A stretch of 64,000 nucleotides of DNA from Candidatus Omnitrophota bacterium. Lineage in GTDB: Bacteria > Omnitrophota > Gorgyraeia > B26-G9 > JBDRCZ01. Location: contig JBDRCZ010000043.1 of assembly GCA_043821285.1 (NCBI GenBank), forward strand, positions 2,903 through 66,902, written 5' to 3'. Position numbers and translations under genes: made by a program. A model generated the notes under the pieces. That model was not told the origin of the DNA. It saw nothing but the letters and a program-made list of their open reading frames with translations, and made no database searches. Each line of letters starts with the position of its first letter. Positions within the stretch are counted from its first letter, which is position 1. Of this stretch, positions 1 to 64,000 are shown piece after piece.

Positions 1-528
1 TGATTGGGGATATTCGCGGATAGATTTAGCTTTTGAAACGCAAAACGCAGTGATTCTTCTCTGCAAAAATCGGTATAATGTAATTTGCAATTTCGCACAC
101 GAATGTTTGGCGAGTTTATTTCCCAGTCAAAGAGGAAAGGGGATTTCCCTTTTAACGGCAATTCTAAATTTTCTAAGCTGATGATTTGTGCGGCAGATTT
201 TTCTGGACACACTAAGAATATAACCGGGTCGAAACATAATATTTTAGAATAAACCGCTCTTTTTTTTAATAACGGCAAAAGCCTATGCTTTAAACAAAGT
301 TCTTTAATAAAAATAAAATTATTATTTTCATACTCAAGCGTCAGATTGGTTATTTTCAGCCCCAGTAAAAGATGTACCGAGAGATCATCAAAGCTTACCT
401 TGGCTGCGGATAGCTTTTTAATTTCGCTAAGAATATTTTCTTTGAGGATGCCTTTATTTATTTGCGTAAATATTAGCGAAGCCGTATGGATGATCATAAA
501 AATAGTAATCAGAAATATTACAACGAAT

Positions 529-1080
529 TTAAGGTATAATTTTGTAGAAAAGTTGGTCATTTTTGTAGATTTCTATGCGATTAACATATTCGCGAAATTC
601 AAATTTATTGCCAAGGGGGGTAATTAATATTTTTCCTTTGTAGTCTTGGTAAGCGAGAAAAAAAGGTTTGTCATATAGCTCTTTCTTTACTTTATTAGTA
701 TAAGATTGAAATAATTTTAGATTGGCCGGGGATGTTGAAGTTATTTTTAATATGTAAATTTTTGCGCATATATTGTTAAGATCATCTGGGTATGCCGCTA
801 AATAGTTTTCAAAGTGCTCAAATGATTTTTGGTAGGATAGTAGTTCAAAATAACATTCACCTAAGCCAAACTCGGCATTTTTTGAGCATACAGAAGATGG
901 GTAAGTATAAAGAACATATCTTAGGTTGAGCAAGGCATATGGAACATTGCCGTTAATATATTCTGATTTTCCCTCTTTGAATGCCTTTGATGCCTTAAAG
1001 TTAATCGTAAATCCTGAAGCGGTAAAGAAAATTAATGCCAGTGTTAGTAAAAGTGTGAATTTTTGATTACGTATTTTCAT
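529..1080 (-). CDS. Hypothetical exported protein with an N-terminal signal peptide (183 aa)
   Basis: The ORF has a hydrophobic leader (MKIRNQKFTLLLTLALIFFTASG). I recognise no catalytic motif. Confidence 0.4.
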   Translation of the reverse strand: MKIRNQKFTLLLTLALIFFTASGFTINFKASKAFKEGKSEYINGNVPYALLNLRYVLYTYPSSVCSKNAEFGLGECYFELLSYQKSFEHFENYLAAYPDDLNNICAKIYILKITSTSPANLKLFQSYTNKVKKELYDKPFFLAYQDYKGKILITPLGNKFEFREYVNRIEIYKNDQLFYKIIP

Positions 1081-1408
1081 AATTCCATCTCCCGGTTAGT
1101 AACTGTGGTTCTGTTAAAAATAACCGACACTTTTAATAAGCAGCCATAGGTTACAAGTAATCAGATATTATTGTTTTAGCCACGGATTTACACAGATGTT
1201 GCATGAATAATAATCAAATTGTTTAACTTTGTTTTTTGACAGAATGACCATGATTTGCAAGATTTTTAATTATACGTGTTAATCCTATCTATATACTTTT
1301 GGTACGGCCATAAAAAAGATACTATTAGTATAGTGCGCATTTGAAGAAAAGTCAACTATTTGCTATTTAAAGTGATTATTGCTATAATAGCGAAAATACG
1401 GGAGAACT

Positions 1409-2368
1409 ATGATGCTTTTTTGGACAATGTTTAAAACAACGGTATTTGCGCTAAGCCCGATTTTTTTAATTAGTGTGCTCGGGGCCGTTTTTGCAAAAAG
1501 AAAGATATTTTCACAAAATATTATACAGGGATTGACCAATTTGCTGGTTAATATCTGTGCGCCAGCATTTATTTTCTATAAAATAGTAAATAATTTTGAT
1601 GCGGCGGTTGTTTCTACGTATACCATAGTTTTTTTGCTGAGCATAGTTATTTTAACGGCTGCGGGTTTTATGGCATTTTTATTTTTAAGCATAGATCGGC
1701 GTATTACACGTAAAAAAGAATTTTTGGCGATGTCTGCATTCTACAATTGTGGGTATCTGCCGATTGCCTTAATTGCCGTGTTGTTTGAAAAGGCGCAAGC
1801 GGAACAGGCATATATATATACATTTATAATGATGCTTGCTTGTTCAACTCTAATGTGGTCGGTTGGGGCAGGGCTAATCAGCAAGTCAGGCTTTTCCAGA
1901 ACAGGAATAAAAGATATATTAAATCCTCCGTTTTGTGCGGTGTTACTTGGGAGTTTGTTTGCTATAGGAAATTTTAAGTCCCTGATTCCTAATTTTTTCA
2001 TGCCGGGGCTAAAATTAATCGGAAGCAGTATTGTTCCCTTATCCATGTTTGTACTTGGGGTAACACTGGGGCATATGCGATTTGGTATTAGCCAGTTCAA
2101 ATATTCAATTATTTATCTGATTATGGGTAAACTTATAATTTTACCGCTATTGGCGCTAATTTTTGTAAAAATTATCAGCCTTGAGCGTACACTGAGTTTG
2201 GTCTTTGTGCTGCAAGCAGCCATGCCCACGGCCGCGAGTATTCCGATAATTTCACTAAAATGGGGAAATAGTTCAGAGTTTATAACGCAATCTACGGTAA
2301 TAAGCTATATAATTTGTATATTTACGATACCGTTATGTTTTACCCTGGCAGTATTGATTTTTAAGTAA
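1409..2368 (+). CDS. AEC-family membrane transporter (auxin-efflux-carrier / malate permease type)
   Basis: A 319-aa polytopic membrane protein with about 10 hydrophobic segments and the size and architecture typical of the PF03547 family. Confidence 0.55.
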   Translation: MMLFWTMFKTTVFALSPIFLISVLGAVFAKRKIFSQNIIQGLTNLLVNICAPAFIFYKIVNNFDAAVVSTYTIVFLLSIVILTAAGFMAFLFLSIDRRITRKKEFLAMSAFYNCGYLPIALIAVLFEKAQAEQAYIYTFIMMLACSTLMWSVGAGLISKSGFSRTGIKDILNPPFCAVLLGSLFAIGNFKSLIPNFFMPGLKLIGSSIVPLSMFVLGVTLGHMRFGISQFKYSIIYLIMGKLIILPLLALIFVKIISLERTLSLVFVLQAAMPTAASIPIISLKWGNSSEFITQSTVISYIICIFTIPLCFTLAVLIFK

Positions 2369-2627
2369 ATAAATGGTATAATATTTCTGTGGTAAAAAAA
2401 TATTACCGATTACTACAGCAAGCTGTAACCTGTAGCCAAATTACATTGGTGGGGTGCCTCAGCTGCTGAGTTTTTCGATTTATTAATCACCTCAGATTAT
2501 GTGACCACAGATGATCCCAGATATTAAAAATCAGAATAATCTGTGAAAATCTGTGGTTGCTTGTAATTTATGATTGTTGATTAAAAGTGTAACTGATTTT
2601 TGACAGAACATTGTTCAGGTTAGTGGT

Positions 2628-3077
2628 ATGACAGTAATAGCGACCAATAAGAAAGCTAAACGTGATTTTCACATACTTGAAGCAATTGAGGCGGGCATAG
2701 AACTACGTGGTACAGAGGTCAAGTCACTTCGACAAAAAAGGGCAAATTTACAGGATAGTTTTGCCAGAGTCGAAGGGAACCAGATTTACCTCTACAATAT
2801 GCATATCAGCCCGTACGAGCAGGGTAATCGTTTTAATGTTGACTCGATAAGGGTAAGAAAATTATTACTGCATAAGAAAGAAATCCAGCGCATAACTGGT
2901 AAAATTGCCGAGCGGGGGCTTACCTTAGTGCCGTTAAGGGTATATTTTAAAAGGGGTTTTGCCAAGATTGAACTGGCCATCGCAAAAGGCAAACGCCTGT
3001 ATGATAAAAGAGAACAACTACGGCGCAAAACAACCGAGCGGGAGATTGAGAGAGCGATTAAGGCGAGAAATAAATAA
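2628..3077 (+). CDS. smpB: SsrA-binding protein SmpB
   Basis: It has the SmpB N-terminus (KKAKRDFHILEAIEAGIELRGTEVKSLR) and a basic C-terminal tail. It lies immediately upstream of the tmRNA gene. Confidence 0.9.
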   Translation: MTVIATNKKAKRDFHILEAIEAGIELRGTEVKSLRQKRANLQDSFARVEGNQIYLYNMHISPYEQGNRFNVDSIRVRKLLLHKKEIQRITGKIAERGLTLVPLRVYFKRGFAKIELAIAKGKRLYDKREQLRRKTTEREIERAIKARNK

Positions 3078-3109
3078 ATAGGCATTTTTGTTGACACAAA
3101 AATGAATGA

Positions 3110-3279
3110 CAAATGTCAAAATCCAAATGACAAATGAATCATTAAATAAAAAAATGACCTGCCAAACGACACTGCGGGCAGGCAGATAAAGAAAACAGCG
3201 GTTATTTTTTTTCTTTTGAGGATTAGAATGTTTAAAGATTCATTTGAATTTTGTCATTTGGAATTTGTCATTCTTTAGT
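3110..3279. repeat. About 37-bp inverted repeat pair (CAAATGACAAAT-rich) flanking a roughly 90-bp segment between smpB and ssrA
   Basis: The sequence gaatgacaaatgtcaaaatccaaatgacaaatgaatc (3110-3146) is the reverse complement, with a few changes, of ttcatttgaattttgtcatttggaatttgtcattc (3245-3279). Confidence 0.5.
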
Positions 3280-3302
3280 TTGGATTTTGAAATTCAATAT
3301 GT

Positions 3303-3730
3303 GGGGGTGAAAGGTATCGACTTAGGGATATAGGCTTATGTGGCATGCCGAGGTTGTCGGGAGGCCTCGTAAAACACCTGACAAAAAACAAACGCTGAGA
3401 ATATAACTGTTCCAGCAACAGTGGATCAGCTAATTGAGAAGATTGGTACAGGAATTGCCAATCCAATCATGGCTGTTCCATTGGCCGTTGCTGTCTTAAG
3501 ATAAGGCAGCCCGTCAACTTGGCTTTTCCTGTGGGCTAAGGTTGACGTCATTAAGCAGGATAGTTGGGCGCGATTAGCCTTTAGGCGCCGAACGAATCTC
3601 AAAAAGGCTGCCGCATATAAAATCCCGTTTACTGGAGTTTATATGCCTAAGCGAAAACAGCAAACTAAGCATGTAGAAGCATAAGTTACGATCCCCAAGG
3701 ACGCGGGTTCGAATCCCGCCACCTCCACCA
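3303..3730 (+). ncRNA. ssrA: tmRNA (transfer-messenger RNA, ssrA)
   Basis: The 5' GGGGGTG can pair with the 3' CACCTCC just before a terminal ACCA. A tRNA-like T-arm (gcgGGTTCGAATCCcgc) lies at 3703-3719. The gene sits directly downstream of smpB. I could not identify the tag-peptide reading frame. Confidence 0.8.
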
Positions 3731-3733
3731 GAT

Positions 3734-3766
3734 TTTTGCCCGCCAAAGAACGTGGCGGGCAAAAAT
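3734..3766 (+). terminator. Hairpin terminator after ssrA
   Basis: The sequence ttttgcccgcca-aagaacg-tggcgggcaaaa forms a 12-bp GC-rich stem flanked by T and A runs. Confidence 0.55.
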
Positions 3767-4190
3767 CAGAACCCGCGTAAGGCGGGTGATCTAATGTTCA
3801 ATTGTTCAAAAAATAGTTAACATCTTGCCAGTAGTAATTCACTAAGTAATTCGAACCCGAAAAAAGAGTTTTAGGGAAAAAGATTGTTTTTCCCTATTCC
3901 GAATGATACTAATTCGTAAGAGTAACATCGGGATGCCGATGTGATTCTTGTTAGTGTTCCACATTCGGTATCAGCGTACTGGAACAACATTGGCGGAGGG
4001 AAGAAAAATATTAAAAGGAAACTGTCAGAGTTTCCTTTTAAGGAGTGAAACCCAGCCACTGATATTGAGTGTTAGATAAACAAAAAATAAAATATAGTCT
4101 AAATATCACATAGTATAACATCAAGAACAACAACAAGAATATAGTGCATTGGATTGAACAATTATTTGCATTCTAAGAAGGCATTTAACA

Positions 4191-4661
4191 ATGTGGGAAC
4201 TTATTATTGGCGGTATTCTTGCTACGGTGGGAGGTATGGTAAGTATATGGTTTCAGGCAAAGAACGCCAGAAAGATAAGAATGGATGAAATAATTGCTGA
4301 AAAAAAGATAGTTGCAAATAATGAAGCATATATAAGAACCAAGAGGATTGAATCAATGTTAATACAGAGTTATAACATGGAAGATGTTAGAAATAAAATG
4401 CAGGACTATGAAGAGTGGTTTTTTACTAATTGCCTTTTTTTACCACGAGAATTTTCTAATAAATGGTTAACTTTGAAGATTAATGTCTCTAAAGTATGTA
4501 GAATGATGAAAAAGATTCCCTTTGAGGTCGAAAAAATAATAAAATTAGAGGGACAACTCAGTAGATTAGTGCGAGAGGCTAAAGACATAATTTATAAAGA
4601 AATGGGGCTTACAAGAATGAAAGTCGAGAATTTGCCTGAAGAAAACGATATTAACAACTAA
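4191..4661 (+). CDS. Hypothetical membrane-anchored protein (156 aa)
   Basis: The ORF has an N-terminal transmembrane helix (LIIGGILATVGGMVSIW). I recognise no domain. It is the first gene after ssrA. Confidence 0.35.
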   Translation: MWELIIGGILATVGGMVSIWFQAKNARKIRMDEIIAEKKIVANNEAYIRTKRIESMLIQSYNMEDVRNKMQDYEEWFFTNCLFLPREFSNKWLTLKINVSKVCRMMKKIPFEVEKIIKLEGQLSRLVREAKDIIYKEMGLTRMKVENLPEENDINN

Positions 4662-4724
4662 ACGATATAAGTATTATCGAGGGACAACGTTAACTATAGT
4701 AAGACAAATAAACGCGTCCATTAC

Positions 4725-5501
4725 ATGAAAAAGATATTTTTATTAATACTCATAGCAATATTTTTAGCAGGTTGTGCAACGATGCCTTATGTGTATTTAA
4801 GGTCGGATGTTTTTGCTGATTCTAAGACTGTCAGTTCGATATATATCATGCCGGTGGTAATAGAAGTTAAGGTTGATTCACAGTTTAGTATTAAACAAAA
4901 TAAACTGCAGGATTATCTGTATAAAAAAGAAAATATGATTAATGAGTTTGTTGCGTTGGAGTTTGAAAAAAGAGGATATAAAATTGTCCGTCAGAATAAA
5001 AAGTACCGCGAGTTGGATTTAGATAATCAGAATGATAAAATAGTTAAATTGGCTTTGCAGGAATTTTTAGCCTCGCCAACCAAAACCTACAGCGATGATT
5101 TAGATGTTTTTTTAAAAACAATTATTGCCGGAGAAAGGATACTTACTGATAAAGCCGGAAATGAAAAAAAGGTAGATTTTAAAAAAGTGATGGAACAAGA
5201 GGAAAAAAAAGGCGATGAGCCGCTGGTTAAGCAAACTTTAAAAATGAAAGACGTTATTCCGGAATTTATTGATACGGTACTATACATAGAAATTGAAAGT
5301 TTTATTGCTAACCGCGGCCTTTTTAATAGACTTCAGGAAAAAAGTACGGCAACGGTAAAAATGAAGCTTGTTAGTCTCAAAGAAGAAAAGGTGATTTTTT
5401 CTTACGGTGAGGAGCGGCACAAAAGAGATATTTTTCACGGGAAATCGTTTAGAAATGTTTTAATTGATATGCTGGAAAAAATCCCGATTAAAATAAAATA
5501 A
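4725..5501 (+). CDS. Lipoprotein (258 aa)
   Basis: It has a signal peptide with a lipobox (LAGC). An internal 133-bp segment is duplicated at 16268-16400. Confidence 0.55.
   Translation: MKKIFLLILIAIFLAGCATMPYVYLRSDVFADSKTVSSIYIMPVVIEVKVDSQFSIKQNKLQDYLYKKENMINEFVALEFEKRGYKIVRQNKKYRELDLDNQNDKIVKLALQEFLASPTKTYSDDLDVFLKTIIAGERILTDKAGNEKKVDFKKVMEQEEKKGDEPLVKQTLKMKDVIPEFIDTVLYIEIESFIANRGLFNRLQEKSTATVKMKLVSLKEEKVIFSYGEERHKRDIFHGKSFRNVLIDMLEKIPIKIK
5103..5235. repeat. Left copy of a 133-bp direct repeat (about 97 percent identical to 16268-16400)
   Basis: Direct alignment shows 4 mismatches in 133 bp. The repeat is internal to the lipoprotein gene. Confidence 0.85.
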
Positions 5502-5650
5502 ATATCACGCAAAGCCGCAGAGCACACAGAGAAAGAAATAAGCACGTACAGGGCATGTAGAGCAGGAAGATATAAATTAAAAGAAAGTTTGGAGCGGTAT
5601 TTTCCACAAGGTCATCTACGTAAAAAATGGGAGATGTTAGAAATTAGAAT

Positions 5651-6154
5651 ATGATACTACAATATCTGTTCATAGCACTTAGAGGAAATAATCCTTTTAC
5701 AATAATTAAAGCTCAACAATTGTTTGCAAAATATGGGTGTAAAGTTAGCCTTAATAAGTTAGAAGCGCACTATATTGTATCGAAAGAAACGAACTCGTGG
5801 GATGAATTTATAGATGCTGCAAAAATAATTTTCGAACGGGACGAGCAAATGAATTTTGAAAAGTTATGTGCTTTACATATGGCCGGTCATATTACTAAAA
5901 TAAAAAATGGGAAGAGATTGGATGAGATCGAAAAAGAAATAGCTATAAGATACGAACAGGAAATTAGAGAAAAGGGGCTTGAAGGGTATAATAAAACGAA
6001 GGTTCAGAAATTAATAAAGTGGGCACTAAAATTGATGATGAAAAATAAAGAAAAACAGGTAAAAATAGAAGAGGCAATCAAGAGGTATTCTTTGTCTGAA
6101 ATAGATGTTGCCTATATAAAAGAATATTATGGTCATATTTTTGAGAAAGAATAG
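5651..6154 (+). CDS. Hypothetical protein (167 aa), first gene of the XRE-RadC-hsdRMS string
   Basis: A complete ORF in the same orientation and immediately upstream of the HTH gene. I recognise no motif. Confidence 0.35.
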   Translation: MILQYLFIALRGNNPFTIIKAQQLFAKYGCKVSLNKLEAHYIVSKETNSWDEFIDAAKIIFERDEQMNFEKLCALHMAGHITKIKNGKRLDEIEKEIAIRYEQEIREKGLEGYNKTKVQKLIKWALKLMMKNKEKQVKIEEAIKRYSLSEIDVAYIKEYYGHIFEKE

Positions 6155-6184
6155 CCGGGGCAAGAGAAAAGTGGAGAAAAAAAT

Positions 6185-6376
6185 ATGCTCTCAGCAAATA
6201 TTAAAAAACTAAGAAAAAACACGCTATCCCATGAGCAACTTGCCCAGAAAGCCGGAATAACCTGCAGCACTCTTATCAAAATTGAATCCGGTCAAAACAA
6301 AAACCCGACCCTTGAAACAATCACAAAAATCGTAAATGCTTTTGGGGTTAAGATATATGAATTGGTGGGCGAATGA
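6185..6376 (+). CDS. XRE-family helix-turn-helix transcriptional regulator (63 aa)
   Basis: It has a Cro/C1-type HTH (LSHEQLAQKAGITCSTLIKIESGQNKNPTLETITKI). Its stop codon overlaps the radC start codon. Confidence 0.7.
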   Translation: MLSANIKKLRKNTLSHEQLAQKAGITCSTLIKIESGQNKNPTLETITKIVNAFGVKIYELVGE

Positions 6377-7095
6377 TCAGTTCTCAGAAAAGTACGAGCG
6401 CTATTCCTACATGGCCGGAAGAAGATAGGCCAAGAGAAAAGTTATTAAAAAATGGTGAACATACGCTAAGTGATTCTGAACTATTGGCGATTCTTTTAAG
6501 AACCGGCACAAAAGGACAAAGTGCAATAGATTTAGCAAGAAAAATATTACATAAGTTTAAGTCATTTCGCAAGATGAGCCATACTGATAAGAGAGAATGG
6601 ACTGAATTTAAGGGGTTGGGCATGGCAAAAATTGCTCAACTAAGAGCGGCTCTGGAAATTGCCCGCCGTTTTAACTATTATGAGAATAACAGTGTTAAAA
6701 AACCAATGTTACAATATACCGAAGAAGTGGTAGATATGTTTAAAGCAAGAATGAGGGATCTCAAATATGAAGTTTTTAAAGTAATCTTATGTGATACTAA
6801 AAACAGGATTCTCGATGTTGTTGAAATTGCGCAGGGTACTCCCGTGGAATCTTACCCAATAATACGAGAAATAATTTCAAAGGCATTACAAAGTTTTGCT
6901 GCCGGGATTATTTGCGTGCATAATCATCCACAGGGAGAGCCAGAACCAAGTAAAGACGACGAACTTTTTACAACCCAACTAAGGCAAACCTGTAAGCCAA
7001 TGGGAATCAGGCTGCTTGACCATATAATATTTGGCACCGATGAATTTTATAGTTTTGATAAAAACTGCTCTAATAGGTATAGTAAAATATGTTAA
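6373..7095 (+). CDS. radC: RadC-like JAB/MPN domain protein (UPF0758)
   Basis: It has the N-terminal helix-hairpin-helix region (SDSELLAILLRTGTKGQSAIDLA) and the JAMM motif HNHPQGEPEPSKDD. It overlaps the hsdR start codon. Confidence 0.85.
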   Translation: MISSQKSTSAIPTWPEEDRPREKLLKNGEHTLSDSELLAILLRTGTKGQSAIDLARKILHKFKSFRKMSHTDKREWTEFKGLGMAKIAQLRAALEIARRFNYYENNSVKKPMLQYTEEVVDMFKARMRDLKYEVFKVILCDTKNRILDVVEIAQGTPVESYPIIREIISKALQSFAAGIICVHNHPQGEPEPSKDDELFTTQLRQTCKPMGIRLLDHIIFGTDEFYSFDKNCSNRYSKIC

Positions 7096-9887
7096 GTGAA
7101 AATTTATCAGAACATCAAACCAGAAAAAAGATAATTGACGGTTTGTTAGAGTCTGCGGATTGGCATTTAAACAATAAAGCTGAAGTAGTAGAGGAGTTTG
7201 AGATAATTGGTGCCAGTGCATCGCAATATAAGATTGCTCAAAAGGAAACGGCATTTAATCCTTCCGGATTTTCAGACTATCTTCTTCTTGACCGCGCCGG
7301 CGAGCCTTTAGCAGTGGTTGAGGCTAAAAAGACATCACGCGATCCTATTGCTGGTAAACAGCAGGCCGAAGATTATGCAGAGGGTATAAAAAAGGCCATT
7401 GGAACAGATCCCTTTATTTTTCTGACTAATGGGTACGAATTATGGTATTGGAATAGACAGTATTATGTTCCATCAATGGTGCATGGGTTCTTTACGCGGC
7501 ACGACCTGGAGCGTTTACGATACCAAAATCAGTTCAAAAAAGATCCGCATTCTATTTCTATTAAACCATCGATTATAGATAGAGATTATCAAATTGAAGC
7601 GGTAAAACGTGTCTTTGACGGTCTTATTAAAAATAGGCGAAAATTTTTGTTAGTTATGGCTACCGGGACCGGAAAGACAAGGACCGCTATGGGATTAATA
7701 GATGTGCTTATGCGGGCAGGATGGTGTCAGAGGGTATTGTTTTTAGTAGATAGAGAGGCGCTGGCAATACAAGCCTTTAGCGATGGATTTAAGCAGCATC
7801 TTCCAAATGAATCGCGCTGTTACATAAAAAGTCGTATGGTTGATACATCAAGTCGTCTTTTCGTAGGAACAATACAGACAATGATGGAATGTTTTCATAA
7901 AATTTCACCAGGCTTTTTTGATCTTATCATTGCAGATGAATGCCACCGCTCAATATATAATAAGTGGAAAGACGTATTAAGCTATTTTTATGCGATTCAG
8001 GTTGGCCTCACAGCAACACCTTCAGATTATATCGAGAGAGATACTTTTAAGTTTTTTGATTGTTTTGAAAATGCCCCCACATTTAACTATACATATGATT
8101 GTGCCATACAAAACCGACATTTAGTTGATTTTAGGCCTCCGTATGCTGCCCAGACAAATTTTCAAATAATTGGGATCAAGGCAAGTGAGCTGCCTCCGAG
8201 CATTCAGAAAAAGCTTATTGAAGAAGGATTAACCTTGGAGGACATAAATTTTGAAGGCACAGACTTAGAGAAAAAGGTTACAAACATAGGTACCAATGAA
8301 TCATTAGTAAGAGAGTTCATGGAATTTTGTATTAAAGACGATTCAGGCGTGCTTCCAGGCAAGTCGATTATATTTGCAATTTCACATAACCATGCAAACA
8401 GGCTATGGAAGGTGTTTGACAGGCTTTATCCTGAATACAAGGGGCGGCTTGTTGAAATCATTGATTCGAAAATGGAACGGCCGATGAAACTTTTAGCAAA
8501 ATTTAAAAACGAAAGCTATCCGCGCGTTGCCATTTCTGTAGATATGCTTGATACCGGAGTGGATATTCGTGAAGTTGTCAATCTTGTGTTTGCAAAACCA
8601 GTATTCAGTAAGATTAAATTCTGGCAAATGATCGGCAGGGGGACACGGACATTAGAAAAAGAACTTAATAAAAGAAAGCCGTGGTGTATGCACAAAGACA
8701 AGTTTCTTATTATGGACCACTGGAATAATTTTGAATATTTCGGAGAAAAACCCCAGGGTGAATTACCTCCTGTTCAAGATGCGGTACCGGTTAAGATATT
8801 TAAAATACGCTTGATTAAACTAAAAATTTTCCAAGACAGAAAAGATGACCAACACTTTGAAAAAACAAAAGTTCTTATAATAAAAGATATAAAAGATTTA
8901 CCCGAAAATTCCATTACCGTGAGGGAAAATAAGCGCAATATCGACAAAGCCTTGTCAGGCCAAATATGGAAAGACCTTGACAGAAAATCATTAGAATTTT
9001 TAGAAAAGATGATCGCTCCGCTTATGAGGTTTAAAAGCGATTTCAATCTCTATGAAGCGCAATTTATTCTAAAAACTGAAAAAACCAGCCTTGCGGTATT
9101 GCAGTCTAACGCAGAAGAGATAAAACGGAACAAAGAGGCAATTATCAATGACATCAAACTGCTCCCGAGGAATTTAAGCGCGGTTAGAGCAAAAGAAGAA
9201 TGCATGAATAAGATATTATCTGAAAAATTCTGGGAGGATACAACAATAGAAAAATGTGACTATATCAGAGAAAATCTAAGTGCGATAATGAGACATAAAT
9301 TACTGGAGGAACGAGAGGTAGTTAAGCTGGATTTAGATGACTTAATAGCTGAAAGACGATGGATTGCATTTGGGCCGGAAGGCGAAGGCGATTATGTCGA
9401 AAACTACAAAGAGAAGGTTGAAAAGAAGGTTTTAAGCATAGTAGAGTCGCATCCGGCGTTAAATAAGATAAAAAACGATATCCCAATCACTGAAAAGGAC
9501 CTGGCAGATTTAGAAGATACGTTAAACAGCCCTAAATTATACATTACTGAAGAAAATCTACGCAAGACCTACCGTCAACCCTATGGCACATTTATACAAT
9601 TTTTAAAGTTTATTCTGGGGAAATATAAGTTTCCTAATCCGGAGGACATGATCAATGAATCCTTTAACACTTACGTTATAGAACGCAATAACACCAACAC
9701 GCTGTCAAGCGAGCAGATAAGGTTCTTAAGGACAGTCAAAAACGTATTTGCCCAAAAAAAACATATAGAATTTGAAGATCTATTTGAGCCGCCGTTTACG
9801 CAGTTTGGTGCAGATGCGGCGACACGGCTTTTTTCTGAAGAAGAATTGCAAGAAGTTATAGAAATATTTAATAGTATAAAAATTTAG
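7089..9887 (+). CDS. hsdR: Type I restriction enzyme R subunit (HsdR)
   Basis: The N-terminal PD-(D/E)xK nuclease is present (DYLLLD...VVEAKK). It has helicase motif I (MATGTGKT) and motif II (IIADECHRS) followed by a long C-terminal region. hsdM and hsdS follow. Confidence 0.9.
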   Translation: MLSENLSEHQTRKKIIDGLLESADWHLNNKAEVVEEFEIIGASASQYKIAQKETAFNPSGFSDYLLLDRAGEPLAVVEAKKTSRDPIAGKQQAEDYAEGIKKAIGTDPFIFLTNGYELWYWNRQYYVPSMVHGFFTRHDLERLRYQNQFKKDPHSISIKPSIIDRDYQIEAVKRVFDGLIKNRRKFLLVMATGTGKTRTAMGLIDVLMRAGWCQRVLFLVDREALAIQAFSDGFKQHLPNESRCYIKSRMVDTSSRLFVGTIQTMMECFHKISPGFFDLIIADECHRSIYNKWKDVLSYFYAIQVGLTATPSDYIERDTFKFFDCFENAPTFNYTYDCAIQNRHLVDFRPPYAAQTNFQIIGIKASELPPSIQKKLIEEGLTLEDINFEGTDLEKKVTNIGTNESLVREFMEFCIKDDSGVLPGKSIIFAISHNHANRLWKVFDRLYPEYKGRLVEIIDSKMERPMKLLAKFKNESYPRVAISVDMLDTGVDIREVVNLVFAKPVFSKIKFWQMIGRGTRTLEKELNKRKPWCMHKDKFLIMDHWNNFEYFGEKPQGELPPVQDAVPVKIFKIRLIKLKIFQDRKDDQHFEKTKVLIIKDIKDLPENSITVRENKRNIDKALSGQIWKDLDRKSLEFLEKMIAPLMRFKSDFNLYEAQFILKTEKTSLAVLQSNAEEIKRNKEAIINDIKLLPRNLSAVRAKEECMNKILSEKFWEDTTIEKCDYIRENLSAIMRHKLLEEREVVKLDLDDLIAERRWIAFGPEGEGDYVENYKEKVEKKVLSIVESHPALNKIKNDIPITEKDLADLEDTLNSPKLYITEENLRKTYRQPYGTFIQFLKFILGKYKFPNPEDMINESFNTYVIERNNTNTLSSEQIRFLRTVKNVFAQKKHIEFEDLFEPPFTQFGADAATRLFSEEELQEVIEIFNSIKI

Positions 9888-10109
9888 GAGTTTATATGAA
9901 ATCATTCTATGTTTTATCATTATACAACCGTCAGGTCTGGATTTTGGAAGAAAATGGAAAATGCGATTGTTGAAAAAAGCCCGATGGTACAAAGATCGTA
10001 AGATTTAAACCGGTACCAGCTAAAGACACCCCTGTTTTTATGAAAGCAACAATAGAACTTTATAATGACGGTATAAAGGAAAACAAACTGAACAAAAGCA
10101 GGTATACTA

Positions 10110-10150
10110 ATCTATAAAGTAGGTATTATATTAATAAAATTACCTACTTT
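10110..10150. promoter_or_regulatory. A 9-bp perfect inverted repeat (aagtaggta...tacctactt) in the hsdR-hsdM spacer
   Basis: The hairpin or operator is visible in the sequence and sits 15 nt upstream of the hsdM start. Confidence 0.35.
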
Positions 10151-10164
10151 ATGAGGGGATTAAA

Positions 10165-11670
10165 ATGCTTAAATCCTATCCAGAAATAAAGAGTAAAATA
10201 GACAAACTTTGGGATATGTTCTATTCGGGAGGCATGTCTAATCCTCTGGTTGCAATTGAGCAAATATCCTATCTTATTTATATGAAAAGACTTGAGGATA
10301 TGGACAATCAACAGAGAAAAGCAGCCGAAAGAAGAGGGCAAAAATACACTTCTATATTTAAAGGTAAAGAACACTGCTGTTGGTCCCACTGGATGCACTT
10401 TGATGCAGAGCGCATGCTAAAGACTGTAAGAGAAGAAGTTTTTCAATTCATCAAAGAGTTAAAAGGAGAAGGTAGTTTTTACGCAGAATCAATGAAGGAC
10501 GCGGTGTTTCTTATCCCAAAGGCATCCCTTATTCAGGAGGCGGTTAAGATAATAGATGACATAAATCTGTCTGCCAAAGGCATAGACCTTCAGGGTGATA
10601 TTTACGAATATTTATTGAGTGAAATATCACAATCCGGCAAAAACGGACAATTCCGCACGCCCAGGCATATTATTAGAATGATTGTCGAGCTTGTAGATCC
10701 TAAATTGGGTAACAAAATTTGTGACCCGGCCTGCGGTACCGGCGGCTTTTTAATCGGCGCGTATAATCATATCTTAAAAGAAAATACGGATCCGGAAAAC
10801 ATAGAATGCGATGAAGACGGCGCCCCGCATAATTTAACCGGAGATAAAATTATAGAAAAAAAACACTGGAAATTTTTGTGGGAAAAATCTTTTTATGGAT
10901 ATGATTTTGATACCACCATGGTGCGTATTGGCTTAATGAATATGATCCTTCACGGCATCGCCAATCCCCTTATAAGATATGCTGATACTTTATCCAAGAG
11001 CTTCCAAGAAAGAGAGCTTTACGATATTATCCTTGCTAATCCGCCTTTTAAAGGAAGTGTTGACAGAAGCGATGTTGCCGAGGATTTAAGCGTTGTTGGA
11101 AAAAGTAAAAAACCAAAAACAGAACTTTTATTTCTTAATCTCTTTGTGAATATGCTCATCCCAGGGGGCCGGTGCGGGGTTATTGTCCCTGATGGCGTAC
11201 TTTTCGGCTCAAGCAACGCCCACCTTGACACAAGGAAGCTGATTTTAGAGAAATGCGGCTTAGAAGCAATAATTTCAATGCCATCAGGCGTATTTAAGCC
11301 CTATGCCGGGGTTTCAACCGCGATACTCGTATTTACCAAAGGCGAAAGAACCGATAAAGTCTGGTATTACGATATGGAAGCGGATGGCTATTCATTAGAT
11401 GATAAACGTGCCAAAATAGAAAAGAATGATATACCGGATATTATTGAAAAATGGAATTCTCGTAACAAAAATAAAGAACCAAAGAAAGGCGAGAAATGGC
11501 TGTGGGTGAATTATGATGAAATAAAGAAGAATAATTATGATTTATCAATTTCTCGCTACAAGCCGATTGAGTATGAGGAAATAGAATACGAAAAGCCGGA
11601 AACACTAATTACTAAAATTGAGAACCTCGAAAAAGAAATATTAACGGATTTGAGCAGGATTAATTTATAG
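10165..11670 (+). CDS. hsdM: Type I R-M N6-adenine DNA methyltransferase (HsdM)
   Basis: It has the HsdM N-terminal domain, a SAM-binding motif (DPACGTGGFL) and the catalytic NPPF motif (LANPPFKGS). Confidence 0.9.
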   Translation: MLKSYPEIKSKIDKLWDMFYSGGMSNPLVAIEQISYLIYMKRLEDMDNQQRKAAERRGQKYTSIFKGKEHCCWSHWMHFDAERMLKTVREEVFQFIKELKGEGSFYAESMKDAVFLIPKASLIQEAVKIIDDINLSAKGIDLQGDIYEYLLSEISQSGKNGQFRTPRHIIRMIVELVDPKLGNKICDPACGTGGFLIGAYNHILKENTDPENIECDEDGAPHNLTGDKIIEKKHWKFLWEKSFYGYDFDTTMVRIGLMNMILHGIANPLIRYADTLSKSFQERELYDIILANPPFKGSVDRSDVAEDLSVVGKSKKPKTELLFLNLFVNMLIPGGRCGVIVPDGVLFGSSNAHLDTRKLILEKCGLEAIISMPSGVFKPYAGVSTAILVFTKGERTDKVWYYDMEADGYSLDDKRAKIEKNDIPDIIEKWNSRNKNKEPKKGEKWLWVNYDEIKKNNYDLSISRYKPIEYEEIEYEKPETLITKIENLEKEILTDLSRINL

Positions 11671-11674
11671 GATT

Positions 11675-12877
11675 ATGATTAGCATATTACAAAACGCAAC
11701 AATAGAAAGTCTATTATCTGAAACTATAACTGGCGAGTGGGGCATTATGTCTACTGGTGAAACAGGTGTAAAAGTAATTAGAACCACTAACTTTACAAAC
11801 GAAGGCAAGTTGAATCTTGATAATGTAGCCATACGAGATATTCCCCAGGATATAATTAACAGGAAGAAGCTTCGATATGAAGACATTATCTTAGAAAAGT
11901 CAGGTGGCAGTGATAATTTTTCAGTGGGCAGAGTCATTTATTTTGATTTGAAACCAAAGGAAGAATATTTATGCAATAATTTTACTCAAATTTTGCGAAT
12001 AGATAGCAAGAAAGCATACTCTAAATACGTATTTTATTATCTATTTTATCAACACAAGATTGGTGTTGTAAAAAATTTTCAAAATAAAACTACTGGAATA
12101 CGAAATTTACAAACTAAGCGATATTTAGCTCAAAAGATTCCAACCCCCTCAATTGATGTACAGCGCAAAATTGCCTCTATTCTCGACAAATGCGAATCCG
12201 CACGCGCAAAACGTAAAGAGGCAAGTCGTCTTACTGATGAATTCCTCAGGTCTGTGTTTTTTGATATGTTCGGGGATCCGGTGGGAAATACAAGGCAATG
12301 GGCTGTTGATAAAGTAAAAAATATTTGTTCTGCAGAAAGCGGAGGAACGCCGTCAACTAAAAAGAAGAAATATTGGGAAAAAGGAAAAATCCCTTGGCTT
12401 GGGTCTACATGTTGCAAGAATAATTTTGTAAGAGAAAGTAAGTCATATATAACCAAGGAAGGACTTGAGAATTCTTCTGCAAAAATATTCAAAAAGAAAA
12501 CCGTAATTGTTGCGTTGGTTGGTGCCACAATCGGAAAAACAGGCTTTTTGGAATTTGATTCAACCACCAATCAAAATATAGCAGGTTTATATCCTTTAAA
12601 AGACGATAGAATCATACCGGAGTATCTTTTTTTTACAATACAGTTTTTATACCCGCATTTTTTAGCATTAAGTAGGAGCGGGTTCAAAATGGCAAATCTA
12701 GCTTTTATCCGCAATTTAAGTATACCGCTACCTCCGAAAGAAATACAAAAAAAATTCGCCGGCATTGTCCAAAAAGTCGAGCAGTTAAAACAAAAACAAA
12801 GAGAATCCGAAAGAGAATTAAACAACCTTTTTAATTCTTTAATGCAAAAAGCTTTTAAAGGGGAGTTGGTTGGATAA
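11675..12877 (+). CDS. hsdS: Type I R-M specificity subunit (HsdS)
   Basis: It has two target-recognition domains separated by conserved coiled-coil regions, and it lies directly after hsdM. Confidence 0.85.
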   Translation: MISILQNATIESLLSETITGEWGIMSTGETGVKVIRTTNFTNEGKLNLDNVAIRDIPQDIINRKKLRYEDIILEKSGGSDNFSVGRVIYFDLKPKEEYLCNNFTQILRIDSKKAYSKYVFYYLFYQHKIGVVKNFQNKTTGIRNLQTKRYLAQKIPTPSIDVQRKIASILDKCESARAKRKEASRLTDEFLRSVFFDMFGDPVGNTRQWAVDKVKNICSAESGGTPSTKKKKYWEKGKIPWLGSTCCKNNFVRESKSYITKEGLENSSAKIFKKKTVIVALVGATIGKTGFLEFDSTTNQNIAGLYPLKDDRIIPEYLFFTIQFLYPHFLALSRSGFKMANLAFIRNLSIPLPPKEIQKKFAGIVQKVEQLKQKQRESERELNNLFNSLMQKAFKGELVG

Positions 12878-12887
12878 AACTTCAGGC

Positions 12888-12927
12888 CAGTCTCAACTTG
12901 ACAACAGCTGTAACAACAGCAGATTAA
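12888..12927. repeat. Left copy of a 40-bp perfect direct repeat (cagtctcaacttgacaacagctgtaacaacagcagatta); similarity extends to about 55 bp
   Basis: It is identical to 14529-14568 and starts 10 nt after the hsdS stop codon. It contains the palindromic core ACAGCTGT. Confidence 0.85.
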
Positions 12928-12931
12928 ATAA

Positions 12932-13162
12932 ATATCGTGTCCCCGGAATTACAAGATTGAAACTCCCATTGGTACATATAATCCAGATTGGGCTATTTTG
13001 AAAGAAAACGGTAAAATTGTTTATATGATTAGGGAGACTAAATCCACCAAAGAACAGCTCAAATTAAGACTGCCAGAGGTAGATAATATCCACTGCGGAC
13101 GTCAGCATTTCTTGGCCATAGGAGTGGATTATGATGTGGCGACAACGGTTGAGGAGCTATAA
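12932..13162 (+). pseudogene. C-terminal remnant of a restriction endonuclease with a PD-ExK nuclease motif (type III Res-like)
   Basis: The 76-codon frame has no start codon. It translates to ...PIGTYNPDWAILKENGKIVYMIRETKS..., which is a PD...ExK motif of the kind found at the C-terminus of type III Res subunits. Confidence 0.5.
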
Positions 13163-13209
13163 ACCTATGACGCAGATAAGAAAAAGGGGATGCTTTTCGG
13201 AAAAGCTGT

Positions 13210-13818
13210 TTGAAAATGCAAGAAAACGATAAATATAAAAAGGCAATAGAGAGAAATTTATTTGAAATCACACATGCTTTGCTTGAGTATAAAGCATTAG
13301 CTGCTTTTGACAAATATCGTATTAACAAACATGTTGCTACAAAAGGGGAAAATTTTTTTACAATCTCTTTTAGAGCGCTACATAACGATATGATAGCGCA
13401 TGCGATCAAAGTACTGGATAAAAATGTAGATAGTGCAACCTTTTGGCACATCTTCGATAAAGATACAAAAACAATAGAAGAGTTAGAAAATTTTTCGCAG
13501 GAGAAATTGAAAATTTTAAATGATTTGGCGGAAAAATTAAAAATTCTTCGGGACAAGACACATTTTCATATAGACAAAAATGGTGTTTTGGAGCCAGATA
13601 AGGTTTGGGAAAGAGCTGATATAAAAGGAAAAGACTTAGGCGAGGGGTTAGTTTTTTTATTTTCTATATTGAATGAATTATATCGAAAAGTTTTTGGTAA
13701 AGAATTCCTATTCAGACTTGAAGATTATGACGAAAAAGATTTGGGTAAGTTACTAGATATTGCCGGATCAAATGAGCTTATCGAAGTTGTTCCAAGGGTG
13801 GGGATACCCCATGATTAA
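13210..13818 (+). CDS. Hypothetical protein with a possible HEPN-like Rx4-6H motif (202 aa)
   Basis: The sequence LRDKTHFHID fits the Rx4-6H pattern, and the protein is alpha-helical and charged. This is weak motif-level evidence only. Confidence 0.3.
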   Translation: MKMQENDKYKKAIERNLFEITHALLEYKALAAFDKYRINKHVATKGENFFTISFRALHNDMIAHAIKVLDKNVDSATFWHIFDKDTKTIEELENFSQEKLKILNDLAEKLKILRDKTHFHIDKNGVLEPDKVWERADIKGKDLGEGLVFLFSILNELYRKVFGKEFLFRLEDYDEKDLGKLLDIAGSNELIEVVPRVGIPHD

Positions 13819-13936
13819 CCTTGTTTTTATACAGGGGATAAATCATCAATGTAATTGCTAAAGAGCAAAGCAAAAGAACAGCTTAAATAAAATATAGTGA
13901 TGAAAACACCAAAAATTTTTACCCTATGGAGGCAAT

Positions 13937-14497
13937 ATGAATCTTCATGCTTGGCAGATGGCATGCCAATATATTATAGTACTGGGCGTTGTAATATCAG
14001 CGATAGGAAGTTTTGGATCGTTCTATTTCGGGAAAAAAATTGAACAAACGAAAGATAAAGAAATAACAACAAAAGAAGCAGAATTTAAAGACAAGCTTAC
14101 TATTCTTATAAAAGGTAACGAAGTAATACAAAATCACCTTAAAACAGCATACAAGGAATTAACAGACCAGCAAAAAGAGAAGCTTGTTTTAATGCTTGCA
14201 GTTGCAAAAGAGAAAAATATAACAATCAACGCAGTTTTGGGAGGACAAGGATCTTTCGAACTTGCAAATAGGTTGAAAACAGTTTTTATAGACGCAGGAT
14301 GGAATGTAAATGGGGTAAATCAGTCAGTATATAATGTGCCATTTGTTGGATTATTTGTGTCCATACCAGAGGGGCCTACCCCAGAAGAAGCTAACGTTAT
14401 TTATCGTGGTTTTAAGACGATCGGTTATGAAGTGAAGGGGAACAGGGATGCAAACCAACAAAATCGTTTAGCGTTAATTGTTGGCTCAAAACTATAA
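13937..14497 (+). CDS. Hypothetical membrane-anchored protein (186 aa)
   Basis: It has an N-terminal transmembrane helix followed by a coiled-coil-like region. It is paired with the preceding ORF inside the repeat-bracketed cassette. Confidence 0.3.
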   Translation: MNLHAWQMACQYIIVLGVVISAIGSFGSFYFGKKIEQTKDKEITTKEAEFKDKLTILIKGNEVIQNHLKTAYKELTDQQKEKLVLMLAVAKEKNITINAVLGGQGSFELANRLKTVFIDAGWNVNGVNQSVYNVPFVGLFVSIPEGPTPEEANVIYRGFKTIGYEVKGNRDANQQNRLALIVGSKL

Positions 14498-14528
14498 AAT
14501 AGCCCAAATATTATAATAAGCATCGGGG

Positions 14529-14568
14529 CAAGTCTCAACTTGACAACAGCTGTAACAACAGCAGATTA
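14529..14568. repeat. Right copy of the 40-bp perfect direct repeat
   Basis: It is identical to 12888-12927. Confidence 0.85.
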
Positions 14569-14698
14569 ATAATTAAGTATTGTGTCCACAGACTAACAGA
14601 CTAAAAAATACCCTTGCAATTTGAATGAAAAAGTTATACAATTCATAATATATAATACCATATTTAGGATAGGATTGGTTATAAAAGGAGAATAAAAT

Positions 14699-15442
14699 AT
14701 GCCAAGTAGAATAGAGCATTTTTTTAGTAAGTCAAAAGTACAGCAGTTTATTGTGCAGTTTGCTTGCCGAGTACCGATTCGTAAGACACTTAATAAGGGA
14801 GAAAAAACAGCATTAGAAAATGTATTGAGAGATTTAGATAGTACGAATTTTCAACTCTTTGATGAACAATTACAGAATAATCCTCCGTATTTGTTTCAGG
14901 TTCTTCATCAGCTTCCAGTAGGAGCTGCTTCAATCACATTGCCTTCTTTTGTTTTTTCTAACGACAGTTTTTCTTTTATTTTTCCAATTAAAATGTCTAG
15001 CAATATTATCTCAGGAATTGGCTCGATCGATACTAGTGATATGAATTTAAAAATAATTGATTGGGTACTTAAAGTGCAAGATATTATTAGCAATTTACAC
15101 TGTCAACGTGCTGGAAAAATATTTGATTTAGTTTTGGGGCCATTTAATCAAGAAGAAAAACTGCAGATATTTAATGAATTGTTTTCTATGAAGCTTACTA
15201 ATATTGGTGAGCTTAATCTAACTTTTGCTGATTATCGTACATCTGGGCCAGATCTTTTTAATATACAAACAAATATTCGTTATTTACAAGCAAAATTAGA
15301 TGAAAGTTTTTTTATTAATACTCGTGTTGATATTAATAACAGACAGCTTTTTAATTCAATGGAGCCTCCCAATATTAAAAAAGTTTGGGAATTTGCAGAT
15401 TCGATAATAGATGAGCATTTTAAAAACATACTTATTTTATAA
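14699..15442 (+). CDS. Hypothetical protein (247 aa)
   Basis: A complete ORF preceded by an RBS (aaaggag). I recognise no motif. Confidence 0.35.
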   Translation: MPSRIEHFFSKSKVQQFIVQFACRVPIRKTLNKGEKTALENVLRDLDSTNFQLFDEQLQNNPPYLFQVLHQLPVGAASITLPSFVFSNDSFSFIFPIKMSSNIISGIGSIDTSDMNLKIIDWVLKVQDIISNLHCQRAGKIFDLVLGPFNQEEKLQIFNELFSMKLTNIGELNLTFADYRTSGPDLFNIQTNIRYLQAKLDESFFINTRVDINNRQLFNSMEPPNIKKVWEFADSIIDEHFKNILIL

Positions 15443-15468
15443 AAATTTTTTAATAAGGAATTAAGATA

Positions 15469-15873
15469 ATGATTAATTTTGTTTTCCCTAATTTTTGCAC
15501 AGAAGAAGAGATAACTAAGAAACAGATAAACAAAACAACTACGACGGTTTCAGTAATGTCGATAGGTGGCATATATACTACTAAAACCAACACACTAGCA
15601 GATGAAACAGCATTGAGAAGTGTGCTTATTACAAAAAATCCGAATATATGTCAAGGGAAACCGATAATTCTTGGTACACGTATTTCAGTTTCAAATATTG
15701 TAGAATTGCATTATTTGTTAAACTGGAATATTCAAAAGATTCGTGATGAATATCCACACTTGAGTAATGAACAAATAATTGCTGCACTTGAGTATTATGA
15801 AAACCACACAAAAGAGATAGATTCTTATTTGCAAGAAGAAAAAGAGATAAATGCCGCATATAGAGATACCTAA
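15469..15873 (+). CDS. DUF433-family protein (putative antitoxin-like)
   Basis: Its C-terminal region (CQGKPIILGTRISVSNIVELH...EQIIAALEYY) resembles DUF433. It overlaps the next gene. Confidence 0.55.
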   Translation: MINFVFPNFCTEEEITKKQINKTTTTVSVMSIGGIYTTKTNTLADETALRSVLITKNPNICQGKPIILGTRISVSNIVELHYLLNWNIQKIRDEYPHLSNEQIIAALEYYENHTKEIDSYLQEEKEINAAYRDT

Positions 15874-16207
15874 ACTCTACCTGAATGAAAATATACCTAT
15901 TCGTTTAGTTAGTTTGTTATCAAACCTTGGAATTATAGCAATACATACCTTAAGTGTAAATAATCAAGGAACTAGTGATGAGTTTCAACTGCAATATGCA
16001 GCAGAAAGAGGCTACATAATAGTAACACATAATAGAAAAAATTTTAGGCAGTTACATAAGAGATGGATCCATGAAGGGAAATGTCACGCTGGTATTATAG
16101 TTATGCGTCATGATGAGCCCGAACGTTTGGCAGATAGAATTAAGCGCTTTTTTGAACAAGATTATTTTAATATTACTTTACCATTTTGCGAATCGCCACC
16201 TGCATGA
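15851..16207 (+). CDS. DUF5615 / Mut7-C-like PIN-fold protein (putative toxin partner of DUF433)
   Basis: Its size and the motifs IRLVSLLSNLGIIAIH and YIIVTHNRKNF resemble that family. The DUF433-DUF5615 gene pairing is known. Confidence 0.5.
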   Translation: MPHIEIPKLYLNENIPIRLVSLLSNLGIIAIHTLSVNNQGTSDEFQLQYAAERGYIIVTHNRKNFRQLHKRWIHEGKCHAGIIVMRHDEPERLADRIKRFFEQDYFNITLPFCESPPA

Positions 16208-16249
16208 ATCAAAAGTTGCCACTGAGAAGTTAAACTTTGGAAAGAATTT

Positions 16250-16400
16250 ATGGATTTTCATAAAAAAGATGTTTTTTTAAAAACAATTATTGCCGGAGAA
16301 ATGATCCTTGCTGATAAAGCCGGAAATGAAAAAAAGGTAGATTTTAAAAAAGTGATGGAACAAGAGGAAAAAAAAGGCGATGAGCCGCTGGTTAGGCAAA
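16250..16400 (+). pseudogene. Duplicated internal fragment of the lipoprotein gene at 4725-5501 (right copy of the 133-bp direct repeat)
   Basis: The 16268-16400 segment is about 97 percent identical to 5103-5235. The reading frame is conserved only across the repeat. Confidence 0.6.
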
Positions 16401-16649
16401 TTGTTTGCGGTAATGTATGGACTGTTTTCGCTTATAGTTATACCATTTATGTTGATTGGAATGTTATTATCACCAGAAAATAGGGGACCCAGGGTAATAT
16501 TTCTTTTATTTATACCTATTTTATATATTATCCTTGGCTTTATTGGCGGTGTCATTGGTGCTTTTGTTTATAATCTTTGTGCTAAATGGGTTGGCGGGAT
16601 TGAATTAGAATTTGAGGAAGAAAAAGAACCACCCATTTCAAATGAATAA
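16380..16649 (+). CDS. Possible small two-helix membrane protein (89 aa)
   Basis: A hydrophobic ORF that starts inside the repeat in a different frame. The evidence is weak. Confidence 0.2.
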   Translation: MSRWLGKLFAVMYGLFSLIVIPFMLIGMLLSPENRGPRVIFLLFIPILYIILGFIGGVIGAFVYNLCAKWVGGIELEFEEEKEPPISNE

Positions 16650-17117
16650 TAGCAGTGATACTATATATGAAGAAACTGGACTCTGAAGGAAAAAAATAAA
16701 AAATAATAAATTATAAAAAAATGCCTTTTACCCCCTTTCATTTTGGCCAGCATGCTTTGGTGGATTTAGCTGTAGCTAAAAGAATAAATGTGCTGGTTTT
16801 TATCATGGCAAATATAATTATTGATATTGAGCCATTGTATGGGTTTGTTTCGTATACAGTGCTTTATAAAATTTGCGGCTTTATGTTTTTATCGGCAATA
16901 GCGCTATATATTTATAAAGCAAAAAATATATAACACCTTGAACCACAAAACTTACGATTTTTAATATAAATCCTTTTCCATTCGTGTTAATTTGTGTTAT
17001 TCGTGGTTGAATATTTTTTAACCTGCCGCATCTACAGTACGAGACTGTCGGGGACAAAGACTTTTCTTGTTTTATCTATGGTGTACAATGAAATAGTACT
17101 ATGACTTAAGCTTTTTC

Positions 17118-17147
17118 TTGTCAAAACCTGCCTTTTAATGTTATAAT
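17118..17147 (+). promoter_or_regulatory. Sigma-70-like promoter (-35 TTGTCA, 18-bp spacer, -10 TATAAT) for the murI-queDC operon
   Basis: The hexamers are read directly from the sequence. Confidence 0.5.
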
Positions 17148-17158
17148 CTTTGCAAACA

Positions 17159-17206
17159 ATTTCAAAATTCGAATATTCAAAGATTCTAAGATTTAAAAAT
17201 TCAAAG
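17159..17206. repeat. Six tandem octamer repeats (ATTYNAAN: atttcaaa attcgaat attcaaag attctaag atttaaaa attcaaag) in the murI leader
   Basis: The repeat is seen directly. It lies between the promoter -10 and the murI start codon. Confidence 0.8.
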
Positions 17207-17268
17207 CGTTTTGTTTGCTGGTTGAGCGGCAGAGAATTTAGAATTTTCGAATGAGGAGTTATATACAA

Positions 17269-18072
17269 ATGTCTGACGCAAGGCCGATTGGGGTGTTTGA
17301 TTCCGGGGTCGGGGGGCTAACCGTTGTCCGGGAGTTGCTGCGGCAATTGCCGGATGAAGATATTGTTTATTTTGGCGATACCGCCCGGGTCCCTTACGGG
17401 ATAAAGTCAAAAGATACGGTTATTAAATTTACTTTTGAGAATATATTTTTTCTTTTGAAATTCGACGTGAAGCAAATTGTTATTGCCTGTAATACTGCCT
17501 CTTCCCTGGCATTGCCGACAATTAAAAGGCAGTTTAAAACTCCGCTTATCGGCGTGATTGCCCCGGGAGCGAAAGAAGCAGTCTATGCAACAAAGAATAA
17601 AAAGGTCGGGGTAATCGGTACGCGGGCAACAATAAATAGCGGCGCGTATAAACAGTATATTAAAAAGTTTGCCCCATCGGTCAAGGTGTATAGTTTGAGC
17701 TGTCCGTTATTTGTGCCTTTGGCTGAAGAGGGATATTTAGACTCTAACATCACCTATCAGGTTGCATTAGAATATCTGGGACCTTTAAAAAAATTAAATG
17801 TTGATACGATAATCTTAGGCTGTACCCATTACCCGCTCTTAAAACCAGTAATTAGAAAAGTCGTGGGGAAAAAGGTCGTGCTGATTGATTCGGCTAAGCA
17901 GGTTGTTGCTGAGGTCAAGGAGATTTTAAAAGAAGAAGGTTTGGAGTCTAATAAACAGAGAAAAGGTCAGGTTAAATTTTTTGTTTCTGATGAAACAGAG
18001 TTTTTTACCAGGGTCGGCCGAAGGTTTCTGGGTAATTATTTAAAAGATGTGAAAAAGGTGGATAATGTTTAA
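17269..18072 (+). CDS. murI: Glutamate racemase
   Basis: It has the motifs GVFDSGVGGLTV, ACNTAS and GCTHYPLL. The internal ATG at 17269 has a GAGGAG RBS upstream, whereas the ORF track starts 18 nt earlier. Confidence 0.9.
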   Translation: MSDARPIGVFDSGVGGLTVVRELLRQLPDEDIVYFGDTARVPYGIKSKDTVIKFTFENIFFLLKFDVKQIVIACNTASSLALPTIKRQFKTPLIGVIAPGAKEAVYATKNKKVGVIGTRATINSGAYKQYIKKFAPSVKVYSLSCPLFVPLAEEGYLDSNITYQVALEYLGPLKKLNVDTIILGCTHYPLLKPVIRKVVGKKVVLIDSAKQVVAEVKEILKEEGLESNKQRKGQVKFFVSDETEFFTRVGRRFLGNYLKDVKKVDNV

Positions 18073-18415
18073 GGTTCGGGTTGTTTCTGAATTTAATGCC
18101 GCACATAACTTGCGCCATTACCGGGGCAAATGTGAAGCACTCCATGGGCATAACTGGAAGGTGGAGATTTCGGTTTGTAGAAAAAACTTAGATCATTTGG
18201 GTATGGTCGTAGATTTTAAGCACTTAAAAAAAAAGCTCAACAAAATTTTAGACAGCCTTGACCATAAGTATCTGAATAAGCTGCCGGCTTTTAAAAAGAT
18301 AAATCCTACCTCGGAAAATATCGCAAAATATATATTTGTAAATTTAAAGTTAAAAGGCGCGCAAGTCACGGTCTGGGAAACAAATACCTCGAGTGCGAGT
18401 TTTTGGCAAGAATGA
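18065..18415 (+). CDS. queD: 6-carboxy-5,6,7,8-tetrahydropterin synthase
   Basis: It has PTPS-family motifs (HNLRHYRGKCEALHGHNWKVE). It overlaps murI and queC. Confidence 0.85.
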   Translation: MFKVRVVSEFNAAHNLRHYRGKCEALHGHNWKVEISVCRKNLDHLGMVVDFKHLKKKLNKILDSLDHKYLNKLPAFKKINPTSENIAKYIFVNLKLKGAQVTVWETNTSSASFWQE

Positions 18416-19089
18416 AGAAAGCAGTGATACTTTTATCCGGAGGTTTGGATTCTGCGGTAACGCTTTACCTGGTGAAATCTTTAAAATTTAAATGCTTTTG
18501 CCTGATTTTTAATTACGGCCAGCGGCATAAAAAAGAAGTTGATTGTGCGAAGAATTTAGCAAGACTTACAAATTCTGTCTATTTTGTCTTAGATATATAC
18601 CTGCCTTGGGGCGGCTCTGTACTGCTGGATAAAAATAAACCTTTACCCAAAGACCTTGATCTTAAAAAAAGAGGTAAAAGAATTCCGGATACGTATGTGC
18701 CGGCGCGTAATATTTTGTTCTTAAGTTACGCTTTGTCTTTTGCCGAAGCAAAGGGGGCAAAAGATATTTTTATTGGGGCAAATGCCATTGATTATTCCGG
18801 TTATCCTGATTGCCGTCCCGGATTTATTAAACAGTTCAATAAATTAGCCGAGATTGGTACTAAATCCGGTGCTTCTGGAGCAGGTATTAGAATCCATGCA
18901 CCGTTAATAAATAAGACTAAAGCAGAGATTGTAAAATTGGGATGTAAGTTAAAAGTGCCGTTTGAAGTAACCTGGTCATGTTATGCCGGACAAAAACATC
19001 CCTGCGGCAGGTGTGATAGTTGTAGATTTCGCAGGCGGGGATTTAGAGAAGCAGGTATAAAGGATCCTTTAGTAAAAAATCAACATTGA
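18412..19089 (+). CDS. queC: 7-cyano-7-deazaguanine synthase
   Basis: It has the PP-loop SGGLDS and a C-terminal Zn-binding motif CGRCDSC. The ORF track gives a TTG start at 18403. Confidence 0.9.
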   Translation: MKKAVILLSGGLDSAVTLYLVKSLKFKCFCLIFNYGQRHKKEVDCAKNLARLTNSVYFVLDIYLPWGGSVLLDKNKPLPKDLDLKKRGKRIPDTYVPARNILFLSYALSFAEAKGAKDIFIGANAIDYSGYPDCRPGFIKQFNKLAEIGTKSGASGAGIRIHAPLINKTKAEIVKLGCKLKVPFEVTWSCYAGQKHPCGRCDSCRFRRRGFREAGIKDPLVKNQH

Positions 19090-19119
19090 TTTTGTCTACC
19101 GACAATGGACTGTTTTAGA

Positions 19120-19300
19120 ATAATGGTAACGTTTTTCGGTTACGGTGACGGGGCCCGTTTCGGCGTTTGGTTACGGTAACGTCAGTTTTTTGTATTGTGT
19201 ATTGAGTTGTGAGTATTGTGTTTTTATTGTCATCCTTTTAGTTTTCATGCTCAATACGCAATACGTATTTATTAGACGTATCCGTTAAACGTTACCGATA
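19120..19300. repeat. Nested inverted-repeat element in the queC-queE spacer
   Basis: The outer arms are tggtaacgtttttcgg (19123-19138) and ccgttaaacgttaccg (about 19282-19297). The inner arms are gtattgtgtattgag and ctcaatacgcaatac. It also contains direct repeats of ggttacggt(g/a)acg. Confidence 0.5.
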
Positions 19301-19384
19301 TCGAAGATCCGCCGGTATTGTGGTGGACGGGCTTCCTAACCCTTACCGAAACTACGAAGTGGTACAGGCGGGAATTAAACAATC

Positions 19385-20056
19385 ATGCTCAAAGGAAAAA
19401 TTTCCGAGATTTTCTATTCTGTTCAGGGAGAAGGCAAGTTTGTTGGCGTGCCGCAGGCATTTGTGCGGTTTTATGGGTGCAATATTAAGTGCCGGTTTTG
19501 TGATACAGTGTTAACTAATCATTTTGAGCTGACAAAAGAAGAGGTGGTAAAAAAGGTAATAAACATGCAGCCGTTTCATTCGGTAGCGATTACCGGTGGT
19601 GAGCCTTTAATCCAGTTTGAATTTTTGAAAAGATTGCTGCTTGGTTTTAAAAAAAACGGGTTTTGTTGCTATTTGGAAACAAATGGGTTATTATATAATA
19701 AACTTGCTGATGTTCTACCATGGGTAGATATAATTGCCATGGATATTAAACTGCCGTACACTGCAAAAGCCGGCAGGTTTTGGACCGAGCATAAAAATTT
19801 TCTGCAGATTGCAAAGAAAAAAGATGTATTTGTTAAAATTGTTATTGATAAAAATACAAAAAAAGGCGAGTTAATCGAAGCAGTAAAACTAGTCGCAAAT
19901 GTTGATAAAAAAATGACGGTTATTTTACAGCCGGAGAGCAGAAGCTTTTCCAGAGAGTTGTTCAGGAGTGTTTATCGTTTCCAAAAGATACTCTTGGAGT
20001 ATTTGAAAGATGTCCGGGTTATTCCACAGATGCACAAGTTAGTTTCTATTAGATAA
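19385..20056 (+). CDS. queE: 7-carboxy-7-deazaguanine synthase (radical SAM)
   Basis: It has the CxxxCxxC-type cluster motif (GCNIKCRFCDT) and the expected size. Confidence 0.9.
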   Translation: MLKGKISEIFYSVQGEGKFVGVPQAFVRFYGCNIKCRFCDTVLTNHFELTKEEVVKKVINMQPFHSVAITGGEPLIQFEFLKRLLLGFKKNGFCCYLETNGLLYNKLADVLPWVDIIAMDIKLPYTAKAGRFWTEHKNFLQIAKKKDVFVKIVIDKNTKKGELIEAVKLVANVDKKMTVILQPESRSFSRELFRSVYRFQKILLEYLKDVRVIPQMHKLVSIR

Positions 20057-20081
20057 GTAGTATTGTTTATGCAGGCTAAAT

Positions 20082-20501
20082 ATGGCAAAAAAAAATAATA
20101 AATCTGAATGTTCCTATGAAGGACTACAGCACAATGTAAGAGTGCTGAAAACTCCACTGATAGAGGTCTGGATGAATAAATATCCTGACCGGCAATATAC
20201 GGTGCGTATTGAGACAAATGAGTTTACCTGTATTTGCCCAAAGACCGGACTTCCTGATTTTGCTACGATTGTCATTGAATATGTTCCGGCAAAATGGTGC
20301 GTAGAGCTTAAATCTTTTAAAGAGTATCTGATGTTTTACCGAAATACCGGCATTTTTCACGAACATGTGATTAATAAAATTTTAGATGATTTTGTAAAAT
20401 ATTGTAAGCCGAAGCAGGTAAATATGAAAGGGGTGTTTAATGCCAGGGGCGGCATTCAGACGACTGTGTTGCGGGAGTATAAGTCAACTTCAAATGTCTA
20501 A
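20082..20501 (+). CDS. queF: NADPH-dependent 7-cyano-7-deazaguanine reductase (YkvM type)
   Basis: It has the motifs CPKTGLPDFA and ELKSFKEYL. Confidence 0.85.
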   Translation: MAKKNNKSECSYEGLQHNVRVLKTPLIEVWMNKYPDRQYTVRIETNEFTCICPKTGLPDFATIVIEYVPAKWCVELKSFKEYLMFYRNTGIFHEHVINKILDDFVKYCKPKQVNMKGVFNARGGIQTTVLREYKSTSNV

Positions 20502-20560
20502 TGACGAAGTAAAAAATATTTGAATTTTAATATGTCATTTTAATTTTTGGATTAAATTAT

Positions 20561-21409
20561 ATGAGCATGCGTGAAATTTCGACTAATAAAATAACACAGG
20601 TTATTGCAACACTCTGTATAAAGGCTAATACGAAACTTCCTGCGCAGATTGTAAAAATGCTCAAATATGCCCGGGATTCTGAAAGGCAGAAATTGCCGCG
20701 GGATATTTTGTCAGCTTTACTGCAAAATGCCCAGATTGCTGAAAAAGGAAATATTCCTATCTGTCAGGATACGGGAATGACGGTAGTGTTTGTTGAGATC
20801 GGGCAGGAGGTTAGAATTACCGGCGGAACGTTAAAGCAGGCAATAACCCGTGGAGTAAGAAAAGGCTATCAACAAGGTTATTTGAGAAAATCAGTGGTAC
20901 GAGATCCGCTTTTTCGGAAAAACACACAGGATAATACGCCGCCGGTTATGCATATTGATCTTGTTTCCGGAGACAGATTGAAATTAACCGTGATGCCCAA
21001 AGGATTTGGCTGTGAGAATAAAAGCTGGGTGGGAATGCTAAGTCCTACGGCTTCAGTCGATGAGATAATTGGTGTGGTTCGTGATGCCGTTAAGAATGCC
21101 GGCGCGGATGCCTGTCCACCGTATTTTATTGGGGTAGGTATTGGCGGGACCCATGATAAGGCGGTGCTCCTTGCTAAAGAGGCACTGATAATGATTGCCC
21201 ATAAAAAGAAAGGCGCTTCGGGTAATGCCTCACTGGAAAATAAGATGTTAAAAGAAATAAACAATTTAAAAATCGGCCCAATGGGGCTAAGAGGAAAAAA
21301 TACTGCTTTAGCTCTGCAAATAAAAACTTTTCCAACGCACATTGCCGGATTACCGGTAGCCGTAAATATCAGCTGTCACGCTTTGCGCCTGGCGAGTCAA
21401 GTGCTATGA
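20561..21409 (+). CDS. Fe-S hydro-lyase (class I fumarate hydratase / L(+)-tartrate dehydratase), alpha subunit
   Basis: It has the CQDTGM motif and is homologous to the FumA N-terminal / TtdA family. Confidence 0.8.
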   Translation: MSMREISTNKITQVIATLCIKANTKLPAQIVKMLKYARDSERQKLPRDILSALLQNAQIAEKGNIPICQDTGMTVVFVEIGQEVRITGGTLKQAITRGVRKGYQQGYLRKSVVRDPLFRKNTQDNTPPVMHIDLVSGDRLKLTVMPKGFGCENKSWVGMLSPTASVDEIIGVVRDAVKNAGADACPPYFIGVGIGGTHDKAVLLAKEALIMIAHKKKGASGNASLENKMLKEINNLKIGPMGLRGKNTALALQIKTFPTHIAGLPVAVNISCHALRLASQVL

Positions 21410-21936
21410 AAGAAATAGTAACTCCATTGACAAGTAATATTATTGAAAGATTAAAAGTCGGACAAAAAGTGTCACTTTCCGGCATTATTTATACGGCCCG
21501 CGATGCTGCGCATAAGCGCTTGTATTCGGCTTTAAAAAGTCGTCATGTTTTGCCACTCGATTTAACCGGGCAGGTCATCTTTTATTGCGGTCCTACTCCG
21601 GCACCTCCCGGCAAGGTAATTGGTGCCTGTGGGCCAACAACTTCGTCGAGAATGGATAAATTTACGCCTTTATTATTAGCACATGGATTAAAAGGAATGA
21701 TTGGTAAAGGTGAACGCAGCTGCGAGGTTAAAACAGCAATCAGAAAAAACAATGCCGTGTATTTTTTAGCGGTTGGCGGAGCAGCGGCACTTTTGTCACA
21801 GTATGTCAAAGAGGCGTTTATGTACATATATTTAGATTTAGGACCAGAGGCTATTTACCAATTAAAGGTGGAAAAATTCCCTTTAATCGTAGGGATTGAC
21901 TCCACCGGAAGGAGTATATATGATAAGGGCGAATAA
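21406..21936 (+). CDS. Fe-S hydro-lyase, beta subunit
   Basis: It overlaps the alpha gene and has FumA C-terminal / TtdB-like size and motifs. Confidence 0.75.
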   Translation: MKEIVTPLTSNIIERLKVGQKVSLSGIIYTARDAAHKRLYSALKSRHVLPLDLTGQVIFYCGPTPAPPGKVIGACGPTTSSRMDKFTPLLLAHGLKGMIGKGERSCEVKTAIRKNNAVYFLAVGGAAALLSQYVKEAFMYIYLDLGPEAIYQLKVEKFPLIVGIDSTGRSIYDKGE

Positions 21937-22654
21937 CCGGGCAAATGATAAGATCCGTAATGCGAAAATCGTGCCTGATTTTATTAAATTTCCCGAAGGG
22001 GCGTGTTTGTTCGAGCTGGGGAATACTAAAATTGTTTGCACCGCTTCCTGTGAGGAAAAGGTCCCGCAGTTTTTAAAAAATACCGGCTCGGGCTGGATTA
22101 CCGCAGAATATGGAATGTTACCACGCTCATGTCCAACAAGAGTTATCCGGGAGTCTACGGCCGGGAAAGTAGGCGGCCGAACACATGAAATTCAACGTTT
22201 GATTGGACGGTCACTGCGTTCGGTAGTAAATTTAAATATGCTTGGGGAGCGGACAATTTGGATCGATTGTGATGTTTTGCAGGCGGATGGTGGAACGCGA
22301 ACGGCGGCAATAAGCGGTAGTTTTGTTGCACTGATCATTGCCCTGAATAAGTTGAAAAAAAGTGCAATTATTAATTCGATTCCGGTATCACATTATCTTG
22401 CCGCGATAAGTGTCGGAATAATTAATAAGATAAGCATGCTGGATCTTTCCTATGATGAAGATTCACACGCGGATGTGGATATGAATATTGTTATGGATTC
22501 TGAAGAAAGGCTGATTGAAATTCAAGGTACAGCTGAGCATGAACCATTTAACTTGAAACAGCTCGATGAACTTATTTTGTTGGCTAAAGCGGGAGTCAGC
22601 GAGATTGTTTCTCTGCAAAAAAAGATATTAGAAGGGATGGGGATCGTGTTATGA
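21920..22654 (+). CDS. rph: Ribonuclease PH
   Basis: It has RNase PH motifs (CTAS...GGRTHEIQRLIGRSLR...DGGTRTA). The start is at the internal ATG after the RBS GGAAGGAG. Confidence 0.9.
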   Translation: MIRANNRANDKIRNAKIVPDFIKFPEGACLFELGNTKIVCTASCEEKVPQFLKNTGSGWITAEYGMLPRSCPTRVIRESTAGKVGGRTHEIQRLIGRSLRSVVNLNMLGERTIWIDCDVLQADGGTRTAAISGSFVALIIALNKLKKSAIINSIPVSHYLAAISVGIINKISMLDLSYDEDSHADVDMNIVMDSEERLIEIQGTAEHEPFNLKQLDELILLAKAGVSEIVSLQKKILEGMGIVL

Positions 22655-23283
22655 AAAGAGAAATTATTATTGCCACGCAAAACCCAAAAAAAGCAAAAGA
22701 ATTAAAAGAACTTTTGACCGAGTTAGAGGTAACCGTAACAACACTCAAGGATTATGATCTAAATTTTCACATTGTTGAAGATGGGAAGACACTTAAAGGG
22801 AATGCGATTAAAAAAGCAGTAACCTGTGCCCGTTATGTAAATAAATTGACGATTGCTGATGATTCCGGGCTAATTGTTAAAAAATTAGGCGGAAAACCCG
22901 GGATATTTTCATCACGTTTTGCCGGAGAGCAAGGAAATGATCGTAAAAACATTACCAAACTTCTGCGTTTGATGCAGGGTTTTAAAGGTAAAGAGAGAGA
23001 GGCGTGCTTTGTGTGTTTTATTGCCATTGCTGTTCCTGAAGGGGTGATTAAAATCGTAAGCGGAACCTGCCGGGGGGTCATTTCACAGAAAAGACGCGGC
23101 CGGGGGGGATTTGGATATGATCCCGTATTTTATCTGTCAAAGTTTAAAAAGACATTTGCCGAGCTTGCCCCTGAGGTAAAAAATAAAATAAGCCATCGGG
23201 GAAAAGCGCTATCTAAGGCAAAAAAGGAACTTAAAATTATTTTAGATAATAAGCTCCCCGGGATAATTTTTGAAAAAGATTAA
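22651..23283 (+). CDS. rdgB: Non-canonical purine NTP pyrophosphatase (dITP/XTP, RdgB/Ham1)
   Basis: It has Ham1-family motifs (IIIATQNPKK...SHRGKAL). Confidence 0.9.
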   Translation: MKREIIIATQNPKKAKELKELLTELEVTVTTLKDYDLNFHIVEDGKTLKGNAIKKAVTCARYVNKLTIADDSGLIVKKLGGKPGIFSSRFAGEQGNDRKNITKLLRLMQGFKGKEREACFVCFIAIAVPEGVIKIVSGTCRGVISQKRRGRGGFGYDPVFYLSKFKKTFAELAPEVKNKISHRGKALSKAKKELKIILDNKLPGIIFEKD

Positions 23284-23420
23284 ACTTGGGTATTCCCTGT
23301 GGTTTACAAGAGGATAAAAGCTTTTGTTTTTTTGCATCCGCCTTGGCGGATGACCGGAAAATGATTGCATTTTCCGTGTATAAAGATATCCTGCAAGCAG
23401 GCTTGCGGGGGAGATTCATT

Positions 23421-25211
23421 ATGCATACTTATTTTAAATTAATGCGTTTTATAAAACCGCATGCGGTAATTTTCATTCTCGCAATTATCTGTATGATAAT
23501 TTCAACGATTTTTAACTGTGTGTCACTGGGTATGATTGTCCCCTTGAGTGACCGGGTATTGCGGGATGGACAAATTATTGTAAAAAACAATCTGCCTTTA
23601 CAAATTCAGCAGTTTATCGACATATTAAATGCTATTCCCCAGTTGAGGCTTTTAAATATTTTAGCCGGGAGTATTTTGGTTGTGTTTATCTTGAAAGGAT
23701 TGACATTATTTTTACAGTCTTATCTGATGAATGATGTCAGCCAACGGGTAATTCGTGATATTCGTAATGTGCTTTATCGAAAAGTACATTCGCTATCCAT
23801 GGATTATTTTGCCCAGACACATACCGGACAGCTGGTTTCAAGAATTACCTTTGACGTCACGATTATTCAGGATTCGATGGCCCAGGGCATTGCCGATCTT
23901 ATTTATCAATCTTTGCAGGTTGCAGCATTCGCAATAATGGTATTTTTTATTCACTGGCAAATGGCGGCAGTAGCAGTGCTGATTATTCCAATTGTTATTT
24001 TACCAATTGTTAAAATCGGAAGAAAAATACGTAAAATTAGCACTAATGCCCAGGAAAAAATGGCACAAATTAACAAAACACTTTATGAGACAATATCCGG
24101 GGCGCGTATCGTTAAGGCGTTTTCGATGGAAGAGAAGGAAATTAAAAAATTTGAAAGTCAAAACCGCGACTTTTATAAGATGATCATGCGTATTTATAAA
24201 CGCGCGGTAGCGCTGAGCCCGTTTACGGAATTTGTTGGGGTTTGTGGTGGTGTTTTTGTGCTCTATTACGGCGGCCGTGAGGTGATAAAAAATAACCTAT
24301 CATTTGGAATTTTTATTTTGTTTTTGGGGACATTGCTTTCATTAGTTCGGCCGATTAAGCGTCTTAGTGCGGTTAATGTGATAAATCAGCAGGCAATTGC
24401 GGCCGGGACGCGTATTTTTGAACTTTTAGAAACAACGCCAACGGTAAAAGAAGATCGACATGCGGTCATTTTACCGATAATTAAACGACAGATTGTATTT
24501 AAAAATGTTTATTCTGGTTATGATGACCGAGATGTACTTAAAGGAATCAATCTAAAAGTAAACAAAGGCGAAATTATTGCAATTGTCGGCCCCAGCGGCG
24601 TGGGAAAAACCACCTTGGTCAATTTAATCCCACGGTTTTATGATCCAACACAAGGACAGATTTTTATTGATGAATATGATATAAAGCAGGTGACATTCCG
24701 CTCCTTGCGCGAGCAGATAGGGATTGTTACCCAGGATATAATACTATTTAATGATACGGTTAGGGAGAATATTGCATATGGTTCTTTGAATGCAGCACCT
24801 AATGAGATAATTAACGCGGCAAAAATAGCTAATGCGCACCAATTTATCATTGAAATACGTGATGGTTATGATGCAATAATTGGGGATCAAGGGATTAAGT
24901 TATCGGGTGGACAAAGACAGCGGCTGGCGATTGCCAGGGCGGTCGTGAAAAATCCACCAATATTAATTCTTGATGAGGCCACTTCACAGCTTGATACAGA
25001 ATCAGAATGCTTAGTACAGCAGGCATTAGATAGACTGATGGAGCATCGGACCGTATTTGTTATTGCACACCGCTTAACGACAGTACGCCGCGCGGATAAA
25101 ATTGTTGTAATTGATGAAGGAAAAATTTCCGCAATGGGCACGCATGCACAACTGATGGGAATAAGTCCTTTATATAAAAAGCTATATGATATGCAGTTTG
25201 TTGAGTTATAA
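23421..25211 (+). CDS. ABC exporter, fused permease and ATPase (MsbA-like lipid exporter)
   Basis: It has a 6-TM domain, Walker A (GPSGVGKTT), the signature LSGGQRQR and Walker B (ILILDEAT). The likely start is the ATG at 23421 after GGGGGAG, whereas the track ORF starts at 23286. Confidence 0.85.
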   Translation: MHTYFKLMRFIKPHAVIFILAIICMIISTIFNCVSLGMIVPLSDRVLRDGQIIVKNNLPLQIQQFIDILNAIPQLRLLNILAGSILVVFILKGLTLFLQSYLMNDVSQRVIRDIRNVLYRKVHSLSMDYFAQTHTGQLVSRITFDVTIIQDSMAQGIADLIYQSLQVAAFAIMVFFIHWQMAAVAVLIIPIVILPIVKIGRKIRKISTNAQEKMAQINKTLYETISGARIVKAFSMEEKEIKKFESQNRDFYKMIMRIYKRAVALSPFTEFVGVCGGVFVLYYGGREVIKNNLSFGIFILFLGTLLSLVRPIKRLSAVNVINQQAIAAGTRIFELLETTPTVKEDRHAVILPIIKRQIVFKNVYSGYDDRDVLKGINLKVNKGEIIAIVGPSGVGKTTLVNLIPRFYDPTQGQIFIDEYDIKQVTFRSLREQIGIVTQDIILFNDTVRENIAYGSLNAAPNEIINAAKIANAHQFIIEIRDGYDAIIGDQGIKLSGGQRQRLAIARAVVKNPPILILDEATSQLDTESECLVQQALDRLMEHRTVFVIAHRLTTVRRADKIVVIDEGKISAMGTHAQLMGISPLYKKLYDMQFVEL

Positions 25212-25291
25212 TCGAAAAATGTTTTACATTTTTTGTCCTTTTAGTCATCATTTGATATAATGCCAGTACTATTTAACCCGGAACATTCATT

Positions 25292-26269
25292 ATGAAAAAA
25301 AGTAAAGTTTTCCCGATTATTAAACTATTTATTAGTACAGGGTTAATTACAGTATTAATTATAATGATGCGCACAAAGCTGGGGCAAATTTTTATAACCC
25401 TTAAGACTGCAAATATTATATTGCTTATCGCAGGATATATACTATATGCCGTAGGTACAATTAGCCTATGTTCGATGCGTCTTAAATGGATTTTTTTTGT
25501 GCACGGGATTAGTTTAACGCTTTGGCAGGTAATTGGCATGGTTTATATTGGGCAGTTTTTTAATAATTTTATGCCGTCGACAATTGGCGGAGATGTTTAT
25601 AAAATTTATATTGCCGCACGTCATTCTCCGAAGATGATGAATGCCGTGTCTGCGGTTGCGATTGATAGATTAATTGGATTATTTTCCATGGTTCTGCTGG
25701 CAGTTTTTGCTCTGTTCTGCGGGGTAAAGCATATCGAAAACCAAGCCGTAATTTTGGTCATTGGAGGTTTGTTTGCGGCATCACTTATCTTTTTTATTTT
25801 TTTATATACAAAGAAATTAGCAAAAAAATTCAGTTTTTTATTAAAAATATTTCGTCCGCTGCATTTGGACCAAAAAATAAAAGATTTTTATCACCTGGCC
25901 TATGAGTTCAAAATACACAGAAAGCTAATAATTGATAGTATTGCTGTTTCAATAATATTGCAGTTACTGTCTATTGGGATGGTATACATGTTTGCATTAA
26001 GTATTGGCATCAACCTTTCGTTTAAAATTTTTATTTTACTTATGCCGGTAATTATGGTTGTCAGTCAATTACCTTCATTAAACGGCTTGGGTATCCGTGA
26101 AGGGGCATTTGTATATTTTTTCAAGCCATTTATCTATCCAGAGTCTGCCCTGGCGCTTTCACTGTTGTTCCTTGGGGCAATGATGTTTTCAAGTATTATT
26201 GGTGGAGTAGTCTATGCGCTGACAGGCCAGGTGAACACAGAAGAGATAAAAAAGTATAGCCAACAATAA
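25292..26269 (+). CDS. Polytopic membrane protein of the lysylphosphatidylglycerol-synthase-TM / flippase-like family
   Basis: It has 8 or more transmembrane segments and the motif FFNNFMPSTIGGDVYK, which is typical of PF03706. Confidence 0.45.
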   Translation: MKKSKVFPIIKLFISTGLITVLIIMMRTKLGQIFITLKTANIILLIAGYILYAVGTISLCSMRLKWIFFVHGISLTLWQVIGMVYIGQFFNNFMPSTIGGDVYKIYIAARHSPKMMNAVSAVAIDRLIGLFSMVLLAVFALFCGVKHIENQAVILVIGGLFAASLIFFIFLYTKKLAKKFSFLLKIFRPLHLDQKIKDFYHLAYEFKIHRKLIIDSIAVSIILQLLSIGMVYMFALSIGINLSFKIFILLMPVIMVVSQLPSLNGLGIREGAFVYFFKPFIYPESALALSLLFLGAMMFSSIIGGVVYALTGQVNTEEIKKYSQQ

Positions 26270-26360
26270 TTACTTTCCGAGAATTAACTAATCTTAGCTT
26301 CATATTGAAATGATAAATTTTTTATATCTACCAGCTTTTGAATCCCTTTTTACAAAGAAA

Positions 26361-26389
26361 TTGACAAACAACACAAAATATGATATAAT
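26361..26389 (+). promoter_or_regulatory. Consensus sigma-70 promoter (TTGACA, 17-bp spacer, TATAAT)
   Basis: The hexamers are exact consensus, read directly. Confidence 0.6.
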
Positions 26390-26392
26390 TAT

Positions 26393-26426
26393 TATAGAAC
26401 GTTTAGAATATATTGAACGTTCTATA
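26393..26426. promoter_or_regulatory. Perfect 11-bp inverted repeat operator (tatagaacgtt, 12-bp spacer, aacgttctata) immediately downstream of the -10
   Basis: Seen in the sequence. It is positioned as an autoregulatory operator for the downstream regulator gene. Confidence 0.55.
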
Positions 26427-26602
26427 GAAGATATTGTCTTACAATTTACGTGGCTTGAAATAGGTAAATTGCCTGCTCATTCAAGGAATAAACTTAATAT
26501 TCGCATAATAATCTGGCGGAGTAAATTCGCAGCCGGATGTTATCTTACAAGTTACGGGGCGTATACTCTGTAACTTGATCGTATATTTAATTTAAGGAGT
26601 TG

Positions 26603-27112
26603 ATGATAGTGGGTGATCAGTTAATTGAATTGATGGATAAATTAGTAGCAGATATAGGTAATTTTGCTGCAACTTTGGGGATAAGCCGAGCCGCGGGCCA
26701 GCTTTACATATTGCTGTTCTTGAGCGCTAAACCGGTATCATTAGATGAAATGGGAAAACGGCTCAAAATCAGCAAGGGACATGTGAGCACAAATATCCGT
26801 GCACTTGAACGCTGGCAAGCAGTGCGCAAGGTCTGGGTAAGGGGGTCACGCAAAGATTATTATGAAGCAAACACAAATACGATATCTGTCATTACCAATC
26901 AACTAAAGTTAGGGCTTCAACAGCGGTTGGCTGAGTTAGATAAAATAATTCTCAGGGCTAAAGAAAACATACAGCAAACGGATCAAGATAAATCTAAAAC
27001 TACCCGTGACCAAATCAAAAATTTGCGAAATAAGCTTAAAAAAATAGAAAAGATGTATAAAAAAGCAGAATATTTACTCACGAAAGTAAACTTTTTAATG
27101 CTTTTGGCATAA
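26603..27112 (+). CDS. MarR/GbsR-like winged-helix transcriptional regulator
   Basis: It has a wHTH region (VSLDEMGKRLKISKGHVSTNIRALERWQAVRKV) followed by a coiled-coil tail. Confidence 0.55.
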   Translation: MIVGDQLIELMDKLVADIGNFAATLGISRAAGQLYILLFLSAKPVSLDEMGKRLKISKGHVSTNIRALERWQAVRKVWVRGSRKDYYEANTNTISVITNQLKLGLQQRLAELDKIILRAKENIQQTDQDKSKTTRDQIKNLRNKLKKIEKMYKKAEYLLTKVNFLMLLA

Positions 27113-27124
27113 GCGGTAAAAATT

Positions 27125-27988
27125 ATGAATAAAAAATCTGAAATTATTACTACATATGAACCGGATAATTCCTTAAAAAATGGCTATCTGGCAATATTTA
27201 AACAAATATTTTTCGAAATCATTAAAAACAGATGGTTAACTTACCAATTATTTAAGCGAGATTTTTTAACGCTTTATAAACAATCTTTTGTAGGAATCGT
27301 ATGGGTGTTTATTGTTCCATTGGTTAGTGTAGGGACTTTTATGGTGTTAAACCGGTCCGGTATTTTTACCGTTGGTAAGATTAATGTGCCTTACCCGGTA
27401 TATGCGATATTAGGCATTGCGTTTTGGCAATTGTTTGCCACCGGTTTGACCGCAACATCTAATTCTATGGTCAATGCTGGAGCAATGATCGTAAAGATTA
27501 ATTTTTCTAAAAAATCACTGGTTTTTGCCTCATTTGGACGGGCAATTATATCTTTTTTAATACAGATTGCTTTACTAAGCCTCTTGTTTGTTTATTACCG
27601 GATTAGACCAAGCATTGCGATCCTAATTCTGCCGCTGTTGATTATACCAATGATGTTACTTTCAATTGGACTCGGATTTATCGTTTCACTTTTAAATGGC
27701 GTAATCAGAGACTTAGGAACAATGCTTCCCATCCTCTTGACGTTCTTTATGTTTTTAACACCGGTCTTATATGCCAAACCGACAACCGGAATGCTCTGTT
27801 ATATTACTAATTATAATATTTTATATTATTTAGTTTCCGTTCCGAGAAATATTTTATTAACCGGTGTGGTGAATTCGAACTCCGACTGGAATGGATTTTT
27901 TATATCCGCGATTATATCGTTTGTCGTCTTTGTAATCTGCCTGGTTATATTTCACCTCACTGAAACACGGGTGGCGGAGAGGATATAA
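27125..27988 (+). CDS. ABC-2 type polysaccharide/teichoic-acid export permease (Wzm/TagG-like)
   Basis: It has 6 transmembrane segments and ABC-2 architecture, and is followed by a Wzt-like ATPase. Confidence 0.75.
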   Translation: MNKKSEIITTYEPDNSLKNGYLAIFKQIFFEIIKNRWLTYQLFKRDFLTLYKQSFVGIVWVFIVPLVSVGTFMVLNRSGIFTVGKINVPYPVYAILGIAFWQLFATGLTATSNSMVNAGAMIVKINFSKKSLVFASFGRAIISFLIQIALLSLLFVYYRIRPSIAILILPLLIIPMMLLSIGLGFIVSLLNGVIRDLGTMLPILLTFFMFLTPVLYAKPTTGMLCYITNYNILYYLVSVPRNILLTGVVNSNSDWNGFFISAIISFVVFVICLVIFHLTETRVAERI

Positions 27989-28046
27989 AATGGTTGAACG
28001 GAAAGTGTGGACTATGGATTGAATGGGGGGACGGTTGAATGGAGAT

Positions 28047-28414
28047 GATGTATTTGTTTCCTTTTAAAAAATTGGAAGTTTGGCGATTGGCTGTAAAATT
28101 AGTTAAGAAGATTTATAGTACGACTAAACGTTTCCCAAAGGAAGAATAATATGGACTAATTAGTCAGTTAAACCAAACTTCTGTTTCTGTAGCTTCTAAT
28201 TTAGCTGAAGGTAGTTCACGAATTAGCAAGAAAGACCAAGCCTATTTTTCACAACTTGCATATAGTTCGCTCATGGAAGTTATTTGTCAAATAAACATTG
28301 CTTAGGAGTTAGGATTTATAACGAGAGATAATTATAAGTATTTGCGAGAAGGAATCAGGATATTATCAAATAAAATCAATTCCTTGAGACACTTTCAAAG
28401 GAAAGGCATACAAT
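28047..28414 (+). pseudogene. Four-helix-bundle protein (23S rRNA intervening-sequence protein family) disrupted by two in-frame stops
   Basis: A single frame reads MMYLFPFKKLEVWRLAVKLVKKIYSTTKRFPKEE*YGLISQLNQTSVSVASNLAEGSSRISKKDQAYFSQLAYSSLMEVICQINIA*ELGFI..., which matches the TIGR02436 consensus but carries in-frame TAA and TAG codons. Confidence 0.65.
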
Positions 28415-29687
28415 GACTAACCCTATCCATTCAACCATTCAACCATTCAACCATTCAACATCATCTGACATTGCAATTAAAGTCGAACATGTCGCAAAAA
28501 AATACTGCAAATCCTTAAAAAGATCAATGATCTATGGGATGCAGGATATTGCCAGAAATACGCTGGGGCTACGTGCTCAGTCTGAAAGATTAAGAAAAGA
28601 GGAATTTTGGGCGTTGGATAATATTTCATTTGAGGTCAAAAAGGGAGAAACCTTGGGTATTATTGGCCCCAATGGTTCAGGGAAAACTACCCTTTTAAAA
28701 ATGTTAAACGGCATCTTTTGGCCGGATAAAGGCAAGATTAGCATAAGAGGCAGAGTTGGAGCACTGATTGAAGTTGGAGCAGGCTTTCATCCTCTACTTA
28801 CCGGAAGAGAAAATATTTATCTTAACGCCGCAATCTTAGGTATGACTAAAAAGGAGGTGAATGATAAATTTGACTCGATTGTCGAGTTTGCCGATATTGG
28901 CGATTTTATTGATTCCCCGGTAAAATTCTACTCCAGCGGGATGTTTGTAAGATTAGGCTTTGCCGTGGCCGTGCATTGTGAACCGGAAATTTTATTGGTA
29001 GATGAGGTTTTGGCAGTGGGAGATAAAGAGTTTTCTATAAAGTGCTATCAAAAAATACATGAGATTAAAAAAAGAGGGGCAACAGTTATTATAGTGTCAC
29101 ATAATGAATATACAATACGTGAACAGACAGAAAATTGTCTATACATAGAAAAAGGGGAAACTAAATTTTATGGCTCAAGCGAAGAGGCAATTAGTATATA
29201 CATAAAAGACAGATATGAGCAAAAATCTAAAAATATCAGCTTGAAAAAATTAGAGTCTTACCCTGTTTCCAAAAAAGCAAAAATAACTTCACTGAATTTT
29301 TTTGATTCGAATTGCAAAGAAATTTCTTATCTTGAATCAGGGCAGGAACTTAATATTGTGTTTGGGTGTATTATACATGAAACATTGCATAACCCCATTT
29401 TCGGCGTTAATTTCTATGATAACAGCGGTTTCATGTATTGTGCGAACAGCGATTATGAAAAAATAGAATTTCAAGAACTACCACCCAAAAAAATTAAGAT
29501 AAAAATTACTATTCTCAATTTCCATTTGCCCGTTAACAGCTATTTTTGTTCCACGATTATTGCTGAGGGAAATGCGGCAAATTTAATAGACTTAGAATAT
29601 ATGAAATATAGAATTGTAGTAGGCAGGGCGAAAAATTCAAGAGGATCTTTAAAATTGCCTACAAAATGGAAAATAGAAACCTTATAG
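28413..29687 (+). CDS. ABC exporter ATP-binding protein (Wzt/TagH-like) with a C-terminal substrate-binding domain
   Basis: It has Walker A (GPNGSGKTT), the signature YSSGM and Walker B (LLVDEVLAVGD), plus an extra roughly 170-aa C-terminal domain. Confidence 0.85.
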   Translation: MTNPIHSTIQPFNHSTSSDIAIKVEHVAKKYCKSLKRSMIYGMQDIARNTLGLRAQSERLRKEEFWALDNISFEVKKGETLGIIGPNGSGKTTLLKMLNGIFWPDKGKISIRGRVGALIEVGAGFHPLLTGRENIYLNAAILGMTKKEVNDKFDSIVEFADIGDFIDSPVKFYSSGMFVRLGFAVAVHCEPEILLVDEVLAVGDKEFSIKCYQKIHEIKKRGATVIIVSHNEYTIREQTENCLYIEKGETKFYGSSEEAISIYIKDRYEQKSKNISLKKLESYPVSKKAKITSLNFFDSNCKEISYLESGQELNIVFGCIIHETLHNPIFGVNFYDNSGFMYCANSDYEKIEFQELPPKKIKIKITILNFHLPVNSYFCSTIIAEGNAANLIDLEYMKYRIVVGRAKNSRGSLKLPTKWKIETL

Positions 29688-29708
29688 CATTGTACAAAAG
29701 AGGATTAT

Positions 29709-30413
29709 ATGGGCGCAGAACACAGAATACATAATTTCATTGTGCATCCAGCTTGGCAGCATGTAAAAAAGAAATTATTAACCTCAAAAAGGATTATTGA
29801 TCTTGGCTGCGGAACTAATCCTGTGGCTGCTGCTTCTGTTGCGATAGATCCTTATATTAACCCTATTCAAAGGTCATGCAAGTCAGGAACGCGGATTAAA
29901 AAAAGCATATTTAATAAAAGCGGAATAAAATTTATACAGTCAAGAATTGATGTCAACCTGCCATTTGAGAATAAGGCGTTTGACTTTGCATATTGCCGGC
30001 ATGTAGTTGAACATCTAAAAAATCCTGCAAAGGCTTGTGAGGAAATGATGCGTATTGCAAAAGAAGGGGTTGTTATTTGTCCATCAATTTTTGCGGAACA
30101 ATTATTTGGGCGATCTTATCACAAGTGGTTAGTAATGGATCGTAAAAATCTGCTATTGTTTTTTAAAAAAAGGCTCCATGAAGACAGACCTTTTGGAAAA
30201 CATCCTAACTGGGATAAAAGTAACATGAATTGGATAGCAGAAAAGGATACCAATCCTTTTGATATACTGCTTAATGACGGAGGCTGGTACAAAGGCAAAG
30301 AAAAGATGCCTCGTCTAAGCAGCATTTTAAAAAAATATTGGTGTACGCACTCTCCCGTATTGGAACTTGTTTTTTTCTGGAAAAATAGATTTAACTACAT
30401 AGTCTATAAATAA
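29709..30413 (+). CDS. Class I SAM-dependent methyltransferase
   Basis: It has motif I (IIDLGCGTNP) and a post-I acidic residue, in Methyltransf_11-like form. Confidence 0.55.
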   Translation: MGAEHRIHNFIVHPAWQHVKKKLLTSKRIIDLGCGTNPVAAASVAIDPYINPIQRSCKSGTRIKKSIFNKSGIKFIQSRIDVNLPFENKAFDFAYCRHVVEHLKNPAKACEEMMRIAKEGVVICPSIFAEQLFGRSYHKWLVMDRKNLLLFFKKRLHEDRPFGKHPNWDKSNMNWIAEKDTNPFDILLNDGGWYKGKEKMPRLSSILKKYWCTHSPVLELVFFWKNRFNYIVYK

Positions 30414-30414
30414 G

Positions 30415-31497
30415 ATGAACCTAAAATTAGCAGTTATACCAACTGATCCAATACAAGCATATAAAAACGCTGGGATTTCATCGTGGCTTAAAGATTATTA
30501 TAATCCATTGCAGTTTTTTGATAAGGTATACTTACTGTCTCCATTAGAAAAAATTAAAAGATACGAGTTTGGTATGCATATTATACCAACAAATCCAGCC
30601 GATCTTAAGCGACAAATTAAACAGATCGGCATTGATTTAGTGAGAGCTTATGGCAGTTACTGGGCATGTGATATGGCATGTGATAATAAAGTACCGGGTG
30701 TGCCGGTTGTAGTGTCAGTACATGACACATTTTTGCGTAATCTGCACGACTCAATAAAAAAAGCCGATATTATCCTTTGTGTATCTGGGGCGGTTAAACA
30801 ACATGTTTTGACTAAGGTTAAAGAATTAGACAAAATATGGATTCTTCCGAATAGGGTAGATTTTAATGTTATGAGCCCTAAACCGCTTTTGAAGCCTATC
30901 CGTTTAAATAAAGCTTGTGATTATAAGTACAGAATTTTGCATGTGGGGAGAACCAGCAATGAAAAAAACCTAGATACTTTAATAAAATCATTGGCAATAT
31001 TAGGCACGGGTTACTGTATCGTAGCCATAGGCAAAGGCAATGTAACTAAATATATGAAAATTGCAGATGCACATAAGGTGTTAGAGCAGTGTTTCTTTAT
31101 AGATTCTGTTCCCAACGAAGAACTTGCCGGTTACTATACCTGGGCAAGCTGTATGTGCACTCCAAGCAGAAGCGAAGGCTTTGGTATTGTGTTTATAGAG
31201 GCATTAGCTTGTGGCGCGATAGTTGTGACATCGGATATTGCCCCGATAAATGAATATATAAAGCATATGGAAAATGGGTTGCTTGTGAAAAATTACGAAG
31301 ATCCTCAATCATTGGCAGAATGGATTAGGATTGCCTGTTGTGACCAAAAAATTCGCAAGAATATAAAACAAAAAGCCCGTAACAGCGTAAAAATATTTGA
31401 TAAAAATAATATTGATAAACTAGAGGTTGAGTATTACAAAAAAGTACTTTTATTAAAAAATCAAAATATGTTTAATACTGCATTTTCAAATAGTTAG
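30415..31497 (+). CDS. Glycosyltransferase family 4 (GT-B)
   Basis: Its C-terminal region contains the EGFG motif (RSEGFGIVFIEALACG). Confidence 0.75.
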   Translation: MNLKLAVIPTDPIQAYKNAGISSWLKDYYNPLQFFDKVYLLSPLEKIKRYEFGMHIIPTNPADLKRQIKQIGIDLVRAYGSYWACDMACDNKVPGVPVVVSVHDTFLRNLHDSIKKADIILCVSGAVKQHVLTKVKELDKIWILPNRVDFNVMSPKPLLKPIRLNKACDYKYRILHVGRTSNEKNLDTLIKSLAILGTGYCIVAIGKGNVTKYMKIADAHKVLEQCFFIDSVPNEELAGYYTWASCMCTPSRSEGFGIVFIEALACGAIVVTSDIAPINEYIKHMENGLLVKNYEDPQSLAEWIRIACCDQKIRKNIKQKARNSVKIFDKNNIDKLEVEYYKKVLLLKNQNMFNTAFSNS

Positions 31498-31524
31498 CAT
31501 GCCAGCTATTAAATAACTTTTTGT

Positions 31525-33693
31525 ATGAAAAGATCAACCAATATAATAAGTAGTTATCTTAAAACCATTGAATGGGTCAAAAAAAATAGTCTTCCGGAAA
31601 AGGGAATTATAGTAAGTTCATGGCACAATGCCCCTTATCTTGAGGTTACTGGGTATTTAATCCCCACTTTAATTGAGGCGGGGGAACATAAGTTGGCAGA
31701 AAAATATGCGGATTTTCTTTCTTATATGCAAAGACCAAACGGTGCCTTTGCCGGGCCGGATGGTAAAATATATGCTTTTGATACGGCGCAAGCTTTACGC
31801 GGTTTACTATCGGCTTCGCAAATCTGGAGTAAATATAAACAATTTGCACAAAAAGCTGCTGATTATATTAAAGCATGTATTACAAAAACGGGACAAATAC
31901 CTTCCGGTTATAAAAACCAAATTACGGAAAACGTGCACATATACATTTTACCGGCTCTTATGCATGCGGCAAAAATTTTACAAAGACCGGATTATTTTTC
32001 AAAAGCAAACAAATCTGCTATTTATTACATGAATAAGCCAGATATATTTGACACTAATCATCTAACACATTTTCTTGCATACATAATTGATGGGTTTATT
32101 GAAATAGGAGAAGTGAGTTTTATTCGGCCATTTGCAAGAAAAATATTATTATCCCAGAAAAAAAATGGCATGATTCCAGCGTTGCCGAATGCATCATGGA
32201 CTTGCAGTGTAGGGAATGCACAACTGGCAATTATCGGATATAAATTAGGTTTTTATAATGAAGCAGACAAAATATTAAATTATTTGTGCAAAATTCAAAA
32301 CTCAAGCGGTGGTTTTTATGGCAGTTATGGCCCTGGGGCAAGCTATTTTCCTGATAAGGAGATTAGTTGGGCAAATAAATTTTTTATAGATGCGATTTAT
32401 TATAAAGTAAGCTCTTTTTTTGACCGCAATATTAACATTTTTCCATTATTAATTTCTAATAATGATGGACGTGTGAAAGCTGTTTTAGCGCATTCTGGTG
32501 ATTTAAGAAATAAAAAAATATTAGATGCCGGCTGTGGCAAGGGGCGTTTTGCCGTCTTAATAAAAAAATATTTTCCCTCTTGCGAAGTCCATGCAGTTGA
32601 TATTTCCGGTAAGCTGTTAGATTATCTGCCAAAAACTATCCTTAAGGAAAAAGCCAGCATCAAAAATTTACCTTACAAATCAGAAACATTTGATGTTGTC
32701 TATTGCGTGGAAGTATTAGAGCACACGCTGGATCCGGAAAAGGCAATTAATGAAATATGCCGGGTATTAAAAACGGGAGGTAAGCTTATTATAATAGATA
32801 AAAACATTGAGTTTCTGGGTAAACTTAAAATCGTAGATTTTGAACAGTGGTTTAATAAAAATAGAATTAAATGGATTTTAAAAAAACACTGTACTAATGT
32901 ACATGTTGAAAAAATAAGTTACGATTGTAATAAAGCAGACGGTTTATTTCTTGCATGGACTGCAGTCAAAAACACAACGGGTTTAGATAGCAGTAAATGG
33001 CATACAGCAATTATAGGTAAACGGTCAGCCGCAACCTTAGCCGATGCGATTAAAAACAATAAGTTTCCCGTCTGGACAAAGCCGTTGCTTTTGCATACAT
33101 GCCCGGGGGATACAATATTGGAATTAGGCAGTGGTACCGGTGAACTTTCAGTTGTAATGGCAATATATAACAGAAAAATGCATCTTTTGGATTACTCGCA
33201 AAAAAACCTGGAATTTTCTAAAAATATTTTTAAACTACTTCATGTCAAAGGTAATTTTCATCATGCCGATGCCCTTAAAAAATTACCATTCAAAAATAAC
33301 TCTTTTGATTGGATTTTAAGCAGCGGGTTACTGGAACATTTCCCTGATGAGCAGGTGATTAGTATTTTAAAAGAGTCAAAAAGAATTTCTCGCAGAGGTA
33401 CAATGTGCTTAGTACCAAATGCCAATGCGATTTTTTATCAATTTGGCAAATTTAAAATGATAGAGGAAAGAACCTGGCCGTATGGATTTGAAGTTCCTAA
33501 GTTTTCAATGAAACCATATTTTAAAAAAGCTGGTTATAGAAATATTAAAGAATACTCGGTAGGTTCTTACCATGCGCTTAATTTTGTGAGGGGAGATAAA
33601 AAGGCAATAAAAAAATTCTATAATAGTCTAAGCATGTATGAGTTACGGGAATTAAACCAAGGATATTTATTGTTTACTTGCGGAGAGAAATAG
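31525..33693 (+). CDS. Multidomain protein: an N-terminal roughly 300-aa repeat domain (possibly alpha/alpha-toroid, prenyltransferase-like) plus two class I SAM methyltransferase domains
   Basis: Two separate methyltransferase motif I sequences are present (ILDAGCGKGRFA and ILELGSGTGELS). The N-terminal part has G-rich repeats (RPNGAFAGPDG, NSSGGFYGSYGPG). Confidence 0.5.
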   Translation: MKRSTNIISSYLKTIEWVKKNSLPEKGIIVSSWHNAPYLEVTGYLIPTLIEAGEHKLAEKYADFLSYMQRPNGAFAGPDGKIYAFDTAQALRGLLSASQIWSKYKQFAQKAADYIKACITKTGQIPSGYKNQITENVHIYILPALMHAAKILQRPDYFSKANKSAIYYMNKPDIFDTNHLTHFLAYIIDGFIEIGEVSFIRPFARKILLSQKKNGMIPALPNASWTCSVGNAQLAIIGYKLGFYNEADKILNYLCKIQNSSGGFYGSYGPGASYFPDKEISWANKFFIDAIYYKVSSFFDRNINIFPLLISNNDGRVKAVLAHSGDLRNKKILDAGCGKGRFAVLIKKYFPSCEVHAVDISGKLLDYLPKTILKEKASIKNLPYKSETFDVVYCVEVLEHTLDPEKAINEICRVLKTGGKLIIIDKNIEFLGKLKIVDFEQWFNKNRIKWILKKHCTNVHVEKISYDCNKADGLFLAWTAVKNTTGLDSSKWHTAIIGKRSAATLADAIKNNKFPVWTKPLLLHTCPGDTILELGSGTGELSVVMAIYNRKMHLLDYSQKNLEFSKNIFKLLHVKGNFHHADALKKLPFKNNSFDWILSSGLLEHFPDEQVISILKESKRISRRGTMCLVPNANAIFYQFGKFKMIEERTWPYGFEVPKFSMKPYFKKAGYRNIKEYSVGSYHALNFVRGDKKAIKKFYNSLSMYELRELNQGYLLFTCGEK

Positions 33694-33712
33694 TTCTAAC
33701 ATAGAGGAATAA

Positions 33713-35629
33713 ATGGAGTTCCAACATCCAAAAGTTAGCATCATATTGCCTACCTATAATGGCGCAAGATATATACGGCAGGGAATAGAAAGCTGTCTGA
33801 ATCAGACATATAAAAATTTTGAATTGATTGTTGTAGATGATTGCTCGTCTGATCAGACCTCTGCGATAGTTAATGCTTATAATGATTCGCGGTTGTATTA
33901 TTTGAAAAATGACAAAAATAAGGGCATTGCTTACTCACTGAATATCGGGTTTGCAAAATCTACCGGGGGGTATTTAACCTGGACATCTGATGATAACTAT
34001 TATCAGCCGGTGGCCATTGAACAACTAACACAAATGCTCGATCGAAACACCGGAATAGATTTTGTATATTCAAATTATTATTATATAGATGAACATGATA
34101 ACATAATTAAACTAAAAGAAGTTATGCCATCAGATAAACTGGTTGAAGTGAACTGTATTGGTCCGTGTTTTTTGTTTCGCAGAAACGTCTATACTGTAAT
34201 TGGCAAATTTAATGAGGAAATGTTTCTTGCTGAAGATTATGACTATTGGGTTCGGGTTTCGCAGCACTTTAAAATGCAGCCTTTTCCCATACCATTGTAC
34301 TATTACAGAATACATGCAGACAACTTAACCAGTAAGTATTCCCCTGAGGAGATTGCTGAACAAGCCGAACGCGTAAAAGATAAATATTTTACAACCGTTA
34401 ATGATTATTTTTTTCGAGCTAAGTTTTTGAAAAAAACGACCAATCGCAAAGGCGCAAAGCGGCTACTAATAAAATCACTAATCCTTAACCCATTTAAGCT
34501 GGAAAAATGGAACTTTTTGCTAAGATTGTTATTAGATAGAAATACGATTAATTTTTTACATAGGCTTATGAATCATCTTGGGATGAAATGCCCTTTGCCG
34601 CAGTCGTTTACTTTTATAATGATAGATAAATGTTCGGCCCGTTGTATAATGTGTGGGATAGACTACAATCAGAATAATAATCCAAAGGAACTTTCATTTG
34701 ATAAATATCTGACAGTGTTTGAGCACATGCCAAAGAAGGTAGTCAAGGACATAACTTTTTCCGGGGGCGGTGAACCTCTGTTAAATAAGGATCTTTTGAA
34801 AATCATAAGGTTTACACGCAACAGCATCCCTAATGTGAACTTATCTATTTATACGAACGGTATTATGTTAACTGAAGAAATATCAACAGGTTTATTGGAA
34901 AACGATTTTAAGGAAATCATAATATCAATTAACGCTGCCACACCGGAAACTTATTTTCAAATAGCCCGTGTTAATGCTTTTAATACGGTTATCAAAAATG
35001 TAAAAGCCCTTGTTAAGTTAAAGAAAAATTTATTTAAAAATACTAAAATCCAATTTTCCTTTGTGGCTTTACAAAAAAATATCAGCGAGCTGCCAAAATT
35101 AGTTAAGTTAGCGGCAGAGGTAGATGTGGATAGTGTTCATATGCAATATTGCCGTTTTTATTCCCAAAAATATACAACCGACTTAAAAGAATTAAATAAC
35201 GAAGCTTTACCCCATGAGGAATCATTATATTTTTGCCAGGATTTATCCGATAAACTGATTAAAAACAGCCAATATTTAGCAAGAGAGCTAAATATTGAAT
35301 TTATGCATGAGCCATGTTTTAATAAAGCCCCATCAGGCATTAGGTGTACATGGCCATTTAAAGCTATTTTTGTATATCCTGACGGTACGGTTTTTCCATG
35401 CGGCGGGGGGGAAATAATTTTTAATAAGGCGATATATGAAAACAAGCTTTACTTTGGTAATCTGTTACAGAACAATATAGAAACTTTTTGGAATAATGAG
35501 GCATATAAACTAATAAGGCAGAGTTGTAACATGCGTAATAAAACCATACCGCAGTGTAATAACTGTAATTATACAATATGGCAGCAAGGGGTCAACAATA
35601 AAAAAAGTCATTTTATAGAAATAGTATAA
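33713..35629 (+). CDS. Fusion protein: GT2 glycosyltransferase (N-terminal) plus radical SAM / SPASM-like domain (C-terminal)
   Basis: It has GT2 motifs (VSIILPTYNGARY...VVDDCSSD). The CxxxCxxC motif (CSARCIMC) is at about residue 305, and Cys-rich C-terminal motifs are present (CTWPF...PCGGG...CNNCNY). Confidence 0.6.
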   Translation: MEFQHPKVSIILPTYNGARYIRQGIESCLNQTYKNFELIVVDDCSSDQTSAIVNAYNDSRLYYLKNDKNKGIAYSLNIGFAKSTGGYLTWTSDDNYYQPVAIEQLTQMLDRNTGIDFVYSNYYYIDEHDNIIKLKEVMPSDKLVEVNCIGPCFLFRRNVYTVIGKFNEEMFLAEDYDYWVRVSQHFKMQPFPIPLYYYRIHADNLTSKYSPEEIAEQAERVKDKYFTTVNDYFFRAKFLKKTTNRKGAKRLLIKSLILNPFKLEKWNFLLRLLLDRNTINFLHRLMNHLGMKCPLPQSFTFIMIDKCSARCIMCGIDYNQNNNPKELSFDKYLTVFEHMPKKVVKDITFSGGGEPLLNKDLLKIIRFTRNSIPNVNLSIYTNGIMLTEEISTGLLENDFKEIIISINAATPETYFQIARVNAFNTVIKNVKALVKLKKNLFKNTKIQFSFVALQKNISELPKLVKLAAEVDVDSVHMQYCRFYSQKYTTDLKELNNEALPHEESLYFCQDLSDKLIKNSQYLARELNIEFMHEPCFNKAPSGIRCTWPFKAIFVYPDGTVFPCGGGEIIFNKAIYENKLYFGNLLQNNIETFWNNEAYKLIRQSCNMRNKTIPQCNNCNYTIWQQGVNNKKSHFIEIV

Positions 35630-36537
35630 TGAAAGTATTATTTATATATTTTGATACCGCAAGCTCAGAGCCTCCCCGCATAGGGATGGGGGTTGCTTAT
35701 TTATCTGCCTACTTAAAAAAAAGCCGCCATGCATCCAAACTGTGTTATTTCCGTTCATCAGAAGATATTAACCACGTTTTAACCATTATAAAAGAATGGA
35801 GCCCAAATATTATTGCCTATTCCGCCACCACTTCGTCTTTTTTTTCCATATCCGATGTCACAAAAAAAGTAAAAGCTGACTTTCCTGATTTGTTTCAAAT
35901 TTGCGGGGGATATCATATCTCAATGTGTCCGGATGAGTTTTTAAACCGGCCAGAATTAGACGCAATTTGTGTTGGTTATGGAGAGCAGCATTTGTTAGAA
36001 CTTGCCGAAGCAATACAAAATGGAAAAAAATATCTTAACATTCGAAATATTTTTTTCCGGCATAACGGGAAAATAATTAAAAATGCATTGCGGCCTTTTC
36101 CCAAAGAGCTGGATTCTTTTATGCCTTGTGACCGTCAAATTTTTATGCATGAGCTAAGAAGATTTTCTATTCCTATACCATTTGGGGGAATTTTTGGCGA
36201 AAATCTTCAGGAATTTATATTTTGCCGAGGATGTCCTTTTGACTGCAGTTTTTGCTGCAACCATGCATTTAAAAAAATGGGGGTAGGCAAATATATTTGT
36301 TATCCTTCAGTTTCAAAATGCATAAAGAATAATTTATTTAAAAAAGAAGAAAATCAAAAGATATTTAAAGAAAGGAAAGATACAATTCTTAAGTTATCTT
36401 ATTTCACAAATGAATTTATGCAGTTTTATTTAAAAAACTTTAAAAATCTTATACAATTCGAGTATTTATCTAATAAATATAAAATTATTAAAAAATTACT
36501 TCCCCTAAATCTAAGAAATCAAAAAATTATTGCTTGA
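35629..36537 (+). CDS. B12-binding-domain radical SAM protein, apparently truncated (302 aa)
   Basis: It has an N-terminal B12-binding-like region (MKVLFIYFDT...) and CPFDCSFC at about residue 200. The C-terminal roughly 90 aa are low-complexity and not radical-SAM-like. Confidence 0.45.
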   Translation: MKVLFIYFDTASSEPPRIGMGVAYLSAYLKKSRHASKLCYFRSSEDINHVLTIIKEWSPNIIAYSATTSSFFSISDVTKKVKADFPDLFQICGGYHISMCPDEFLNRPELDAICVGYGEQHLLELAEAIQNGKKYLNIRNIFFRHNGKIIKNALRPFPKELDSFMPCDRQIFMHELRRFSIPIPFGGIFGENLQEFIFCRGCPFDCSFCCNHAFKKMGVGKYICYPSVSKCIKNNLFKKEENQKIFKERKDTILKLSYFTNEFMQFYLKNFKNLIQFEYLSNKYKIIKKLLPLNLRNQKIIA

Positions 36538-36631
36538 ATTATGGATAAAGTGTTTATGCGCACAAGGACTATTTCATTAAAATTGATTAAAATGTTTATG
36601 CGCGTGATATAAAGACCGGAGAATTTGTAGA

Positions 36632-37594
36632 ATGAACAGTGAAGCGAAGGTAAGTGTAATTATCCCATTATATGATCAAAAGCAATATGTTTCAGAAGCC
36701 ATAGAAAGTGTCGTAACTCAAACTTATCCAAATATTGAACTCATTGTCGTAAATGATGGTTCGACTGATGATCCATATTCTGTGCTTGAAAAATATAATA
36801 CAAAGATTAAGCTTGTTAACCAAAAAAATAGAGGTCTGGCAGCAGCAAGAAACACCGGAATACAAAATTCCTCGGGAGATTATTTGCAGTTTTTAGATGC
36901 CGATGACTGCTTACATCCGGAAAAAATCAGATTGCAATTAGAGTTCACAACTAAGCAGGGCGCAACTGTTTCTTATTGTGAAATAGCCCAATACGACCAA
37001 AATTCTCAACACCAATATATAAATTATGTTGGAGAAGTTAAAGATATGTTTGTCCATTTATATAACTTTTGGTATATATATCCTGTGCCAATCCATTCAT
37101 TACTCTTTAAAAGAGATATCTTTGAAAAGTTTGGCCTATTTGATGAAAAATTGAAAGCCTGTGAAGATCGATATTTTTTAAGTAAACTCATATTACAAGG
37201 TGTGCGCTTTGCATATTTTCCATTGATAGGAGGCGTGCGTAGGAAACATAAATACAATATGAATAATAACAAATTGCATATTATAAAAAACACTATAAAA
37301 TATTATAAAAAAATAAATCGTGAATTAGGAGATGATTGGTTTATTAAAAAATTTAATTATAGTGGATACGAAATGACATGTGCCAATTTAACATACATAT
37401 ATGGAGATTGTATCGCGAATAATGCCGGGCATCAAACATTAAAGATAGTTAAAAAATTGTATAAAAAGGAAAATATAAAATTTAATGCTAAACCGATACC
37501 ATTAGCGGTAAAAAGATATAAATTAATATTTCTGTTTGCAGCCGCTTACTTTAAAAAATGGAAAAAAGCACTGTTAACAGGGGATAATTTATAA
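36632..37594 (+). CDS. Glycosyltransferase family 2
   Basis: It has VSVIIPLYDQKQYVSEAIESVVTQTY...VVNDGSTDD and a DAD motif. Confidence 0.8.
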   Translation: MNSEAKVSVIIPLYDQKQYVSEAIESVVTQTYPNIELIVVNDGSTDDPYSVLEKYNTKIKLVNQKNRGLAAARNTGIQNSSGDYLQFLDADDCLHPEKIRLQLEFTTKQGATVSYCEIAQYDQNSQHQYINYVGEVKDMFVHLYNFWYIYPVPIHSLLFKRDIFEKFGLFDEKLKACEDRYFLSKLILQGVRFAYFPLIGGVRRKHKYNMNNNKLHIIKNTIKYYKKINRELGDDWFIKKFNYSGYEMTCANLTYIYGDCIANNAGHQTLKIVKKLYKKENIKFNAKPIPLAVKRYKLIFLFAAAYFKKWKKALLTGDNL

Positions 37595-38187
37595 TGCACC
37601 AAGAAGAATCGATCTGGATAAATCAGACATTAAAAGAAGTAGATATGGCTTTTATCAAAGAGGCGTTAGATGTGGGTTCATCTACAAAACAGTTTAGAAC
37701 CCAGATCCAACCATACATAGATAAATATGTCTTTAAGCTGTTAAGGGATAATGGAATATCAATTAGATATTTGGATAAAAAGGATACAGAGGGGGTAGAT
37801 TATGTGTGTGATATAGAAAACATAACCGCAGCAAAGCTTGATAAACAATTCGATCTGGTAATTTGCTGCAGTTTATTGGAACATGTAAAAAATCCCGAAA
37901 AAGTATGTGCGCTCTTAGTTGATCTGGTTAGTGATGGCGGGTACTTGTTAGTTTCTGTCCCAAAAGTTTATCGTTACCATCCTGATCCTATAGACACGAT
38001 GTTTCGTCCCACGCTTGAGGAACTTATTGGTATGTTTCATGGAATAAGAATTATAAAAAAAGACACGATCAATATAAAAGATAAAAATAAGTATAAAAGG
38101 GATCGAGTCACAGAATTAGTCAGATATCTTTTATCACCCTTCAATTGGAAGATTCACTGCCTTTTAATGGAAAAAAATAGAAAATGA
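37594..38187 (+). CDS. Class I SAM-dependent methyltransferase
   Basis: It has LDVGSS and a Methyltransf_11-like core (LLEHVKNPEK). Confidence 0.55.
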   Translation: MHQEESIWINQTLKEVDMAFIKEALDVGSSTKQFRTQIQPYIDKYVFKLLRDNGISIRYLDKKDTEGVDYVCDIENITAAKLDKQFDLVICCSLLEHVKNPEKVCALLVDLVSDGGYLLVSVPKVYRYHPDPIDTMFRPTLEELIGMFHGIRIIKKDTINIKDKNKYKRDRVTELVRYLLSPFNWKIHCLLMEKNRK

Positions 38188-39401
38188 AAATTGCATTTAT
38201 CGTAACGGAATTCCCGTCTTTGTCAGAAACATTTGTTCTAAATCAAATAACGGGTTTGGTAGACTTAGGACATGAAGTGGCGATATTTGCTTATATTAGG
38301 CCCCGTGATAAAGAAGTACATACTGATGTACAAACATATAATCTTTATAACCGCGTAACATATTTTAACATGCCTAAAAATAAAATAATGCGTATAATGA
38401 AAGCTTTCTGGTTATTTATTTTTAACTTTTACAAATGGCCAGTTGAAACATTAAAATCTCTAAACTTTATTCGATTTGGTAAAAGTACATGGAATTTAAC
38501 TTTATTTTATTGTCTGATGCCTTTTTTAGGCAGTTCATTTGACATAATCCATTGTCACTTTGGTCCTAACGGTATTATTGGTGCGGCACTTAAAGATATC
38601 GGAATCCAAGGCAAAATTGTCACAGTATTTCATGGCCGGGATTTGTCGACTTTTATTAGGGAGCAGGGACATTTTACATATAGAAATCTGTTTAAAAATG
38701 GAGACTTATTTTTACCGGTTAGCAATTACTGGGAAAAAAAGTTGATTAGCTTAAAAGGTAACAGTAAAAATATAAAAGTTCATCATATGGGGATAGATTT
38801 GGCTAAATTTGCTTTTAATACTAGAAGAATTTTTTCTAATGAAACAATAAAAATATTAACTATAGGAAGACTGGTAGAAAAGAAAGGATACAAATATTCT
38901 ATCCAAGCAATCGCCAGATTGTGCAGCAAATATAAAAATATCGAATATATAATAGCCGGGGAAGGACCGTTAAGAGCTAAGTTAGAAGCATTTGCAGAAA
39001 AATTAAATATTCAAAATCATATAAAATTTCTCGGGAGGCTCAGTCAAACCGAGATCATTAAACTATATGAAAAAGTTCATATATTTGTTCTCGCAAGCAT
39101 CACTGCCTCAGATTGTGACCAGGAGGGTATCCCGATAGTTTTGATGGAGGCTCAAGCAGCTGGCTTGCCGGTTGTTTCTACTCATTACAGCGGAATTTCA
39201 GAAGTGGTTTTAAACGGTAAATCAGGTTTTCTTGTGCCGGAAAAAGATCAAAATGCGTTGTCAGAAAAATTAAGTTATCTCATCGAACATCCAGATGAAT
39301 GGTCTGATATGGGAAAGGTTGGTCGGAGTCTTATTGCGAAATATTATAATATTAGAGAATTGAATGGACAGTTAGTAGAAACCTTTAAATCAATTTTATG
39401 A
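38184..39401 (+). CDS. Glycosyltransferase family 4 (WcaL-like)
   Basis: It has a GT-B C-terminal motif (EGIPIVLMEAQAAGLPVVST). Confidence 0.8.
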   Translation: MKIAFIVTEFPSLSETFVLNQITGLVDLGHEVAIFAYIRPRDKEVHTDVQTYNLYNRVTYFNMPKNKIMRIMKAFWLFIFNFYKWPVETLKSLNFIRFGKSTWNLTLFYCLMPFLGSSFDIIHCHFGPNGIIGAALKDIGIQGKIVTVFHGRDLSTFIREQGHFTYRNLFKNGDLFLPVSNYWEKKLISLKGNSKNIKVHHMGIDLAKFAFNTRRIFSNETIKILTIGRLVEKKGYKYSIQAIARLCSKYKNIEYIIAGEGPLRAKLEAFAEKLNIQNHIKFLGRLSQTEIIKLYEKVHIFVLASITASDCDQEGIPIVLMEAQAAGLPVVSTHYSGISEVVLNGKSGFLVPEKDQNALSEKLSYLIEHPDEWSDMGKVGRSLIAKYYNIRELNGQLVETFKSIL

Positions 39402-40174
39402 TTAATCATCAGTGGTATATACATAAAAAAATCAAAATGTTAATTAAAAAAATATTAAAAAATACAGCATTTTATCCGGTCCATATCGGGGAGTATATTA
39501 GAAAGTTGTATTTTTATAATTATCTGCATCGATTACCAATTAAAAATATTACCAATGTGCTTGATGCCGGCTGTGGAGACGGAACATATGCTCTATGGAT
39601 GGCACATGCCTTTCCGTGGCTTCAGGTAACGGGTATTGATATTATGCCCCCAGGGTTTCAAGGAAAAAAAACACAAAACTGTCATTTCCGATATGGTGAC
39701 CTCACAAAGTTAGATGATAAGTATAAATATGATTTTATTTATTGTATTGACGTTTTAGAACATATTCCGGGTAATTTTAATGTATTAAAACGTATGTTTA
39801 ATAGCTTAAAACCAGATGGTTACCTTTATATTCATATGCCAACTAAGGATAATCAACGTATGTTTCCCAAAAGATATTTTGAAGAATTTGATAATCGAAT
39901 GTCTAAAGAACATATTGGTGAACAGTATCAGCAAAAAGAAATTATTGATATCTTAAAATCAATTGGGTTCAATATTCTTTTATCAAAACAAACTATGGGT
40001 TTTTATGGTAAAATAGCCTGGGAAATTGACCGGATTATTGATAATCAAAAAAGCATTAAAGTATTACTTATGCCGATATTAAAAATTCTTTCCCATTTTG
40101 AGCTTTATGCTCCGAAAATCGGCGGGAATGGAATATTGGTTATTGGCAAAAAACCATATAACAAAAATGAATAA
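39398..40174 (+). CDS. Class I SAM-dependent methyltransferase
   Basis: It has motif I (VLDAGCGDGTYA). Confidence 0.65.
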   Translation: MINHQWYIHKKIKMLIKKILKNTAFYPVHIGEYIRKLYFYNYLHRLPIKNITNVLDAGCGDGTYALWMAHAFPWLQVTGIDIMPPGFQGKKTQNCHFRYGDLTKLDDKYKYDFIYCIDVLEHIPGNFNVLKRMFNSLKPDGYLYIHMPTKDNQRMFPKRYFEEFDNRMSKEHIGEQYQQKEIIDILKSIGFNILLSKQTMGFYGKIAWEIDRIIDNQKSIKVLLMPILKILSHFELYAPKIGGNGILVIGKKPYNKNE

Positions 40175-41108
40175 ATTAAACAAACCGGCTGTTAGTGTAA
40201 TTATCCCGACTTATAATCGGGCAAATTTATTATGCCGGGCATTGAAAAGTGTGCTTAACCAGACATATCAGGATTTTGAAGTGCTGATTATCGATGATTG
40301 TTCGACAGATGATACTACAAGGATTGTGAAGAGTGTTAATGATAAAAGACTTGCCTATATTTATCTTAATGAGCAAAGCGGAGCAGCACATGCACGAAAT
40401 ATCGGCATAAAGCATTCACGGGGTGAGTTTATTGCGTTTCAAGATAGTGATGATGAATGGACAGCAGAAAAATTACAAGAACAAATGGATGTTATCCAGC
40501 ATTCATCCGCAGTTGTCGGGGTGGTTTATTCAGCATTTTACAGAATAGAGGGCGATAAGACCAGCTATATTTGTTTTCCAGAAATAAAAAAGAAAGAAGG
40601 GAATATCCATTCTACAATCTTAAGAAAAAATTTTATTGATACCACCACCGTGCTTGTCCGCAAGATTTGTTTCGAAAAATCAGGACTGTTTGACAGATCT
40701 CTGCCGCGTCTGCAGGATTGGGAATTATGGATCAGGGTATCCCAACATTACCATTTTAAATATATAACCGAACCGTTAGTAAAGGCTTACTGTACAGCCG
40801 GGGGTATTTCTGCTAATGATGTCGCCTATCATACGGCACGCGAGATTATATTTAAAAAACACTTTGCTGAGATTCGGCAGCATCCCGCATTGCTTGCAGA
40901 AAATTATTATTATTTTGGCAACAACTTATGCTTAGAGGGAGAGATAAACAGCGGAAGGTCTTACATCATCAAAGCATTAAAAATAAAACCTTTGAATCTT
41001 AAAATCCTGATTGCTGTTTTTTTAGTGCTGTATATGCCGGAAAAATATGCGCAGATGATAAAGGCTTTAAGATACTTTTGGGACAGATTAAACTTTTTGC
41101 GCAACTAA
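40167..41108 (+). CDS. Glycosyltransferase family 2
   Basis: It has VSVIIPTYNRANLL...IIDDCSTDDT. The likely start is the internal ATG at 40167, whereas the track ORF starts at 40098. Confidence 0.8.
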   Translation: MNKLNKPAVSVIIPTYNRANLLCRALKSVLNQTYQDFEVLIIDDCSTDDTTRIVKSVNDKRLAYIYLNEQSGAAHARNIGIKHSRGEFIAFQDSDDEWTAEKLQEQMDVIQHSSAVVGVVYSAFYRIEGDKTSYICFPEIKKKEGNIHSTILRKNFIDTTTVLVRKICFEKSGLFDRSLPRLQDWELWIRVSQHYHFKYITEPLVKAYCTAGGISANDVAYHTAREIIFKKHFAEIRQHPALLAENYYYFGNNLCLEGEINSGRSYIIKALKIKPLNLKILIAVFLVLYMPEKYAQMIKALRYFWDRLNFLRN

Positions 41109-41132
41109 ACGTATAATGGATGATAAATAACA

Positions 41133-42068
41133 ATGAAAACAGAGAATAATCGCAATTGTGAGCTGATAGATATTTCATTTATAATCATAAATTATAATAC
41201 TGGCACGCTGCTGAAAAATTGTATTGCATCTATTTATAATTGTTGTAAGAATATATCATTTGAAATTTTGGTCGTGGATAATGCCTCGGAAGATGAAAGT
41301 ATCTTAATGGTCAAAAAAAATTTTTCAATGGTTACAATCGTAGAAAATAATAAAAATGTAGGTTTTTCCAAGGCAAATAACCAGGCGATCCAGCAAAGTA
41401 AAGGCAGCTACCTGTTTTTGCTTAATCCGGACACAAAGATTATTGCTGCAAACATGAATAATTTAATTGAATTTATGGATAAAAACAGCGGTATTGGTGC
41501 AGTAGGAGCTGCCTTATTAAACCAGGACGGAACCCCTCAGCCTTCTTGCCGCCAACTGCCTTCATTAAAGAGCATATTTTGGAAAACATTATTGCTGGAT
41601 AGTAAAAATTTTCAGCAAACTACATTTGACTTTCCTCAGGAAATAGAACAGCCTATGGGAGCAGCCATTGTTGTCAGAAGGATGGCTCTGGATAAAATCG
41701 GCTTGTTCGATGAACAATTTTTTTTGTATTATGAAGAAGTCGATTTATGTAAACGTCTGAAAGATGCCGGCTGGAAAATATATTTTTACCCCGAAATAAA
41801 AATTATTCATTATGGGTGTATTTCTTCATTTCAGTTTTTTTCTAAAAATATCGTTGAAAATTATCGAAGTCTTTATAAATATTTTCATAAGCATTACCAT
41901 CATTGTTGTCTGCCAGTCTTAAAACTGCTTACCTCCGCAGGGATTGCGATAAAAATTATGATGCTTGCTGTTGCCGTGATAATTCATTCAGGAAATAAGA
42001 ATAAAAAAGCATATACTATGCGTTTTAAAGGATATAGCGCGCTGTTTATAAAAAATATTTTTTTATAA
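41133..42068 (+). CDS. Glycosyltransferase family 2 (rhamnosyltransferase-like)
   Basis: It has ISFIIINYNTG...VVDNASEDE and a C-terminal transmembrane helix. Confidence 0.75.
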   Translation: MKTENNRNCELIDISFIIINYNTGTLLKNCIASIYNCCKNISFEILVVDNASEDESILMVKKNFSMVTIVENNKNVGFSKANNQAIQQSKGSYLFLLNPDTKIIAANMNNLIEFMDKNSGIGAVGAALLNQDGTPQPSCRQLPSLKSIFWKTLLLDSKNFQQTTFDFPQEIEQPMGAAIVVRRMALDKIGLFDEQFFLYYEEVDLCKRLKDAGWKIYFYPEIKIIHYGCISSFQFFSKNIVENYRSLYKYFHKHYHHCCLPVLKLLTSAGIAIKIMMLAVAVIIHSGNKNKKAYTMRFKGYSALFIKNIFL

Positions 42069-42075
42069 CAAAATA

Positions 42076-43149
42076 ATGAAAAAAATACTTTTTTTAACAC
42101 AGACCGGCGTAAAAGGCCCGGCAAGCCGTTACCGGGCTTATCAGTTTCTTGATTACCTTAGGCGAAACGGCTTTTACTGCCAGGTATCCGCAGCAATAGA
42201 AGATAGCTGTTTTGATTTGTTTTATTCTCAGGAAAAGCCAAGATTATTAAAAAAACTGCTAACTGTTTTTCTGAAAAGACTAAAGGATTTTAACAAAATA
42301 AAAGATTATGACATTATTTTTCTGCAGCGAGAAGTTTTGCCGCAAGTATATCCGGTTATTGAAAGAATTATTTATTTAATGAATAAAAAAATAATTTTCG
42401 ATTTTGATGATGCCATATTTTTAATCCCCCCGCAAAGAAAAAGTGTAATATACGATTTCCGATATAAGAATAATATAAAAGAAATTATAAAAATGAGCAC
42501 GGCGGTTATTGCCGGTAATGATTATTTAGCAGATTATGCCAAGCAGTATAATCAAAATGTTTACATGCTTCCCACTGTTGTTGATAGCGATAAATTTGAT
42601 GATTATAAAAAACGTTATGTCTGGAAAGAGCGCATGATAATTGGCTGGATTGGTTCTTTGCATACGCTTTTTTACCTGGCTAATATTAAAGATGTATTTA
42701 AAAAATTGAACCGCAAATATAAAATATCCCTGCATGTCATCGGTGTGACAAACTTTTTTATTGATGAGGTAGAGGTTATAAATAAACCGTGGAGCTTGGA
42801 AACTGAACTTTTTGATCTGAAACAAATTGATATTGGGGTTGCCCCGTTATTAGATGATGAATGGGGAAGAGGGAAATGTGGCTTGAAGGCATTGCAATAT
42901 ATGTCCGGTGGTATTCCGGTGGTATGTTCAAACGCCGGGGTATATAAAAAAATTATTAAAGATGGTGATAATGGATTTTTGGCAGATAATGAAGAACAAT
43001 GGATTGAAAAATTGTCCATTTTAATAACAAATACAAATATGAGAAAAAAAATGGCATCAGCTGCCCGAAAAACAATTGAAGAAAAATATTCCTTAAAAGT
43101 TAATGCGCCTAAACTGAGATTAATTTTAGAAAAAGTTTCTTCAGGATAG
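42076..43149 (+). CDS. Glycosyltransferase, GT-B fold (group 1-like)
   Basis: The C-terminal half has a GT1-like sugar-donor region (GLKALQYMSGGIPVVCSNAGV). Confidence 0.5.
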   Translation: MKKILFLTQTGVKGPASRYRAYQFLDYLRRNGFYCQVSAAIEDSCFDLFYSQEKPRLLKKLLTVFLKRLKDFNKIKDYDIIFLQREVLPQVYPVIERIIYLMNKKIIFDFDDAIFLIPPQRKSVIYDFRYKNNIKEIIKMSTAVIAGNDYLADYAKQYNQNVYMLPTVVDSDKFDDYKKRYVWKERMIIGWIGSLHTLFYLANIKDVFKKLNRKYKISLHVIGVTNFFIDEVEVINKPWSLETELFDLKQIDIGVAPLLDDEWGRGKCGLKALQYMSGGIPVVCSNAGVYKKIIKDGDNGFLADNEEQWIEKLSILITNTNMRKKMASAARKTIEEKYSLKVNAPKLRLILEKVSSG

Positions 43150-43249
43150 GTAAAATTGTTTGAACAATATTGCCTAAAATATTTTTTAACAAAGATGAAT
43201 AATTGACGCGGGATGATATTTATTGTAAGATATCCTAAAGAGGCTGATT

Positions 43250-43690
43250 ATGATCGATATAAAAACCGAGCGCATTTGTGCGTATCTGAAGTCCTGTAAA
43301 GAAGTATTAGCTGCTTATTTTTATGGTTCTTATATAAATGGCCGGGCCGGAAAAGGCAGTGATTTAGATATTGCACTTTTGTTTTTGCCAGGGGGAAAAA
43401 TAACTAATATAAGCGATAAAGAGATTAAATATGCATTAAGTATTGAAAAAAAACTGGAGCATGTAGAGGCAGATGTGAAAATTATTAATTCCGCCCCGCT
43501 TTTTTTTCAGTATAAAATTATCTCTGAAGGAAAATTAATCTTTTGCCGGGATAATTATTTGCGTATAAAATATGAAATTAGAACAACAATTGAGTATTTT
43601 GACTTCAAGCCATTTTTAGATTACTATAACCAATGTATGTACCAAAATATAAAGGAGGGTTACCGTGGTTTTAGATCTTCCCGCGATTAA
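43250..43690 (+). CDS. mntA: Minimal nucleotidyltransferase (MntA-type antitoxin)
   Basis: It has the motif GSYINGRAGKGSDLDIALLF. It overlaps the downstream hepT. Confidence 0.75.
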   Translation: MIDIKTERICAYLKSCKEVLAAYFYGSYINGRAGKGSDLDIALLFLPGGKITNISDKEIKYALSIEKKLEHVEADVKIINSAPLFFQYKIISEGKLIFCRDNYLRIKYEIRTTIEYFDFKPFLDYYNQCMYQNIKEGYRGFRSSRD

Positions 43691-44102
43691 TAAACATTTG
43701 GAACTATTAAGAGGATATGTTGCTGATATTATCGAAATGAAACGAGAGGTAACATTAGATGAGCTGAAAAAAGATAAGCATAAACAGTATCAAATATTAT
43801 TTCCTTTACAGGTGGCTATCCAATCCTGCATAGATATTGCGATGCATTTTATTGCAGAGTTATCTTTAAAAAGACCAGAAACCAATAGTGAAATATTTTT
43901 TATTTTAAGTCAAGAAAAAATTGTACTAAAAGATTTAGCCGAAAGAATGACGGCGATGGTAAAATTTAGAAATTTATTGGTTCATATTTATTGGAAGATA
44001 GATCTCGATAAAGTTTATGCAATACTTCAAGATGGTCTTGATGATTTTACTAAATTTGAAAAAGCGGTCGTAAGATTTCTCGAATCTAAAGATAAACTAT
44101 AG
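43665..44102 (+). CDS. hepT: HepT/DUF86 HEPN-family toxin
   Basis: It has the DUF86 motif RNLLVHIYWKID (Rx4HxY). Confidence 0.75.
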   Translation: MVLDLPAINKHLELLRGYVADIIEMKREVTLDELKKDKHKQYQILFPLQVAIQSCIDIAMHFIAELSLKRPETNSEIFFILSQEKIVLKDLAERMTAMVKFRNLLVHIYWKIDLDKVYAILQDGLDDFTKFEKAVVRFLESKDKL

Positions 44103-44211
44103 GATGTTTACTACTCAAGGATTAGCACTCTGTATGCATGACCTATTTATAAAAACAGGAAACAAATTCCTGTTTTTATGATTTTTACGCTACAAAAATA
44201 ATTGTTTTTTT

Positions 44212-44270
44212 AACCACTTTTTCTTTGTAAAAGAAAAGGTGGTTGACAAATTAGTGCCGAAGGCAATAAT
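44212..44270 (+). promoter_or_regulatory. Double-hairpin leader element, copy 1 (aaccactttttctttgtaaaagaaaaggtggtt plus ttagtgccgaaggcaataa), ending at the asnB ATG
   Basis: Both palindromes were read directly. The second overlaps the putative GAAGG RBS. Confidence 0.5.
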
Positions 44271-44273
44271 TTT

Positions 44274-46163
44274 ATGTGCGGAATATGCGGAATAGTTAAT
44301 TTCGACGGAAGACCGGTTGATAAAATCATGTTGCAGCGCATGACAAATACTTTAATTCATCGTGGTCCGGATGAAGAGGGGTATTTTTATGACCAAAGTA
44401 ATCGCATTTCTTGCGGGCTGGGACACCGCCGGCTCTCAATTATCGATCTTAATACCGGCCGGCAGCCAATCCACAATGAAGACCAAACGATCTGGATTGT
44501 GTTTAACGGAGAGATTTATAATTTTCAGGAATTAAAAATAAATTTATTAAAACAGGGACATCGTTTTTATACCAAGACAGATACAGAAGTAATTATTCAT
44601 CTTTATGAAGAGTATGGGACAAAATTGCTAAAATTTTTGCGTGGGATGTTTGCCTTTGCTATTTGGGATAAAAAACAACCGCGGCTTTTTTTGGCCCGTG
44701 ACCGCCTGGGTAAAAAGCCCCTTAATTATTATTTAGATGATAAACGCATTATTTTTGCATCGGAAATAAAGGCAATATCAGCCGCGGATAATGTTGAGCG
44801 CCGTGTTGATGTCGAGGCAATGCATTATTATTTAACTTACCAGTATGTACCGGCACCCTATACAATGTTTGAAGGGATTAAAAAAATTCTGCCGGCACAT
44901 TATCTGCTTTGGGATAAAAATAACTTAACCATCCAGCGCTATTGGCAGGTAGATTTCACCCATAAACAGAGGTCAAATAAAGACAGAATTGGTGAAGAAT
45001 TATTAAACAATCTAAAAGAAGCGACAAAACTACGCCTGATTAGTGATGTGCCTCTGGGTGTCTTTTTAAGCGGGGGAATGGATTCAAGTGCCGTGGTTGC
45101 TTTGATGGCAAGTTTAGGTGTGTCAGAGATTAAAACATTCTCAATCGGGTTTGAAGAAAAAGAATATGATGAGTTAAGGTTTGCCCGCATTGTGGCTGAA
45201 CGCTTTAATTGTGAACATCACGAATTCCGGGTTGAACCCAAGATTATTGAAATTTTGCCAAAACTTATCTGGCATTATAATGAGCCGTTTGGTGATTATT
45301 CCTGTATTCCCACATATTGCGTAGCCAAGATGGCGCGTGATTTTGTAAAAGTAGTTTTAACCGGTGACGGCGGAGATGAATCGTTTGCCGGATATTTGCG
45401 CTATGCGATATTTAAATGGACAAAATTTTTAGATTATTTGCCGCAGTCTTTGTTAAAAATAATTAGTTCTCTCGGCAATATCCTCGGTCCTTCACCTGAG
45501 ATGCGCACGAACATATGGCAGATTAAACGATTTTTAAAATTTATGACGGAAAGAGGCGTACGGCAATATGGTAATTGGATGTGTGGTTTTGAAACAAAAG
45601 AAAAAGCAATGCTTTATCATCCAGATATTTTAGCAGATATAGAGACCGTAGATCCATTAGCGCTGATCGAGGATGTTTATGCCCGAAGCAAGGCGAATAA
45701 TCCTCTTGCTAAAATTATCGCAACCGATTTAGTTACTTATCTGCCGAATGACCTGTTGGTCAAGATGGACATTGCAACAATGGCAAATTCAATTGAAGCG
45801 CGATCTCCCTTTCTCGATTATCAGGTTGTTGAGTTTGCTGCAACAATTTCTGGTAATGAAAAGCTAAAGGGAATTTCAGGAAAATTAATATTAAAAAAAA
45901 TATTTAAAGGTATTTTACCCGATGAAATTATAACCCGCGGCAAACGAGGATTCGGTGTGCCGATCGGGAAATGGTTCAGGGGAAATTTAAAAAAATATCT
46001 TTTAGAGGTAATGAATTCTTCCTTGCTGGTAAAAGATAATTTTTTAAATCAAAAATTTATTGATGCGATTATTAATAAACATTTAGACGGAGAAAATGAT
46101 TATGGATATAAGTTATGGCTTCTGCTAAACTTAGAATTGTGGTATAATCAGTTTATTGTATAA
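44274..46163 (+). CDS. asnB: Asparagine synthase (glutamine-hydrolysing) family amidotransferase
   Basis: It has the N-terminal nucleophile MCGICGI and a PP-loop (SGGMDSS). Confidence 0.9.
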   Translation: MCGICGIVNFDGRPVDKIMLQRMTNTLIHRGPDEEGYFYDQSNRISCGLGHRRLSIIDLNTGRQPIHNEDQTIWIVFNGEIYNFQELKINLLKQGHRFYTKTDTEVIIHLYEEYGTKLLKFLRGMFAFAIWDKKQPRLFLARDRLGKKPLNYYLDDKRIIFASEIKAISAADNVERRVDVEAMHYYLTYQYVPAPYTMFEGIKKILPAHYLLWDKNNLTIQRYWQVDFTHKQRSNKDRIGEELLNNLKEATKLRLISDVPLGVFLSGGMDSSAVVALMASLGVSEIKTFSIGFEEKEYDELRFARIVAERFNCEHHEFRVEPKIIEILPKLIWHYNEPFGDYSCIPTYCVAKMARDFVKVVLTGDGGDESFAGYLRYAIFKWTKFLDYLPQSLLKIISSLGNILGPSPEMRTNIWQIKRFLKFMTERGVRQYGNWMCGFETKEKAMLYHPDILADIETVDPLALIEDVYARSKANNPLAKIIATDLVTYLPNDLLVKMDIATMANSIEARSPFLDYQVVEFAATISGNEKLKGISGKLILKKIFKGILPDEIITRGKRGFGVPIGKWFRGNLKKYLLEVMNSSLLVKDNFLNQKFIDAIINKHLDGENDYGYKLWLLLNLELWYNQFIV

Positions 46164-46165
46164 AT

Positions 46166-46206
46166 AATAACCAATGTTCCACCTACGCGGTGGAACATTG
46201 GTTATT
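46166..46206 (+). terminator. Perfect 18-bp stem hairpin directly after the asnB stop
   Basis: The sequence is aataaccaatgttccacc-tacgc-ggtggaacattggttatt. No clear U-tract follows it. Confidence 0.45.
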
Positions 46207-46227
46207 AAAGGCAATTGAGAGTTTTAT

Positions 46228-46295
46228 TTTCTTTTGGCTTACCTTTTCTTTTTATAAGAAAAGGTATGTGCTAAATTAATAACGAAGGAATAAGC
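46228..46295 (+). promoter_or_regulatory. Double-hairpin leader element, copy 2 (accttttctttttataagaaaaggt ... cgaaggaataa)
   Basis: It aligns with the copies at 44212 and 55191. Confidence 0.45.
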
Positions 46296-46394
46296 TTAAT
46301 ATCTACCACAAAGATTGGTGGATTAAATTCGTACAGATAAGTTATGCCGCTTTACAGCGTCAGAACTTATGTACTCATTTAAGGCAGTAATTTA

Positions 46395-47519
46395 ATGGAT
46401 ATTATACAAAAATTATCTTTATTAAAAAAAATCCGCGAAATAAAAATTAAATATAAGCATAAACAGCCGGCGGTTCCTTACAAGCTTGCGCTTTCTGTTA
46501 CCAATCAATGTAACTGCCATTGTCAAATTTGTCATGTCTGGCAAATATATCAAAAGCAGCCAGCGTTAGTTACTCGGGAAATGGGCGTTTTGGAATATGA
46601 AAAATTTTTTAAAAAAAATAGTGGTAATTTTTTTTGGATCGCCATTACCGGCGGAGAGCCGTTTTTAAGAGATGATTTTGCCGATATCTTGAATGTTATT
46701 TTTAGAAACTCGCGAAATTTAATCCTGCTCAGCATTGTCAGCAATGGGATTTTGACTGATAAGATTGGTTCGATTATTAAAAAAATAGCCGCTAATAATC
46801 CTCAAAACAGGATTTATATTGTTATAAGTATTGACGGTGATGAAAAGACACATGAGTCATTGCGAGGGATAAAAGGCATTTATGCACAGATACTTGAAAC
46901 AATTAGAAATCTTGAACTGATTGAACAGAAATATAAAAATATTAAGCTGCGGCTGGAAACAACTATTTCTCGTTACAATCTTCATCAGATTGATGATTTA
47001 TTAAAGTCAGAGTTAGTTAATAAGTACGATATCTCATTTGCTTTTGCCCAGGAATCAGAACGTTATTTTAATCAAGGTCAGCACATAGCATTACAGAAAA
47101 AAAACCGGCATGATTTAGATGAGATATTAAGAAAAATTTTAAATAGGACTAGGCGGTACTCCCCGGAATATCTAATCATGCGAAAATTTTATCAATTAAC
47201 TTTTGATTTTTTTAGTAACCCGGGCAAACAGGTAATTCCCTGTTATTCTTCCTGGGCATCTTTATATCTGGGACCATGGGGAGAAATTAGACCATGTGTA
47301 ATGATGCCCGAAGTAGTAAATATTAGAGATTATGAATATGATCTGGTTAAAATCATAAAGACAAAAAGATGGCCGGTGGTACAAAATATTATTCGTGAAG
47401 ACACCTGCCCGCATTGCTGGACACCCTGTGAGGCAATGCAGACAATTATTCAGCATGCGCCAAAAATATTTTTTAATCCAAAAATTTGGGTTAAAAAGAT
47501 AATATCAAAAGTTTCCTGA
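46395..47519 (+). CDS. Radical SAM protein with a SPASM/twitch C-terminal domain
   Basis: It has CNCHCQIC (CxxxCxxC) near the N-terminus and C-terminal Cys motifs (PCYSSWAS...RPCVMM...DTCPHCWTPCEAM). Confidence 0.8.
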   Translation: MDIIQKLSLLKKIREIKIKYKHKQPAVPYKLALSVTNQCNCHCQICHVWQIYQKQPALVTREMGVLEYEKFFKKNSGNFFWIAITGGEPFLRDDFADILNVIFRNSRNLILLSIVSNGILTDKIGSIIKKIAANNPQNRIYIVISIDGDEKTHESLRGIKGIYAQILETIRNLELIEQKYKNIKLRLETTISRYNLHQIDDLLKSELVNKYDISFAFAQESERYFNQGQHIALQKKNRHDLDEILRKILNRTRRYSPEYLIMRKFYQLTFDFFSNPGKQVIPCYSSWASLYLGPWGEIRPCVMMPEVVNIRDYEYDLVKIIKTKRWPVVQNIIREDTCPHCWTPCEAMQTIIQHAPKIFFNPKIWVKKIISKVS

Positions 47520-47687
47520 AAGAACAGAAGTCACCCACAGATTATGCAACTAGTTAACCTTAAAGAAATAAAGCCACGGATTAACACTGATTGGGCATGG
47601 ATAAAAAAAGGCGTGACTAAAAATATTTAACTACGAATAACACAAATTAACATGGACGGAGAAAGATTTATTATAATTTGAACATTA

Positions 47688-47724
47688 AAATCTGTGTTTC
47701 ATCTGTGTAAATCCGTGGCTGCTT
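47688..47724 (+). promoter_or_regulatory. Three phased heptamer repeats ATCTGTG-N4-ATCTGTG-N3-ATCCGTG followed by GCTGCTT, 7 nt upstream of the ATG
   Basis: Seen directly. The same module occurs at 2538-2556, 16970-16996, 62484-62504 and 1181-1201 (reverse orientation). Confidence 0.6.
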
Positions 47725-47730
47725 AAAAAT

Positions 47731-48711
47731 ATGAAAGTTAGCGTTATAATTCCTATATCTGAAAAAGTAAAGCACATAAAAACTTTAGACTATTTACAAC
47801 AGTTAAATTATCCGTGTAATCAGATAGAGATTATCGTTGTAAAGGGGAGTAATCCCGGCCGTCAGAGAAATGCTGCGGTAAACTATGCAAATGGTGATTT
47901 GCTTTGTTTTTTTGATGACGACCTTATTTTTGATAAAAATATTTTAAGCAAAGCGGTGCACTATTTTAAAGATTCCGAGATTTGCGGTATGGGCGGGCCG
48001 TCATTGATCGAAAAGGGCGGTAATTTTTTTCAACAAATGGTTGGGATAGTATATGCCAGCTTTTTTGGTACATGGGATGTGCGCTACCGGCATAAGGCAA
48101 TTGGCAATAAGGTTATTGCGGCAAATGAGGCAATGCTTATTTTATGTAATTTTTTAATCCAGAGAGATGTTTTTTTAAAAGAGGGAGGATTTGATCGAAG
48201 GTTTTTTGCTAATGAGGAAAATGAATTTATGAATCGCCTTATTTTAAAAGGATATAGACTATTATATAACCCTAATCTTAAAGTATATAGAAGCTATCGT
48301 AAAAATATTTGGGAATTTATGAAAGGGATTTGCCGGGATGCACGGGGGAGGGTTGATCATTACTTTGCCGTACCTAAGTTTATTCAGCTTAAGTTTTTTA
48401 TCCCATTTTTATTTGAACTGTATCTCGTAAGTTTAATTTTCATTTATCCATTCTGGTATTTTTTACCGATTTTTATTTATACCATATTGCTGTTTGTGGT
48501 AAGTTGCTGTGAGGCATTGATAAGACGTAACCTGAAAGCGTTTTTTTATCTAATCGTTCTTTTTCCGGTAATGCATATTGCTTATGGTACCGGCAGCGGA
48601 TACGGTTTATTAAAAAATATTCTGAAGGCAAAGTACCCGGTAAAAGATACACCCAAAATTACAATGCATAAAAAATTTGCAGACCCATGGCCGAAAATAA
48701 ACCATTTTTAA
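47731..48711 (+). CDS. Glycosyltransferase family 2 with C-terminal transmembrane helices
   Basis: It has VSVIIPISEK...CFFDDD and a hydrophobic C-terminus. Confidence 0.7.
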   Translation: MKVSVIIPISEKVKHIKTLDYLQQLNYPCNQIEIIVVKGSNPGRQRNAAVNYANGDLLCFFDDDLIFDKNILSKAVHYFKDSEICGMGGPSLIEKGGNFFQQMVGIVYASFFGTWDVRYRHKAIGNKVIAANEAMLILCNFLIQRDVFLKEGGFDRRFFANEENEFMNRLILKGYRLLYNPNLKVYRSYRKNIWEFMKGICRDARGRVDHYFAVPKFIQLKFFIPFLFELYLVSLIFIYPFWYFLPIFIYTILLFVVSCCEALIRRNLKAFFYLIVLFPVMHIAYGTGSGYGLLKNILKAKYPVKDTPKITMHKKFADPWPKINHF

Positions 48712-57603: not shown

Positions 57604-59280
57604 ATGATGGATAAAAAAAAGAAATTACTGGGTGAGATGCTTATTGAGGCGGGTTTAATCGATGCAGAACAGCTGCAAAAAGCGCTTAAGGAACAGCGAA
57701 AAATAGGCCGGCGTCTCGGACAAACTTTGGTTGAGCTGGGTTATATCAGTCAGGAAGATTTAATCATTGTTTTAGGACGTCAATTGAATATTCCGCATAT
57801 TGATTTAAAAAACTATAGCATTAAACCCGAACTGGCAAAATTAATTTCCGAAAACATGTGCCGGCGGCACGAGATGATTCCGCTCGATAAAGTGGGTAAT
57901 ACCTTAACTATTGGTATGGCGGATCCGCTTAATATCTTTGCTATCGATGAAGTTCAACGTCTAACCCACTGCCGGATTGAACAAATTGTCTGCTCTCCTC
58001 AGGCAATAATCGAGGCAATTGATTATTGTTATGATAAGAAACCAGCTCCGGCCAAACGAAAAAAAACACCAGCAGAAGATGAGGATAAATCCCCGGTTGA
58101 AACTATTGAGCAGGGTAAAGAGGCAATTGCAATTGTTAATGAAATCATTGAATTGGCCATAAAAGAAAGAGCTACCGATATTCATATTGAACCGGATGAA
58201 GAAATGGTCAGAGTAAGGCTGAGGATTGACGGTCTGCTGCATCAAGTCCGTACCTTTTCTCAGGATTCATTGGGTACGATTGTTTCAAGAATAAAGATTC
58301 TTTCTGCACTGGATATTTCCGAAAAACGTCTTCCGCAGGATGGCCGGTTTGGCGTGAAGGTTGAAGAGCGCGAAATAGATTTGCGCGTTTCGACGCTGCC
58401 GACCGTTCTGGGAGAAAAGGTTGTAATGCGTTTGTTGGATAAAGCACAATTGTTTGTCAAGCTCGAACAACTTGGTTTTTTACCAAAAAATTTAGAGCTG
58501 TTTGAAAAACTGATTCATCGTCCTTATGGGATGATCCTTGTTACCGGACCTACTTCCAGCGGAAAAACAACTACTTTGTATTCTGCTCTCCAGACAATTA
58601 ACACGGTAGAAAAAAATATTTTAACTGTAGAAGACCCGGTAGAATACCGGCTTCGTTATATTAATCAGGTCCAGGTAAATCCCCGGGCCGGATTAACATT
58701 TGCCGCGGGTCTCAGGGCATTTTTACGCCAGGATCCCAATGTGATCATGATTGGCGAGGTCAGGGATTTAGAAACTGCGGAAATTGCCGTACAGGCCGCA
58801 TTAACCGGACACCTGGTATTTAGCACCATACATACAAATGATGCCCCCTCTACGATTTCCCGCCTTATCGATATGAAGGTTGAACCTTTTTTGGTGTCCT
58901 CAGCGGTTGTTGGCGTATTAGCACAGCGCTTAATCCGCCGTATTTGTCATGAATGCAAAGAGGCTTATAAACCGGATAAAGAATTAATTAAAGAACTGGA
59001 CTTAGCACCCGGAGATTATACGTTTTATCAAGGTAAAGGCTGCGAAAAATGCAAACAGACGGGGTATTATGGCAGGGAAGGTATTTTTGAGTTAATGATG
59101 ATTAATGATGAGATTAAACAATTAATTCTCGAAGGCGCTCCGGCGATAAATATTAAACATGCGGCGCAAAAAACCGGATTAAAAACCCTCAGAGAAGATG
59201 GTGTGGCAAAAATCGTCTCCGGCATTACAACTGCTGCTGAAGTATTCCGCGTGACCGCAGAAGAGGCACGTAGTGTATAA
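57604..59280 (+). CDS. pilB: Type IV pilus assembly ATPase PilB (GspE family)
   Basis: It has a T2SSE N-domain, Walker A (GPTSSGKTTT) and a tetracysteine motif (CHEC...CEKCKQTG). Confidence 0.9.
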   Translation: MMDKKKKLLGEMLIEAGLIDAEQLQKALKEQRKIGRRLGQTLVELGYISQEDLIIVLGRQLNIPHIDLKNYSIKPELAKLISENMCRRHEMIPLDKVGNTLTIGMADPLNIFAIDEVQRLTHCRIEQIVCSPQAIIEAIDYCYDKKPAPAKRKKTPAEDEDKSPVETIEQGKEAIAIVNEIIELAIKERATDIHIEPDEEMVRVRLRIDGLLHQVRTFSQDSLGTIVSRIKILSALDISEKRLPQDGRFGVKVEEREIDLRVSTLPTVLGEKVVMRLLDKAQLFVKLEQLGFLPKNLELFEKLIHRPYGMILVTGPTSSGKTTTLYSALQTINTVEKNILTVEDPVEYRLRYINQVQVNPRAGLTFAAGLRAFLRQDPNVIMIGEVRDLETAEIAVQAALTGHLVFSTIHTNDAPSTISRLIDMKVEPFLVSSAVVGVLAQRLIRRICHECKEAYKPDKELIKELDLAPGDYTFYQGKGCEKCKQTGYYGREGIFELMMINDEIKQLILEGAPAINIKHAAQKTGLKTLREDGVAKIVSGITTAAEVFRVTAEEARSV

Positions 59281-60730
59281 TTTTTTGCGCAAAGAAATTT
59301 CTTTAAAAACTAAGATTAGCACAAGTCTCTTGATTGCTATTCCGCTGATGATTGCCGTGCTTGTCTTTGGCTCGGGATTGTTTACCTATTATGTTGTACA
59401 GCAATTTTTTACCAGGTTGGAATTTGCCGAGGATATTCATCAATTCGAACCGATTTTCCCAGTACTTAAACTCTGGATTAAAGTGTCGGTGATTGCTGCG
59501 GTATTTCTCGGTTTAGTTCTTGCCTATACAATTACGATCCCAATTAAAAAATTAACCCTTAGCACAAAACATATTACCAAAGGAGATTTTACAAAAAACG
59601 TGCAGATCTCTTCTGAAGATGAGGTTGGGATGCTTGGTAGATCTTTCAATGAGATGGTCAGGTCTTTGAACGAGCAAATCATTGAAAGCATGACCGGTGG
59701 AGTGGTTACAGTTAATTTAAAGGGCAAGATTGCGACTTTTAATAGTGCCGCGGAGTTAATATTGGGATATGATTCAAAGGATGTTATTGGAAAATCATAT
59801 GATATTTTTTCAGGAGATCAACAGAGTAATAATGAGTTTATTGATTTAATTAATGCCGCAATAATTAATAAAAAGACCAGTTCTTCTCAGGAGATTTATA
59901 TTATATCTAAAACCGGCAAGAAAATTTTAATTGGCATAACCACTTCACTGCTGAAAGATAAAAAAAATACAATGCTGGGGATTATTGTTACCTTTAAGGA
60001 TTTAAGACAGATCAAGTATTTAGAACAGCAAATCCGCCGTGCCGATCGACTTGCCGCGGTGGGAAATTTGGCGGCGGGTGTTGCCCATGAAATAAGAAAT
60101 CCTTTAGGCTCAATAAGGGGGCTGGTGCAATTATTACAGGAGGATTTACCGCGGGAACATCCAAAACATCAATATACCGAGGTTGTGCTCAGAGAAATAG
60201 ACCGGCTGGATAAAGTTGTTGATGACTTGCTTAGTTTTGCAAAACCGGAAACCGAAACAAAGTTGTCCCCGGAAACATTAGAGATAAATAAACTGATCGA
60301 TACAACGCTGCAGCTTGCCCGCCACGATTGTTTGAATATGAAGGTGAATATCGATAAAAAATACGGCGCGAATTTGCCGAAAATAAAAGCTGATCCGAAA
60401 CAATTGCAGCAGGCATTTTTAAATATAATTTTTAATGCCTTTCATGCCATGGAAACAGGGGGAACACTTACGATAATGACACAAAAACTACCGCAAAATA
60501 ATTGTCTGGAAATACATTTTGCCGATACCGGCATTGGCATGAGTGATGAAATAATGAGTAAGTTGTTTGACCCTTTTTTTACCACCCGCAAAGGCGGCAC
60601 CGGACTAGGGCTTACAATTACCCATCAGATAATTAGTGCACACCATGGCAAAATTGATCTGCGTTCAGAACCAGGTAAAGGTACAGAGGTTATAATTTCA
60701 CTGCCAATAGAGCAAAACTTTTTGGGATAA
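59273..60730 (+). CDS. pilS: Sensor histidine kinase (PilS-like): TM, HAMP, PAS, HisKA, HATPase
   Basis: It has an H-box (AAGVAHEIRNPLGSIRG), an N-box and G-boxes (DTGIGM, GGTGLGL). Confidence 0.85.
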   Translation: MYNFLRKEISLKTKISTSLLIAIPLMIAVLVFGSGLFTYYVVQQFFTRLEFAEDIHQFEPIFPVLKLWIKVSVIAAVFLGLVLAYTITIPIKKLTLSTKHITKGDFTKNVQISSEDEVGMLGRSFNEMVRSLNEQIIESMTGGVVTVNLKGKIATFNSAAELILGYDSKDVIGKSYDIFSGDQQSNNEFIDLINAAIINKKTSSSQEIYIISKTGKKILIGITTSLLKDKKNTMLGIIVTFKDLRQIKYLEQQIRRADRLAAVGNLAAGVAHEIRNPLGSIRGLVQLLQEDLPREHPKHQYTEVVLREIDRLDKVVDDLLSFAKPETETKLSPETLEINKLIDTTLQLARHDCLNMKVNIDKKYGANLPKIKADPKQLQQAFLNIIFNAFHAMETGGTLTIMTQKLPQNNCLEIHFADTGIGMSDEIMSKLFDPFFTTRKGGTGLGLTITHQIISAHHGKIDLRSEPGKGTEVIISLPIEQNFLG

Positions 60731-60742
60731 GTGTTAAGTATC

Positions 60743-60820
60743 GCGTATTTCGTATCTAATATCTCGTATCTAGTATCTCGTTTTTTTTTACTAGATACGA
60801 GATACGAACGACGAGATACG
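60743..60820 (+). terminator. Long imperfect hairpin built from CGTATCT-type repeats with a T9 run in the loop, between pilS and pilR
   Basis: A perfect 14-bp stem pairs tatctcgtatctag (60760-60773) with ctagatacgagata (60791-60804), and weaker pairing extends the stem outward. The loop contains ttttttttt. Confidence 0.5.
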
Positions 60821-60838
60821 TTTTATGGGGAGGGAAAA

Positions 60839-62248
60839 GTGAATCAGATACCAACGGTTTTAGTAGTTGATGATGACCAAAGCATGTGTTTTATTCTTCA
60901 GGAGGCATTTAAGAAAGAAAAGTATAACGTACATGTCGTCAAGAGCGGTGAAGAAGCGCTAAAACTTGCTTCAAAAATCTCATTTGATGTGATTACCTTG
61001 GATATTAAAATGCCGGATATGGATGGATTTGAAGTTATTACAAAACTAAAACAAATAAATCCTGATCACGTTATTGTTATTGTTACCGCATACGGAGCAG
61101 AGAAAGTTGCCATCGAAGCAATACAAAAGGGGGCGTATGACTATTTTACCAAGCCGTTTGACCTTGAGACGCTGCGGGTCGTGATCAGACGGGCGATTGA
61201 AAAAAATAGACTGGACTTGGAAAATAGAACCTTGCGTGACCAAATAAAAAAAAGATACGATTTTAAAAATATCATTGGCAAATCCAGTAAAATGCTGGAA
61301 GTGTTTGAATTAATGAGTAAGCTTATCAACACTGATGTTACCGTGTTAATATTAGGAGAAAGTGGCACCGGCAAAGAGTTAGTTTCCCGGGCAATACACT
61401 ATAATAGCCCGCGCCGCGATAAACCGTTTATTAAGATAAATTGTGCGGCAATCCCGGATACCTTGCTGGAAAGCGAGCTTTTTGGTCATGAGAAAGGGGC
61501 GTTTACCGATGCTGCCGCGGCAAAGCCCGGTAAGTTTGAACTCGCGCATGGCGGGACGCTCTTTCTTGATGAAATCGGTGACATGAGCGCGGCTACCCAG
61601 TCAAAATTATTACGTGTCCTTCAGGAAAAAGAAATAGAAAGACTTGGCGGGACAAAGCCGATCAAGGTTAATGTGCGGATTATTGTCGCAACAAATAAAA
61701 ATCTTACCCAGACGGTTAAAGACGGTGAATTCCGGGAAGACTTATATTATCGAATTAATGTTGTTTCAATAAATCTGCCGCCCTTGAGACAGCGCCGGGA
61801 AGATATTCCCTACTTGATTGATTATTTTTTGGCAAATTTTAATGCCGAGTTCCACCGCAACATCAAAAATATATCGGTTGATGCAATGGAGCTGCTGATG
61901 AAATATAACTGGCCAGGGAACGTACGCGAGCTGGAAAATGTTCTACAACGGGCAATACTTGTCGCAGATAAAGATACGATTATCAAAGAATGCCTGCCAA
62001 TGTATCTTCGTTCAATGGAAAAAGAAAGTTATTATCAAAAGGTCGAGCATACGGATTTTACCCAGCCGCTGAACGATATTGTAAAAGAAGTCGTTTGTGA
62101 TATCGAAAAACAATTAATCCTTCAAGCCTTAAATAAGACTAATTGGAACCGTACCCACGCGGCCGAACTGCTTAAGATCAGCCGCAAGAGCCTGTTTAAT
62201 AAAATAAAACAATATGATATATATGATAAAGAAGACAGGCATGTATAA
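60839..62248 (+). CDS. pilR: Sigma-54-dependent response regulator (NtrC family, PilR-like)
   Basis: It has a REC domain (VLVVDDD...D), an AAA+ sigma-54 activation domain (GESGTGKE, ESELFGHEKGAFT) and a C-terminal Fis-type HTH. The GTG start at 60839 follows GGGGAGGG. The track ORF start at 60731 would translate the hairpin. Confidence 0.9.
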   Translation: MNQIPTVLVVDDDQSMCFILQEAFKKEKYNVHVVKSGEEALKLASKISFDVITLDIKMPDMDGFEVITKLKQINPDHVIVIVTAYGAEKVAIEAIQKGAYDYFTKPFDLETLRVVIRRAIEKNRLDLENRTLRDQIKKRYDFKNIIGKSSKMLEVFELMSKLINTDVTVLILGESGTGKELVSRAIHYNSPRRDKPFIKINCAAIPDTLLESELFGHEKGAFTDAAAAKPGKFELAHGGTLFLDEIGDMSAATQSKLLRVLQEKEIERLGGTKPIKVNVRIIVATNKNLTQTVKDGEFREDLYYRINVVSINLPPLRQRREDIPYLIDYFLANFNAEFHRNIKNISVDAMELLMKYNWPGNVRELENVLQRAILVADKDTIIKECLPMYLRSMEKESYYQKVEHTDFTQPLNDIVKEVVCDIEKQLILQALNKTNWNRTHAAELLKISRKSLFNKIKQYDIYDKEDRHV

Positions 62249-62263
62249 AAACCGAAAGGCAAC

Positions 62264-62358
62264 CACAGAACCACGGATGACACAGATTACGCAATACTTA
62301 GCCTTACAAAAAAACAAGCCACGGATCAACACGGATTGAACACGGATTGAACACGGAT
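62264..62358. repeat. Array of 7 CACRGAT heptamers, four of them tandem at a 10-11 bp period (cacggatcaa cacggattgaa cacggattgaa cacggataaaa)
   Basis: Seen directly. Inverted copies (catccgtgaaaatccgcgg) lie at 62484-62504. Confidence 0.75.
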
Positions 62359-62368
62359 AAAAAAACTA

Positions 62369-62465
62369 TGGATAAAAAAATTCCAGTACTACATTATCTT
62401 ATCAACTTTGCATAATGCCTTTTAGGCTTGCTACAGAGGTAGTCGAGTTAAGGGAAATTTTTTAG
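62369..62465 (+). promoter_or_regulatory. Conserved upstream element E2 (paralog of 55450-55547)
   Basis: Alignment shows about 75 percent identity with the same conserved end blocks. It lies about 60 nt upstream of pilC. Confidence 0.55.
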
Positions 62466-62528
62466 TCGATTTGATTACTTAAACATCCGTGAAAATCCGC
62501 GGCTAAAAAATATATATAAGGGAGCTGT

Positions 62529-63752
62529 ATGCCGATTTTTAAATATAAAGCCCGTGATCCATCTGGGAAAACTATAAAAGGTGAAATCGAAGCCGCGGAC
62601 CGGAATGCGGTAGTTAATAAATTACGGGCCATGGGATATTTTATTGCCTCGGTTGCCGAAGAAGTGCCTAAGACCAGTGTTGAGGCGCTAAATATAGATA
62701 TCGGCGATCTTTTGACCCGGGTTACGCCCAGAGACCTGGTAGTATTTAATAATCAATTGGCAACGATGATTAGTTCCGGGCTGACGCTAACATCCAGCTT
62801 AAGTATTTTAACCCAGCAGATTGAAAATAAGAAATTAAAACATATTGTTGCTGAGATTGGTGATGCCGTAGAAGGGGGTTCGTCTTTTTCCGCAGCATTA
62901 GAAAAACACCCTCATGTTTTTTCCCCCCTGTTCGTTAATATGATCCGCGCCGGTGAAACCGGCGGGGCATTAGATGAGATCCTAAAGCGGCTTTCAATGT
63001 TTGCCGAGCAGACGGAAGAGATTACTAGTAATATAAAGACCGCGCTTACCTATCCGACAATTATTGTTTCTCTGGCAATAGTCGTAGTAATTTTATTAGT
63101 AATAAAAGTATTTCCGGTTTTTGAATCACTGTTTGAGAGTTTGAACTTGGACCTGCCTCTGCCAACACAGATTCTCCTTTTTATAAGCAGAATTATTCGC
63201 GGGTATCTTATTGGTATTATTGTTGTTGCCGTAATATCAATCGTTGGTTTAATTAAATACTACAAAACAAAAGCCGGAAAACTGATGATTGATAATCTGT
63301 TATTAAGATTACCAGTTGCCGGCGATTTAATAAAAAAGATCGCGATTTCACGTTTTACCCGGACATTAAGCACACTAATTTCCAGCGGCGTGCCAATTAT
63401 GCAGTCTTTAAGAATTGTTCAGGCAACCGTAGGAAATGCAGTTGCGGCAAATGTAGTTGGTGATATAATTATTTATGTTAATCGCGGGGAAAGTATGGCC
63501 GAACCTTTAAGGCAAACCAAAGTTTTCCCCCCAATGGTTGGACATATGGTTGCAGTTGGCGAAGAAACTGGAACATTAGACACTATTCTTGGTAAAATTG
63601 CTGATTTTTATGACCGGGAAGTTAGTGTGACTATTCAACGTCTTAGCGCGGCAATTGAACCTTTTCTTATTCTGTTTGTTGGCATAATTGTCGGGATGAC
63701 TGCATTGGCATTGTTTTTGCCAATGTTTGATATGATTAAAGGATTTACCTAA
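62529..63752 (+). CDS. pilC: Type IV pilus inner-membrane platform protein PilC (GspF family)
   Basis: It has two GspF repeats, three transmembrane segments and the expected size. Confidence 0.9.
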   Translation: MPIFKYKARDPSGKTIKGEIEAADRNAVVNKLRAMGYFIASVAEEVPKTSVEALNIDIGDLLTRVTPRDLVVFNNQLATMISSGLTLTSSLSILTQQIENKKLKHIVAEIGDAVEGGSSFSAALEKHPHVFSPLFVNMIRAGETGGALDEILKRLSMFAEQTEEITSNIKTALTYPTIIVSLAIVVVILLVIKVFPVFESLFESLNLDLPLPTQILLFISRIIRGYLIGIIVVAVISIVGLIKYYKTKAGKLMIDNLLLRLPVAGDLIKKIAISRFTRTLSTLISSGVPIMQSLRIVQATVGNAVAANVVGDIIIYVNRGESMAEPLRQTKVFPPMVGHMVAVGEETGTLDTILGKIADFYDREVSVTIQRLSAAIEPFLILFVGIIVGMTALALFLPMFDMIKGFT

Positions 63753-63877
63753 ACTTGAGTAATCTATTTCACAGTGGGTAATAAAATATACAGCAAACCT
63801 GACAATGATCAATAATAGAAAAAATACATCTAAGCTTAAGTTTAATTATCAGAAGGTATTACAATTTTATAAATTTT

Positions 63878-63893
63878 TGGCATACTAATTGCT
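63878..63893 (+). promoter_or_regulatory. Sigma-54 promoter (TGGCAT-N5-TTGCT, -24/-12)
   Basis: The GG and GC spacing is exact against the TGGCAC-N5-TTGCW consensus. An ORF starts about 100 nt downstream. Confidence 0.55.
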
Positions 63894-63995
63894 TAAATTT
63901 AGATATAGGAGTAAAAAGCTAAAAAAAGACTTGACAAAATTTAAAATGACAATTATGATAGAAATAAACGAGATACTGCAGACAGGGAGGTGAGG

Positions 63996-64000
63996 ATGAT
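63996..64000 (+). CDS. Start of an ORF running off the window end; candidate major pilin gene
   Basis: An ATG follows a strong RBS (GGGAGGTGAGG). Its position downstream of pilC and a sigma-54 promoter fits a PilSR-controlled pilin gene. Confidence 0.3.

Follow-up and report, generated by a model that had tools for sequence, protein, structure and literature searches.

The phased heptamers ATCYGTG/CACRGAT that recur in the spacers of the stretch of DNA analysed here (64 kb, hereafter the window) are probably the arms of cargo-less members of a pan-bacterial family of palindromic cassettes resembling the intervening sequences (IVSs) of 23S rRNA. This family of CACRGAT-armed elements, which is found across many phyla and often with a small nuclease-like gene, has hardly been described before.

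In the whole window, 26 exact matches to ATCYGTG/CACRGAT were found against 7.97 ± 2.84 expected, and this number was reached in 0 of 100 shuffles. Seventeen matches were located in intergenic DNA, which makes up 11.9% of the window (binomial p = 2e-10), and were confined to four spacers; the other nine, all within ORFs, were singletons at about chance level. The strict clusters were located at 1181/1191 in the first spacer; at 2506, 2539 and 2549 in the smpB spacer; at 47536, 47575, (47585), 47690, 47701 and 47711 in the GT2 spacer; and at 62272, 62281, 62320, 62330, 62341, 62352 and 62485 in the pilC spacer, with ATCCGCG at 62495 in addition. Clustered heptamers were phased 9-11 bp apart, mostly 10-11 bp. 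The excess over shuffles and the clustering confirmed the recurrent phased family that had been described from the sequence alone, and the start-codon distances given for it (72 nt for smpB, ~10 nt for the GT2 gene and 25 nt for pilC) were correct. However, instead of "at least seven" intergenic regions, four contained the strict heptamer, and six in all when sister heptamers were included.

The opposite-orientation copies reported in the same spacers were present, but their relationship had been understated: in each spacer, the two orientations form the arms of a single imperfect palindrome. The general anatomy is TTRGC-[CACRGAT + 3-4 nt]x2-4, a loop and [ATCYGTG]x2-3-GCYAA, with a G/C clamp closing the arms (TTRGC-CACGGAT … ATCCGTG-GCYAA) and the inverted copy placed across a loop of variable length. 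Three palindromes, 2501-2560, 47572-47720 and 62317-62504, had fold z-scores of -6.2, -6.0 and -3.3, respectively. The first is a complete short element between the Mem_trans gene (end 2368) and smpB (start 2628); its left arm, ACCACAGAT-GAT-CCCAGAT (2504-2522), is separated by a 16-nt loop from the right arm, ATCTGTG-AAA-ATCTGTGGT (2539-2557), and its RNA was predicted to fold at -23.6 kcal/mol (z = -6.15). The second, 149 nt long, follows the radical-SAM stop codon by 53 nt and precedes the GT2 start codon by 10 nt. Its left arm (AGC-CACGGAT-TAA-CACTGAT-TGGG-CATGGAT, then an A-run) is 90% complementary to its right arm (ATCTGTG-TTTC-ATCTGTG-TAA-ATCCGTG-GCT), with a predicted fold of -40.9 kcal/mol (z = -5.98); an orphan unit, CCCACAGAT (47534..47542), is located outside this hairpin, 15 nt past the stop codon. 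The third element, 188 nt long, terminates 24 nt short of the pilC start codon and was predicted to fold at -53.3 kcal/mol (z = -3.3). Its left arm, AGC-[CACGGAT]x4 with 10-11 nt spacing (62320-62358), continues into a degenerate CTATGGAT and an A-run, the right arm is ATCCGTG-AAA-ATCCGCG-GCT (62485-62504), and the pil-operon leader recurs within the loop (62368-62464); unit numbers are unequal, four in the left arm and two in the right. An extra unpaired left-type arm, AACCACAGAA-CCACGGAT-GA-CACAGAT (62261..62287), starts 13 nt past the pilR stop codon. A solo or decayed arm, TTAG-CCACGGAT-TTA-CACAGAT-GTTG-CATGAAT (1176..1208), lies ~100 nt upstream of the minus-strand gene starting at 1080, and no convincing partner arm was found for it.

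Related arrays were built from other units. The murI-upstream site of the sequence-only reading is an array (16980..17009, ATTCGTG-TTA-ATTTGTG-TT-ATTCGTGG-TTG, with a candidate decayed partner, AACCACAAAAC, at ~16941), but its units ATTCGTG/ATTTGTG are different, sister heptamers; ATTCGTG units occurred together with ATCCGTG arrays in other loci. Likewise, the "variants" placed at 53030-53240 form an array (53027..53239) of the sister heptamers CACAGAG/CTCTGTG, with left-type units at 53027-53059 and right-type arrays at 53112-53139 and 53224-53239 that include …CTCTGTGG-TTAAAAAA. CTCTGTG arrays adjoined ATCCGTG arrays in one viral-catalogue locus (L216) and five other loci, and a short left-type CACAGAG array, CCGCAGAG-CACACAGAG, was found at 5515..5531. 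Different units with the same architecture were observed in a (GTATCTC)n/(GAGATAC)n hairpin in the 108-nt pilS-pilR spacer (60738..60820; fold -37.3 kcal/mol, z = -6.9); in tandem AATGACAAATG/CATTTGTCATT arms that enclose an inner hairpin (3101..3276), between the smpB stop codon (3077) and tmRNA (3303); and in a nested pair (19120..19301) with outer GGTAACG/CGTTACC arms and an inner TGTATTG/CAATACG hairpin (19191-19265; fold z = -6.8), the GGTAACG-type unit recurring in the loop of locus L045. At 27978..28466, the architecture recurred with cargo: a GGTTGAATGG-type left arm and a right arm of four CCATTCAA units flank a decayed ORF (~28045-28416, two in-frame stops) for the four-helix-bundle protein 23S_rRNA_IVP (PF05635, E = 2.9e-30; TIGR02436, E = 5e-27).

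The heptamers had been read in the first place as host operator boxes of the OmpR/PhoB or PilR type; as a regulon, these would control smpB, pilC, murI and the GT2 gene. Such boxes would account for a conserved heptamer phased at 10-11 bp, for the start codons nearby and for the PilS/PilR pair encoded beside one cluster. However, the hairpins start a median of ~18 nt past the upstream stop codon, including inside operons, and are placed between the stop codon and the next ribosome-binding site rather than at promoters; more were found in convergent (14) than in divergent (6) spacers. Furthermore, the arms are mutually inverted, variable linkers included; complementarity at variable arm columns was 0.69 within elements versus 0.50 ± 0.02 with shuffled partners. 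The sole sigma-54 promoter match, TGGCATACTAATTGCT (63878-63893), is downstream of pilC and is the likely target of PilR, but no heptamers were found near it; in relatives, a syntenic sigma-54 promoter precedes the pilin genes. In syntenic Omnitrophota relatives (L121-L123), the pilS-pilR and pilR-pilC junctions measure 3-4 nt and lack the module, whereas in the window they measure 108 and 280 nt and are filled with hairpins, 60738..60820 in the former and the CACGGAT elements in the latter; the closest relatives share ~60% PilC identity, so this comparison of empty and filled junctions is deep rather than recent. Given, too, that viral-catalogue contigs and genomes of more than ten phyla carry the identical module, the operator reading is largely refuted and retains hardly any probability.

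At least 120 genome contigs, representing over ten phyla, contained the three-unit module with the same heptamer, spacing and clamp, as did 118 viral-catalogue stretches. Among the matches listed, the carriers included Acidobacteriota, Verrucomicrobiota, Planctomycetota, Proteobacteria, Spirochaetota, Bacteroidota, Omnitrophota, Nitrospinae and others, and most of the genome-contig modules were inverted pairs separated by 7-150 nt. The module was also present in the finished genomes of the cultured bacteria Gemmatirosa kalamazoonensis and Treponema saccharophilum. Many viral-catalogue arrays were unpaired and one-directional, which a pure palindrome model does not explain. The loops of separate copies, even in one genome, had no common sequence, and nothing in these loops pointed to a master copy that had recently multiplied.

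A gene was found to be associated with the arms. Among the matches listed, five arm pairs 379-609 nt apart enclosed a GxxExxY ORF, either intact or decayed; a sixth pair (L016, 324 nt) contained no ORF of at least 50 aa, and two pairs more than 1 kb apart spanned ordinary genes. All eight GxxExxY ORFs in the module loci adjoined CACGGAT-type arms. In a separate sample of 80 metagenome GxxExxY loci, 65 of them with full flanks, CRCNGAT arrays were present within 150 nt of the gene in 63 of these 65, and CRCNGAT density was 5.5 per kb near the gene versus 0.41 per kb further away. GxxExxY (PF13366) is a 125-aa protein with a minimal PD-(D/E)XK nuclease fold, and its start codon falls within the arm (CACGG-ATG-AAC-ACG-GAT = MNTD…). 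For its structure model (pLDDT 84.7), the closest folds, though weak matches, were those of two structure-specific nucleases, the Holliday-junction resolvase Hjc (TM 0.44, E = 2e-3) and archaeal splicing endonuclease. Neither a GxxExxY gene nor a remnant of one was found in the 64-kb window.

The fallback of a MITE-like repeat came closer, as the elements are indeed a repeat family with inverted termini. A classical MITE would be a non-autonomous transposon, moved by cut and paste through a conventional transposase acting in trans, with multiple sites for that enzyme in its terminal inverted repeats; termini made of repeated sub-sites, several copies per genome, intergenic placement and filled versus empty junctions all agree with this. 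Nevertheless, when the element ends were examined for target-site duplications, the MITE hallmark by which the earlier reading had proposed to check it, none was found; the interiors of separate copies are unrelated, no transposase gene was observed next to the arms, and the only recurrent cargo is the PD-(D/E)XK-fold protein, which is no known transposase. A classical MITE is therefore very improbable. The missing duplications and the unrelated loops also weigh against the favoured reading of inserted cassettes, as does the fact that some cassettes, those between ispD and ispF, occupy a fixed locus across diverged genomes with the ORF intact, a pattern that resembles long vertical inheritance or benefit to the host more than active mobility.

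Host-beneficial RNA hairpins, serving as RNase III processing sites, REP/BIME-like stabilisers or translational-coupling devices between cistrons, were also considered. The strong predicted folds, the position between stop codon and ribosome-binding site, often ~20 nt or less from the stop, and the preference for convergent over divergent spacers are consistent with this possibility, as is the cutting by RNase III of heptamer repeats in the Coxiella IVS (PMC4990558). Both arms also changed together in orthologous ispD-GxxExxY-ispF loci, where some contigs have CACGGAT and others CGCGGAT. Yet G·U did not exceed A·C among arm mismatches on the sense strand in two tests (20 vs 25, and 31 vs 23, p = 0.34), and RNA pairing is therefore not visibly selected. 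The heptamer itself is constrained beyond pairing (C 75%, R 85%, C 76%, N, G, A, T), 247 of 395 unit intervals were 10 bp although an A-form helix would predict 11, syntenic relatives lack the elements, and Rfam searches of 47572..47720 and 62317..62504 gave no match, with zero families even at E <= 1. This explanation is rather unlikely.

Helical phasing suggests a protein-binding array, and such a protein is more likely to be associated with the element than to be a host response regulator. Arrays for a host architectural (nucleoid or IHF/HU-like) protein, or palindromes grown in place by slippage and template switching without mobility, would fit the many unit sequences sharing one architecture in the window, the unequal arms (4 vs 2) at 62317-62504, the concerted unit change at orthologous loci and the paired tandem repeats of Geobacter metallireducens, for which IHF/HU was suggested (PMC2700814). 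However, growth in place explains neither the cross-phylum recurrence of heptamer, clamp and spacing nor the tight tie to one gene family, and no host protein common to all carriers was identified; such an origin is unlikely. The elements would rather be inserted DNA, either selfish or neutral, broadly comparable in kind to the 23S rRNA IVSs, full-length members carrying the GxxExxY gene in the loop and the window copies being cargo-less. The phased array may be a duplex-DNA recognition site for an element-associated protein, with the GxxExxY nuclease as the best candidate. After transcription, the palindrome would fold back and keep the flanking cistrons adjacent, and the insert would be tolerated or trimmed.

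Among known systems, cyanobacterial STRR, Nostoc heptamer repeats and the TAACTGA repeats of Beggiatoaceae, Cyanobacteria and Bacteroidetes (MacGregor 2015, PMC4679880; bioRxiv 10.1101/2022.06.06.494920) are likewise short heptamer arrays near start codons, with a patchy cross-phylum spread that suggests horizontal transfer without a known vehicle, and binding proteins have been proposed for them. Their units are contiguous 7-nt repeats in almost always one orientation, whereas the window arrays have a 10-11 nt period, mostly form inverted pairs and belong to a family with an attached cargo gene. REP/BIME/REPIN sequences and MITEs such as Correia elements are similarly short imperfect palindromes with many intergenic copies, commonly just past stop codons and tolerated within operons. 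However, REP sequences are species-specific and tied to RAYT transposases, and MITEs have target-site duplications and conserved interiors; the present family is cross-phylum, with GxxExxY as its gene, unrelated loops, no duplication and arms of helically phased tandem units conserved across phyla.

In Geobacter metallireducens, Aklujkar et al. (2009) described 53 paired opposite-strand sites of 3-5 tandem 7-9-nt units (PMC2700814). Like the window elements, these "global regulator binding sites" are opposite-strand pairs at variable distance; there are dozens per genome, often between operon genes (proB-proA), and the sister species lacks them. Their units (GTTGCTYN, TCTCCGTS, MTYCTGA) differ, and they were reported from one genome only and read as IHF/HU sites, with neither a cargo gene nor a cross-phylum family (PMC2700814).

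The 23S rRNA IVSs of Coxiella, Leptospira, Salmonella and others also consist of inverted repeats forming a long stem around a loop. The Coxiella stem has three tandem heptamers (GACAGAT) at its RNase III site, in numbers that differ between strains (PMC4990558). Its units are contiguous, those of the window 10-11 nt apart. IVSs are located in rRNA helices, the window elements in mRNA spacers between protein genes, and the CACRGAT family carries PF13366 instead of PF05635. Nevertheless, the IVS loop may hold a small, often decaying ORF (PF05635, "S23p"), and the window likewise has a decayed PF05635 gene within tandem-repeat arms at 27978-28466.

The heptamer ATCYGTG/CACRGAT occurred 26 times in the window, against an expectation of 7.97 ± 2.84, and this number was reached by no shuffle. 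Seventeen copies lay in the intergenic 11.9% of the window (p = 2e-10), and the remaining nine were isolated within ORFs at about the chance level. The sequence-only reading had placed phased copies in at least seven spacers. Such copies do recur between genes, but the strict heptamer was found in four spacers (1081-1408, 2369-2627, 47520-47730 and 62249-62528). Two further sites carried other heptamers, ATTCGTG/ATTTGTG at 16980-17009 and CACAGAG/CTCTGTG at 53027-53239; the total is therefore four strict and two variant spacers, not seven. The sister heptamers CTCTGTG, CTTCGTG and ATTCGTG co-occurred with the main heptamer in the same comparison loci (L-numbers, fetched from genomes, metagenomes or the IMG/VR viral catalogue), which fits the variant sites of the window. 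The proposed phasing of direct repeats at about one helical turn was borne out: neighbouring copies in the window were 9-11 bp apart, and a 10-bp period was dominant across loci (247 of 395 intervals).

In each spacer, the minus copies (CCACRGAT) and the plus copies (ATCYGTGG) were found to form the opposing arms of a single imperfect palindrome. The palindrome at 2501-2560 had 2+2 units and a 16-nt loop, that at 47572-47720 had 3+3 units and an 87-nt loop, and that at 62317-62504 had four units against two and a 126-nt loop; folded as single strands, they gave -23.6, -40.9 and -53.3 kcal/mol, respectively (z = -6.2, -6.0 and -3.3). In all three, each arm comprised two or more C-R-C-N-G-A-T units with a period of 8-12 nt; the arms were inverted and had a G/C clamp. 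Additional unpaired arms lay at 62261-62287, 47534-47542 and 1176-1208. The consensus across loci was TTRGC-CACGGAT-GAA-CACGGAT-nnA-CACGGAT followed by its mirror image. Complementarity of the arms ended 0-5 nt past the clamp in most elements, which ruled out the idea that elements are always nested in pre-existing palindromes.

When units were gathered by phased GAT alone, the preceding positions were C in 75%, R in 85% and C in 76% of units, then N, G, A and T. In the variable columns (linkers and the R position), arms of the same element were complementary in 69% of cases versus 50 ± 2% for shuffled partners. An excess of G·U over A·C among arm mismatches on the sense strand was absent (20 versus 25), and elements carrying an ORF showed no such bias either (31 versus 23, p = 0.34); thus, RNA pairing is under no visible selection. 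The sequence constraint together with the 10-bp phasing argues that some protein would read the arms on duplex DNA; both the identity of this protein and the route by which copies arise are inferred rather than observed.

OmpR/PhoB-type promoter boxes had been suggested because of this phasing; the placement of the copies did not agree with such boxes. The copies followed a stop codon and preceded the next ribosome-binding site, also inside the pil operon. PilC assigned the window to a Candidatus Omnitrophota MAG; the nearest relatives by PilC were approximately 60-66% identical, and the syntenic loci L121-L123, which share the order pilT-pilT-pilB-pilS-pilR-pilC, had stop-to-start gaps of 3-4 nt at pilS-pilR and pilR-pilC. 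In the window, these gaps were 108 nt, with a GAGATAC hairpin, and 280 nt, with the CACRGAT elements. A box conserved at orthologous promoters is thus contradicted by the short junctions of the syntenic relatives and by a module that spans phyla. In genome loci, the hairpin started at a median of about 18 nt past the upstream stop codon, distances to the next start were more variable, and convergent spacers outnumbered divergent ones by 14 to 6. Scanning two elements for promoters and terminators gave nothing above shuffles and no promoter-like excess. At gathering thresholds, Rfam returned the tmRNA alone, and a search of two elements relaxed to E <= 1 gave no match. The window elements were either inserted into intercistronic spacers or expanded in them.

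The suggestion that the heptamers are upstream sites of PilR also failed. The sole exact match to the sigma-54 consensus, TGGCATACTAATTGCT, was located downstream of pilC at 63878-63893, and no ATCYGTG was present in the stretch before it (63753-63877). Since this motif is syntenic with the sigma-54 promoter motif TGGCATG-N4-TTGCT, located after pilC and before the pilin (N_methyl) genes of the relatives L121 and L123, it is likely a PilR-dependent promoter, and the PilR site would be expected there rather than in the pilC leader. Two segments of about 97 nt, 55449-55545 and 62368-62464, were approximately 78% identical. The former lies upstream of the first pil operon gene (ORF at 55564) and the latter forms the loop of the CACGGAT hairpin before pilC, where the inserted right arm separates this leader from the ribosome-binding site. 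The segment may be a leader, a promoter or another repeat.

Further window spacers showed tandem units in one arm and their reverse complement in the other, with different units. A tandem-repeat search (TRF) and an inverted-repeat tool revealed palindromes with the unit AATGACAAATG at 3101-3276, in the smpB-ssrA (tmRNA) spacer, and with GTATCTC/GAGATAC at 60738-60820, between pilS and pilR, as well as a nested pair of GGTAACG and TGTATTG at 19120-19301. At 27978-28466, the arms GGTTGAATGG/CCATTCAACC enclosed a decayed 23S_rRNA_IVP (four-helix-bundle) gene (PF05635, E = 3e-30). Counted by eye, approximately 10 of the 23 window spacers of at least 100 nt held a tandem-armed structure of this kind or an arm alone. 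A related Omnitrophota locus, L121, contained at 16132-16456 a long hairpin whose arms consisted of tandem CCTAAAC/CTCTAAA-type units; the tandem-arm architecture is common to the lineage, with differing units.

Several neighbouring features were recorded as well. The ORF called at 28413-29687 starts with an ATG overlapping the stop codon (TGA) of the decayed four-helix-bundle gene and reads on through an arm of four CCATTCAA units (MTNPIHSTIQPFNHST…); its real start is probably further downstream. For the tmRNA gene at 3303-3730 (Rfam, 188.8 bits), the tag predicted by ARAGORN, VPATVDQLIEKIGTGIANPIMAVPLAVAVLR, was unusually long. A 38-nt direct repeat, AGTCTCAACTTGACAACAGCTGTAACAACAGCAGATTA, flanked a segment of about 1.6 kb at 12889-12926 and 14531-14568, with two copies of ACAGACTA after the second repeat; these repeats may be the boundaries of a small insertion. 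A terminator-like hairpin on AAAGAAAAGGTGGTT and its complement recurred at 44206-44250, 55212-55239 and approximately 46225-46270, and represents a second family of small repeats that has no relation to the heptamers.

The distribution of the module was studied by scanning one genome per species for CACGGAT-N3-4-CACRGAT-N3-4-CAYRGAT, for which about 10 chance matches were estimated from the information content. At least 120 contigs matched. Among the matches listed were Acidobacteriota, Verrucomicrobiota, Planctomycetota, Spirochaetota, Bacteroidota, Ignavibacteria, Nitrospinae, several proteobacterial classes and one Omnitrophota locus (L060, element between rpmF and plsX); 75 of the 116 left arrays among them had an inverted partner within 1.5 kb, mostly 7-150 nt off. 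Finished genomes of cultured organisms also harbored the arms: Gemmatirosa kalamazoonensis had CGCGGAT x3 facing ATCCGCG x3 beside a GxxExxY gene, and Treponema saccharophilum had single-unit arms. A complete CACGGAT/ATCCGTG hairpin was found at 7486-7550 of L020, a 226-kb contig binned as a Methanosarcinaceae MAG; if it is binned correctly, the family extends to archaea. The viral catalogue contributed 118 further stretches with the module, and some of its contigs carried 5-8 arrays each, many unpaired and all in the same direction. Two IMG/VR contigs, L216 (1-9585) and L234, contained up to 12 unpaired ATCCGTG-type arrays in 9.6 kb in one orientation, often with CTCTGTG arrays directly after them, a layout unlike the palindromic one.

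Five arm pairs, 379-609 nt apart, enclosed a gene for a GxxExxY protein of the PD-(D/E)XK fold (TIGR04256, E = 1e-35; PF13366, PDDEXK_3). This gene was intact in three loci (L006, L047 and L074), and L116 and L118 had decayed copies. Between the arms of a sixth pair, 324 nt apart in L016, no ORF of at least 50 aa was present. Across 0.84 Mb of genome loci, each of the eight GxxExxY ORFs adjoined such arms, and the GxxExxY ATG lay within the arm (CACGG-ATG-AAC-ACG-GAT), giving N-terminal peptides of the MNTDEHG type. In the reverse test, 80 metagenome GxxExxY loci were chosen on protein similarity alone. CRCNGAT arrays were present within 150 nt of the gene in 63 of the 65 loci with full flanks, with a clean arm-ORF-arm order in 33, and array density in metagenome loci was 5.5 per kb close to the gene versus 0.41 per kb farther off. 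A six-frame profile search of the window revealed no GxxExxY remnant, and the window copies are cargo-less. It may be concluded that the window heptamers form the arms of palindromic cassettes that lack cargo and belong to a widespread family linked to GxxExxY genes.

The heptamer differed among elements (CACGGAT, CGCGGAT, CACAGAT, CGCAGAT or CGCTGAT) and was the same in both arms of one element. A cassette between ispD and ispF (MRIGYGWDSHEF…) was observed with an intact ORF in many diverged soil contigs (L124-L133, L135, L141, L172 and L176); at this orthologous site, both arms were throughout CACGGAT or CGCGGAT, depending on the contig. The same location in diverged contigs, the intact ORF and the concerted change of the heptamer indicate that a supposedly selfish cassette persisted there vertically for a long time. 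Another layout was seen in the metagenome loci L181 and L186, where the GxxExxY gene lay not in a loop but between two complete short hairpins, resembling cassettes separated by recombination sites.

The fallback view of the heptamers as MITE-like repeats held in part. Terminal inverted repeats were present, but neither a target-site duplication of fixed length nor common internal sequence was found. Direct repeats flanking 57 elements had the same distribution of lengths as a shifted control; the loops of different copies were unrelated (e.g., two in L007 and three in the window), and the recurrent cargo was GxxExxY rather than a known transposase.

No solved structure was related to GxxExxY by sequence. 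Its AlphaFold model (pLDDT 84.7) was closest, weakly, to archaeal Hjc and the archaeal tRNA-splicing endonuclease (E = 2e-3, TM 0.44, 21% identity), both of them small nucleases of the PD-(D/E)XK type whose recognition depends on nucleic-acid structure and not on sequence alone. This predicted likeness to a Holliday-junction resolvase or splicing endonuclease is a lead. A four-helix-bundle profile search of all fetched loci gave a single match, in L286, followed by GCCGANN x4. We consider it unlikely, though worth stating, that the heptamer hairpins, GxxExxY genes and 23S_rRNA_IVP genes form one unrecognised pan-bacterial class of selfish cassettes dependent on an Hjc-like nuclease, which may occur in archaea and phages too. 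Such cassettes would insert without duplication into hairpin-tolerant sites, namely intercistronic spacers just past stop codons, loops of other elements of this kind and rRNA helices, and would spread via a minimal Hjc-like structure-specific nuclease reading phased CRCNGAT on an extruded cruciform or hairpin. If true, the proposal would provide a new mobility mechanism and a function for two very large "hypothetical" protein families.

To our knowledge, PF13366 and PF05635 (the 23S IVS protein) are very large families with no known function, and an exact phased heptamer tied to GxxExxY across phyla offers a testable handle on the former and, by extension, on the latter. Because approximately 10 of the 23 window spacers of at least 100 nt hold tandem-armed elements, gene-dense genomes of uncultured bacteria can carry much such DNA. 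Regulatory sites can easily be seen in it by mistake, as in the sequence-only reading and for Geobacter in 2009; in annotation pipelines, translated arms give rise to false N-terminal extensions (MNTDEHG…) and to spurious small ORFs, and arrays may be called as false CRISPRs or operators.

Literature searches with the arm sequences matched only unrelated primers; papers mentioning GxxExxY did not discuss repeats, and those on IVS with mobility or inverted repeats gave nothing relevant. Contiguous heptamer repeats near start codons, with unidentified binders, were described in Beggiatoaceae, Cyanobacteria, Bacteroidetes and Nostoc (PMC4679880; bioRxiv 10.1101/2022.06.06.494920). The cassette family may account for the recurrence of short heptamer arrays beside start codons in unrelated bacteria. 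REP/BIME/REPIN elements combine a species-specific palindrome with a RAYT (IS200/IS605-like) transposase, whereas the heptamer module is shared across phyla, and no RAYT gene lay beside arms in the loci read. The hairpin-ORF-hairpin layout of L181 and L186 suggests an analogy with integron attC sites; however, these have R''-L''/L'-R' cores (GTTRRRY) that differ from the heptamer arms, with promoterless cassettes and intI, and the loci read showed no integrase. A 23S rRNA IVS is an extended inverted-repeat stem around a loop with a possible PF05635 ORF, a description that fits 27978-28466 of the window. Such sequences sit in helix 9, 25 or 45 and are excised by RNase III, whereas the window copies lie between protein or tmRNA genes, and no rRNA was present within the window. 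23S_rRNA_IVP genes are also reported to lie between genes of cas operons (PMC3936711). The Coxiella IVS carries three tandem heptamers (GACAGAT), variable in number among strains, on the 5' side of the stem, with an RNase III cut at the first repeat and a decaying S23p ORF (PMC4990558). In Geobacter metallireducens, "paired sites on opposite strands" (24+21+8), in which 7-9-nt units are repeated 3-5 times in tandem, were guessed to bind unidentified global regulators (PMC2700814). The cassette family is akin to both the 23S rRNA intervening sequences and the Geobacter paired repeats.

Follow-up and report, generated by a model that had tools for sequence, protein, structure and literature searches.

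A partial lipoprotein-gene duplicate within a probable integrase-less defence hotspot between ssrA and murI of a Candidatus Omnitrophota bacterium

The DNA between the tmRNA gene ssrA and murI in this Candidatus Omnitrophota bacterium is, in our judgement, probably as a whole an eroding, integrase-less defence hotspot that bears the scar of a partial gene duplication. Because the 134-bp direct repeat found there appears to reflect a residual partial copy of a lipoprotein gene within this larger region, and not a pair of attachment sites, we regard the finding as a fairly ordinary one. The sequence comes from a MAG, and we analysed a window of 64 kb (the whole stretch of DNA considered here) taken from a 78.8-kb NCBI contig, about 14.8 kb of which lies beyond the window. 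Synteny was compared with 11 related Omnitrophota genomes that carry an ssrA–murI locus, a comparison that is cross-species throughout (MurI identity of 51–65%). The collections searched yielded no genome from the same species or genus, the closest SmpB being 73% and the closest MurI 65% identical, and because no such genome gives the ancestral state, the order of the rearrangements proposed below is read from the anatomy of the junctions alone. All genes, gene remnants and direct-repeat copies described lie on the + strand.

A variable interval between conserved flanks

The left flank consists of smpB (2628–3077; Pfam SmpB, E = 8e-58), which is syntenic with relatives L008/L017 and L009–L010, followed by ssrA (3303–3730; ARAGORN, and Rfam RF00023 at 188.8 bits). 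On the right lies the glutamate racemase gene murI (17251–18072; Pfam Asp_Glu_race). The gene order in L008/L017 is smpB-ssrA-amidase-murI-queD-queC-queE-fumarase-rph-Ham1, of which the block from murI onward is collinear with window positions 17251–23283. All 11 relatives carry a conserved amidase gene between ssrA and murI. In nine of them the gap measures 1.13–1.98 kb and holds one orthologous amidase gene each; L023 (3.1 kb) and L029 (5.8 kb) have larger gaps, and in the window it spans 13,520 nt (3731–17250). The conserved amidase is absent from the window, and none of the 15 window proteins encoded from 4191 to 16933 is present at the ssrA–murI loci of the 11 relatives; the variable interval thus seems to have replaced the single amidase gene at this position. 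Conserved flanks enclose a gap whose contents differ, and whose length runs from 1.1 to 5.8 kb in the 11 relatives and reaches 13.5 kb here, which is the pattern of a variable hotspot.

Variable DNA starts directly 3' of ssrA, everything from 3731 onward being non-syntenic with the relatives. Several genes outside the segment enclosed by the repeat copies are likewise absent from all 11 relatives: orf156 (4191–4661; no Pfam, PADLOC or PHROG family and a single-member cluster) and the lipoprotein gene, to the left of and under the first copy, and to the right a DUF3566-family gene and orf70 (16721–16933; no family), the last ORF of the interval. Beyond orf70, an intergenic repeat that belongs to a family dispersed in this genome (16966–17018; 87% identical to an inverted copy at 47619–47671, further intergenic relatives being scattered over the window) marks the return to resident sequence. 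Judged by synteny, then, the boundaries of the island are ssrA (3730) and murI (17251), and not the repeat copies.

A preliminary description had placed the region about 1.4 kb from ssrA, which agrees with the 1,371 nt we measure from the end of ssrA to the left copy. It had also read the two copies as att-type repeats that delimit an integrative element, in which case they would be attL and attR of an 11.2-kb element whose integrase acted in trans or was lost. Accessory genes near ssrA and flanked by direct repeats are what such an element would leave, and att-like scars of the ssrA 3' end do occur in relatives, with repeats of 21/22 nt in L017 and 15/16 nt in L022. The extra genes of L022 and L023 also lie between ssrA and the amidase: a GIY-YIG ORF in L022, between the ssrA end and its 15/16-nt repeat, and two extra ORFs in L023. 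In the window the test that detected the scars in L017 and L022 found no second copy of the ssrA 3' end (up to 3 mismatches in 22–25 nt; blastn-short), and against the att reading the conserved and variable sequences meet at ssrA and murI, not at the repeats.

Gene content, remnants and the search for a recombinase

Between the repeat copies the genes begin with orf167 (5651–6154; sub-threshold matches only), an XRE-type HTH regulator (6185–6376; Pfam HTH_3, E = 7e-13) and a RadC-like JAB protein (6373–7095; Pfam RadC, E = 3e-36; NCBIfam RadC). Three consecutive ORFs at 7089–12877 are predicted to make up a Type I restriction-modification (R-M) system: the restriction subunit HsdR (7089–9887; Pfam ResIII and EcoEI_R_C), the methylase HsdM (10165–11670; Pfam N6_Mtase, E = 3e-67, and HsdM_N) and the specificity subunit HsdS (11675–12877; Pfam Methylase_S). 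HsdR shares 90% amino-acid identity with the copies in L002–L005, and the identity of HsdS to relatives varies from 37 to 57%. The XRE protein is only 43–44% identical to its L004/L005 counterparts and the product of the next gene 79%, which argues for a mosaic breakpoint near 6412. In L004 the related R-M block lies beside the gene for a large serine recombinase, and in L005 beside tRNA-Ser, which lends the att reading some support; against that reading, the block in these relatives has different ends and is free of lipoprotein sequence. A further point against it is that serine recombinases are known to leave very short repeats only.

Two gene remnants are embedded in the interval. The first is what two internal deletions have left of a Fic gene (9902–10086), 81% identical at the nucleotide level to an internal part (5524–5709) of the L004 Fic gene, which is intact, encodes 349 aa and lies between hsdR and hsdM; a Fic gene occupies the equivalent position in L002. 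The second preserves the C-terminal part of a restriction endonuclease gene (12923–13162; Pfam RE_endonuc PF19778, E = 9e-20); it covers profile positions 28–106 of 108 and has stop codons upstream. A second short direct repeat (12885–12953 and 14527–14598; 98% identity over a 43-nt core and 85% over 72 nt) brackets the cassette reported in the preliminary description. That cassette stands as an AbiU2-like HEPN ORF (13210–13818) together with an ORF of no assigned function, orf186 (13937–14497; probably a membrane protein, with weak holin-like PHROG matches only), between the copies of the 43–72-nt repeat, but the AbiU2 assignment is borderline (Pfam HEPN_AbiU2, 26.7 bits against a cut-off of 26.8). 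Next come orf247 (14699–15442; no family in any library) and a putative toxin–antitoxin pair made up of a DUF433 protein as antitoxin (15469–15873; Pfam DUF433, E = 2.5e-18) and a DUF5615/PIN-like protein as toxin (15851–16207; Pfam DUF5615, E = 8e-17).

The enclosed genes, in particular XRE, RadC, HsdR/M/S and the DUF433/PIN-like pair, are thus of the accessory or defence type that had been claimed for them, and they are absent from the relatives. Several defence types are clustered here, namely the Type I R-M system, the DUF433/PIN-like pair and the borderline AbiU2-like HEPN protein, in addition to the Fic and restriction endonuclease remnants; among the non-R-M ORFs PADLOC recognised the HTH protein alone. 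We picture the interval as an eroding mosaic that comprises a complete Type I R-M operon with XRE and RadC, the AbiU2-like cassette, the DUF433/PIN-like pair, orphan ORFs and remnants. Its composition equals that of its flanks (GC of 0.354 against 0.359; tetranucleotide distance ranking 4th of 27 windows compared), an outcome that had been set beforehand as a partial refutation of an integrative element.

An integrase or recombinase had been reported as lacking, and our searches bear this out. No recombinase domain was detected in the 20 ORFs across 1409–18415 or in six-frame translations of the non-coding stretches 3731–4190, 9888–10164, 12878–13209 and 16650–17250 (a scan that left out the shorter gaps 5502–5650, 13819–13936 and 14498–14698). 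The same was true of 30 further ORFs in the window, a set that left out those at 23286–25211, 31525–33693, 33713–35629, 44274–46163, 50383–52314 and 53267–55099, and nothing in the window matched the L004 serine recombinase. That neither a recombinase gene nor a remnant of one was found in the ORFs and stretches scanned speaks against an integrative element.

The 134-bp repeat and its right-hand junction

Self-comparison of the window revealed a direct repeat of 134 nt (5102–5235 and 16267–16400), which outranks every other self-match in the 64 kb by a wide margin, with 130 of 134 positions identical; the 133 nt given previously differs by a 1-nt ambiguity at the edge. Mismatches fall at 5137/16302, 5141/16306, 5145/16310 and 5230/16395, leaving 35 nt and 84 nt as the longest exact runs. 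Homology stops sharply at both edges, and none was found beyond them on either side (blastn with word size 7; tblastx). Three of the four mismatches lie within 9 nt, a clustering that the duplication and deletion proposed below does not specifically explain.

The first copy is native sequence, codons 127–170 of an intact lipoprotein gene (4725–5501; 258 aa, with a lipobox signal) from which the repeat originates, as the preliminary description had it. The one full-length homologue in our comparison is about 55% identical from end to end, the alignment running on through the repeat region to the 3' end. The second copy is an isolated internal fragment. It corresponds to the same codons 127–170 of 258, so that the duplicate ends 266 nt short of the gene end, and it retains the lipoprotein frame within a 77-aa chimeric ORF (16250–16483), again in accordance with the earlier account. 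No displaced end of the lipoprotein gene was found next to this copy, to the left or to the right (blastn, tblastx).

The right edge of the second copy is a junction with a 5'-truncated gene for a DUF3566-family membrane protein (16380–16649; 1142 homologues), whose ORF restarts at an ATG within the copy, in a frame that differs from the lipoprotein reading. The family consensus starts MKKRIKRISVLQAGK; the window ORF aligns to profile positions 13–94 only and lacks the basic N-terminal segment (consensus MKKRIKRISVLQ), so the match falls short of full length. Homologues are typically 8 residues longer at the N-terminus, and most pair residue 5 of the query with their own residue 13. About 12 codons have been lost from the gene. 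The last ~6–10 nt of the second copy overlap native DUF3566 codons: the contiguous LGK codons (16392–16400) add 7.4 bits, a gain reached by only 0.5% of random splice points, and the mismatch at 16395 yields a conserved glycine of the family. This case for microhomology is built on 9–10 nt and a single p of ~0.005. To us the truncation at the right edge looks like the mark of illegitimate recombination.

We infer that the repeat is internal to the mosaic and that illegitimate recombination left its second copy behind as a partial duplicate. In a first step, a tandem duplication of approximately 5103–16266 would have created the left junction of the second copy. In a second, a remodelling deletion would have removed the rest of the segment's second copy together with the first ~12 DUF3566 codons, the ends being joined at the short microhomology GTTA(A/G)GCAAA. 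The product would be identical if a break had been patched from a template in one step; duplication followed by deletion appears to be the most economical path. As a by-product, the lipoprotein sequence, read out of frame, would give the truncated DUF3566 gene its ATG and a purine-rich leader from which it may be expressed.

An integrase-free insertion would also give the observed layout of an intact left gene and a 5'-truncated right copy, and we consider it unlikely. Here a circle in which the 3' part of the lipoprotein gene was combined with the 11-kb cargo, circularised at the present 16266/16267 junction, would have entered the resident lipoprotein gene by a single crossover, and a later microhomology deletion would have taken both the displaced 3' end of the lipoprotein gene and the beginning of the DUF3566 gene. 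Mobility of the R-M block between genomes is clear, and the cassette enclosed by the second direct repeat begins with a 5'-truncated gene, in keeping with circle-plus-crossover geometry. However, this route needs three events rather than two, and a donor with a near-identical lipoprotein gene when the one other known member of the family is at 55%; the circle, the donor and the intermediate were all looked for and none was found.

The junction also bears on whether the second copy is real. An assembler crossing a repeat or a strain-variant bubble could have placed a spurious 134-bp copy at 16267–16400, and the sequence is indeed a MAG contig for which the collections searched hold no independent assembly of the locus. 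We nonetheless think such an artefact very improbable: the copies differ at four positions, each copy has unique sequence on both sides, and a graph artefact would more readily show up as two identical copies or as one chimeric join. Because it meets family-conserved DUF3566 codons, the right junction makes biological sense.

The same anatomy weighs against attachment sites. The second copy is internal, has no displaced gene end beside it and ends within a truncated gene. Recombination between the copies would fuse a truncated lipoprotein gene to a truncated membrane-protein gene, and the supposed empty site would therefore consist of two broken genes. With boundaries at ssrA and murI, an internal second copy, a broken empty site, a truncated DUF3566 gene and flank-like composition, the att-type claim is unsupported, and we give it very little credence. 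Duplication and deletion within a defence hotspot thus remains our preferred reading.

Comparison with known systems

Phage 21 and e14 in icd are prophages that rebuild their target gene; they carry an integrase, duplicate a stretch that extends to where this gene ends, and have the displaced end at the opposite junction. The window resembles them in having a protein-coding stretch twice around inserted DNA with the left gene intact, but its duplicate is internal, 266 nt short of the gene end, and comes without a displaced end or an integrase. A tandem duplication with a subsequent remodelling deletion is reportedly described in the reviews of Reams and Roth for Salmonella and E. coli amplifications under laboratory selection. 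Whereas those arose under selection in the laboratory and the process here is deduced from a single natural sequence, both feature a short partial duplicate across a unique segment and junctions with little or no homology.

tmRNA genes are integration hotspots, E. coli defence hotspot #9 being an example, in the passages of PMC10121019 that cite Williams 2002 (PMC100330) and Williams 2003 (PMC142792). Unlike those hotspots, the window has neither an integrase, a duplicated ssrA 3' end nor a recognisable mobile-element backbone, and the neighbouring core amidase is lost; like them, it carries a variable, defence-rich segment immediately 3' of ssrA between conserved flanks, and the scars in relatives lie at the equivalent place. 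No mobile genetic element is detectable in 68% of cases of E. coli hotspot #37 (PMC10121019), and the core defence hotspots of P. aeruginosa have no identifiable mode of mobilisation, as that paper puts it where it cites PMC10250203. Those hotspots were defined in hundreds of genomes of one species, whereas the window is judged by cross-species synteny at MurI identities of 51–65%. It nevertheless shares with them diverse defence genes between fixed core flanks, no mobility genes, mosaic content and modules that have been exchanged.

The variable interval between ssrA and murI

The window is part of a 78.8-kb contig of a Candidatus Omnitrophota MAG at NCBI, and when its proteins were looked up exactly in public assemblies only this source MAG was found to have them. 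All genes of the region lie on the + strand. Mem_trans is followed by smpB (2628-3077), the tmRNA gene ssrA (3303-3730), orf156, the lipoprotein gene (4725-5501), orf167, and then the genes for XRE, RadC, HsdR, HsdM and HsdS, an AbiU2-like ORF that falls just below the Pfam cut-off, orf186, orf247 and DUF433 with a PIN-like DUF5615 protein. The second copy of the direct repeat comes next, followed by the gene for a DUF3566-like small membrane protein (16380-16649), orf70, murI (from 17251), queD, queC, a QueE-like radical-SAM gene, fumarase, RNase PH and Ham1. Searches of the orphan ORFs against PADLOC, PHROG and NCBIfam added nothing, and only the tmRNA and tRNAs were matched in Rfam. The tmRNA itself is long (428 nt), with an open frame from about 3395 whose predicted tag has about 36 residues and ends in AVPLAVAVLR, not the usual ALAA; tmRNAs of several relatives (L009, L010, L012, L021 and L023) measure 408-435 nt with predicted tags that are long or non-canonical, and other relatives have a predicted short tag, ANE(Q)LALAA.

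The collections searched held no genome of the same species, the nearest SmpB and MurI being 73% and 65% identical, respectively. Contig CAZUZR010000037.1 carries smpB, the tmRNA gene, an Amidase_3 lipoprotein gene, murI, queD, queC, queE, fumarase A/B, rph and Ham1 in this order, and from murI on it is collinear with 17251-23283 of the window. A scan of GTDB with MurI yielded 11 Omnitrophota-type loci having both a tmRNA gene and murI. In nine of them the two are 1.13-1.98 kb apart, a gap that corresponds to one orthologous amidase gene; in the remaining loci, L023 and L029, the gap is 3.1 and 5.8 kb. Mem_trans is kept upstream in two of the relatives (L009 and L010), as in the window. The Amidase_3 lipoprotein gene is present between ssrA and murI in all 11 related genomes compared and absent across all 64 kb of the window, so a cell-wall gene that is normally conserved has been lost or relocated in the course of island formation. 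Because the gap in the window is 13,520 nt, the amidase gene is missing, and none of the 15 proteins encoded in 4191-16933 is present in the related loci, the variable unit is 3731-17250. The lipoprotein gene, both copies of the repeat and the genes outside them are all contained in it. A resemblance of the lipoprotein signal peptide to those of the relatives' amidases was not significant (E 0.14-0.18).

To judge from a dispersed intergenic repeat at 16966-17018, resident sequence seems to resume just past orf70. This element pairs with 47619-47671, and further intergenic pairs occur at 47536-47602 and 62281-62347, 55449-55545 and 62368-62464, 44217-44272 and 55199-55253, and 25208-25233 and 55115-55140. 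Motifs like CACGGAT and ATCCGTG build the repeats around 16966-17018, 47520-47730 and 62250-62530, and a regulatory or REP-like role in this genome is possible for the dispersed elements.

Since two related loci carry repeats of the ssrA 3' end, the position next to ssrA is an integration hotspot in this lineage. In CAZUZR010000037.1 (L017) the repeat matches at 21 of 22 nt (1249-1270), 142 nt downstream of ssrA, and in L022 (801-1095) an ORF for a GIY-YIG nuclease lies between the end of ssrA and a 15/16-nt repeat of it. No distal copy of the ssrA 3' end (attR) was found in the window, and by the defining tests the locus is not an island that targets ssrA and duplicates its end.

The direct repeat and the truncated DUF3566 gene

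The strongest self-match of the whole 64 kb is a direct repeat of 134 nt (copy 1, 5102-5235; copy 2, 16267-16400) in which 130 positions are identical. The four mismatches (5137/16302, 5141/16306, 5145/16310 and 5230/16395) leave exact runs of 35 and 84 nt, and neither blastn with 7-nt words nor tblastx detected homology beyond either edge. Copy 1 comprises codons 127-170 of the intact 258-aa lipoprotein ORF, and in copy 2 the lipoprotein frame is kept within a 77-aa chimeric ORF. In these respects the preliminary description was accurate, having reported a repeat derived from a lipoprotein gene with an intact gene around the left copy and a frame-conserving fragment at the right.

Among 5.8 billion proteins, a single homologue of the lipoprotein was found (P0002, 55% identical over the full length). 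Because its alignment runs through the repeat region and on over the last 88 codons, copy 1 and the 3' end of the lipoprotein gene are native. No lipoprotein context was found to the left or right of copy 2 by blastn or tblastx, and this copy is a patch of 128-134 nt with two novel junctions, at 16266/16267 and at about 16391-16400. A weak third copy of the repeat core at 19813-19869 (70%) is a chance match inside the unrelated QueE-like radical-SAM gene. Scans of GTDB with the lipoprotein, of metagenomes with 28 nt of the repeat core, and of metagenome and viral contigs with the lipoprotein family gave no match, and neither did a megablast of the 11-kb block against plasmids. The duplicated residues 127-170 fall in a Lys/Glu-rich stretch (117-181) that, in a low-confidence AlphaFold model, would separate two better-predicted halves; pLDDT is mostly below 50 over 117-143 and 152-181, and the model as a whole (53.7) was too poor to justify a fold search.

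At its right end copy 2 enters ORF 16380-16649, whose product belongs to a large family of membrane proteins of about 90 aa (1142 matches) that begin with a conserved basic segment, consensus MKKRIKRISVLQAGK. The ORF aligns to the family profile from position 13 only and has therefore lost its native start and about 12 codons: the right junction took away the 5' end of the gene. The three codons just left of the repeat end, TTA GGC AAA (L G K), improve the match to the family by 7.4 bits, a gain reached at only 0.5% of random splice points, and the mismatch at 16395 converts the lipoprotein-derived AGC into GGC, the codon of a conserved glycine of the family. On the simplest reading, the right junction would lie inside GTTA(A/G)GCAAA, a microhomology common to the lipoprotein and DUF3566 genes, and the last few bases of copy 2 would be native DUF3566 sequence. 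The start codon at 16380 and a purine-rich leader derive from lipoprotein sequence in another reading frame, and the locus would provide a natural case, if a small one, in which a truncated gene gained start codon and leader from another gene's out-of-frame sequence. That the whole repeat is an assembly artefact is unlikely, as there are four mismatches between the two copies and the right junction is biologically sensible.

Other accounts of this junction were rejected. A clean insertion of 133 nt (removal of 16268-16400 puts MDFHKK, encoded by 16250-16267, in frame with the DUF3566 body) gains only 3.7 bits on the profile, less than the 5.8 to 7.4 bits of the present sequence, and six codons are too few for MDFHKK to count for much. 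A frame-0 upstream peptide, LHESKVATEKLNFGK (16200-16244), resembles the family N-terminus, but when all splice points were scanned 78% of control regions gained equally, and this reading would also need a CTG start codon. In a check of whether the lipoprotein and DUF3566 genes commonly adjoin, the only other contig with the lipoprotein (L001) had no downstream DUF3566 gene.

The restriction-modification block and its scars

At the DNA level the RadC-HsdR-HsdM-HsdS block shares 82-84% identity (HsdR protein, 90%) with blocks on three other metagenome contigs, which have different flanks and lack the lipoprotein sequence. An intact Fic gene stands between hsdR and hsdM on related contigs, of which the window retains only a 185-nt internal piece (9902-10086). 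The XRE protein of the window is only 43-44% identical to its counterpart on those contigs, which places a mosaic breakpoint near 6412. Because the block begins 165 nt past a tRNA-Ser(CGA) gene (2710-2799) in L005 and adjoins a large serine recombinase gene (2-853, minus strand) in L004, it probably travels on integrative elements elsewhere; of the latter recombinase the window holds no trace. A GC-rich non-coding leader, about 260-400 nt long and containing a 9-nt inverted repeat (GGCTCGGCA ... TGCCGAGCC), is common to these two contigs and has no match in Rfam.

Past hsdS, the C-terminal part of a restriction endonuclease gene survives as a remnant (12923-13162; PF19778, E 9e-20). Together with the AbiU2-like ORF and orf186 it forms a 1.6-kb cassette bracketed by a second short direct repeat, 12885-12953 and 14527-14598, with a 43-nt core that is 98% identical (72 nt, 85%). 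This repeat holds two short palindromes, gave no stable structure when folded as RNA (43-72 nt) and had no match in other loci or viral contigs. A near-perfect 40-nt palindrome just upstream of hsdM (10114-10152) is perhaps an operator or a terminator that stayed behind at the site of the Fic deletion, and similar palindromes occur at 4011-4041 and 46165-46207. Counting also the DUF3566 truncation and the absence of the amidase, the 13.5-kb interval bears at least five scars of deletion or rearrangement, and the island reads as an eroding mosaic.

Origin of the repeat and relation to known hotspots

The preliminary description had taken the repeats for att-type ends of an 11-kb integrative element devoid of an integrase. 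The absence was borne out: no recombinase domain was found in the listed ORFs, in 30 more ORFs of the window or in six-frame translations of four non-coding stretches, which also held no integrase remnants. The att reading itself is not supported, since the limits of the island are ssrA and murI and the positions of the repeats do not coincide with these synteny boundaries. Insertion of an element into a gene that it then reconstitutes puts the displaced end of that gene at the distal repeat, and no displaced lipoprotein end is present beside copy 2. Recombination between the two copies would leave the lipoprotein gene cut after codon 170 and fused to the truncated membrane-protein gene, so that the supposed empty site consists of two broken genes. 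Composition offers no contrast with the flanks, which is half of what the preliminary description had itself named as speaking against its reading: GC is 0.354 in 5236-16266 and 0.359 in the rest of the window, and by tetranucleotide distance the island-sized segment comes fourth among 27 sliding windows, inside the normal spread. The locus is not, by the defining tests, an att-bounded integrative element.

The shortest route to the present arrangement by well-known bacterial processes would have two steps. Tandem duplication of roughly 5103-16266 would have created the left junction of copy 2 as its join point, and deletion at the microhomology would then have removed the rest of the second copy together with the start of the DUF3566 gene. 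A single templated patch at a double-strand break would give the same product. In a three-step alternative, a circular DNA bearing the 3' part of the lipoprotein gene and the cargo would have been inserted by a homologous single crossover, followed by the same deletion. The smaller repeat pair would be accounted for as well, but the donor must then have had a nearly identical copy of the lipoprotein gene, which is very rare. Junction anatomy and synteny point to the repeat being a rearrangement scar inside a larger hotspot. We regard it as very improbable that the 134-bp repeats, with their 84-nt perfect run, now act as a RecA substrate by which the 11.2-kb block of restriction-modification and toxin-antitoxin genes is occasionally looped out as a circle and re-inserted by homologous crossover wherever lipoprotein sequence exists; if true, this would be an integrase-free way to move a defence block, with addiction modules penalizing its loss.

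For annotation, the lesson is that a long direct repeat can mimic an att pair when it encloses accessory genes close to ssrA. The locus also illustrates the erosion of such regions: three genes persist as remnants, one gene is duplicated in part, and the neighbouring core amidase has been lost. It leaves current understanding unchanged. Hotspots at the tmRNA gene and defence hotspots free of mobility genes are described for E. coli and P. aeruginosa in PMC10121019 and papers cited there, and the window locus resembles these hotspots. The kind is known and the example new; it comes from a phylum that has been sampled little, its false att signal is instructive, and it adds an Omnitrophota member to the growing set of defence hotspots without mobility genes.

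Follow-up and report, generated by a model that had tools for sequence, protein, structure and literature searches.

A 1.7-kb segment of foreign DNA appears to have been inserted into a defence island of a Candidatus Omnitrophota genome, between the Type I restriction-modification (R-M) gene hsdS and a gene encoding a 247-aa protein (p247). The segment spans approximately positions 12878 to 14610 of the 64-kb stretch of DNA analysed here (the window), including both copies of a flanking direct repeat, and contains the end of a broken Type III restriction gene (res), a HEPN gene of the AbiU2 family and a gene for a membrane protein. The locus is an ordinary defence-island insertion and represents neither a new capture system nor a new two-gene defence module. 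With moderate confidence, we explain it as a whole by a Type III R-M origin of the insert, arrival through a crossover and a solo defence function of the HEPN protein.

Genomic setting and empty site

The source sequence is a single contig of a Candidatus Omnitrophota metagenome-assembled genome (MAG), of which proteins ABH952_05080, ABH952_05085 and ABH952_05090 are locus entries. All genes of the locus are located on the + strand and the GC content is ca. 35%. A 13-kb variable island (3731-17250) starts right behind the SmpB and tmRNA genes and stops at murI (17251). It contains, in this order, two small membrane or lipoprotein genes, HTH, RadC, hsdR, hsdM, hsdS, the repeat-bracketed cassette, the gene for the 247-aa protein, DUF433 and a DUF5615/PIN-like gene. 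The initial annotation had placed the cassette in a defence island, and the Type I hsdRMS genes on one side and p247-DUF433-DUF5615 on the other bear out a setting rich in defence or toxin-antitoxin genes. The features of the locus are as follows:

2628-3077: SmpB
3303-3730: tmRNA (Rfam, 189 bits)
7089-9887: hsdR, Type I R-M
10165-11670: hsdM, Type I R-M
11675-12877, + strand: hsdS, Type I R-M (two stretches matching PF01420 Methylase_S; PADLOC Specificity_I); proposed left border of the insertion
12885-12927: direct repeat copy 1, 43 nt (perfect block 12889-12927)
12932-13162, + strand: start-less Type III Res C-terminus, 76 codons, PD...ETK motif (PF19778, 1e-19; PADLOC REase_III)
13216-13818, + strand: AbiU2-family HEPN protein, 200 aa from ATG (202 aa from TTG at 13210)
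13937-14497, + strand: 186-aa membrane-anchored protein with a TM helix, a long helix and a C-terminal beta-alpha-beta domain
14527-14569: direct repeat copy 2, 43 nt (perfect block 14531-14569)
14577-14606, + strand: res vestige of ca. 10 codons, VLCPQTNRLK (20/30 ungapped matches; in-frame alignment with ISCPRNYKIE)
14614-14642, + strand: promoter-like TTGCAA-N17-TACAAT of the 247-aa gene, homologous to L091; proposed right border of the insertion
14699-16207, + strand: resident three-gene module outside the cassette (p247, 14699-15442; DUF433, 15469-15873; DUF5615/PIN-like, 15851-16207)

The empty site was found on contig L091, which was reached through homologues of the 247-aa protein and carries an orthologous hsdM-hsdS-p247-DUF433-DUF5615 block whose DNA is collinear with the window (77% and 73% identity). 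The corresponding amino acid identities are 83% for HsdM, 61% for p247 (p248 in L091), 69% for DUF433 and 78% for DUF5615. The target-recognition domains of the two HsdS proteins differ; the conserved C-terminal part aligns up to window position 12860. In L091, the spacer from hsdS to the p248 gene measures 80 nt, is free of repeat and cassette, and carries TTGTAA-N17-TATAAT, homologous to the promoter-like site of the window. Because the L091 block lacks both repeat and cassette, the extra DNA of the window is best interpreted as an insertion. This would include both repeat copies, since one copy should have survived a precise deletion between them, and none is present in L091. The anticipated variable presence of the cassette between hsdS and the 247-aa ORF is borne out by its absence from this block. 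As the window and L091 differ in what flanks the block, hsdMS-p247-DUF433-DUF5615 represents an older linked unit. L091 is the one relative that provides the empty-site evidence and it is a distant one, so that its intergenic DNA could have diverged beyond recognition. Searches with the cassette DNA returned no match in plasmid or phage collections.

Further traces of rearrangement were observed in the island. A 134-nt direct repeat with 97% identity (5102-5235 and 16267-16400) encloses ca. 11 kb comprising HTH, RadC, hsdRMS, the cassette and p247-DUF433-DUF5615. Its copy A is embedded in an intact gene for a 258-aa lipoprotein, and its copy B represents part of a gene of this type, which points to another, larger insertion by recombination in which the cassette would be nested. 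Between hsdR and hsdM, 145 nt (9902-10046) are 72% identical to L091 218-363, located inside a Fic/DOC-family gene upstream of hsdM, and look like a vestige of it; the hsdR of the window has no counterpart on the L091 contig. tmRNA genes are classic integration sites of islands. For the tmRNA in front of the 13-kb island, neither a repeated copy of its 3' end nor an integrase was found. The tag peptide assigned to this tmRNA by ARAGORN (VPATVDQLIEKIGTGIANPIMAVPLAVAVLR) is unusually long and atypical, and its resume codon is probably mis-assigned. On a related Omnitrophota contig (L004/L005), Mem_trans-SmpB is followed by a T2SS ATPase in place of the island.

Anatomy of the direct repeats

The two 43-nt repeat copies differ at a single position (C12888 versus A14530), leaving a perfect block of 39 nt, and are the only copies in the window (up to 3 mismatches allowed; none in 100 shuffles). 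They had initially been described as two perfect 40-bp repeats with a palindromic core, the first one 10 nt behind the hsdS stop codon. Two copies, a position just behind hsdS and a palindromic core (the 8-bp ACAGCTGT) were all recovered, whereas the perfect length is 39 nt, the coordinates of copy 2 were ca. 2 nt off and the distance from the stop codon (12875-12877) is 7 nt for the 43-mer or 11 nt for the perfect block. The left edge of the repeat is sharp, with left flanks matching at 13/30 positions, which is chance level. To the right, homology runs on for ca. 30 nt at lower identity, past a linker of 4 nt versus 7 nt (20/30 ungapped matches, p ca. 3e-4 to 9e-4 with 81 offsets allowed).

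This right-hand part leads into res. The remnant covers positions 35 to 106 of the 108-position PF19778 RE_endonuc profile, matches the C-terminus of PADLOC REase_III and shares 54% identity with the C-terminal end of a full-length Res (K2D) encoded on a Planctomycetes plasmid. It has no start codon and is directly preceded by a stop. The stretch 12932-13162 is thus a pseudogene fragment, not a full-length helicase plus endonuclease Res, and the start-less endonuclease C-terminus with a PD..ExK motif had been recognized correctly. The first ca. 10 res codons (12932-12961) fall in the diverged right part of the repeat, and the encoded ISCPRNYKIE is homologous to VKLPSWFKID of intact Res proteins. 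Since VLCPQTNRLK behind copy 2 is homologous to the start of the remnant, both copies carry the same repeat/res junction, and this junction is older than the repeat duplication. Each repeat is a unit of ca. 80 nt, namely the 43-nt sequence fused to the start of the res fragment, and a duplicated junction describes the two repeats better than a pair of bare recombination sites does. In the res vestige, an exact tandem 8-mer (CAGACTAA, twice, 14588-14603) was additionally observed just upstream of the p247 promoter-like site.

We also considered the 43-nt sequence itself as frameshifted res coding sequence. Its 'LD...N' motif is in register with Res proteins; the idea is unsupported, with an HMM gain of 2.1 bits that was equalled by 56 of 500 shuffles (11%), and the Pfam res alignment does not extend into the 43-nt repeat. 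A terminator scan and an Rfam search with relaxed thresholds returned no terminator or non-coding RNA at the repeats. The 20-nt core gave three chance hits with unrelated flanks in 185,579 GTDB species genomes (one per species) and no match in IMG/VR or JGI metagenomes, ruling out a dispersed or widespread element within these collections. In 516 kb of fetched loci, the best approximate match to the repeat was 24/39, and 27/39 in loci fetched via the core 20-mer. With the core not found in genome, viral and metagenome collections and no plasmid or phage match for the cassette, there is no evidence for a cassette family using this site.

Comparison with known recombination sites

attC sites are imperfect inverted repeats (R''-L''...L'-R') that fold to a hairpin as single-stranded DNA. 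DNA folding of both repeat copies on both strands yielded no significant hairpin (z from -0.3 to -2.7, 5-bp stems only), and inspection of the repeats revealed no RYYYAAC/GTTRRRY pair. Pfam searches of the 0.5-17 kb region, covering all ORFs of at least 110 aa and most shorter ones, returned no IntI integrase and, within the island (3.7-17.2 kb), no recombinase, integrase, resolvase or transposase. Xer/dif-type sites (IMEX, pdif) are 28 bp long and consist of two ca. 11-bp arms with partial dyad symmetry and a 6-8 bp spacer. The arms flanking the palindrome in our repeats are direct sub-repeats rather than inverted ones; with the 8-bp palindrome as their sole dyad, the repeats are not dif-like. 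The proposal of attC-like or Xer-type sites consequently had to be abandoned.

A CIME is an integrase-less element flanked by att-type direct repeats and mobilised in cis by a co-integrated element. The locus shares with CIMEs and Campbell-type integration direct repeats whose core is identical and whose arms differ, the lack of recombination genes and a variably present segment. It differs in that the segment is only 1.6 kb long and is not located at a tRNA, a tmRNA or the 3' end of a conserved gene, while neither a cognate integrase nor a related autonomous element was found in the island and the core did not turn up in the genome, viral or metagenome collections.

Origin of the insert and alternative explanations

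According to the explanation we favour, the insert would be a piece of what was once a Type III R-M neighbourhood, with the last 76 res codons and, 53 nt downstream, the AbiU2 HEPN gene; it also carries the membrane-protein gene. The insert would have arrived by one reciprocal crossover between two diverged ca. 80-nt copies of the repeat unit, a reading based on the mismatch at the left, the 39 identical nucleotides and a right part of only ca. 65% identity. In the simplest form, a 1,642-bp circle with one site would have undergone Campbell-type integration into a resident site; an equivalent unequal exchange would be the alternative form. The crossover may have been RecA-dependent or carried out by a recombinase encoded elsewhere. 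Neither a circular form nor a donor locus nor a second repeat-bearing genome was found, so that the crossover model is built on two sequences. The HEPN protein, judged by its family membership, would function as a stand-alone RNase-type toxin or abortive-infection effector backing the adjacent R-M system, and the 186-aa membrane protein would be a hitch-hiker.

Alternatively, the 39-43-nt repeat could be the core of a dedicated site recognized by a recombinase acting in trans, making the segment a non-autonomous mobile cassette resembling a CIME or an integron cassette. Such a site would be in keeping with an identical core between differing arms, sharp left edges at an identical nucleotide in the two copies and a segment missing from the orthologous L091 block, and the sub-repeats TCTCAAC, TGACAAC and TAACAAC together with the CAGCTG palindrome could bind a protein. 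We nevertheless regard this as unlikely given an island without integrase, resolvase or transposase among its scanned ORFs, repeats lacking an attC-type hairpin, a GTTRRRY/RYYYAAC pair and a dif-like dyad, a core absent from three public collections and homology that enters the res pseudogene fragment, an extension for which a minimal att site would have no need. That the 43-nt repeat is the site of a recombinase shuttling small integrase-less defence cassettes to R-M 3' flanks in Omnitrophota is a very improbable proposition; if true, it would amount to a system for cassette capture that is related to neither integrons nor Xer. In the recombinase-site reading, the AbiU2 HEPN and membrane proteins could act together.

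The locus may also be a scar that formed without a circle, either through tandem duplication of a repeat-res tail-AbiU2-TM186 unit and subsequent loss of most of the second unit, or through one-step illegitimate insertion of donor DNA in which this structure was already present. This would account for the same repeat/res junction in both copies and for the absence of the whole segment, both copies included, from L091. A recent duplication predicts uniform identity, however, while 39/39 matches followed by ca. 65% were observed, and an old duplication would not have kept 39 nt perfect without gene conversion, so that we assign a low probability to this scenario as well. The slightest chance is given to an assembly artefact in which two strain variants were joined at the shared 39-mer in the MAG contig. 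The metagenomic source leaves room for such a join, and the exact AbiU2-like, 186-aa, HsdS and MurI sequences occur in no other assembly on record; an exact look-up of a partial AbiU2 homologue (P0018) likewise found it not on record. Yet a 39-nt repeat is shorter than the usual final assembler k-mers, GC content and gene orientation do not change at the junctions, and the structure, with a res tail and a matching vestige, is internally coherent.

The AbiU2-family HEPN protein

The HEPN gene starts 53 nt behind the res stop codon. Its product had been singled out as a 202-aa ORF with an Rx5H HEPN-like motif that could not be assigned to a family. The motif is indeed present as RDKTHFH (R112-D-K-T-H-F-H118 in the 200-aa protein), and the family can be named: the protein matches PF18734 HEPN_AbiU2 over profile positions 12-177 of 193 with an E value of 4e-6, a borderline match with a score of 26.8 bits at a gathering cut-off of 26.8. 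Precomputed PF18734 assignments are present in 9 of 24 homologues. Across 20 sequences, H116, F117, H118, I119 and D120 never vary, while the conservation of R112 and T115 reaches at least 90%. The 200-aa protein shows the helical-bundle fold of HEPN proteins; Foldseek against the PDB gave no significant match, with the HEPN toxins 7ae2 and 5yep as the best structural matches. It belongs to a divergent, environmental subfamily of ca. 24-90 sequences that are 33-59% identical to it, and no match was found in plasmid collections. By family membership, the protein is a predicted RNase toxin or abortive-infection effector.

The protein resembles the known AbiU2/PF18734 family in its threshold Pfam match, its conserved R[DN]KTHFH and its helical HEPN-like fold, and also in the position of its gene directly downstream of a restriction gene, in a family reported from R-M operons. 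It differs in lacking a Sel1/TPR partner, in not adjoining an AbiU1-type nuclease and in belonging to a divergent environmental subfamily. AbiU2 HEPN genes were described in R-M operons in 2013 (Anantharaman et al. 2013, PMC3710099), so that the initial suggestion of an undescribed anti-phage module is not supported. Solo HEPN integron cassettes are also known, namely Vpc_cass2 (PDB 3jrt) and V. mimicus HNPBCG_15845 with an AbiU2 domain (bioRxiv 10.64898/2026.03.17.712381); in a recent screen described in that preprint, a stand-alone cassette protein with an AbiU2 domain conferred resistance to T4 and T7. In contrast to these cassettes, the repeats of the window are not attC, IntI is missing, and a pseudogene fragment and a second gene are carried. 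In the founding lactococcal AbiU system, AbiUi was protective and the HEPN component AbiUii lowered resistance (PMC13064643). Since the lactococcal HEPN component was not protective, the AbiU2 family name is no proof of a defence role. HEPN-MNT and other HEPN toxin-antitoxin systems (PDB 7ae2, 5yep) share the best structural matches and an Rx4-6H RNase motif, but no MNT or other conserved antitoxin gene adjoins the HEPN gene in the window or in 81 related loci.

The membrane protein and the two-gene module question

The 186-aa protein is N-terminally anchored in the membrane, as first proposed, through a hydrophobic helix, and its AF2 model has a pLDDT of 94.5. A word-index search returned only the protein itself; an orphan status was rejected, as phmmer found 296 relatives. 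The family comprises ca. 300 representatives from environmental MAGs (e.g. Latescibacter, Scalindua), annotated as hypothetical throughout. Its members combine an N-terminal motif like MSPExLQT and a TM helix with a coiled coil and a small alpha/beta C-terminal domain of the pattern GD.EA..FA..LK..F..AGW.V.GVNQ. The N-terminus weakly resembles PHROG holin profiles (E 4e-4). There was no defence match for the family in PADLOC or Pfam and no match for the protein in plasmid or phage collections. The protein resembles neither the genes that follow AbiU2 homologues nor the other TM protein of the island.

The HEPN and 186-aa genes are adjacent, on the same strand, 118 nt apart and part of one inserted segment, and the holin-like N-terminus would, weakly, fit a functional two-gene abortive-infection module as the initial annotation had envisaged. 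We consider such a module very unlikely. In a set of 87 loci with AbiU2-subfamily genes, searched with tblastn and the family profile HMM, no relative of the 186-aa protein was detected (0/87). In 81 loci, the genes immediately next to the HEPN gene are essentially all different; they form 91 distinct clusters that fall into 90 homology groups, with no Pfam family recurring among them more than twice (TPR, DUF5677). The missing defence match of the 186-aa family likewise argues against the module. With nearly all neighbours different, the AbiU2 subfamily behaves as a solo gene in variable contexts, and the 186-aa protein is probably a passenger and no conserved HEPN partner. Type I R-M genes were not detected in the AbiU2-subfamily loci. 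DUF5677 and TPR each account for 2 of the 91 distinct neighbours, one being located at L004 2420-3286 among the loci, and the TPR neighbours echo the Sel1/TPR association with AbiU2 reported in 2013.

The resident p247-DUF433-DUF5615 module

The 247-aa protein has no Pfam family and 31 non-self homologues with 41-65% identity. DUF433 follows p247 in all six independent contexts (the window, L091, L092/93, L095/96, L097/98 and L099-101), and DUF5615 follows in all of them apart from contig L095, where none was called while its sibling L096 has one. These contexts adjoin Type I R-M, a Type III-like Mtase-TIR-ResIII cluster, PemK toxin-antitoxin genes and others. p247-DUF433-DUF5615 has the appearance of a conserved three-gene module of a toxin-antitoxin or defence-like type. 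No paper with both terms DUF433 and DUF5615 was returned by a full-text literature search.

Conclusions

In conclusion, the locus provides a clean, small example of defence-island growth by nested insertion, in which a fragment of one R-M locus and its linked HEPN gene were apparently inserted between a second R-M system and a module resembling toxin-antitoxin systems. The locus also contributes a divergent environmental subfamily of AbiU2-type HEPN proteins with solo-gene behaviour. The more useful leads are two unnamed conserved families, p247 as the partner of DUF433-DUF5615 and the 186-aa membrane protein.

Follow-up and report, generated by a model that had tools for sequence, protein, structure and literature searches.

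The described systems closest to the locus considered here are radical SAM (rSAM) enzymes and pathways of polysaccharide assembly. BtrN, the 2-deoxy-scyllo-inosamine dehydrogenase of butirosin biosynthesis, is the archetypal twitch rSAM enzyme; its substrate is carbohydrate-like and a hydrogen is abstracted from a carbinol carbon. BlsE, a cytosylglucuronate decarboxylase, and DesII, a TDP-sugar deaminase/dehydrogenase, both act by radical chemistry at a ring carbon of a sugar. TokK, a class B methylase, and AprD4 combine B12-binding and Radical_SAM domains; AprD4 is a dehydratase, and its B12-like domain is not known to serve in methylation. WbdD/Wzt-CBM chain termination is the system of the E. 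coli O8/O9a O-antigens, where Wzt has a C-terminal carbohydrate-binding domain. The mycobacterial cluster for 3-O-methylmannose polysaccharide (MMP) comprises MeT1, MmpH, pMeT3 and the GT4 ManT, and the catalytic residues of MmpH are Glu262 together with Asp47/Asp50 (PMC9883506).

The window, that is the whole stretch of 64,000 nucleotides analysed here, derives from an Omnitrophota MAG and carries a glycan locus of the ABC-transporter type, with Wzm and a Wzt that has a carbohydrate-binding domain. Besides these two exporter genes the locus contains five methyltransferase domains, four GT4 and seven GT2. The locus genes are all + strand, and the junctions between them are short or overlapping. 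The features are as follows.

27125..27988, + strand: Wzm-like ABC-2 permease, first gene of the glycan locus (Pfam ABC2_membrane; 6 TM-like segments).
28413..29687, + strand: ABC ATPase Wzt, with Wzt_C as its carbohydrate-binding domain at the C-terminus (Pfam ABC_tran 83 bits; Wzt_C 53.6 bits, cut-off 30.4).
29709..30413, + strand: stand-alone SAM methyltransferase (Pfam Methyltransf_11/23).
30415..31497, + strand: GT4 glycosyltransferase (Pfam Glycos_transf_1, 123.5 bits).
31525..33693, + strand: toroid and double-methyltransferase (toroid-MT-MT) ORF, 722 aa (Pfam, AlphaFold model).
31543..32427, + strand: (α/α)6 toroid domain, aa 7-301 (AlphaFold model, 12 helices, pLDDT about 96).
32467..32979, + strand: first SAM methyltransferase module, aa ~315-485, motif LDAGCGKG (Pfam Methyltransf_11/25/31; Rossmann fold in the model).
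33022..33693, + strand: second SAM methyltransferase module, aa ~500-722, motif LELGSGTG (second Pfam stretch; MTS at aa 528-599).
33713..35629, + strand: GT2-rSAM fusion ORF, 638 aa (three Pfam domains above cut-offs).
33734..34342, + strand: GT2 (GT-A) domain (Pfam PF00535 110.9 bits, cut-off 23.3, aa 9-160; conservation count).
34595..35332, + strand: rSAM core (Pfam Radical_SAM 64.2 bits, cut-off 29.5, aa 302-438).
35345..35569, + strand: twitch-type auxiliary Fe-S domain, a predicted cluster site (Pfam SPASM 45.1 bits, aa 545-619; four conserved Cys).
35629..36537, + strand: inactivated B12-binding rSAM gene, 302 aa (Pfam, alignment to homologs).
36324..36325, + strand: junction of an in-frame internal deletion (alignment A1, residue counting; two-piece HMM match).
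36538..36612, + strand: decayed 3' end of the B12-rSAM gene, beyond a premature TGA (translation, homolog tails, repeat statistics).
36632..37594, + strand: GT2 glycosyltransferase, the downstream GT2 slot of the GT2-rSAM-GT2 layout (Pfam GT2 119.9 bits; triad pattern, related loci).
37594..43149, + strand: remaining co-directional glycan operon with MT, GT4, MT, GT2, GT2 and GT4 (Pfam).
46395..48711, + strand: second rSAM gene (46395-47519), then a GT2 (47731-48711) (Pfam).

The three ORFs between 31525 and 36537 had been singled out by the initial annotation, and their coordinates are borne out exactly. We suggest that the three would be transcribed together, as components of a single ABC-transporter-dependent (Wzm/Wzt-CBM) polysaccharide pathway. 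That they belong to conserved, uncharacterised enzyme families, and that the fusions are not idiosyncratic, we regard as probable. Two further GT2 genes of the locus, at 40098-41108 and 41133-42068, best match, by phmmer, the paired GT2 domains of rSAM-GT2-GT2 fusion proteins. The second rSAM gene is a distant relative of the rSAM part of the fusion (22% identity, E 2e-8). Downstream in the window lie a PMT_2 gene and genes for membrane proteins with nine TM segments and TPR.

The fusion is a soluble two-enzyme protein, which joins an inverting GT2 to an rSAM enzyme. From its residues the GT2 half appears to be an intact inverting GT-A glycosyltransferase: D42-D43, D93-D94 (the DxD) and E174-D175, conserved in 25-26 of 26 homologs, are all in place. 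In the rSAM half the CX3CX2C motif (C307/C311/C314, nt 34631-34654) is invariant in 14 homologs, and so are G351, G353 and P355 of the SAM-binding SGGGEP (alignment A3). Residues 295-540 are modelled as alternating β/α elements with pLDDT about 90-98. The model has low confidence over the GT2 half and gives no relative seating of the two domains. The best fold matches of the rSAM half are DesII, SkfB, SuiB, BlsE, viperin and BtrN, with the peptide-modifying SPASM enzymes SkfB, SuiB and CteB reaching E-values similar to those of the sugar enzymes. In PDB sequence searches the best matches are sugar-modifying, namely BtrN (4.6e-9), BlsE (7e-8) and DesII; identity to solved structures is 16-19%.

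In the auxiliary domain only four Cys are invariant, C545-X17-C563 and C615-X2-C618, and in the HMMER alignment they fall on the corresponding Cys positions of the C-terminal domain of BtrN. The seven-Cys SPASM motif, CX9-15GX4C ... CX2CX5CX3C ... C, is not found in this domain, as the CX2CX5CX3C block is absent and only the four Cys are conserved. The 45.1 bits of the Pfam SPASM model are explained by the half that both domain types share, which the model covers. Hence, the domain is predicted to be a four-Cys twitch of the BtrN type with one cluster site, rather than a full SPASM domain. Of the earlier description, a GT2 fused to a CxxxCxxC domain stands, confirmed by Pfam, and the SPASM-like label does not. 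The cluster-binding Cys triad is present in the rSAM regions of both genes, as C307/C311/C314 here and as CPFDCSFC in the B12 ORF.

Full-length homologs with the same domain order occur in independent samples (P0002, 42% identity; P0298, 46%), so the fusion is not an assembly chimera, a concern raised when it was first noted. Reverse-order fusions also exist (P0003, P0004). An exhaustive search returned 86 representative clusters with E<1e-30, mostly multidomain; a domain scan of 45 representatives gave Radical_SAM in 43, SPASM in 42 and GT2 in 29. The largest relatives, up to about 3,200 aa, contain three to five GT2 domains plus TPR, and one giant (P0302) additionally has a B12-rSAM within the same chain. 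TPR repeats are fused in many rSAM relatives. In species genomes, where loci were found with rSAM-only patterns, a GT2 is fused or directly adjacent in 40 of 40 loci, across many phyla. Of these, about 17 have a separate rSAM gene, mostly flanked by GT2 genes on both sides, and the fused members show GT2 and rSAM in both domain orders. The GT2-rSAM-GT2 taxa are Omnitrophota, Desulfobacterota/Geobacter, Nitrospirota, Armatimonadota, Planctomycetota, Bacteroidota and Methanosarcinales. Thus the rSAM family is tied to GT2s wherever it is found, in a GT2 / rSAM / GT2 layout that is adjacent or fused, and this layout constitutes a conserved, undescribed module with no characterised member.

The third ORF begins on the stop codon of the fusion gene (TAATG). 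It encodes a B12-binding domain (Pfam 49.4 bits, aa 20-125, nt 35686-36003) and retains CPFDCSFC (CX3CX2C, nt 36232-36255), and its 302 aa give no match to Pfam Radical_SAM. The match to a custom-built HMM falls into two pieces, model positions 1-233 and 387-459. Compared with the six closest homologs, 157 codons (471 nt) comprising most of the rSAM barrel are missing at 36324/36325, as read from one MAG assembly. The last ~70 aa are 60% identical to the true C-terminal tail of homologs of 482-491 aa, which are the full-length versions whose search had been proposed. As the ORF keeps the real C-terminus, the lesion is an internal 157-codon deletion. Beyond the premature TGA, 36538..36612 reads in frame as IMDKVFMRTRTISLKLIKMFMRVI and a stop, for comparison with ..IIAFFMRTISGF.. 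in the tail of the homolog P0123. The direct repeat TGTTTATGCGC previously noticed in this spacer is present, at 36551 and 36593 (42 nt apart; two copies against 0.02 expected by chance), and lies in the decayed coding end, where it encodes (V/M)FMR. It is exact over 11 nt and not 12, since the two copies differ at the base before it (G versus A). As read from alignment and translation, the B12-rSAM gene is inactivated by an in-frame 157-codon deletion and a premature stop.

Intact homologs (P0122-P0127) have B12-binding and complete Radical_SAM domains. Against solved structures a full-length homolog matches AprD4 best (1e-15), then TokK (3e-7), and all NCBIfam scores for the B12-rSAM are far below cut-off. 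Among the 40 loci, about 10 have a relative as the gene directly upstream of the rSAM-GT2 ORF, and one locus (L002) has a close full-length homolog among GT2 and rSAM genes. We suggest that the modification formerly supplied by this enzyme is probably missing from the glycan of the strain.

AlphaFold gives the 722-aa protein as a compact three-domain structure (pLDDT 94.7, pTM 0.87), which confirms the toroid suspected earlier, and Pfam Methyltransf_11 (125 bits) matches in two stretches, aa ~326-444 and ~528-631, in line with the two methyltransferases noted with it. In the second module E533, G535 and D556 are invariant among homologs. No membrane segments are predicted in this protein. The best solved match of the toroid is MmpH (7qsj; Foldseek TMt 0.67, rmsd 3.8 Å, 318 columns, E 2.6e-9). 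With a profile of 16 toroid domains, MmpH was not among the PDB matches at E<=10; we treat MmpH as a fold analogue only and do not assign the toroid to MmpH-type hydrolases, the (α/α)6 barrel being there and sequence homology not detected. The toroid profile search leads to squalene-hopene cyclase repeats (4e-7), other terpene cyclases and prenyltransferase β subunits. Against the Pfam repeats of terpene cyclases and prenyltransferases the toroid stays below gathering (SQHop_cyclase_C 20.3 versus 26.1 bits, Prenyltrans 17.0 versus 26.5). Among toroid homologs D86, H182 and C227 are invariant.

Toroid-MT-MT genes usually sit just downstream of Wzm/Wzt and a GT4. Wzm/Wzt_C is upstream in five of seven contexts, with the GT4 adjacent or fused; in the other two, Wzm/Wzt is not within the fetched flank. 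Synteny (L003, L047, L048) marks the GT4 as the conserved upstream partner, and in homologs of ~1100 aa (for example in L020) it is fused to the toroid-MT-MT protein. The Geobacter loci L020 and L021 have the order toroid-MT-MT-GT4, MT, GT2, rSAM-GT2-GT2, which mirrors the window.

The rSAM is always GT-fused or GT-flanked, which suggests that its radical chemistry is part of polysaccharide building. We propose that a sugar carbon in the product or acceptor of the GT2, a lipid-linked or nascent glycan, would lose a hydrogen atom to the rSAM, and that the electron would be handled by the auxiliary cluster of the rSAM. The likely result would be a keto, epimerised, deoxygenated or decarboxylated sugar, formed in step with chain extension; gene neighbours and distant relatives are the basis on which we infer this reaction and substrate. 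The toroid would keep hold of the end of the glycan during its O-methylation by the two methyltransferases. The outcome may be a methylated cap, recognised by the Wzt carbohydrate-binding domain in the manner of WbdD termination, or alternatively a polymethylated stretch of glycan. The earlier prediction of a glycan with heavy methylation and other modifications is supported. We tentatively put forward, as a possibility still short of an even chance, that GT2/twitch-rSAM/GT2 is an undescribed, phylogenetically broad module in which the rSAM modifies a growing or lipid-linked sugar between two glycosyl transfers, often helped by B12-rSAM enzymes and toroid-dual-methyltransferase proteins. If true, radical carbohydrate tailoring would belong to the polymer stage and not to the nucleotide-sugar stage, and bacterial polysaccharides could contain sugars of a structure hitherto unseen in them.

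The initial annotation had read the same genes as rare, lineage-specific fusions beside a class-B rSAM methylase that is truncated at its C-terminus and decays into low-complexity sequence. The domain content is as it described, the B12 gene is clearly defective, and a word-indexed search indeed returned only three other GT2+rSAM proteins among the best 120 matches. The exhaustive search and the genome scan, however, find the GT2-rSAM pairing widespread and conserved, and the toroid-MT-MT protein, also held to be unusual, has more than 100 full-length homologs. The tail taken for low complexity is a genuine C-terminus, and the gene is non-functional through an internal deletion plus a premature stop, not through C-terminal truncation into such sequence. 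Methylase chemistry is not established, because the dehydratase AprD4 ranks ahead of the methylase TokK as the best solved relative, and a class-B methylase is one option only. This reading as a whole is highly improbable. The internal deletion might instead be an artefact of MAG assembly, the organism carrying a full-length gene. The exact 302-aa protein was found on one contig only, and long-term decay is not evident because the retained parts (66% and 60% identity) are as conserved as in intact orthologs. Yet the deletion keeps the reading frame exactly, an independent second lesion follows downstream in the form of the premature TGA and its divergent tail, and a long repeat able to cause collapse was not seen at the junction; we consider an artefact unlikely.

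Other alternatives concern what the enzymes act on. The GT2-rSAM(twitch)-GT2 proteins with TPR could act on a protein or peptide, with crosslinking or epimerisation by the rSAM and glycosylation by GT2, to give a glycoprotein or RiPP-like glycopeptide. SkfB, SuiB and CteB among the best fold matches would fit this, as would the TPR of many relatives, which could bind proteins, and the PMT_2 and nine-TM+TPR genes downstream. It appears quite unlikely, as neither a small precursor-peptide gene nor a RiPP recognition element was seen, Wzm/Wzt polysaccharide exporters are present in both the window and the P0002 locus, the best PDB sequence matches are sugar-acting, and there is one auxiliary cluster site only, as in BtrN. 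Most peptide-modifying SPASM enzymes have two auxiliary clusters. For the toroid, a lipid- or polyprenyl-binding role of the terpene-cyclase/prenyltransferase type, or a metal-dependent catalytic one, would mean that it docks the methyltransferases onto an undecaprenyl-linked intermediate, and the glycan is neither bound nor cut. The profile matches and sub-threshold Pfam scores point this way, as do D86, H182 and C227, which may resemble a Zn-binding triad like that of prenyltransferase β subunits. On the other side, the best solved structure is a glycoside hydrolase, MmpH, the squalene-hopene cyclase match is confined to one repeat region (aa 59-127), and the protein has no predicted membrane segments, so that we judge this role unlikely and favour a toroid that holds the glycan.

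The likeness to the WbdD system lies in the Wzt_C domain and in a methyltransferase-containing protein encoded just downstream of wzm-wzt. WbdD differs in being a methyltransferase, with or without a kinase, plus a coiled-coil ruler, and not a toroid with two methyltransferases; the analogy is one of gene context only, and several other methyltransferases of the locus are equal candidates for the terminator. Like the MMP cluster, the toroid-MT-MT loci combine one (α/α)6 barrel with two SAM methyltransferases plus a GT4; here the toroid-MT-MT parts are fused beside an adjacent GT4, or all four parts form one 1100-aa chain. No specific sequence homology of toroid, methyltransferases or GT4 to MmpH, MeT1 or ManT was detected; the MMP system is cytoplasmic and actinobacterial, whereas toroid-MT-MT loci carry an exporter. 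TokK and AprD4 share B12-binding and Radical_SAM domains with the full-length homologs of the 302-aa ORF, but the window copy, without 157 barrel residues, cannot be a working member. BlsE and DesII are top sequence and fold matches of the rSAM half. They differ, at 16-19% identity, in that their substrates are monosaccharides linked to a nucleotide or nucleoside, their pathways make antibiotics, and neither is coupled to a glycosyltransferase. Last, BtrN has CX3CX2C and C-X17-C ... C-X2-C in common with the window rSAM. At ~19% identity, BtrN is a free-standing protein of 250 aa that serves aminoglycoside biosynthesis with a small-molecule substrate, whereas the window rSAM is longer (~345 aa), belongs to a family that is GT2-fused or GT2-adjacent, and is found in polysaccharide loci.

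The glycan genes of the window (G+C ~35%, nearly all genes on the + strand) include a co-directional run of ~28 kb, which encloses the genes of the 722-, 638- and 302-aa proteins. All three ORFs were found exactly where the initial annotation had placed them. The gene junctions of the run are short or overlapping; the 302-aa gene, for instance, starts within the stop codon of the 638-aa gene (TAATG). The features discussed are as follows.

27125-27988, + strand, Wzm permease, the first gene listed in the run
28413-29687, + strand, Wzt ATPase with a Wzt_C carbohydrate-binding domain
31525-33693, 722-aa protein with a toroid and two SAM methyltransferase (MT) modules
33713-35629, 638-aa GT2-radical SAM (rSAM) fusion
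35629-36537, 302-aa broken B12-binding rSAM protein
40098-41108 and 41133-42068, + strand, adjacent GT2 genes
43250-44102, + strand, two small overlapping ORFs of 146 aa and 145 aa
44274-46163, + strand, AsnB-type amidotransferase
46395-47519, + strand, second rSAM gene, 374 aa
48687-50333 and 50383-52314, + strand, two ~9-TM membrane proteins with C-terminal TPR repeats
53267-55099, + strand, PMT_2 GT-C protein

Wzt is followed by an MT gene, a GT4 gene, the three genes of interest and a GT2 gene, and then by MT, GT4, MT, GT2, GT2 and GT4 genes. In the distal part the amidotransferase gene precedes the second rSAM gene, with a GT2 gene just downstream of the latter (the pair spans 46395-48711); the two ~9-TM proteins, another GT2 and the PMT_2 protein come next. 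The ~9-TM proteins and the PMT_2 protein beside them could serve in glycan attachment to a protein or lipid acceptor. The second rSAM protein is 22% identical to the rSAM half of the fusion; it was considered as the ortholog of the extra rSAM found beside the fusion in locus L001 of another genome, and was rejected. The two small ORFs, midway along the glycan locus, look, by their motifs alone, like an MNT/HEPN toxin-antitoxin pair, with a nucleotidyltransferase-like GS..G.....SDLD in the 146-aa ORF and a HEPN-like R-x4-H in the 145-aa ORF. A small PF05635 gene (‘23S rRNA intervening sequence protein’, 5710-6072) lies between wzm and wzt in the otherwise syntenic locus L003 of another genome. 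The window also carries a tmRNA gene (3303-3730, + strand, Rfam 188.8 bits), for which ARAGORN gives the unusually long and atypical tag peptide VPATVDQLIEKIGTGIANPIMAVPLAVAVLR*; an error of the prediction or a tag unusual for the phylum may lie behind this.

The 638-aa protein comprises GT2, Radical_SAM and SPASM domains, each above the Pfam cut-off, and the proposed joining of a GT2 to a CxxxCxxC domain is thus confirmed. Its GT2 half retains the family-invariant D42-D43, D93-D94 (DxD) and E174-D175. In the alignment of the rSAM half with 13 homologs exactly seven cysteines are invariant, namely C307, C311 and C314 of the CX3CX2C motif and C545, C563, C615 and C618, while the fifth C-terminal cysteine, C604, is not conserved. 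By Pfam the label ‘SPASM-like’ therefore holds, yet the complete seven-cysteine SPASM motif is absent from this alignment; the C-X17-C ... C-X2-C arrangement is instead the abridged ‘twitch’ pattern. HMMER aligns the four twitch cysteines with those of BtrN, which occupy the same columns. BtrN is also the best PDB sequence match of the rSAM half (4.6e-9), with BlsE next (7e-8) and DesII lower. In the structure predicted from the alignment of the fusion with its rSAM homologs (A3), the GT2 half is poor, and the rSAM half (pLDDT ~90) matches the folds of DesII, SkfB, SuiB, BlsE, viperin and BtrN. No membrane segments were predicted in the 638-aa or the 722-aa protein.

The fusion had been regarded as rare for a glycosyltransferase, which the wider searches contradict. 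Among the best 120 matches of a word-indexed search only three proteins carry both domains, one in the same order (P0002) and two in reverse order (P0003, P0004). An exhaustive search with the rSAM half over 1.84 billion representatives gave 86 clusters at E<1e-30, most of 600-2,700 aa, with the rSAM N-terminal, in the middle or C-terminal. Pfam scanning of 45 of them found Radical_SAM in 43, SPASM in 42 and GT2 (PF00535) in 29, and four giant relatives contain 3-5 GT2 domains and TPR repeats. The 2130-aa P0302 unites GT2, B12-binding/Radical_SAM, rSAM-SPASM, GT2 and TPR in a single chain. In locus L013 of a Nitrospiraceae MAG (1434-13155) a 2435-aa rSAM-GT2x3 ORF directly follows a 1498-aa ORF that contains two B12-rSAM domains; these ORFs and P0302 look like glycan ‘megasynthases’.

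Two rSAM-only peptide patterns, scanned against a single genome of each GTDB species, yielded 40 loci, all from MAGs, whose ORFs were classified with purpose-built GT2 and rSAM HMMs. They span Methanosarcinales, Nitrospira, Thermodesulfovibrionia, Bacteroidota, Armatimonadota, Geobacter and other Desulfobacterota, Victivallales, Planctomycetota and Schekmanbacteria. In every one of the 40 the rSAM is fused to GT2 domains or directly adjoins a GT2 gene. The fused orders are gt2-rsam, gt2-rsam-gt2, gt2-gt2-rsam-gt2 and rsam-gt2-gt2(-gt2...); about 17 loci are unfused, mostly as GT2 (~350 aa), rSAM (~390 aa) and GT2 (~330 aa). Fusion in either order, combined with conserved adjacency, is classic evidence that GT2 and rSAM work together. 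It also excludes an assembly chimera, since independent homologs share the architecture. The window follows the same pattern, with the fused GT2 and rSAM, the broken B12 gene and then a GT2 gene. In addition, the adjacent GT2 genes at 40098-42068 match best the first and the second GT2 domain, respectively, of rSAM-GT2-GT2 fusions from other phyla, hence the window holds the parts of such a fusion in unfused and rearranged form. The GT2 half belongs to a subfamily that is itself promiscuous, whose homologs (e.g., the 709-aa P0015) have GT4, polysaccharide deacetylase, UDP-GlcNAc 2-epimerase, methyltransferase, flippase-like or SQHop_cyclase_C-type toroid domains as fusion partners.

The 302-aa protein has a B12-binding domain and the CPFDCSFC motif, and no Radical_SAM match in the Pfam scan. 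Its full-length homologs (482-491 aa, 57-66% identity) have both domains. Residues 1-232 align with the N-terminal 233 residues of the homologs (154 of 232 identical to P0122, the closest of them) and residues 233-302 with their genuine C-terminal region (42 of 70 identical), whereas the 157 homolog residues in between are missing; an HMM built from the intact homologs likewise matches in two pieces, at model positions 1-233 and 387-459. The gene is thus not truncated into low-complexity sequence, as had been supposed, but has lost 471 nt in frame at the junction 36324/36325, after ...PSVSKCI. The junction was placed by protein alignment, the MAFFT DNA alignment with locus L002 having misplaced the 3′ tail. 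The microhomology TG(C/T)(A/G)T at both deletion ends is merely suggestive. The deletion removes the barrel from just past the cluster-binding loop onward, therefore the product cannot be a working rSAM enzyme.

A second lesion is the TGA at 36535-36537, beyond which the same frame reads IMDKVFMRTRTISLKLIKMFMRVI*, resembling homolog tails such as ...IIAFFMRTISGF... of P0123. The direct repeat reported in the spacer does exist, with two identical 11-nt copies of TGTTTATGCGC (36551 and 36593; 0.02 expected), but both copies, 42 nt apart and in frame, encode (V/M)FMR of the decayed tail. What was taken for a low-complexity tail therefore genuinely codes for protein, and the ‘spacer’ once did. Decay of the gene, as anticipated, is borne out by both lesions. 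The proposed class-B methylase is one possible identity of the intact enzyme: among solved structures the intact family matches best AprD4 (1e-15), a dehydratase, ahead of TokK (3e-7), a methylase.

The retained parts are no less conserved than their counterparts in intact orthologs. This points to a recent deletion or to an assembly artefact, and is one argument for the latter. In about 10 of the 40 loci a more distant B12-rSAM relative is encoded just upstream of the rSAM-GT2 ORF, and the P0122 gene sits among three rSAM+GT2 gene pairs. Hence, the B12 enzyme is an optional accessory of the module, lost in this genome; one in-frame deletion of this kind can produce strain-level glycan variation.

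In the 722-aa protein both MT modules exceed the Pfam thresholds, while toroid matches are sub-threshold only. The AlphaFold model (67 homologs; pLDDT 94.7, pTM 0.87) has a 12-helix (α/α)6 toroid at aa 7-301 followed by two Rossmann-type domains, in agreement with the predicted ~300-aa repeat domain and two separate MTs. More than 100 full-length homologs exist at 38-62% identity, together with shorter relatives with a toroid and one MT (~550 aa) and longer ones with an added GT4 (~900 and ~1,100 aa). Wzm and Wzt/Wzt_C precede the gene by a few genes in five of seven independent contexts (the window, L003, L046, L047 and L048), and a GT4 is usually its immediate upstream neighbor. The Geobacter loci L020/L021 mirror the window with the order toroid-MT-MT-GT4, MT, GT2, rSAM-GT2-TPR-GT2; the three ‘unusual’ genes therefore travel together across phyla. 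E40, D86, H182, C227, E279 and D289 of the toroid are invariant, and three Q-x3-G repeat motifs are present; D86, H182 and C227 could together bind a metal, as in prenyltransferase β subunits.

What the data establish are the domain anatomy, the conservation of motifs and the gene associations; from these we infer the substrates and reactions proposed here. The GT2 of the fusion would transfer a sugar, and the attached rSAM would then make a 5′-deoxyadenosyl radical and remove a hydrogen at a ring carbon, either of the new residue or of the acceptor; as in BtrN, the twitch cluster would handle the electron. Before the next GT2 lengthens the chain, this would yield a keto, epimerised, deoxy or decarboxylated sugar. 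The toroid would hold the chain end for O-methylation by its two MTs, giving either a cap read by Wzt_C (the WbdD paradigm) or a polymethylated stretch. The modification formerly supplied by the B12 enzyme would be absent here. Less probably, the module may be a protein- or peptide-directed system, and the toroid, whose profile retrieves squalene-hopene cyclase repeats (4e-7), may be a lipid-binding module.

No NCBIfam equivalog fits the 722-, 638- or 302-aa protein, the B12 protein scoring far below the cut-off, and no description of a GT-coupled rSAM module was found in the open-access full-text literature for polysaccharide, O-antigen or Omnitrophota contexts. The domains are known; as far as we found, their conserved coupling is apparently new. 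It is a concrete and testable target, as one fusion protein gives both the glycosyltransferase and its partner rSAM, and its importance hinges on the chemistry. If radical chemistry happens in polymer assembly, it would broaden the known range of glycan modifications, and hundreds of ‘glycosyltransferase / radical SAM’ annotations would gain a function. A second lead is the toroid-MT-MT family, which may cap or methylate ABC-exported glycans in place of WbdD.

The best solved match of the toroid is MmpH (TMt 0.67, rmsd 3.8 Å), the hydrolase of mycobacterial 3-O-methylmannose polysaccharide, encoded in a four-gene cluster with MeT1, pMeT3 and the GT4 ManT (PMC9883506). The parts list is the same as that of toroid-MT-MT plus GT4, but the likeness ends at the fold and this list. 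MmpH, MeT1 and ManT are absent from the PDB matches of the toroid profile, the MT domains and the GT4, and the MT and GT4 sequences showed no special similarity to MeT1 or ManT; no homology at the sequence level was thus detected. The known sugar-modifying rSAM enzymes BtrN, DesII, BlsE, AprD4 and GenK act on small-molecule substrates in antibiotic pathways. In contrast, the related family described here is invariably tied to glycosyltransferases, within polysaccharide loci of many uncultured anaerobes and archaea.
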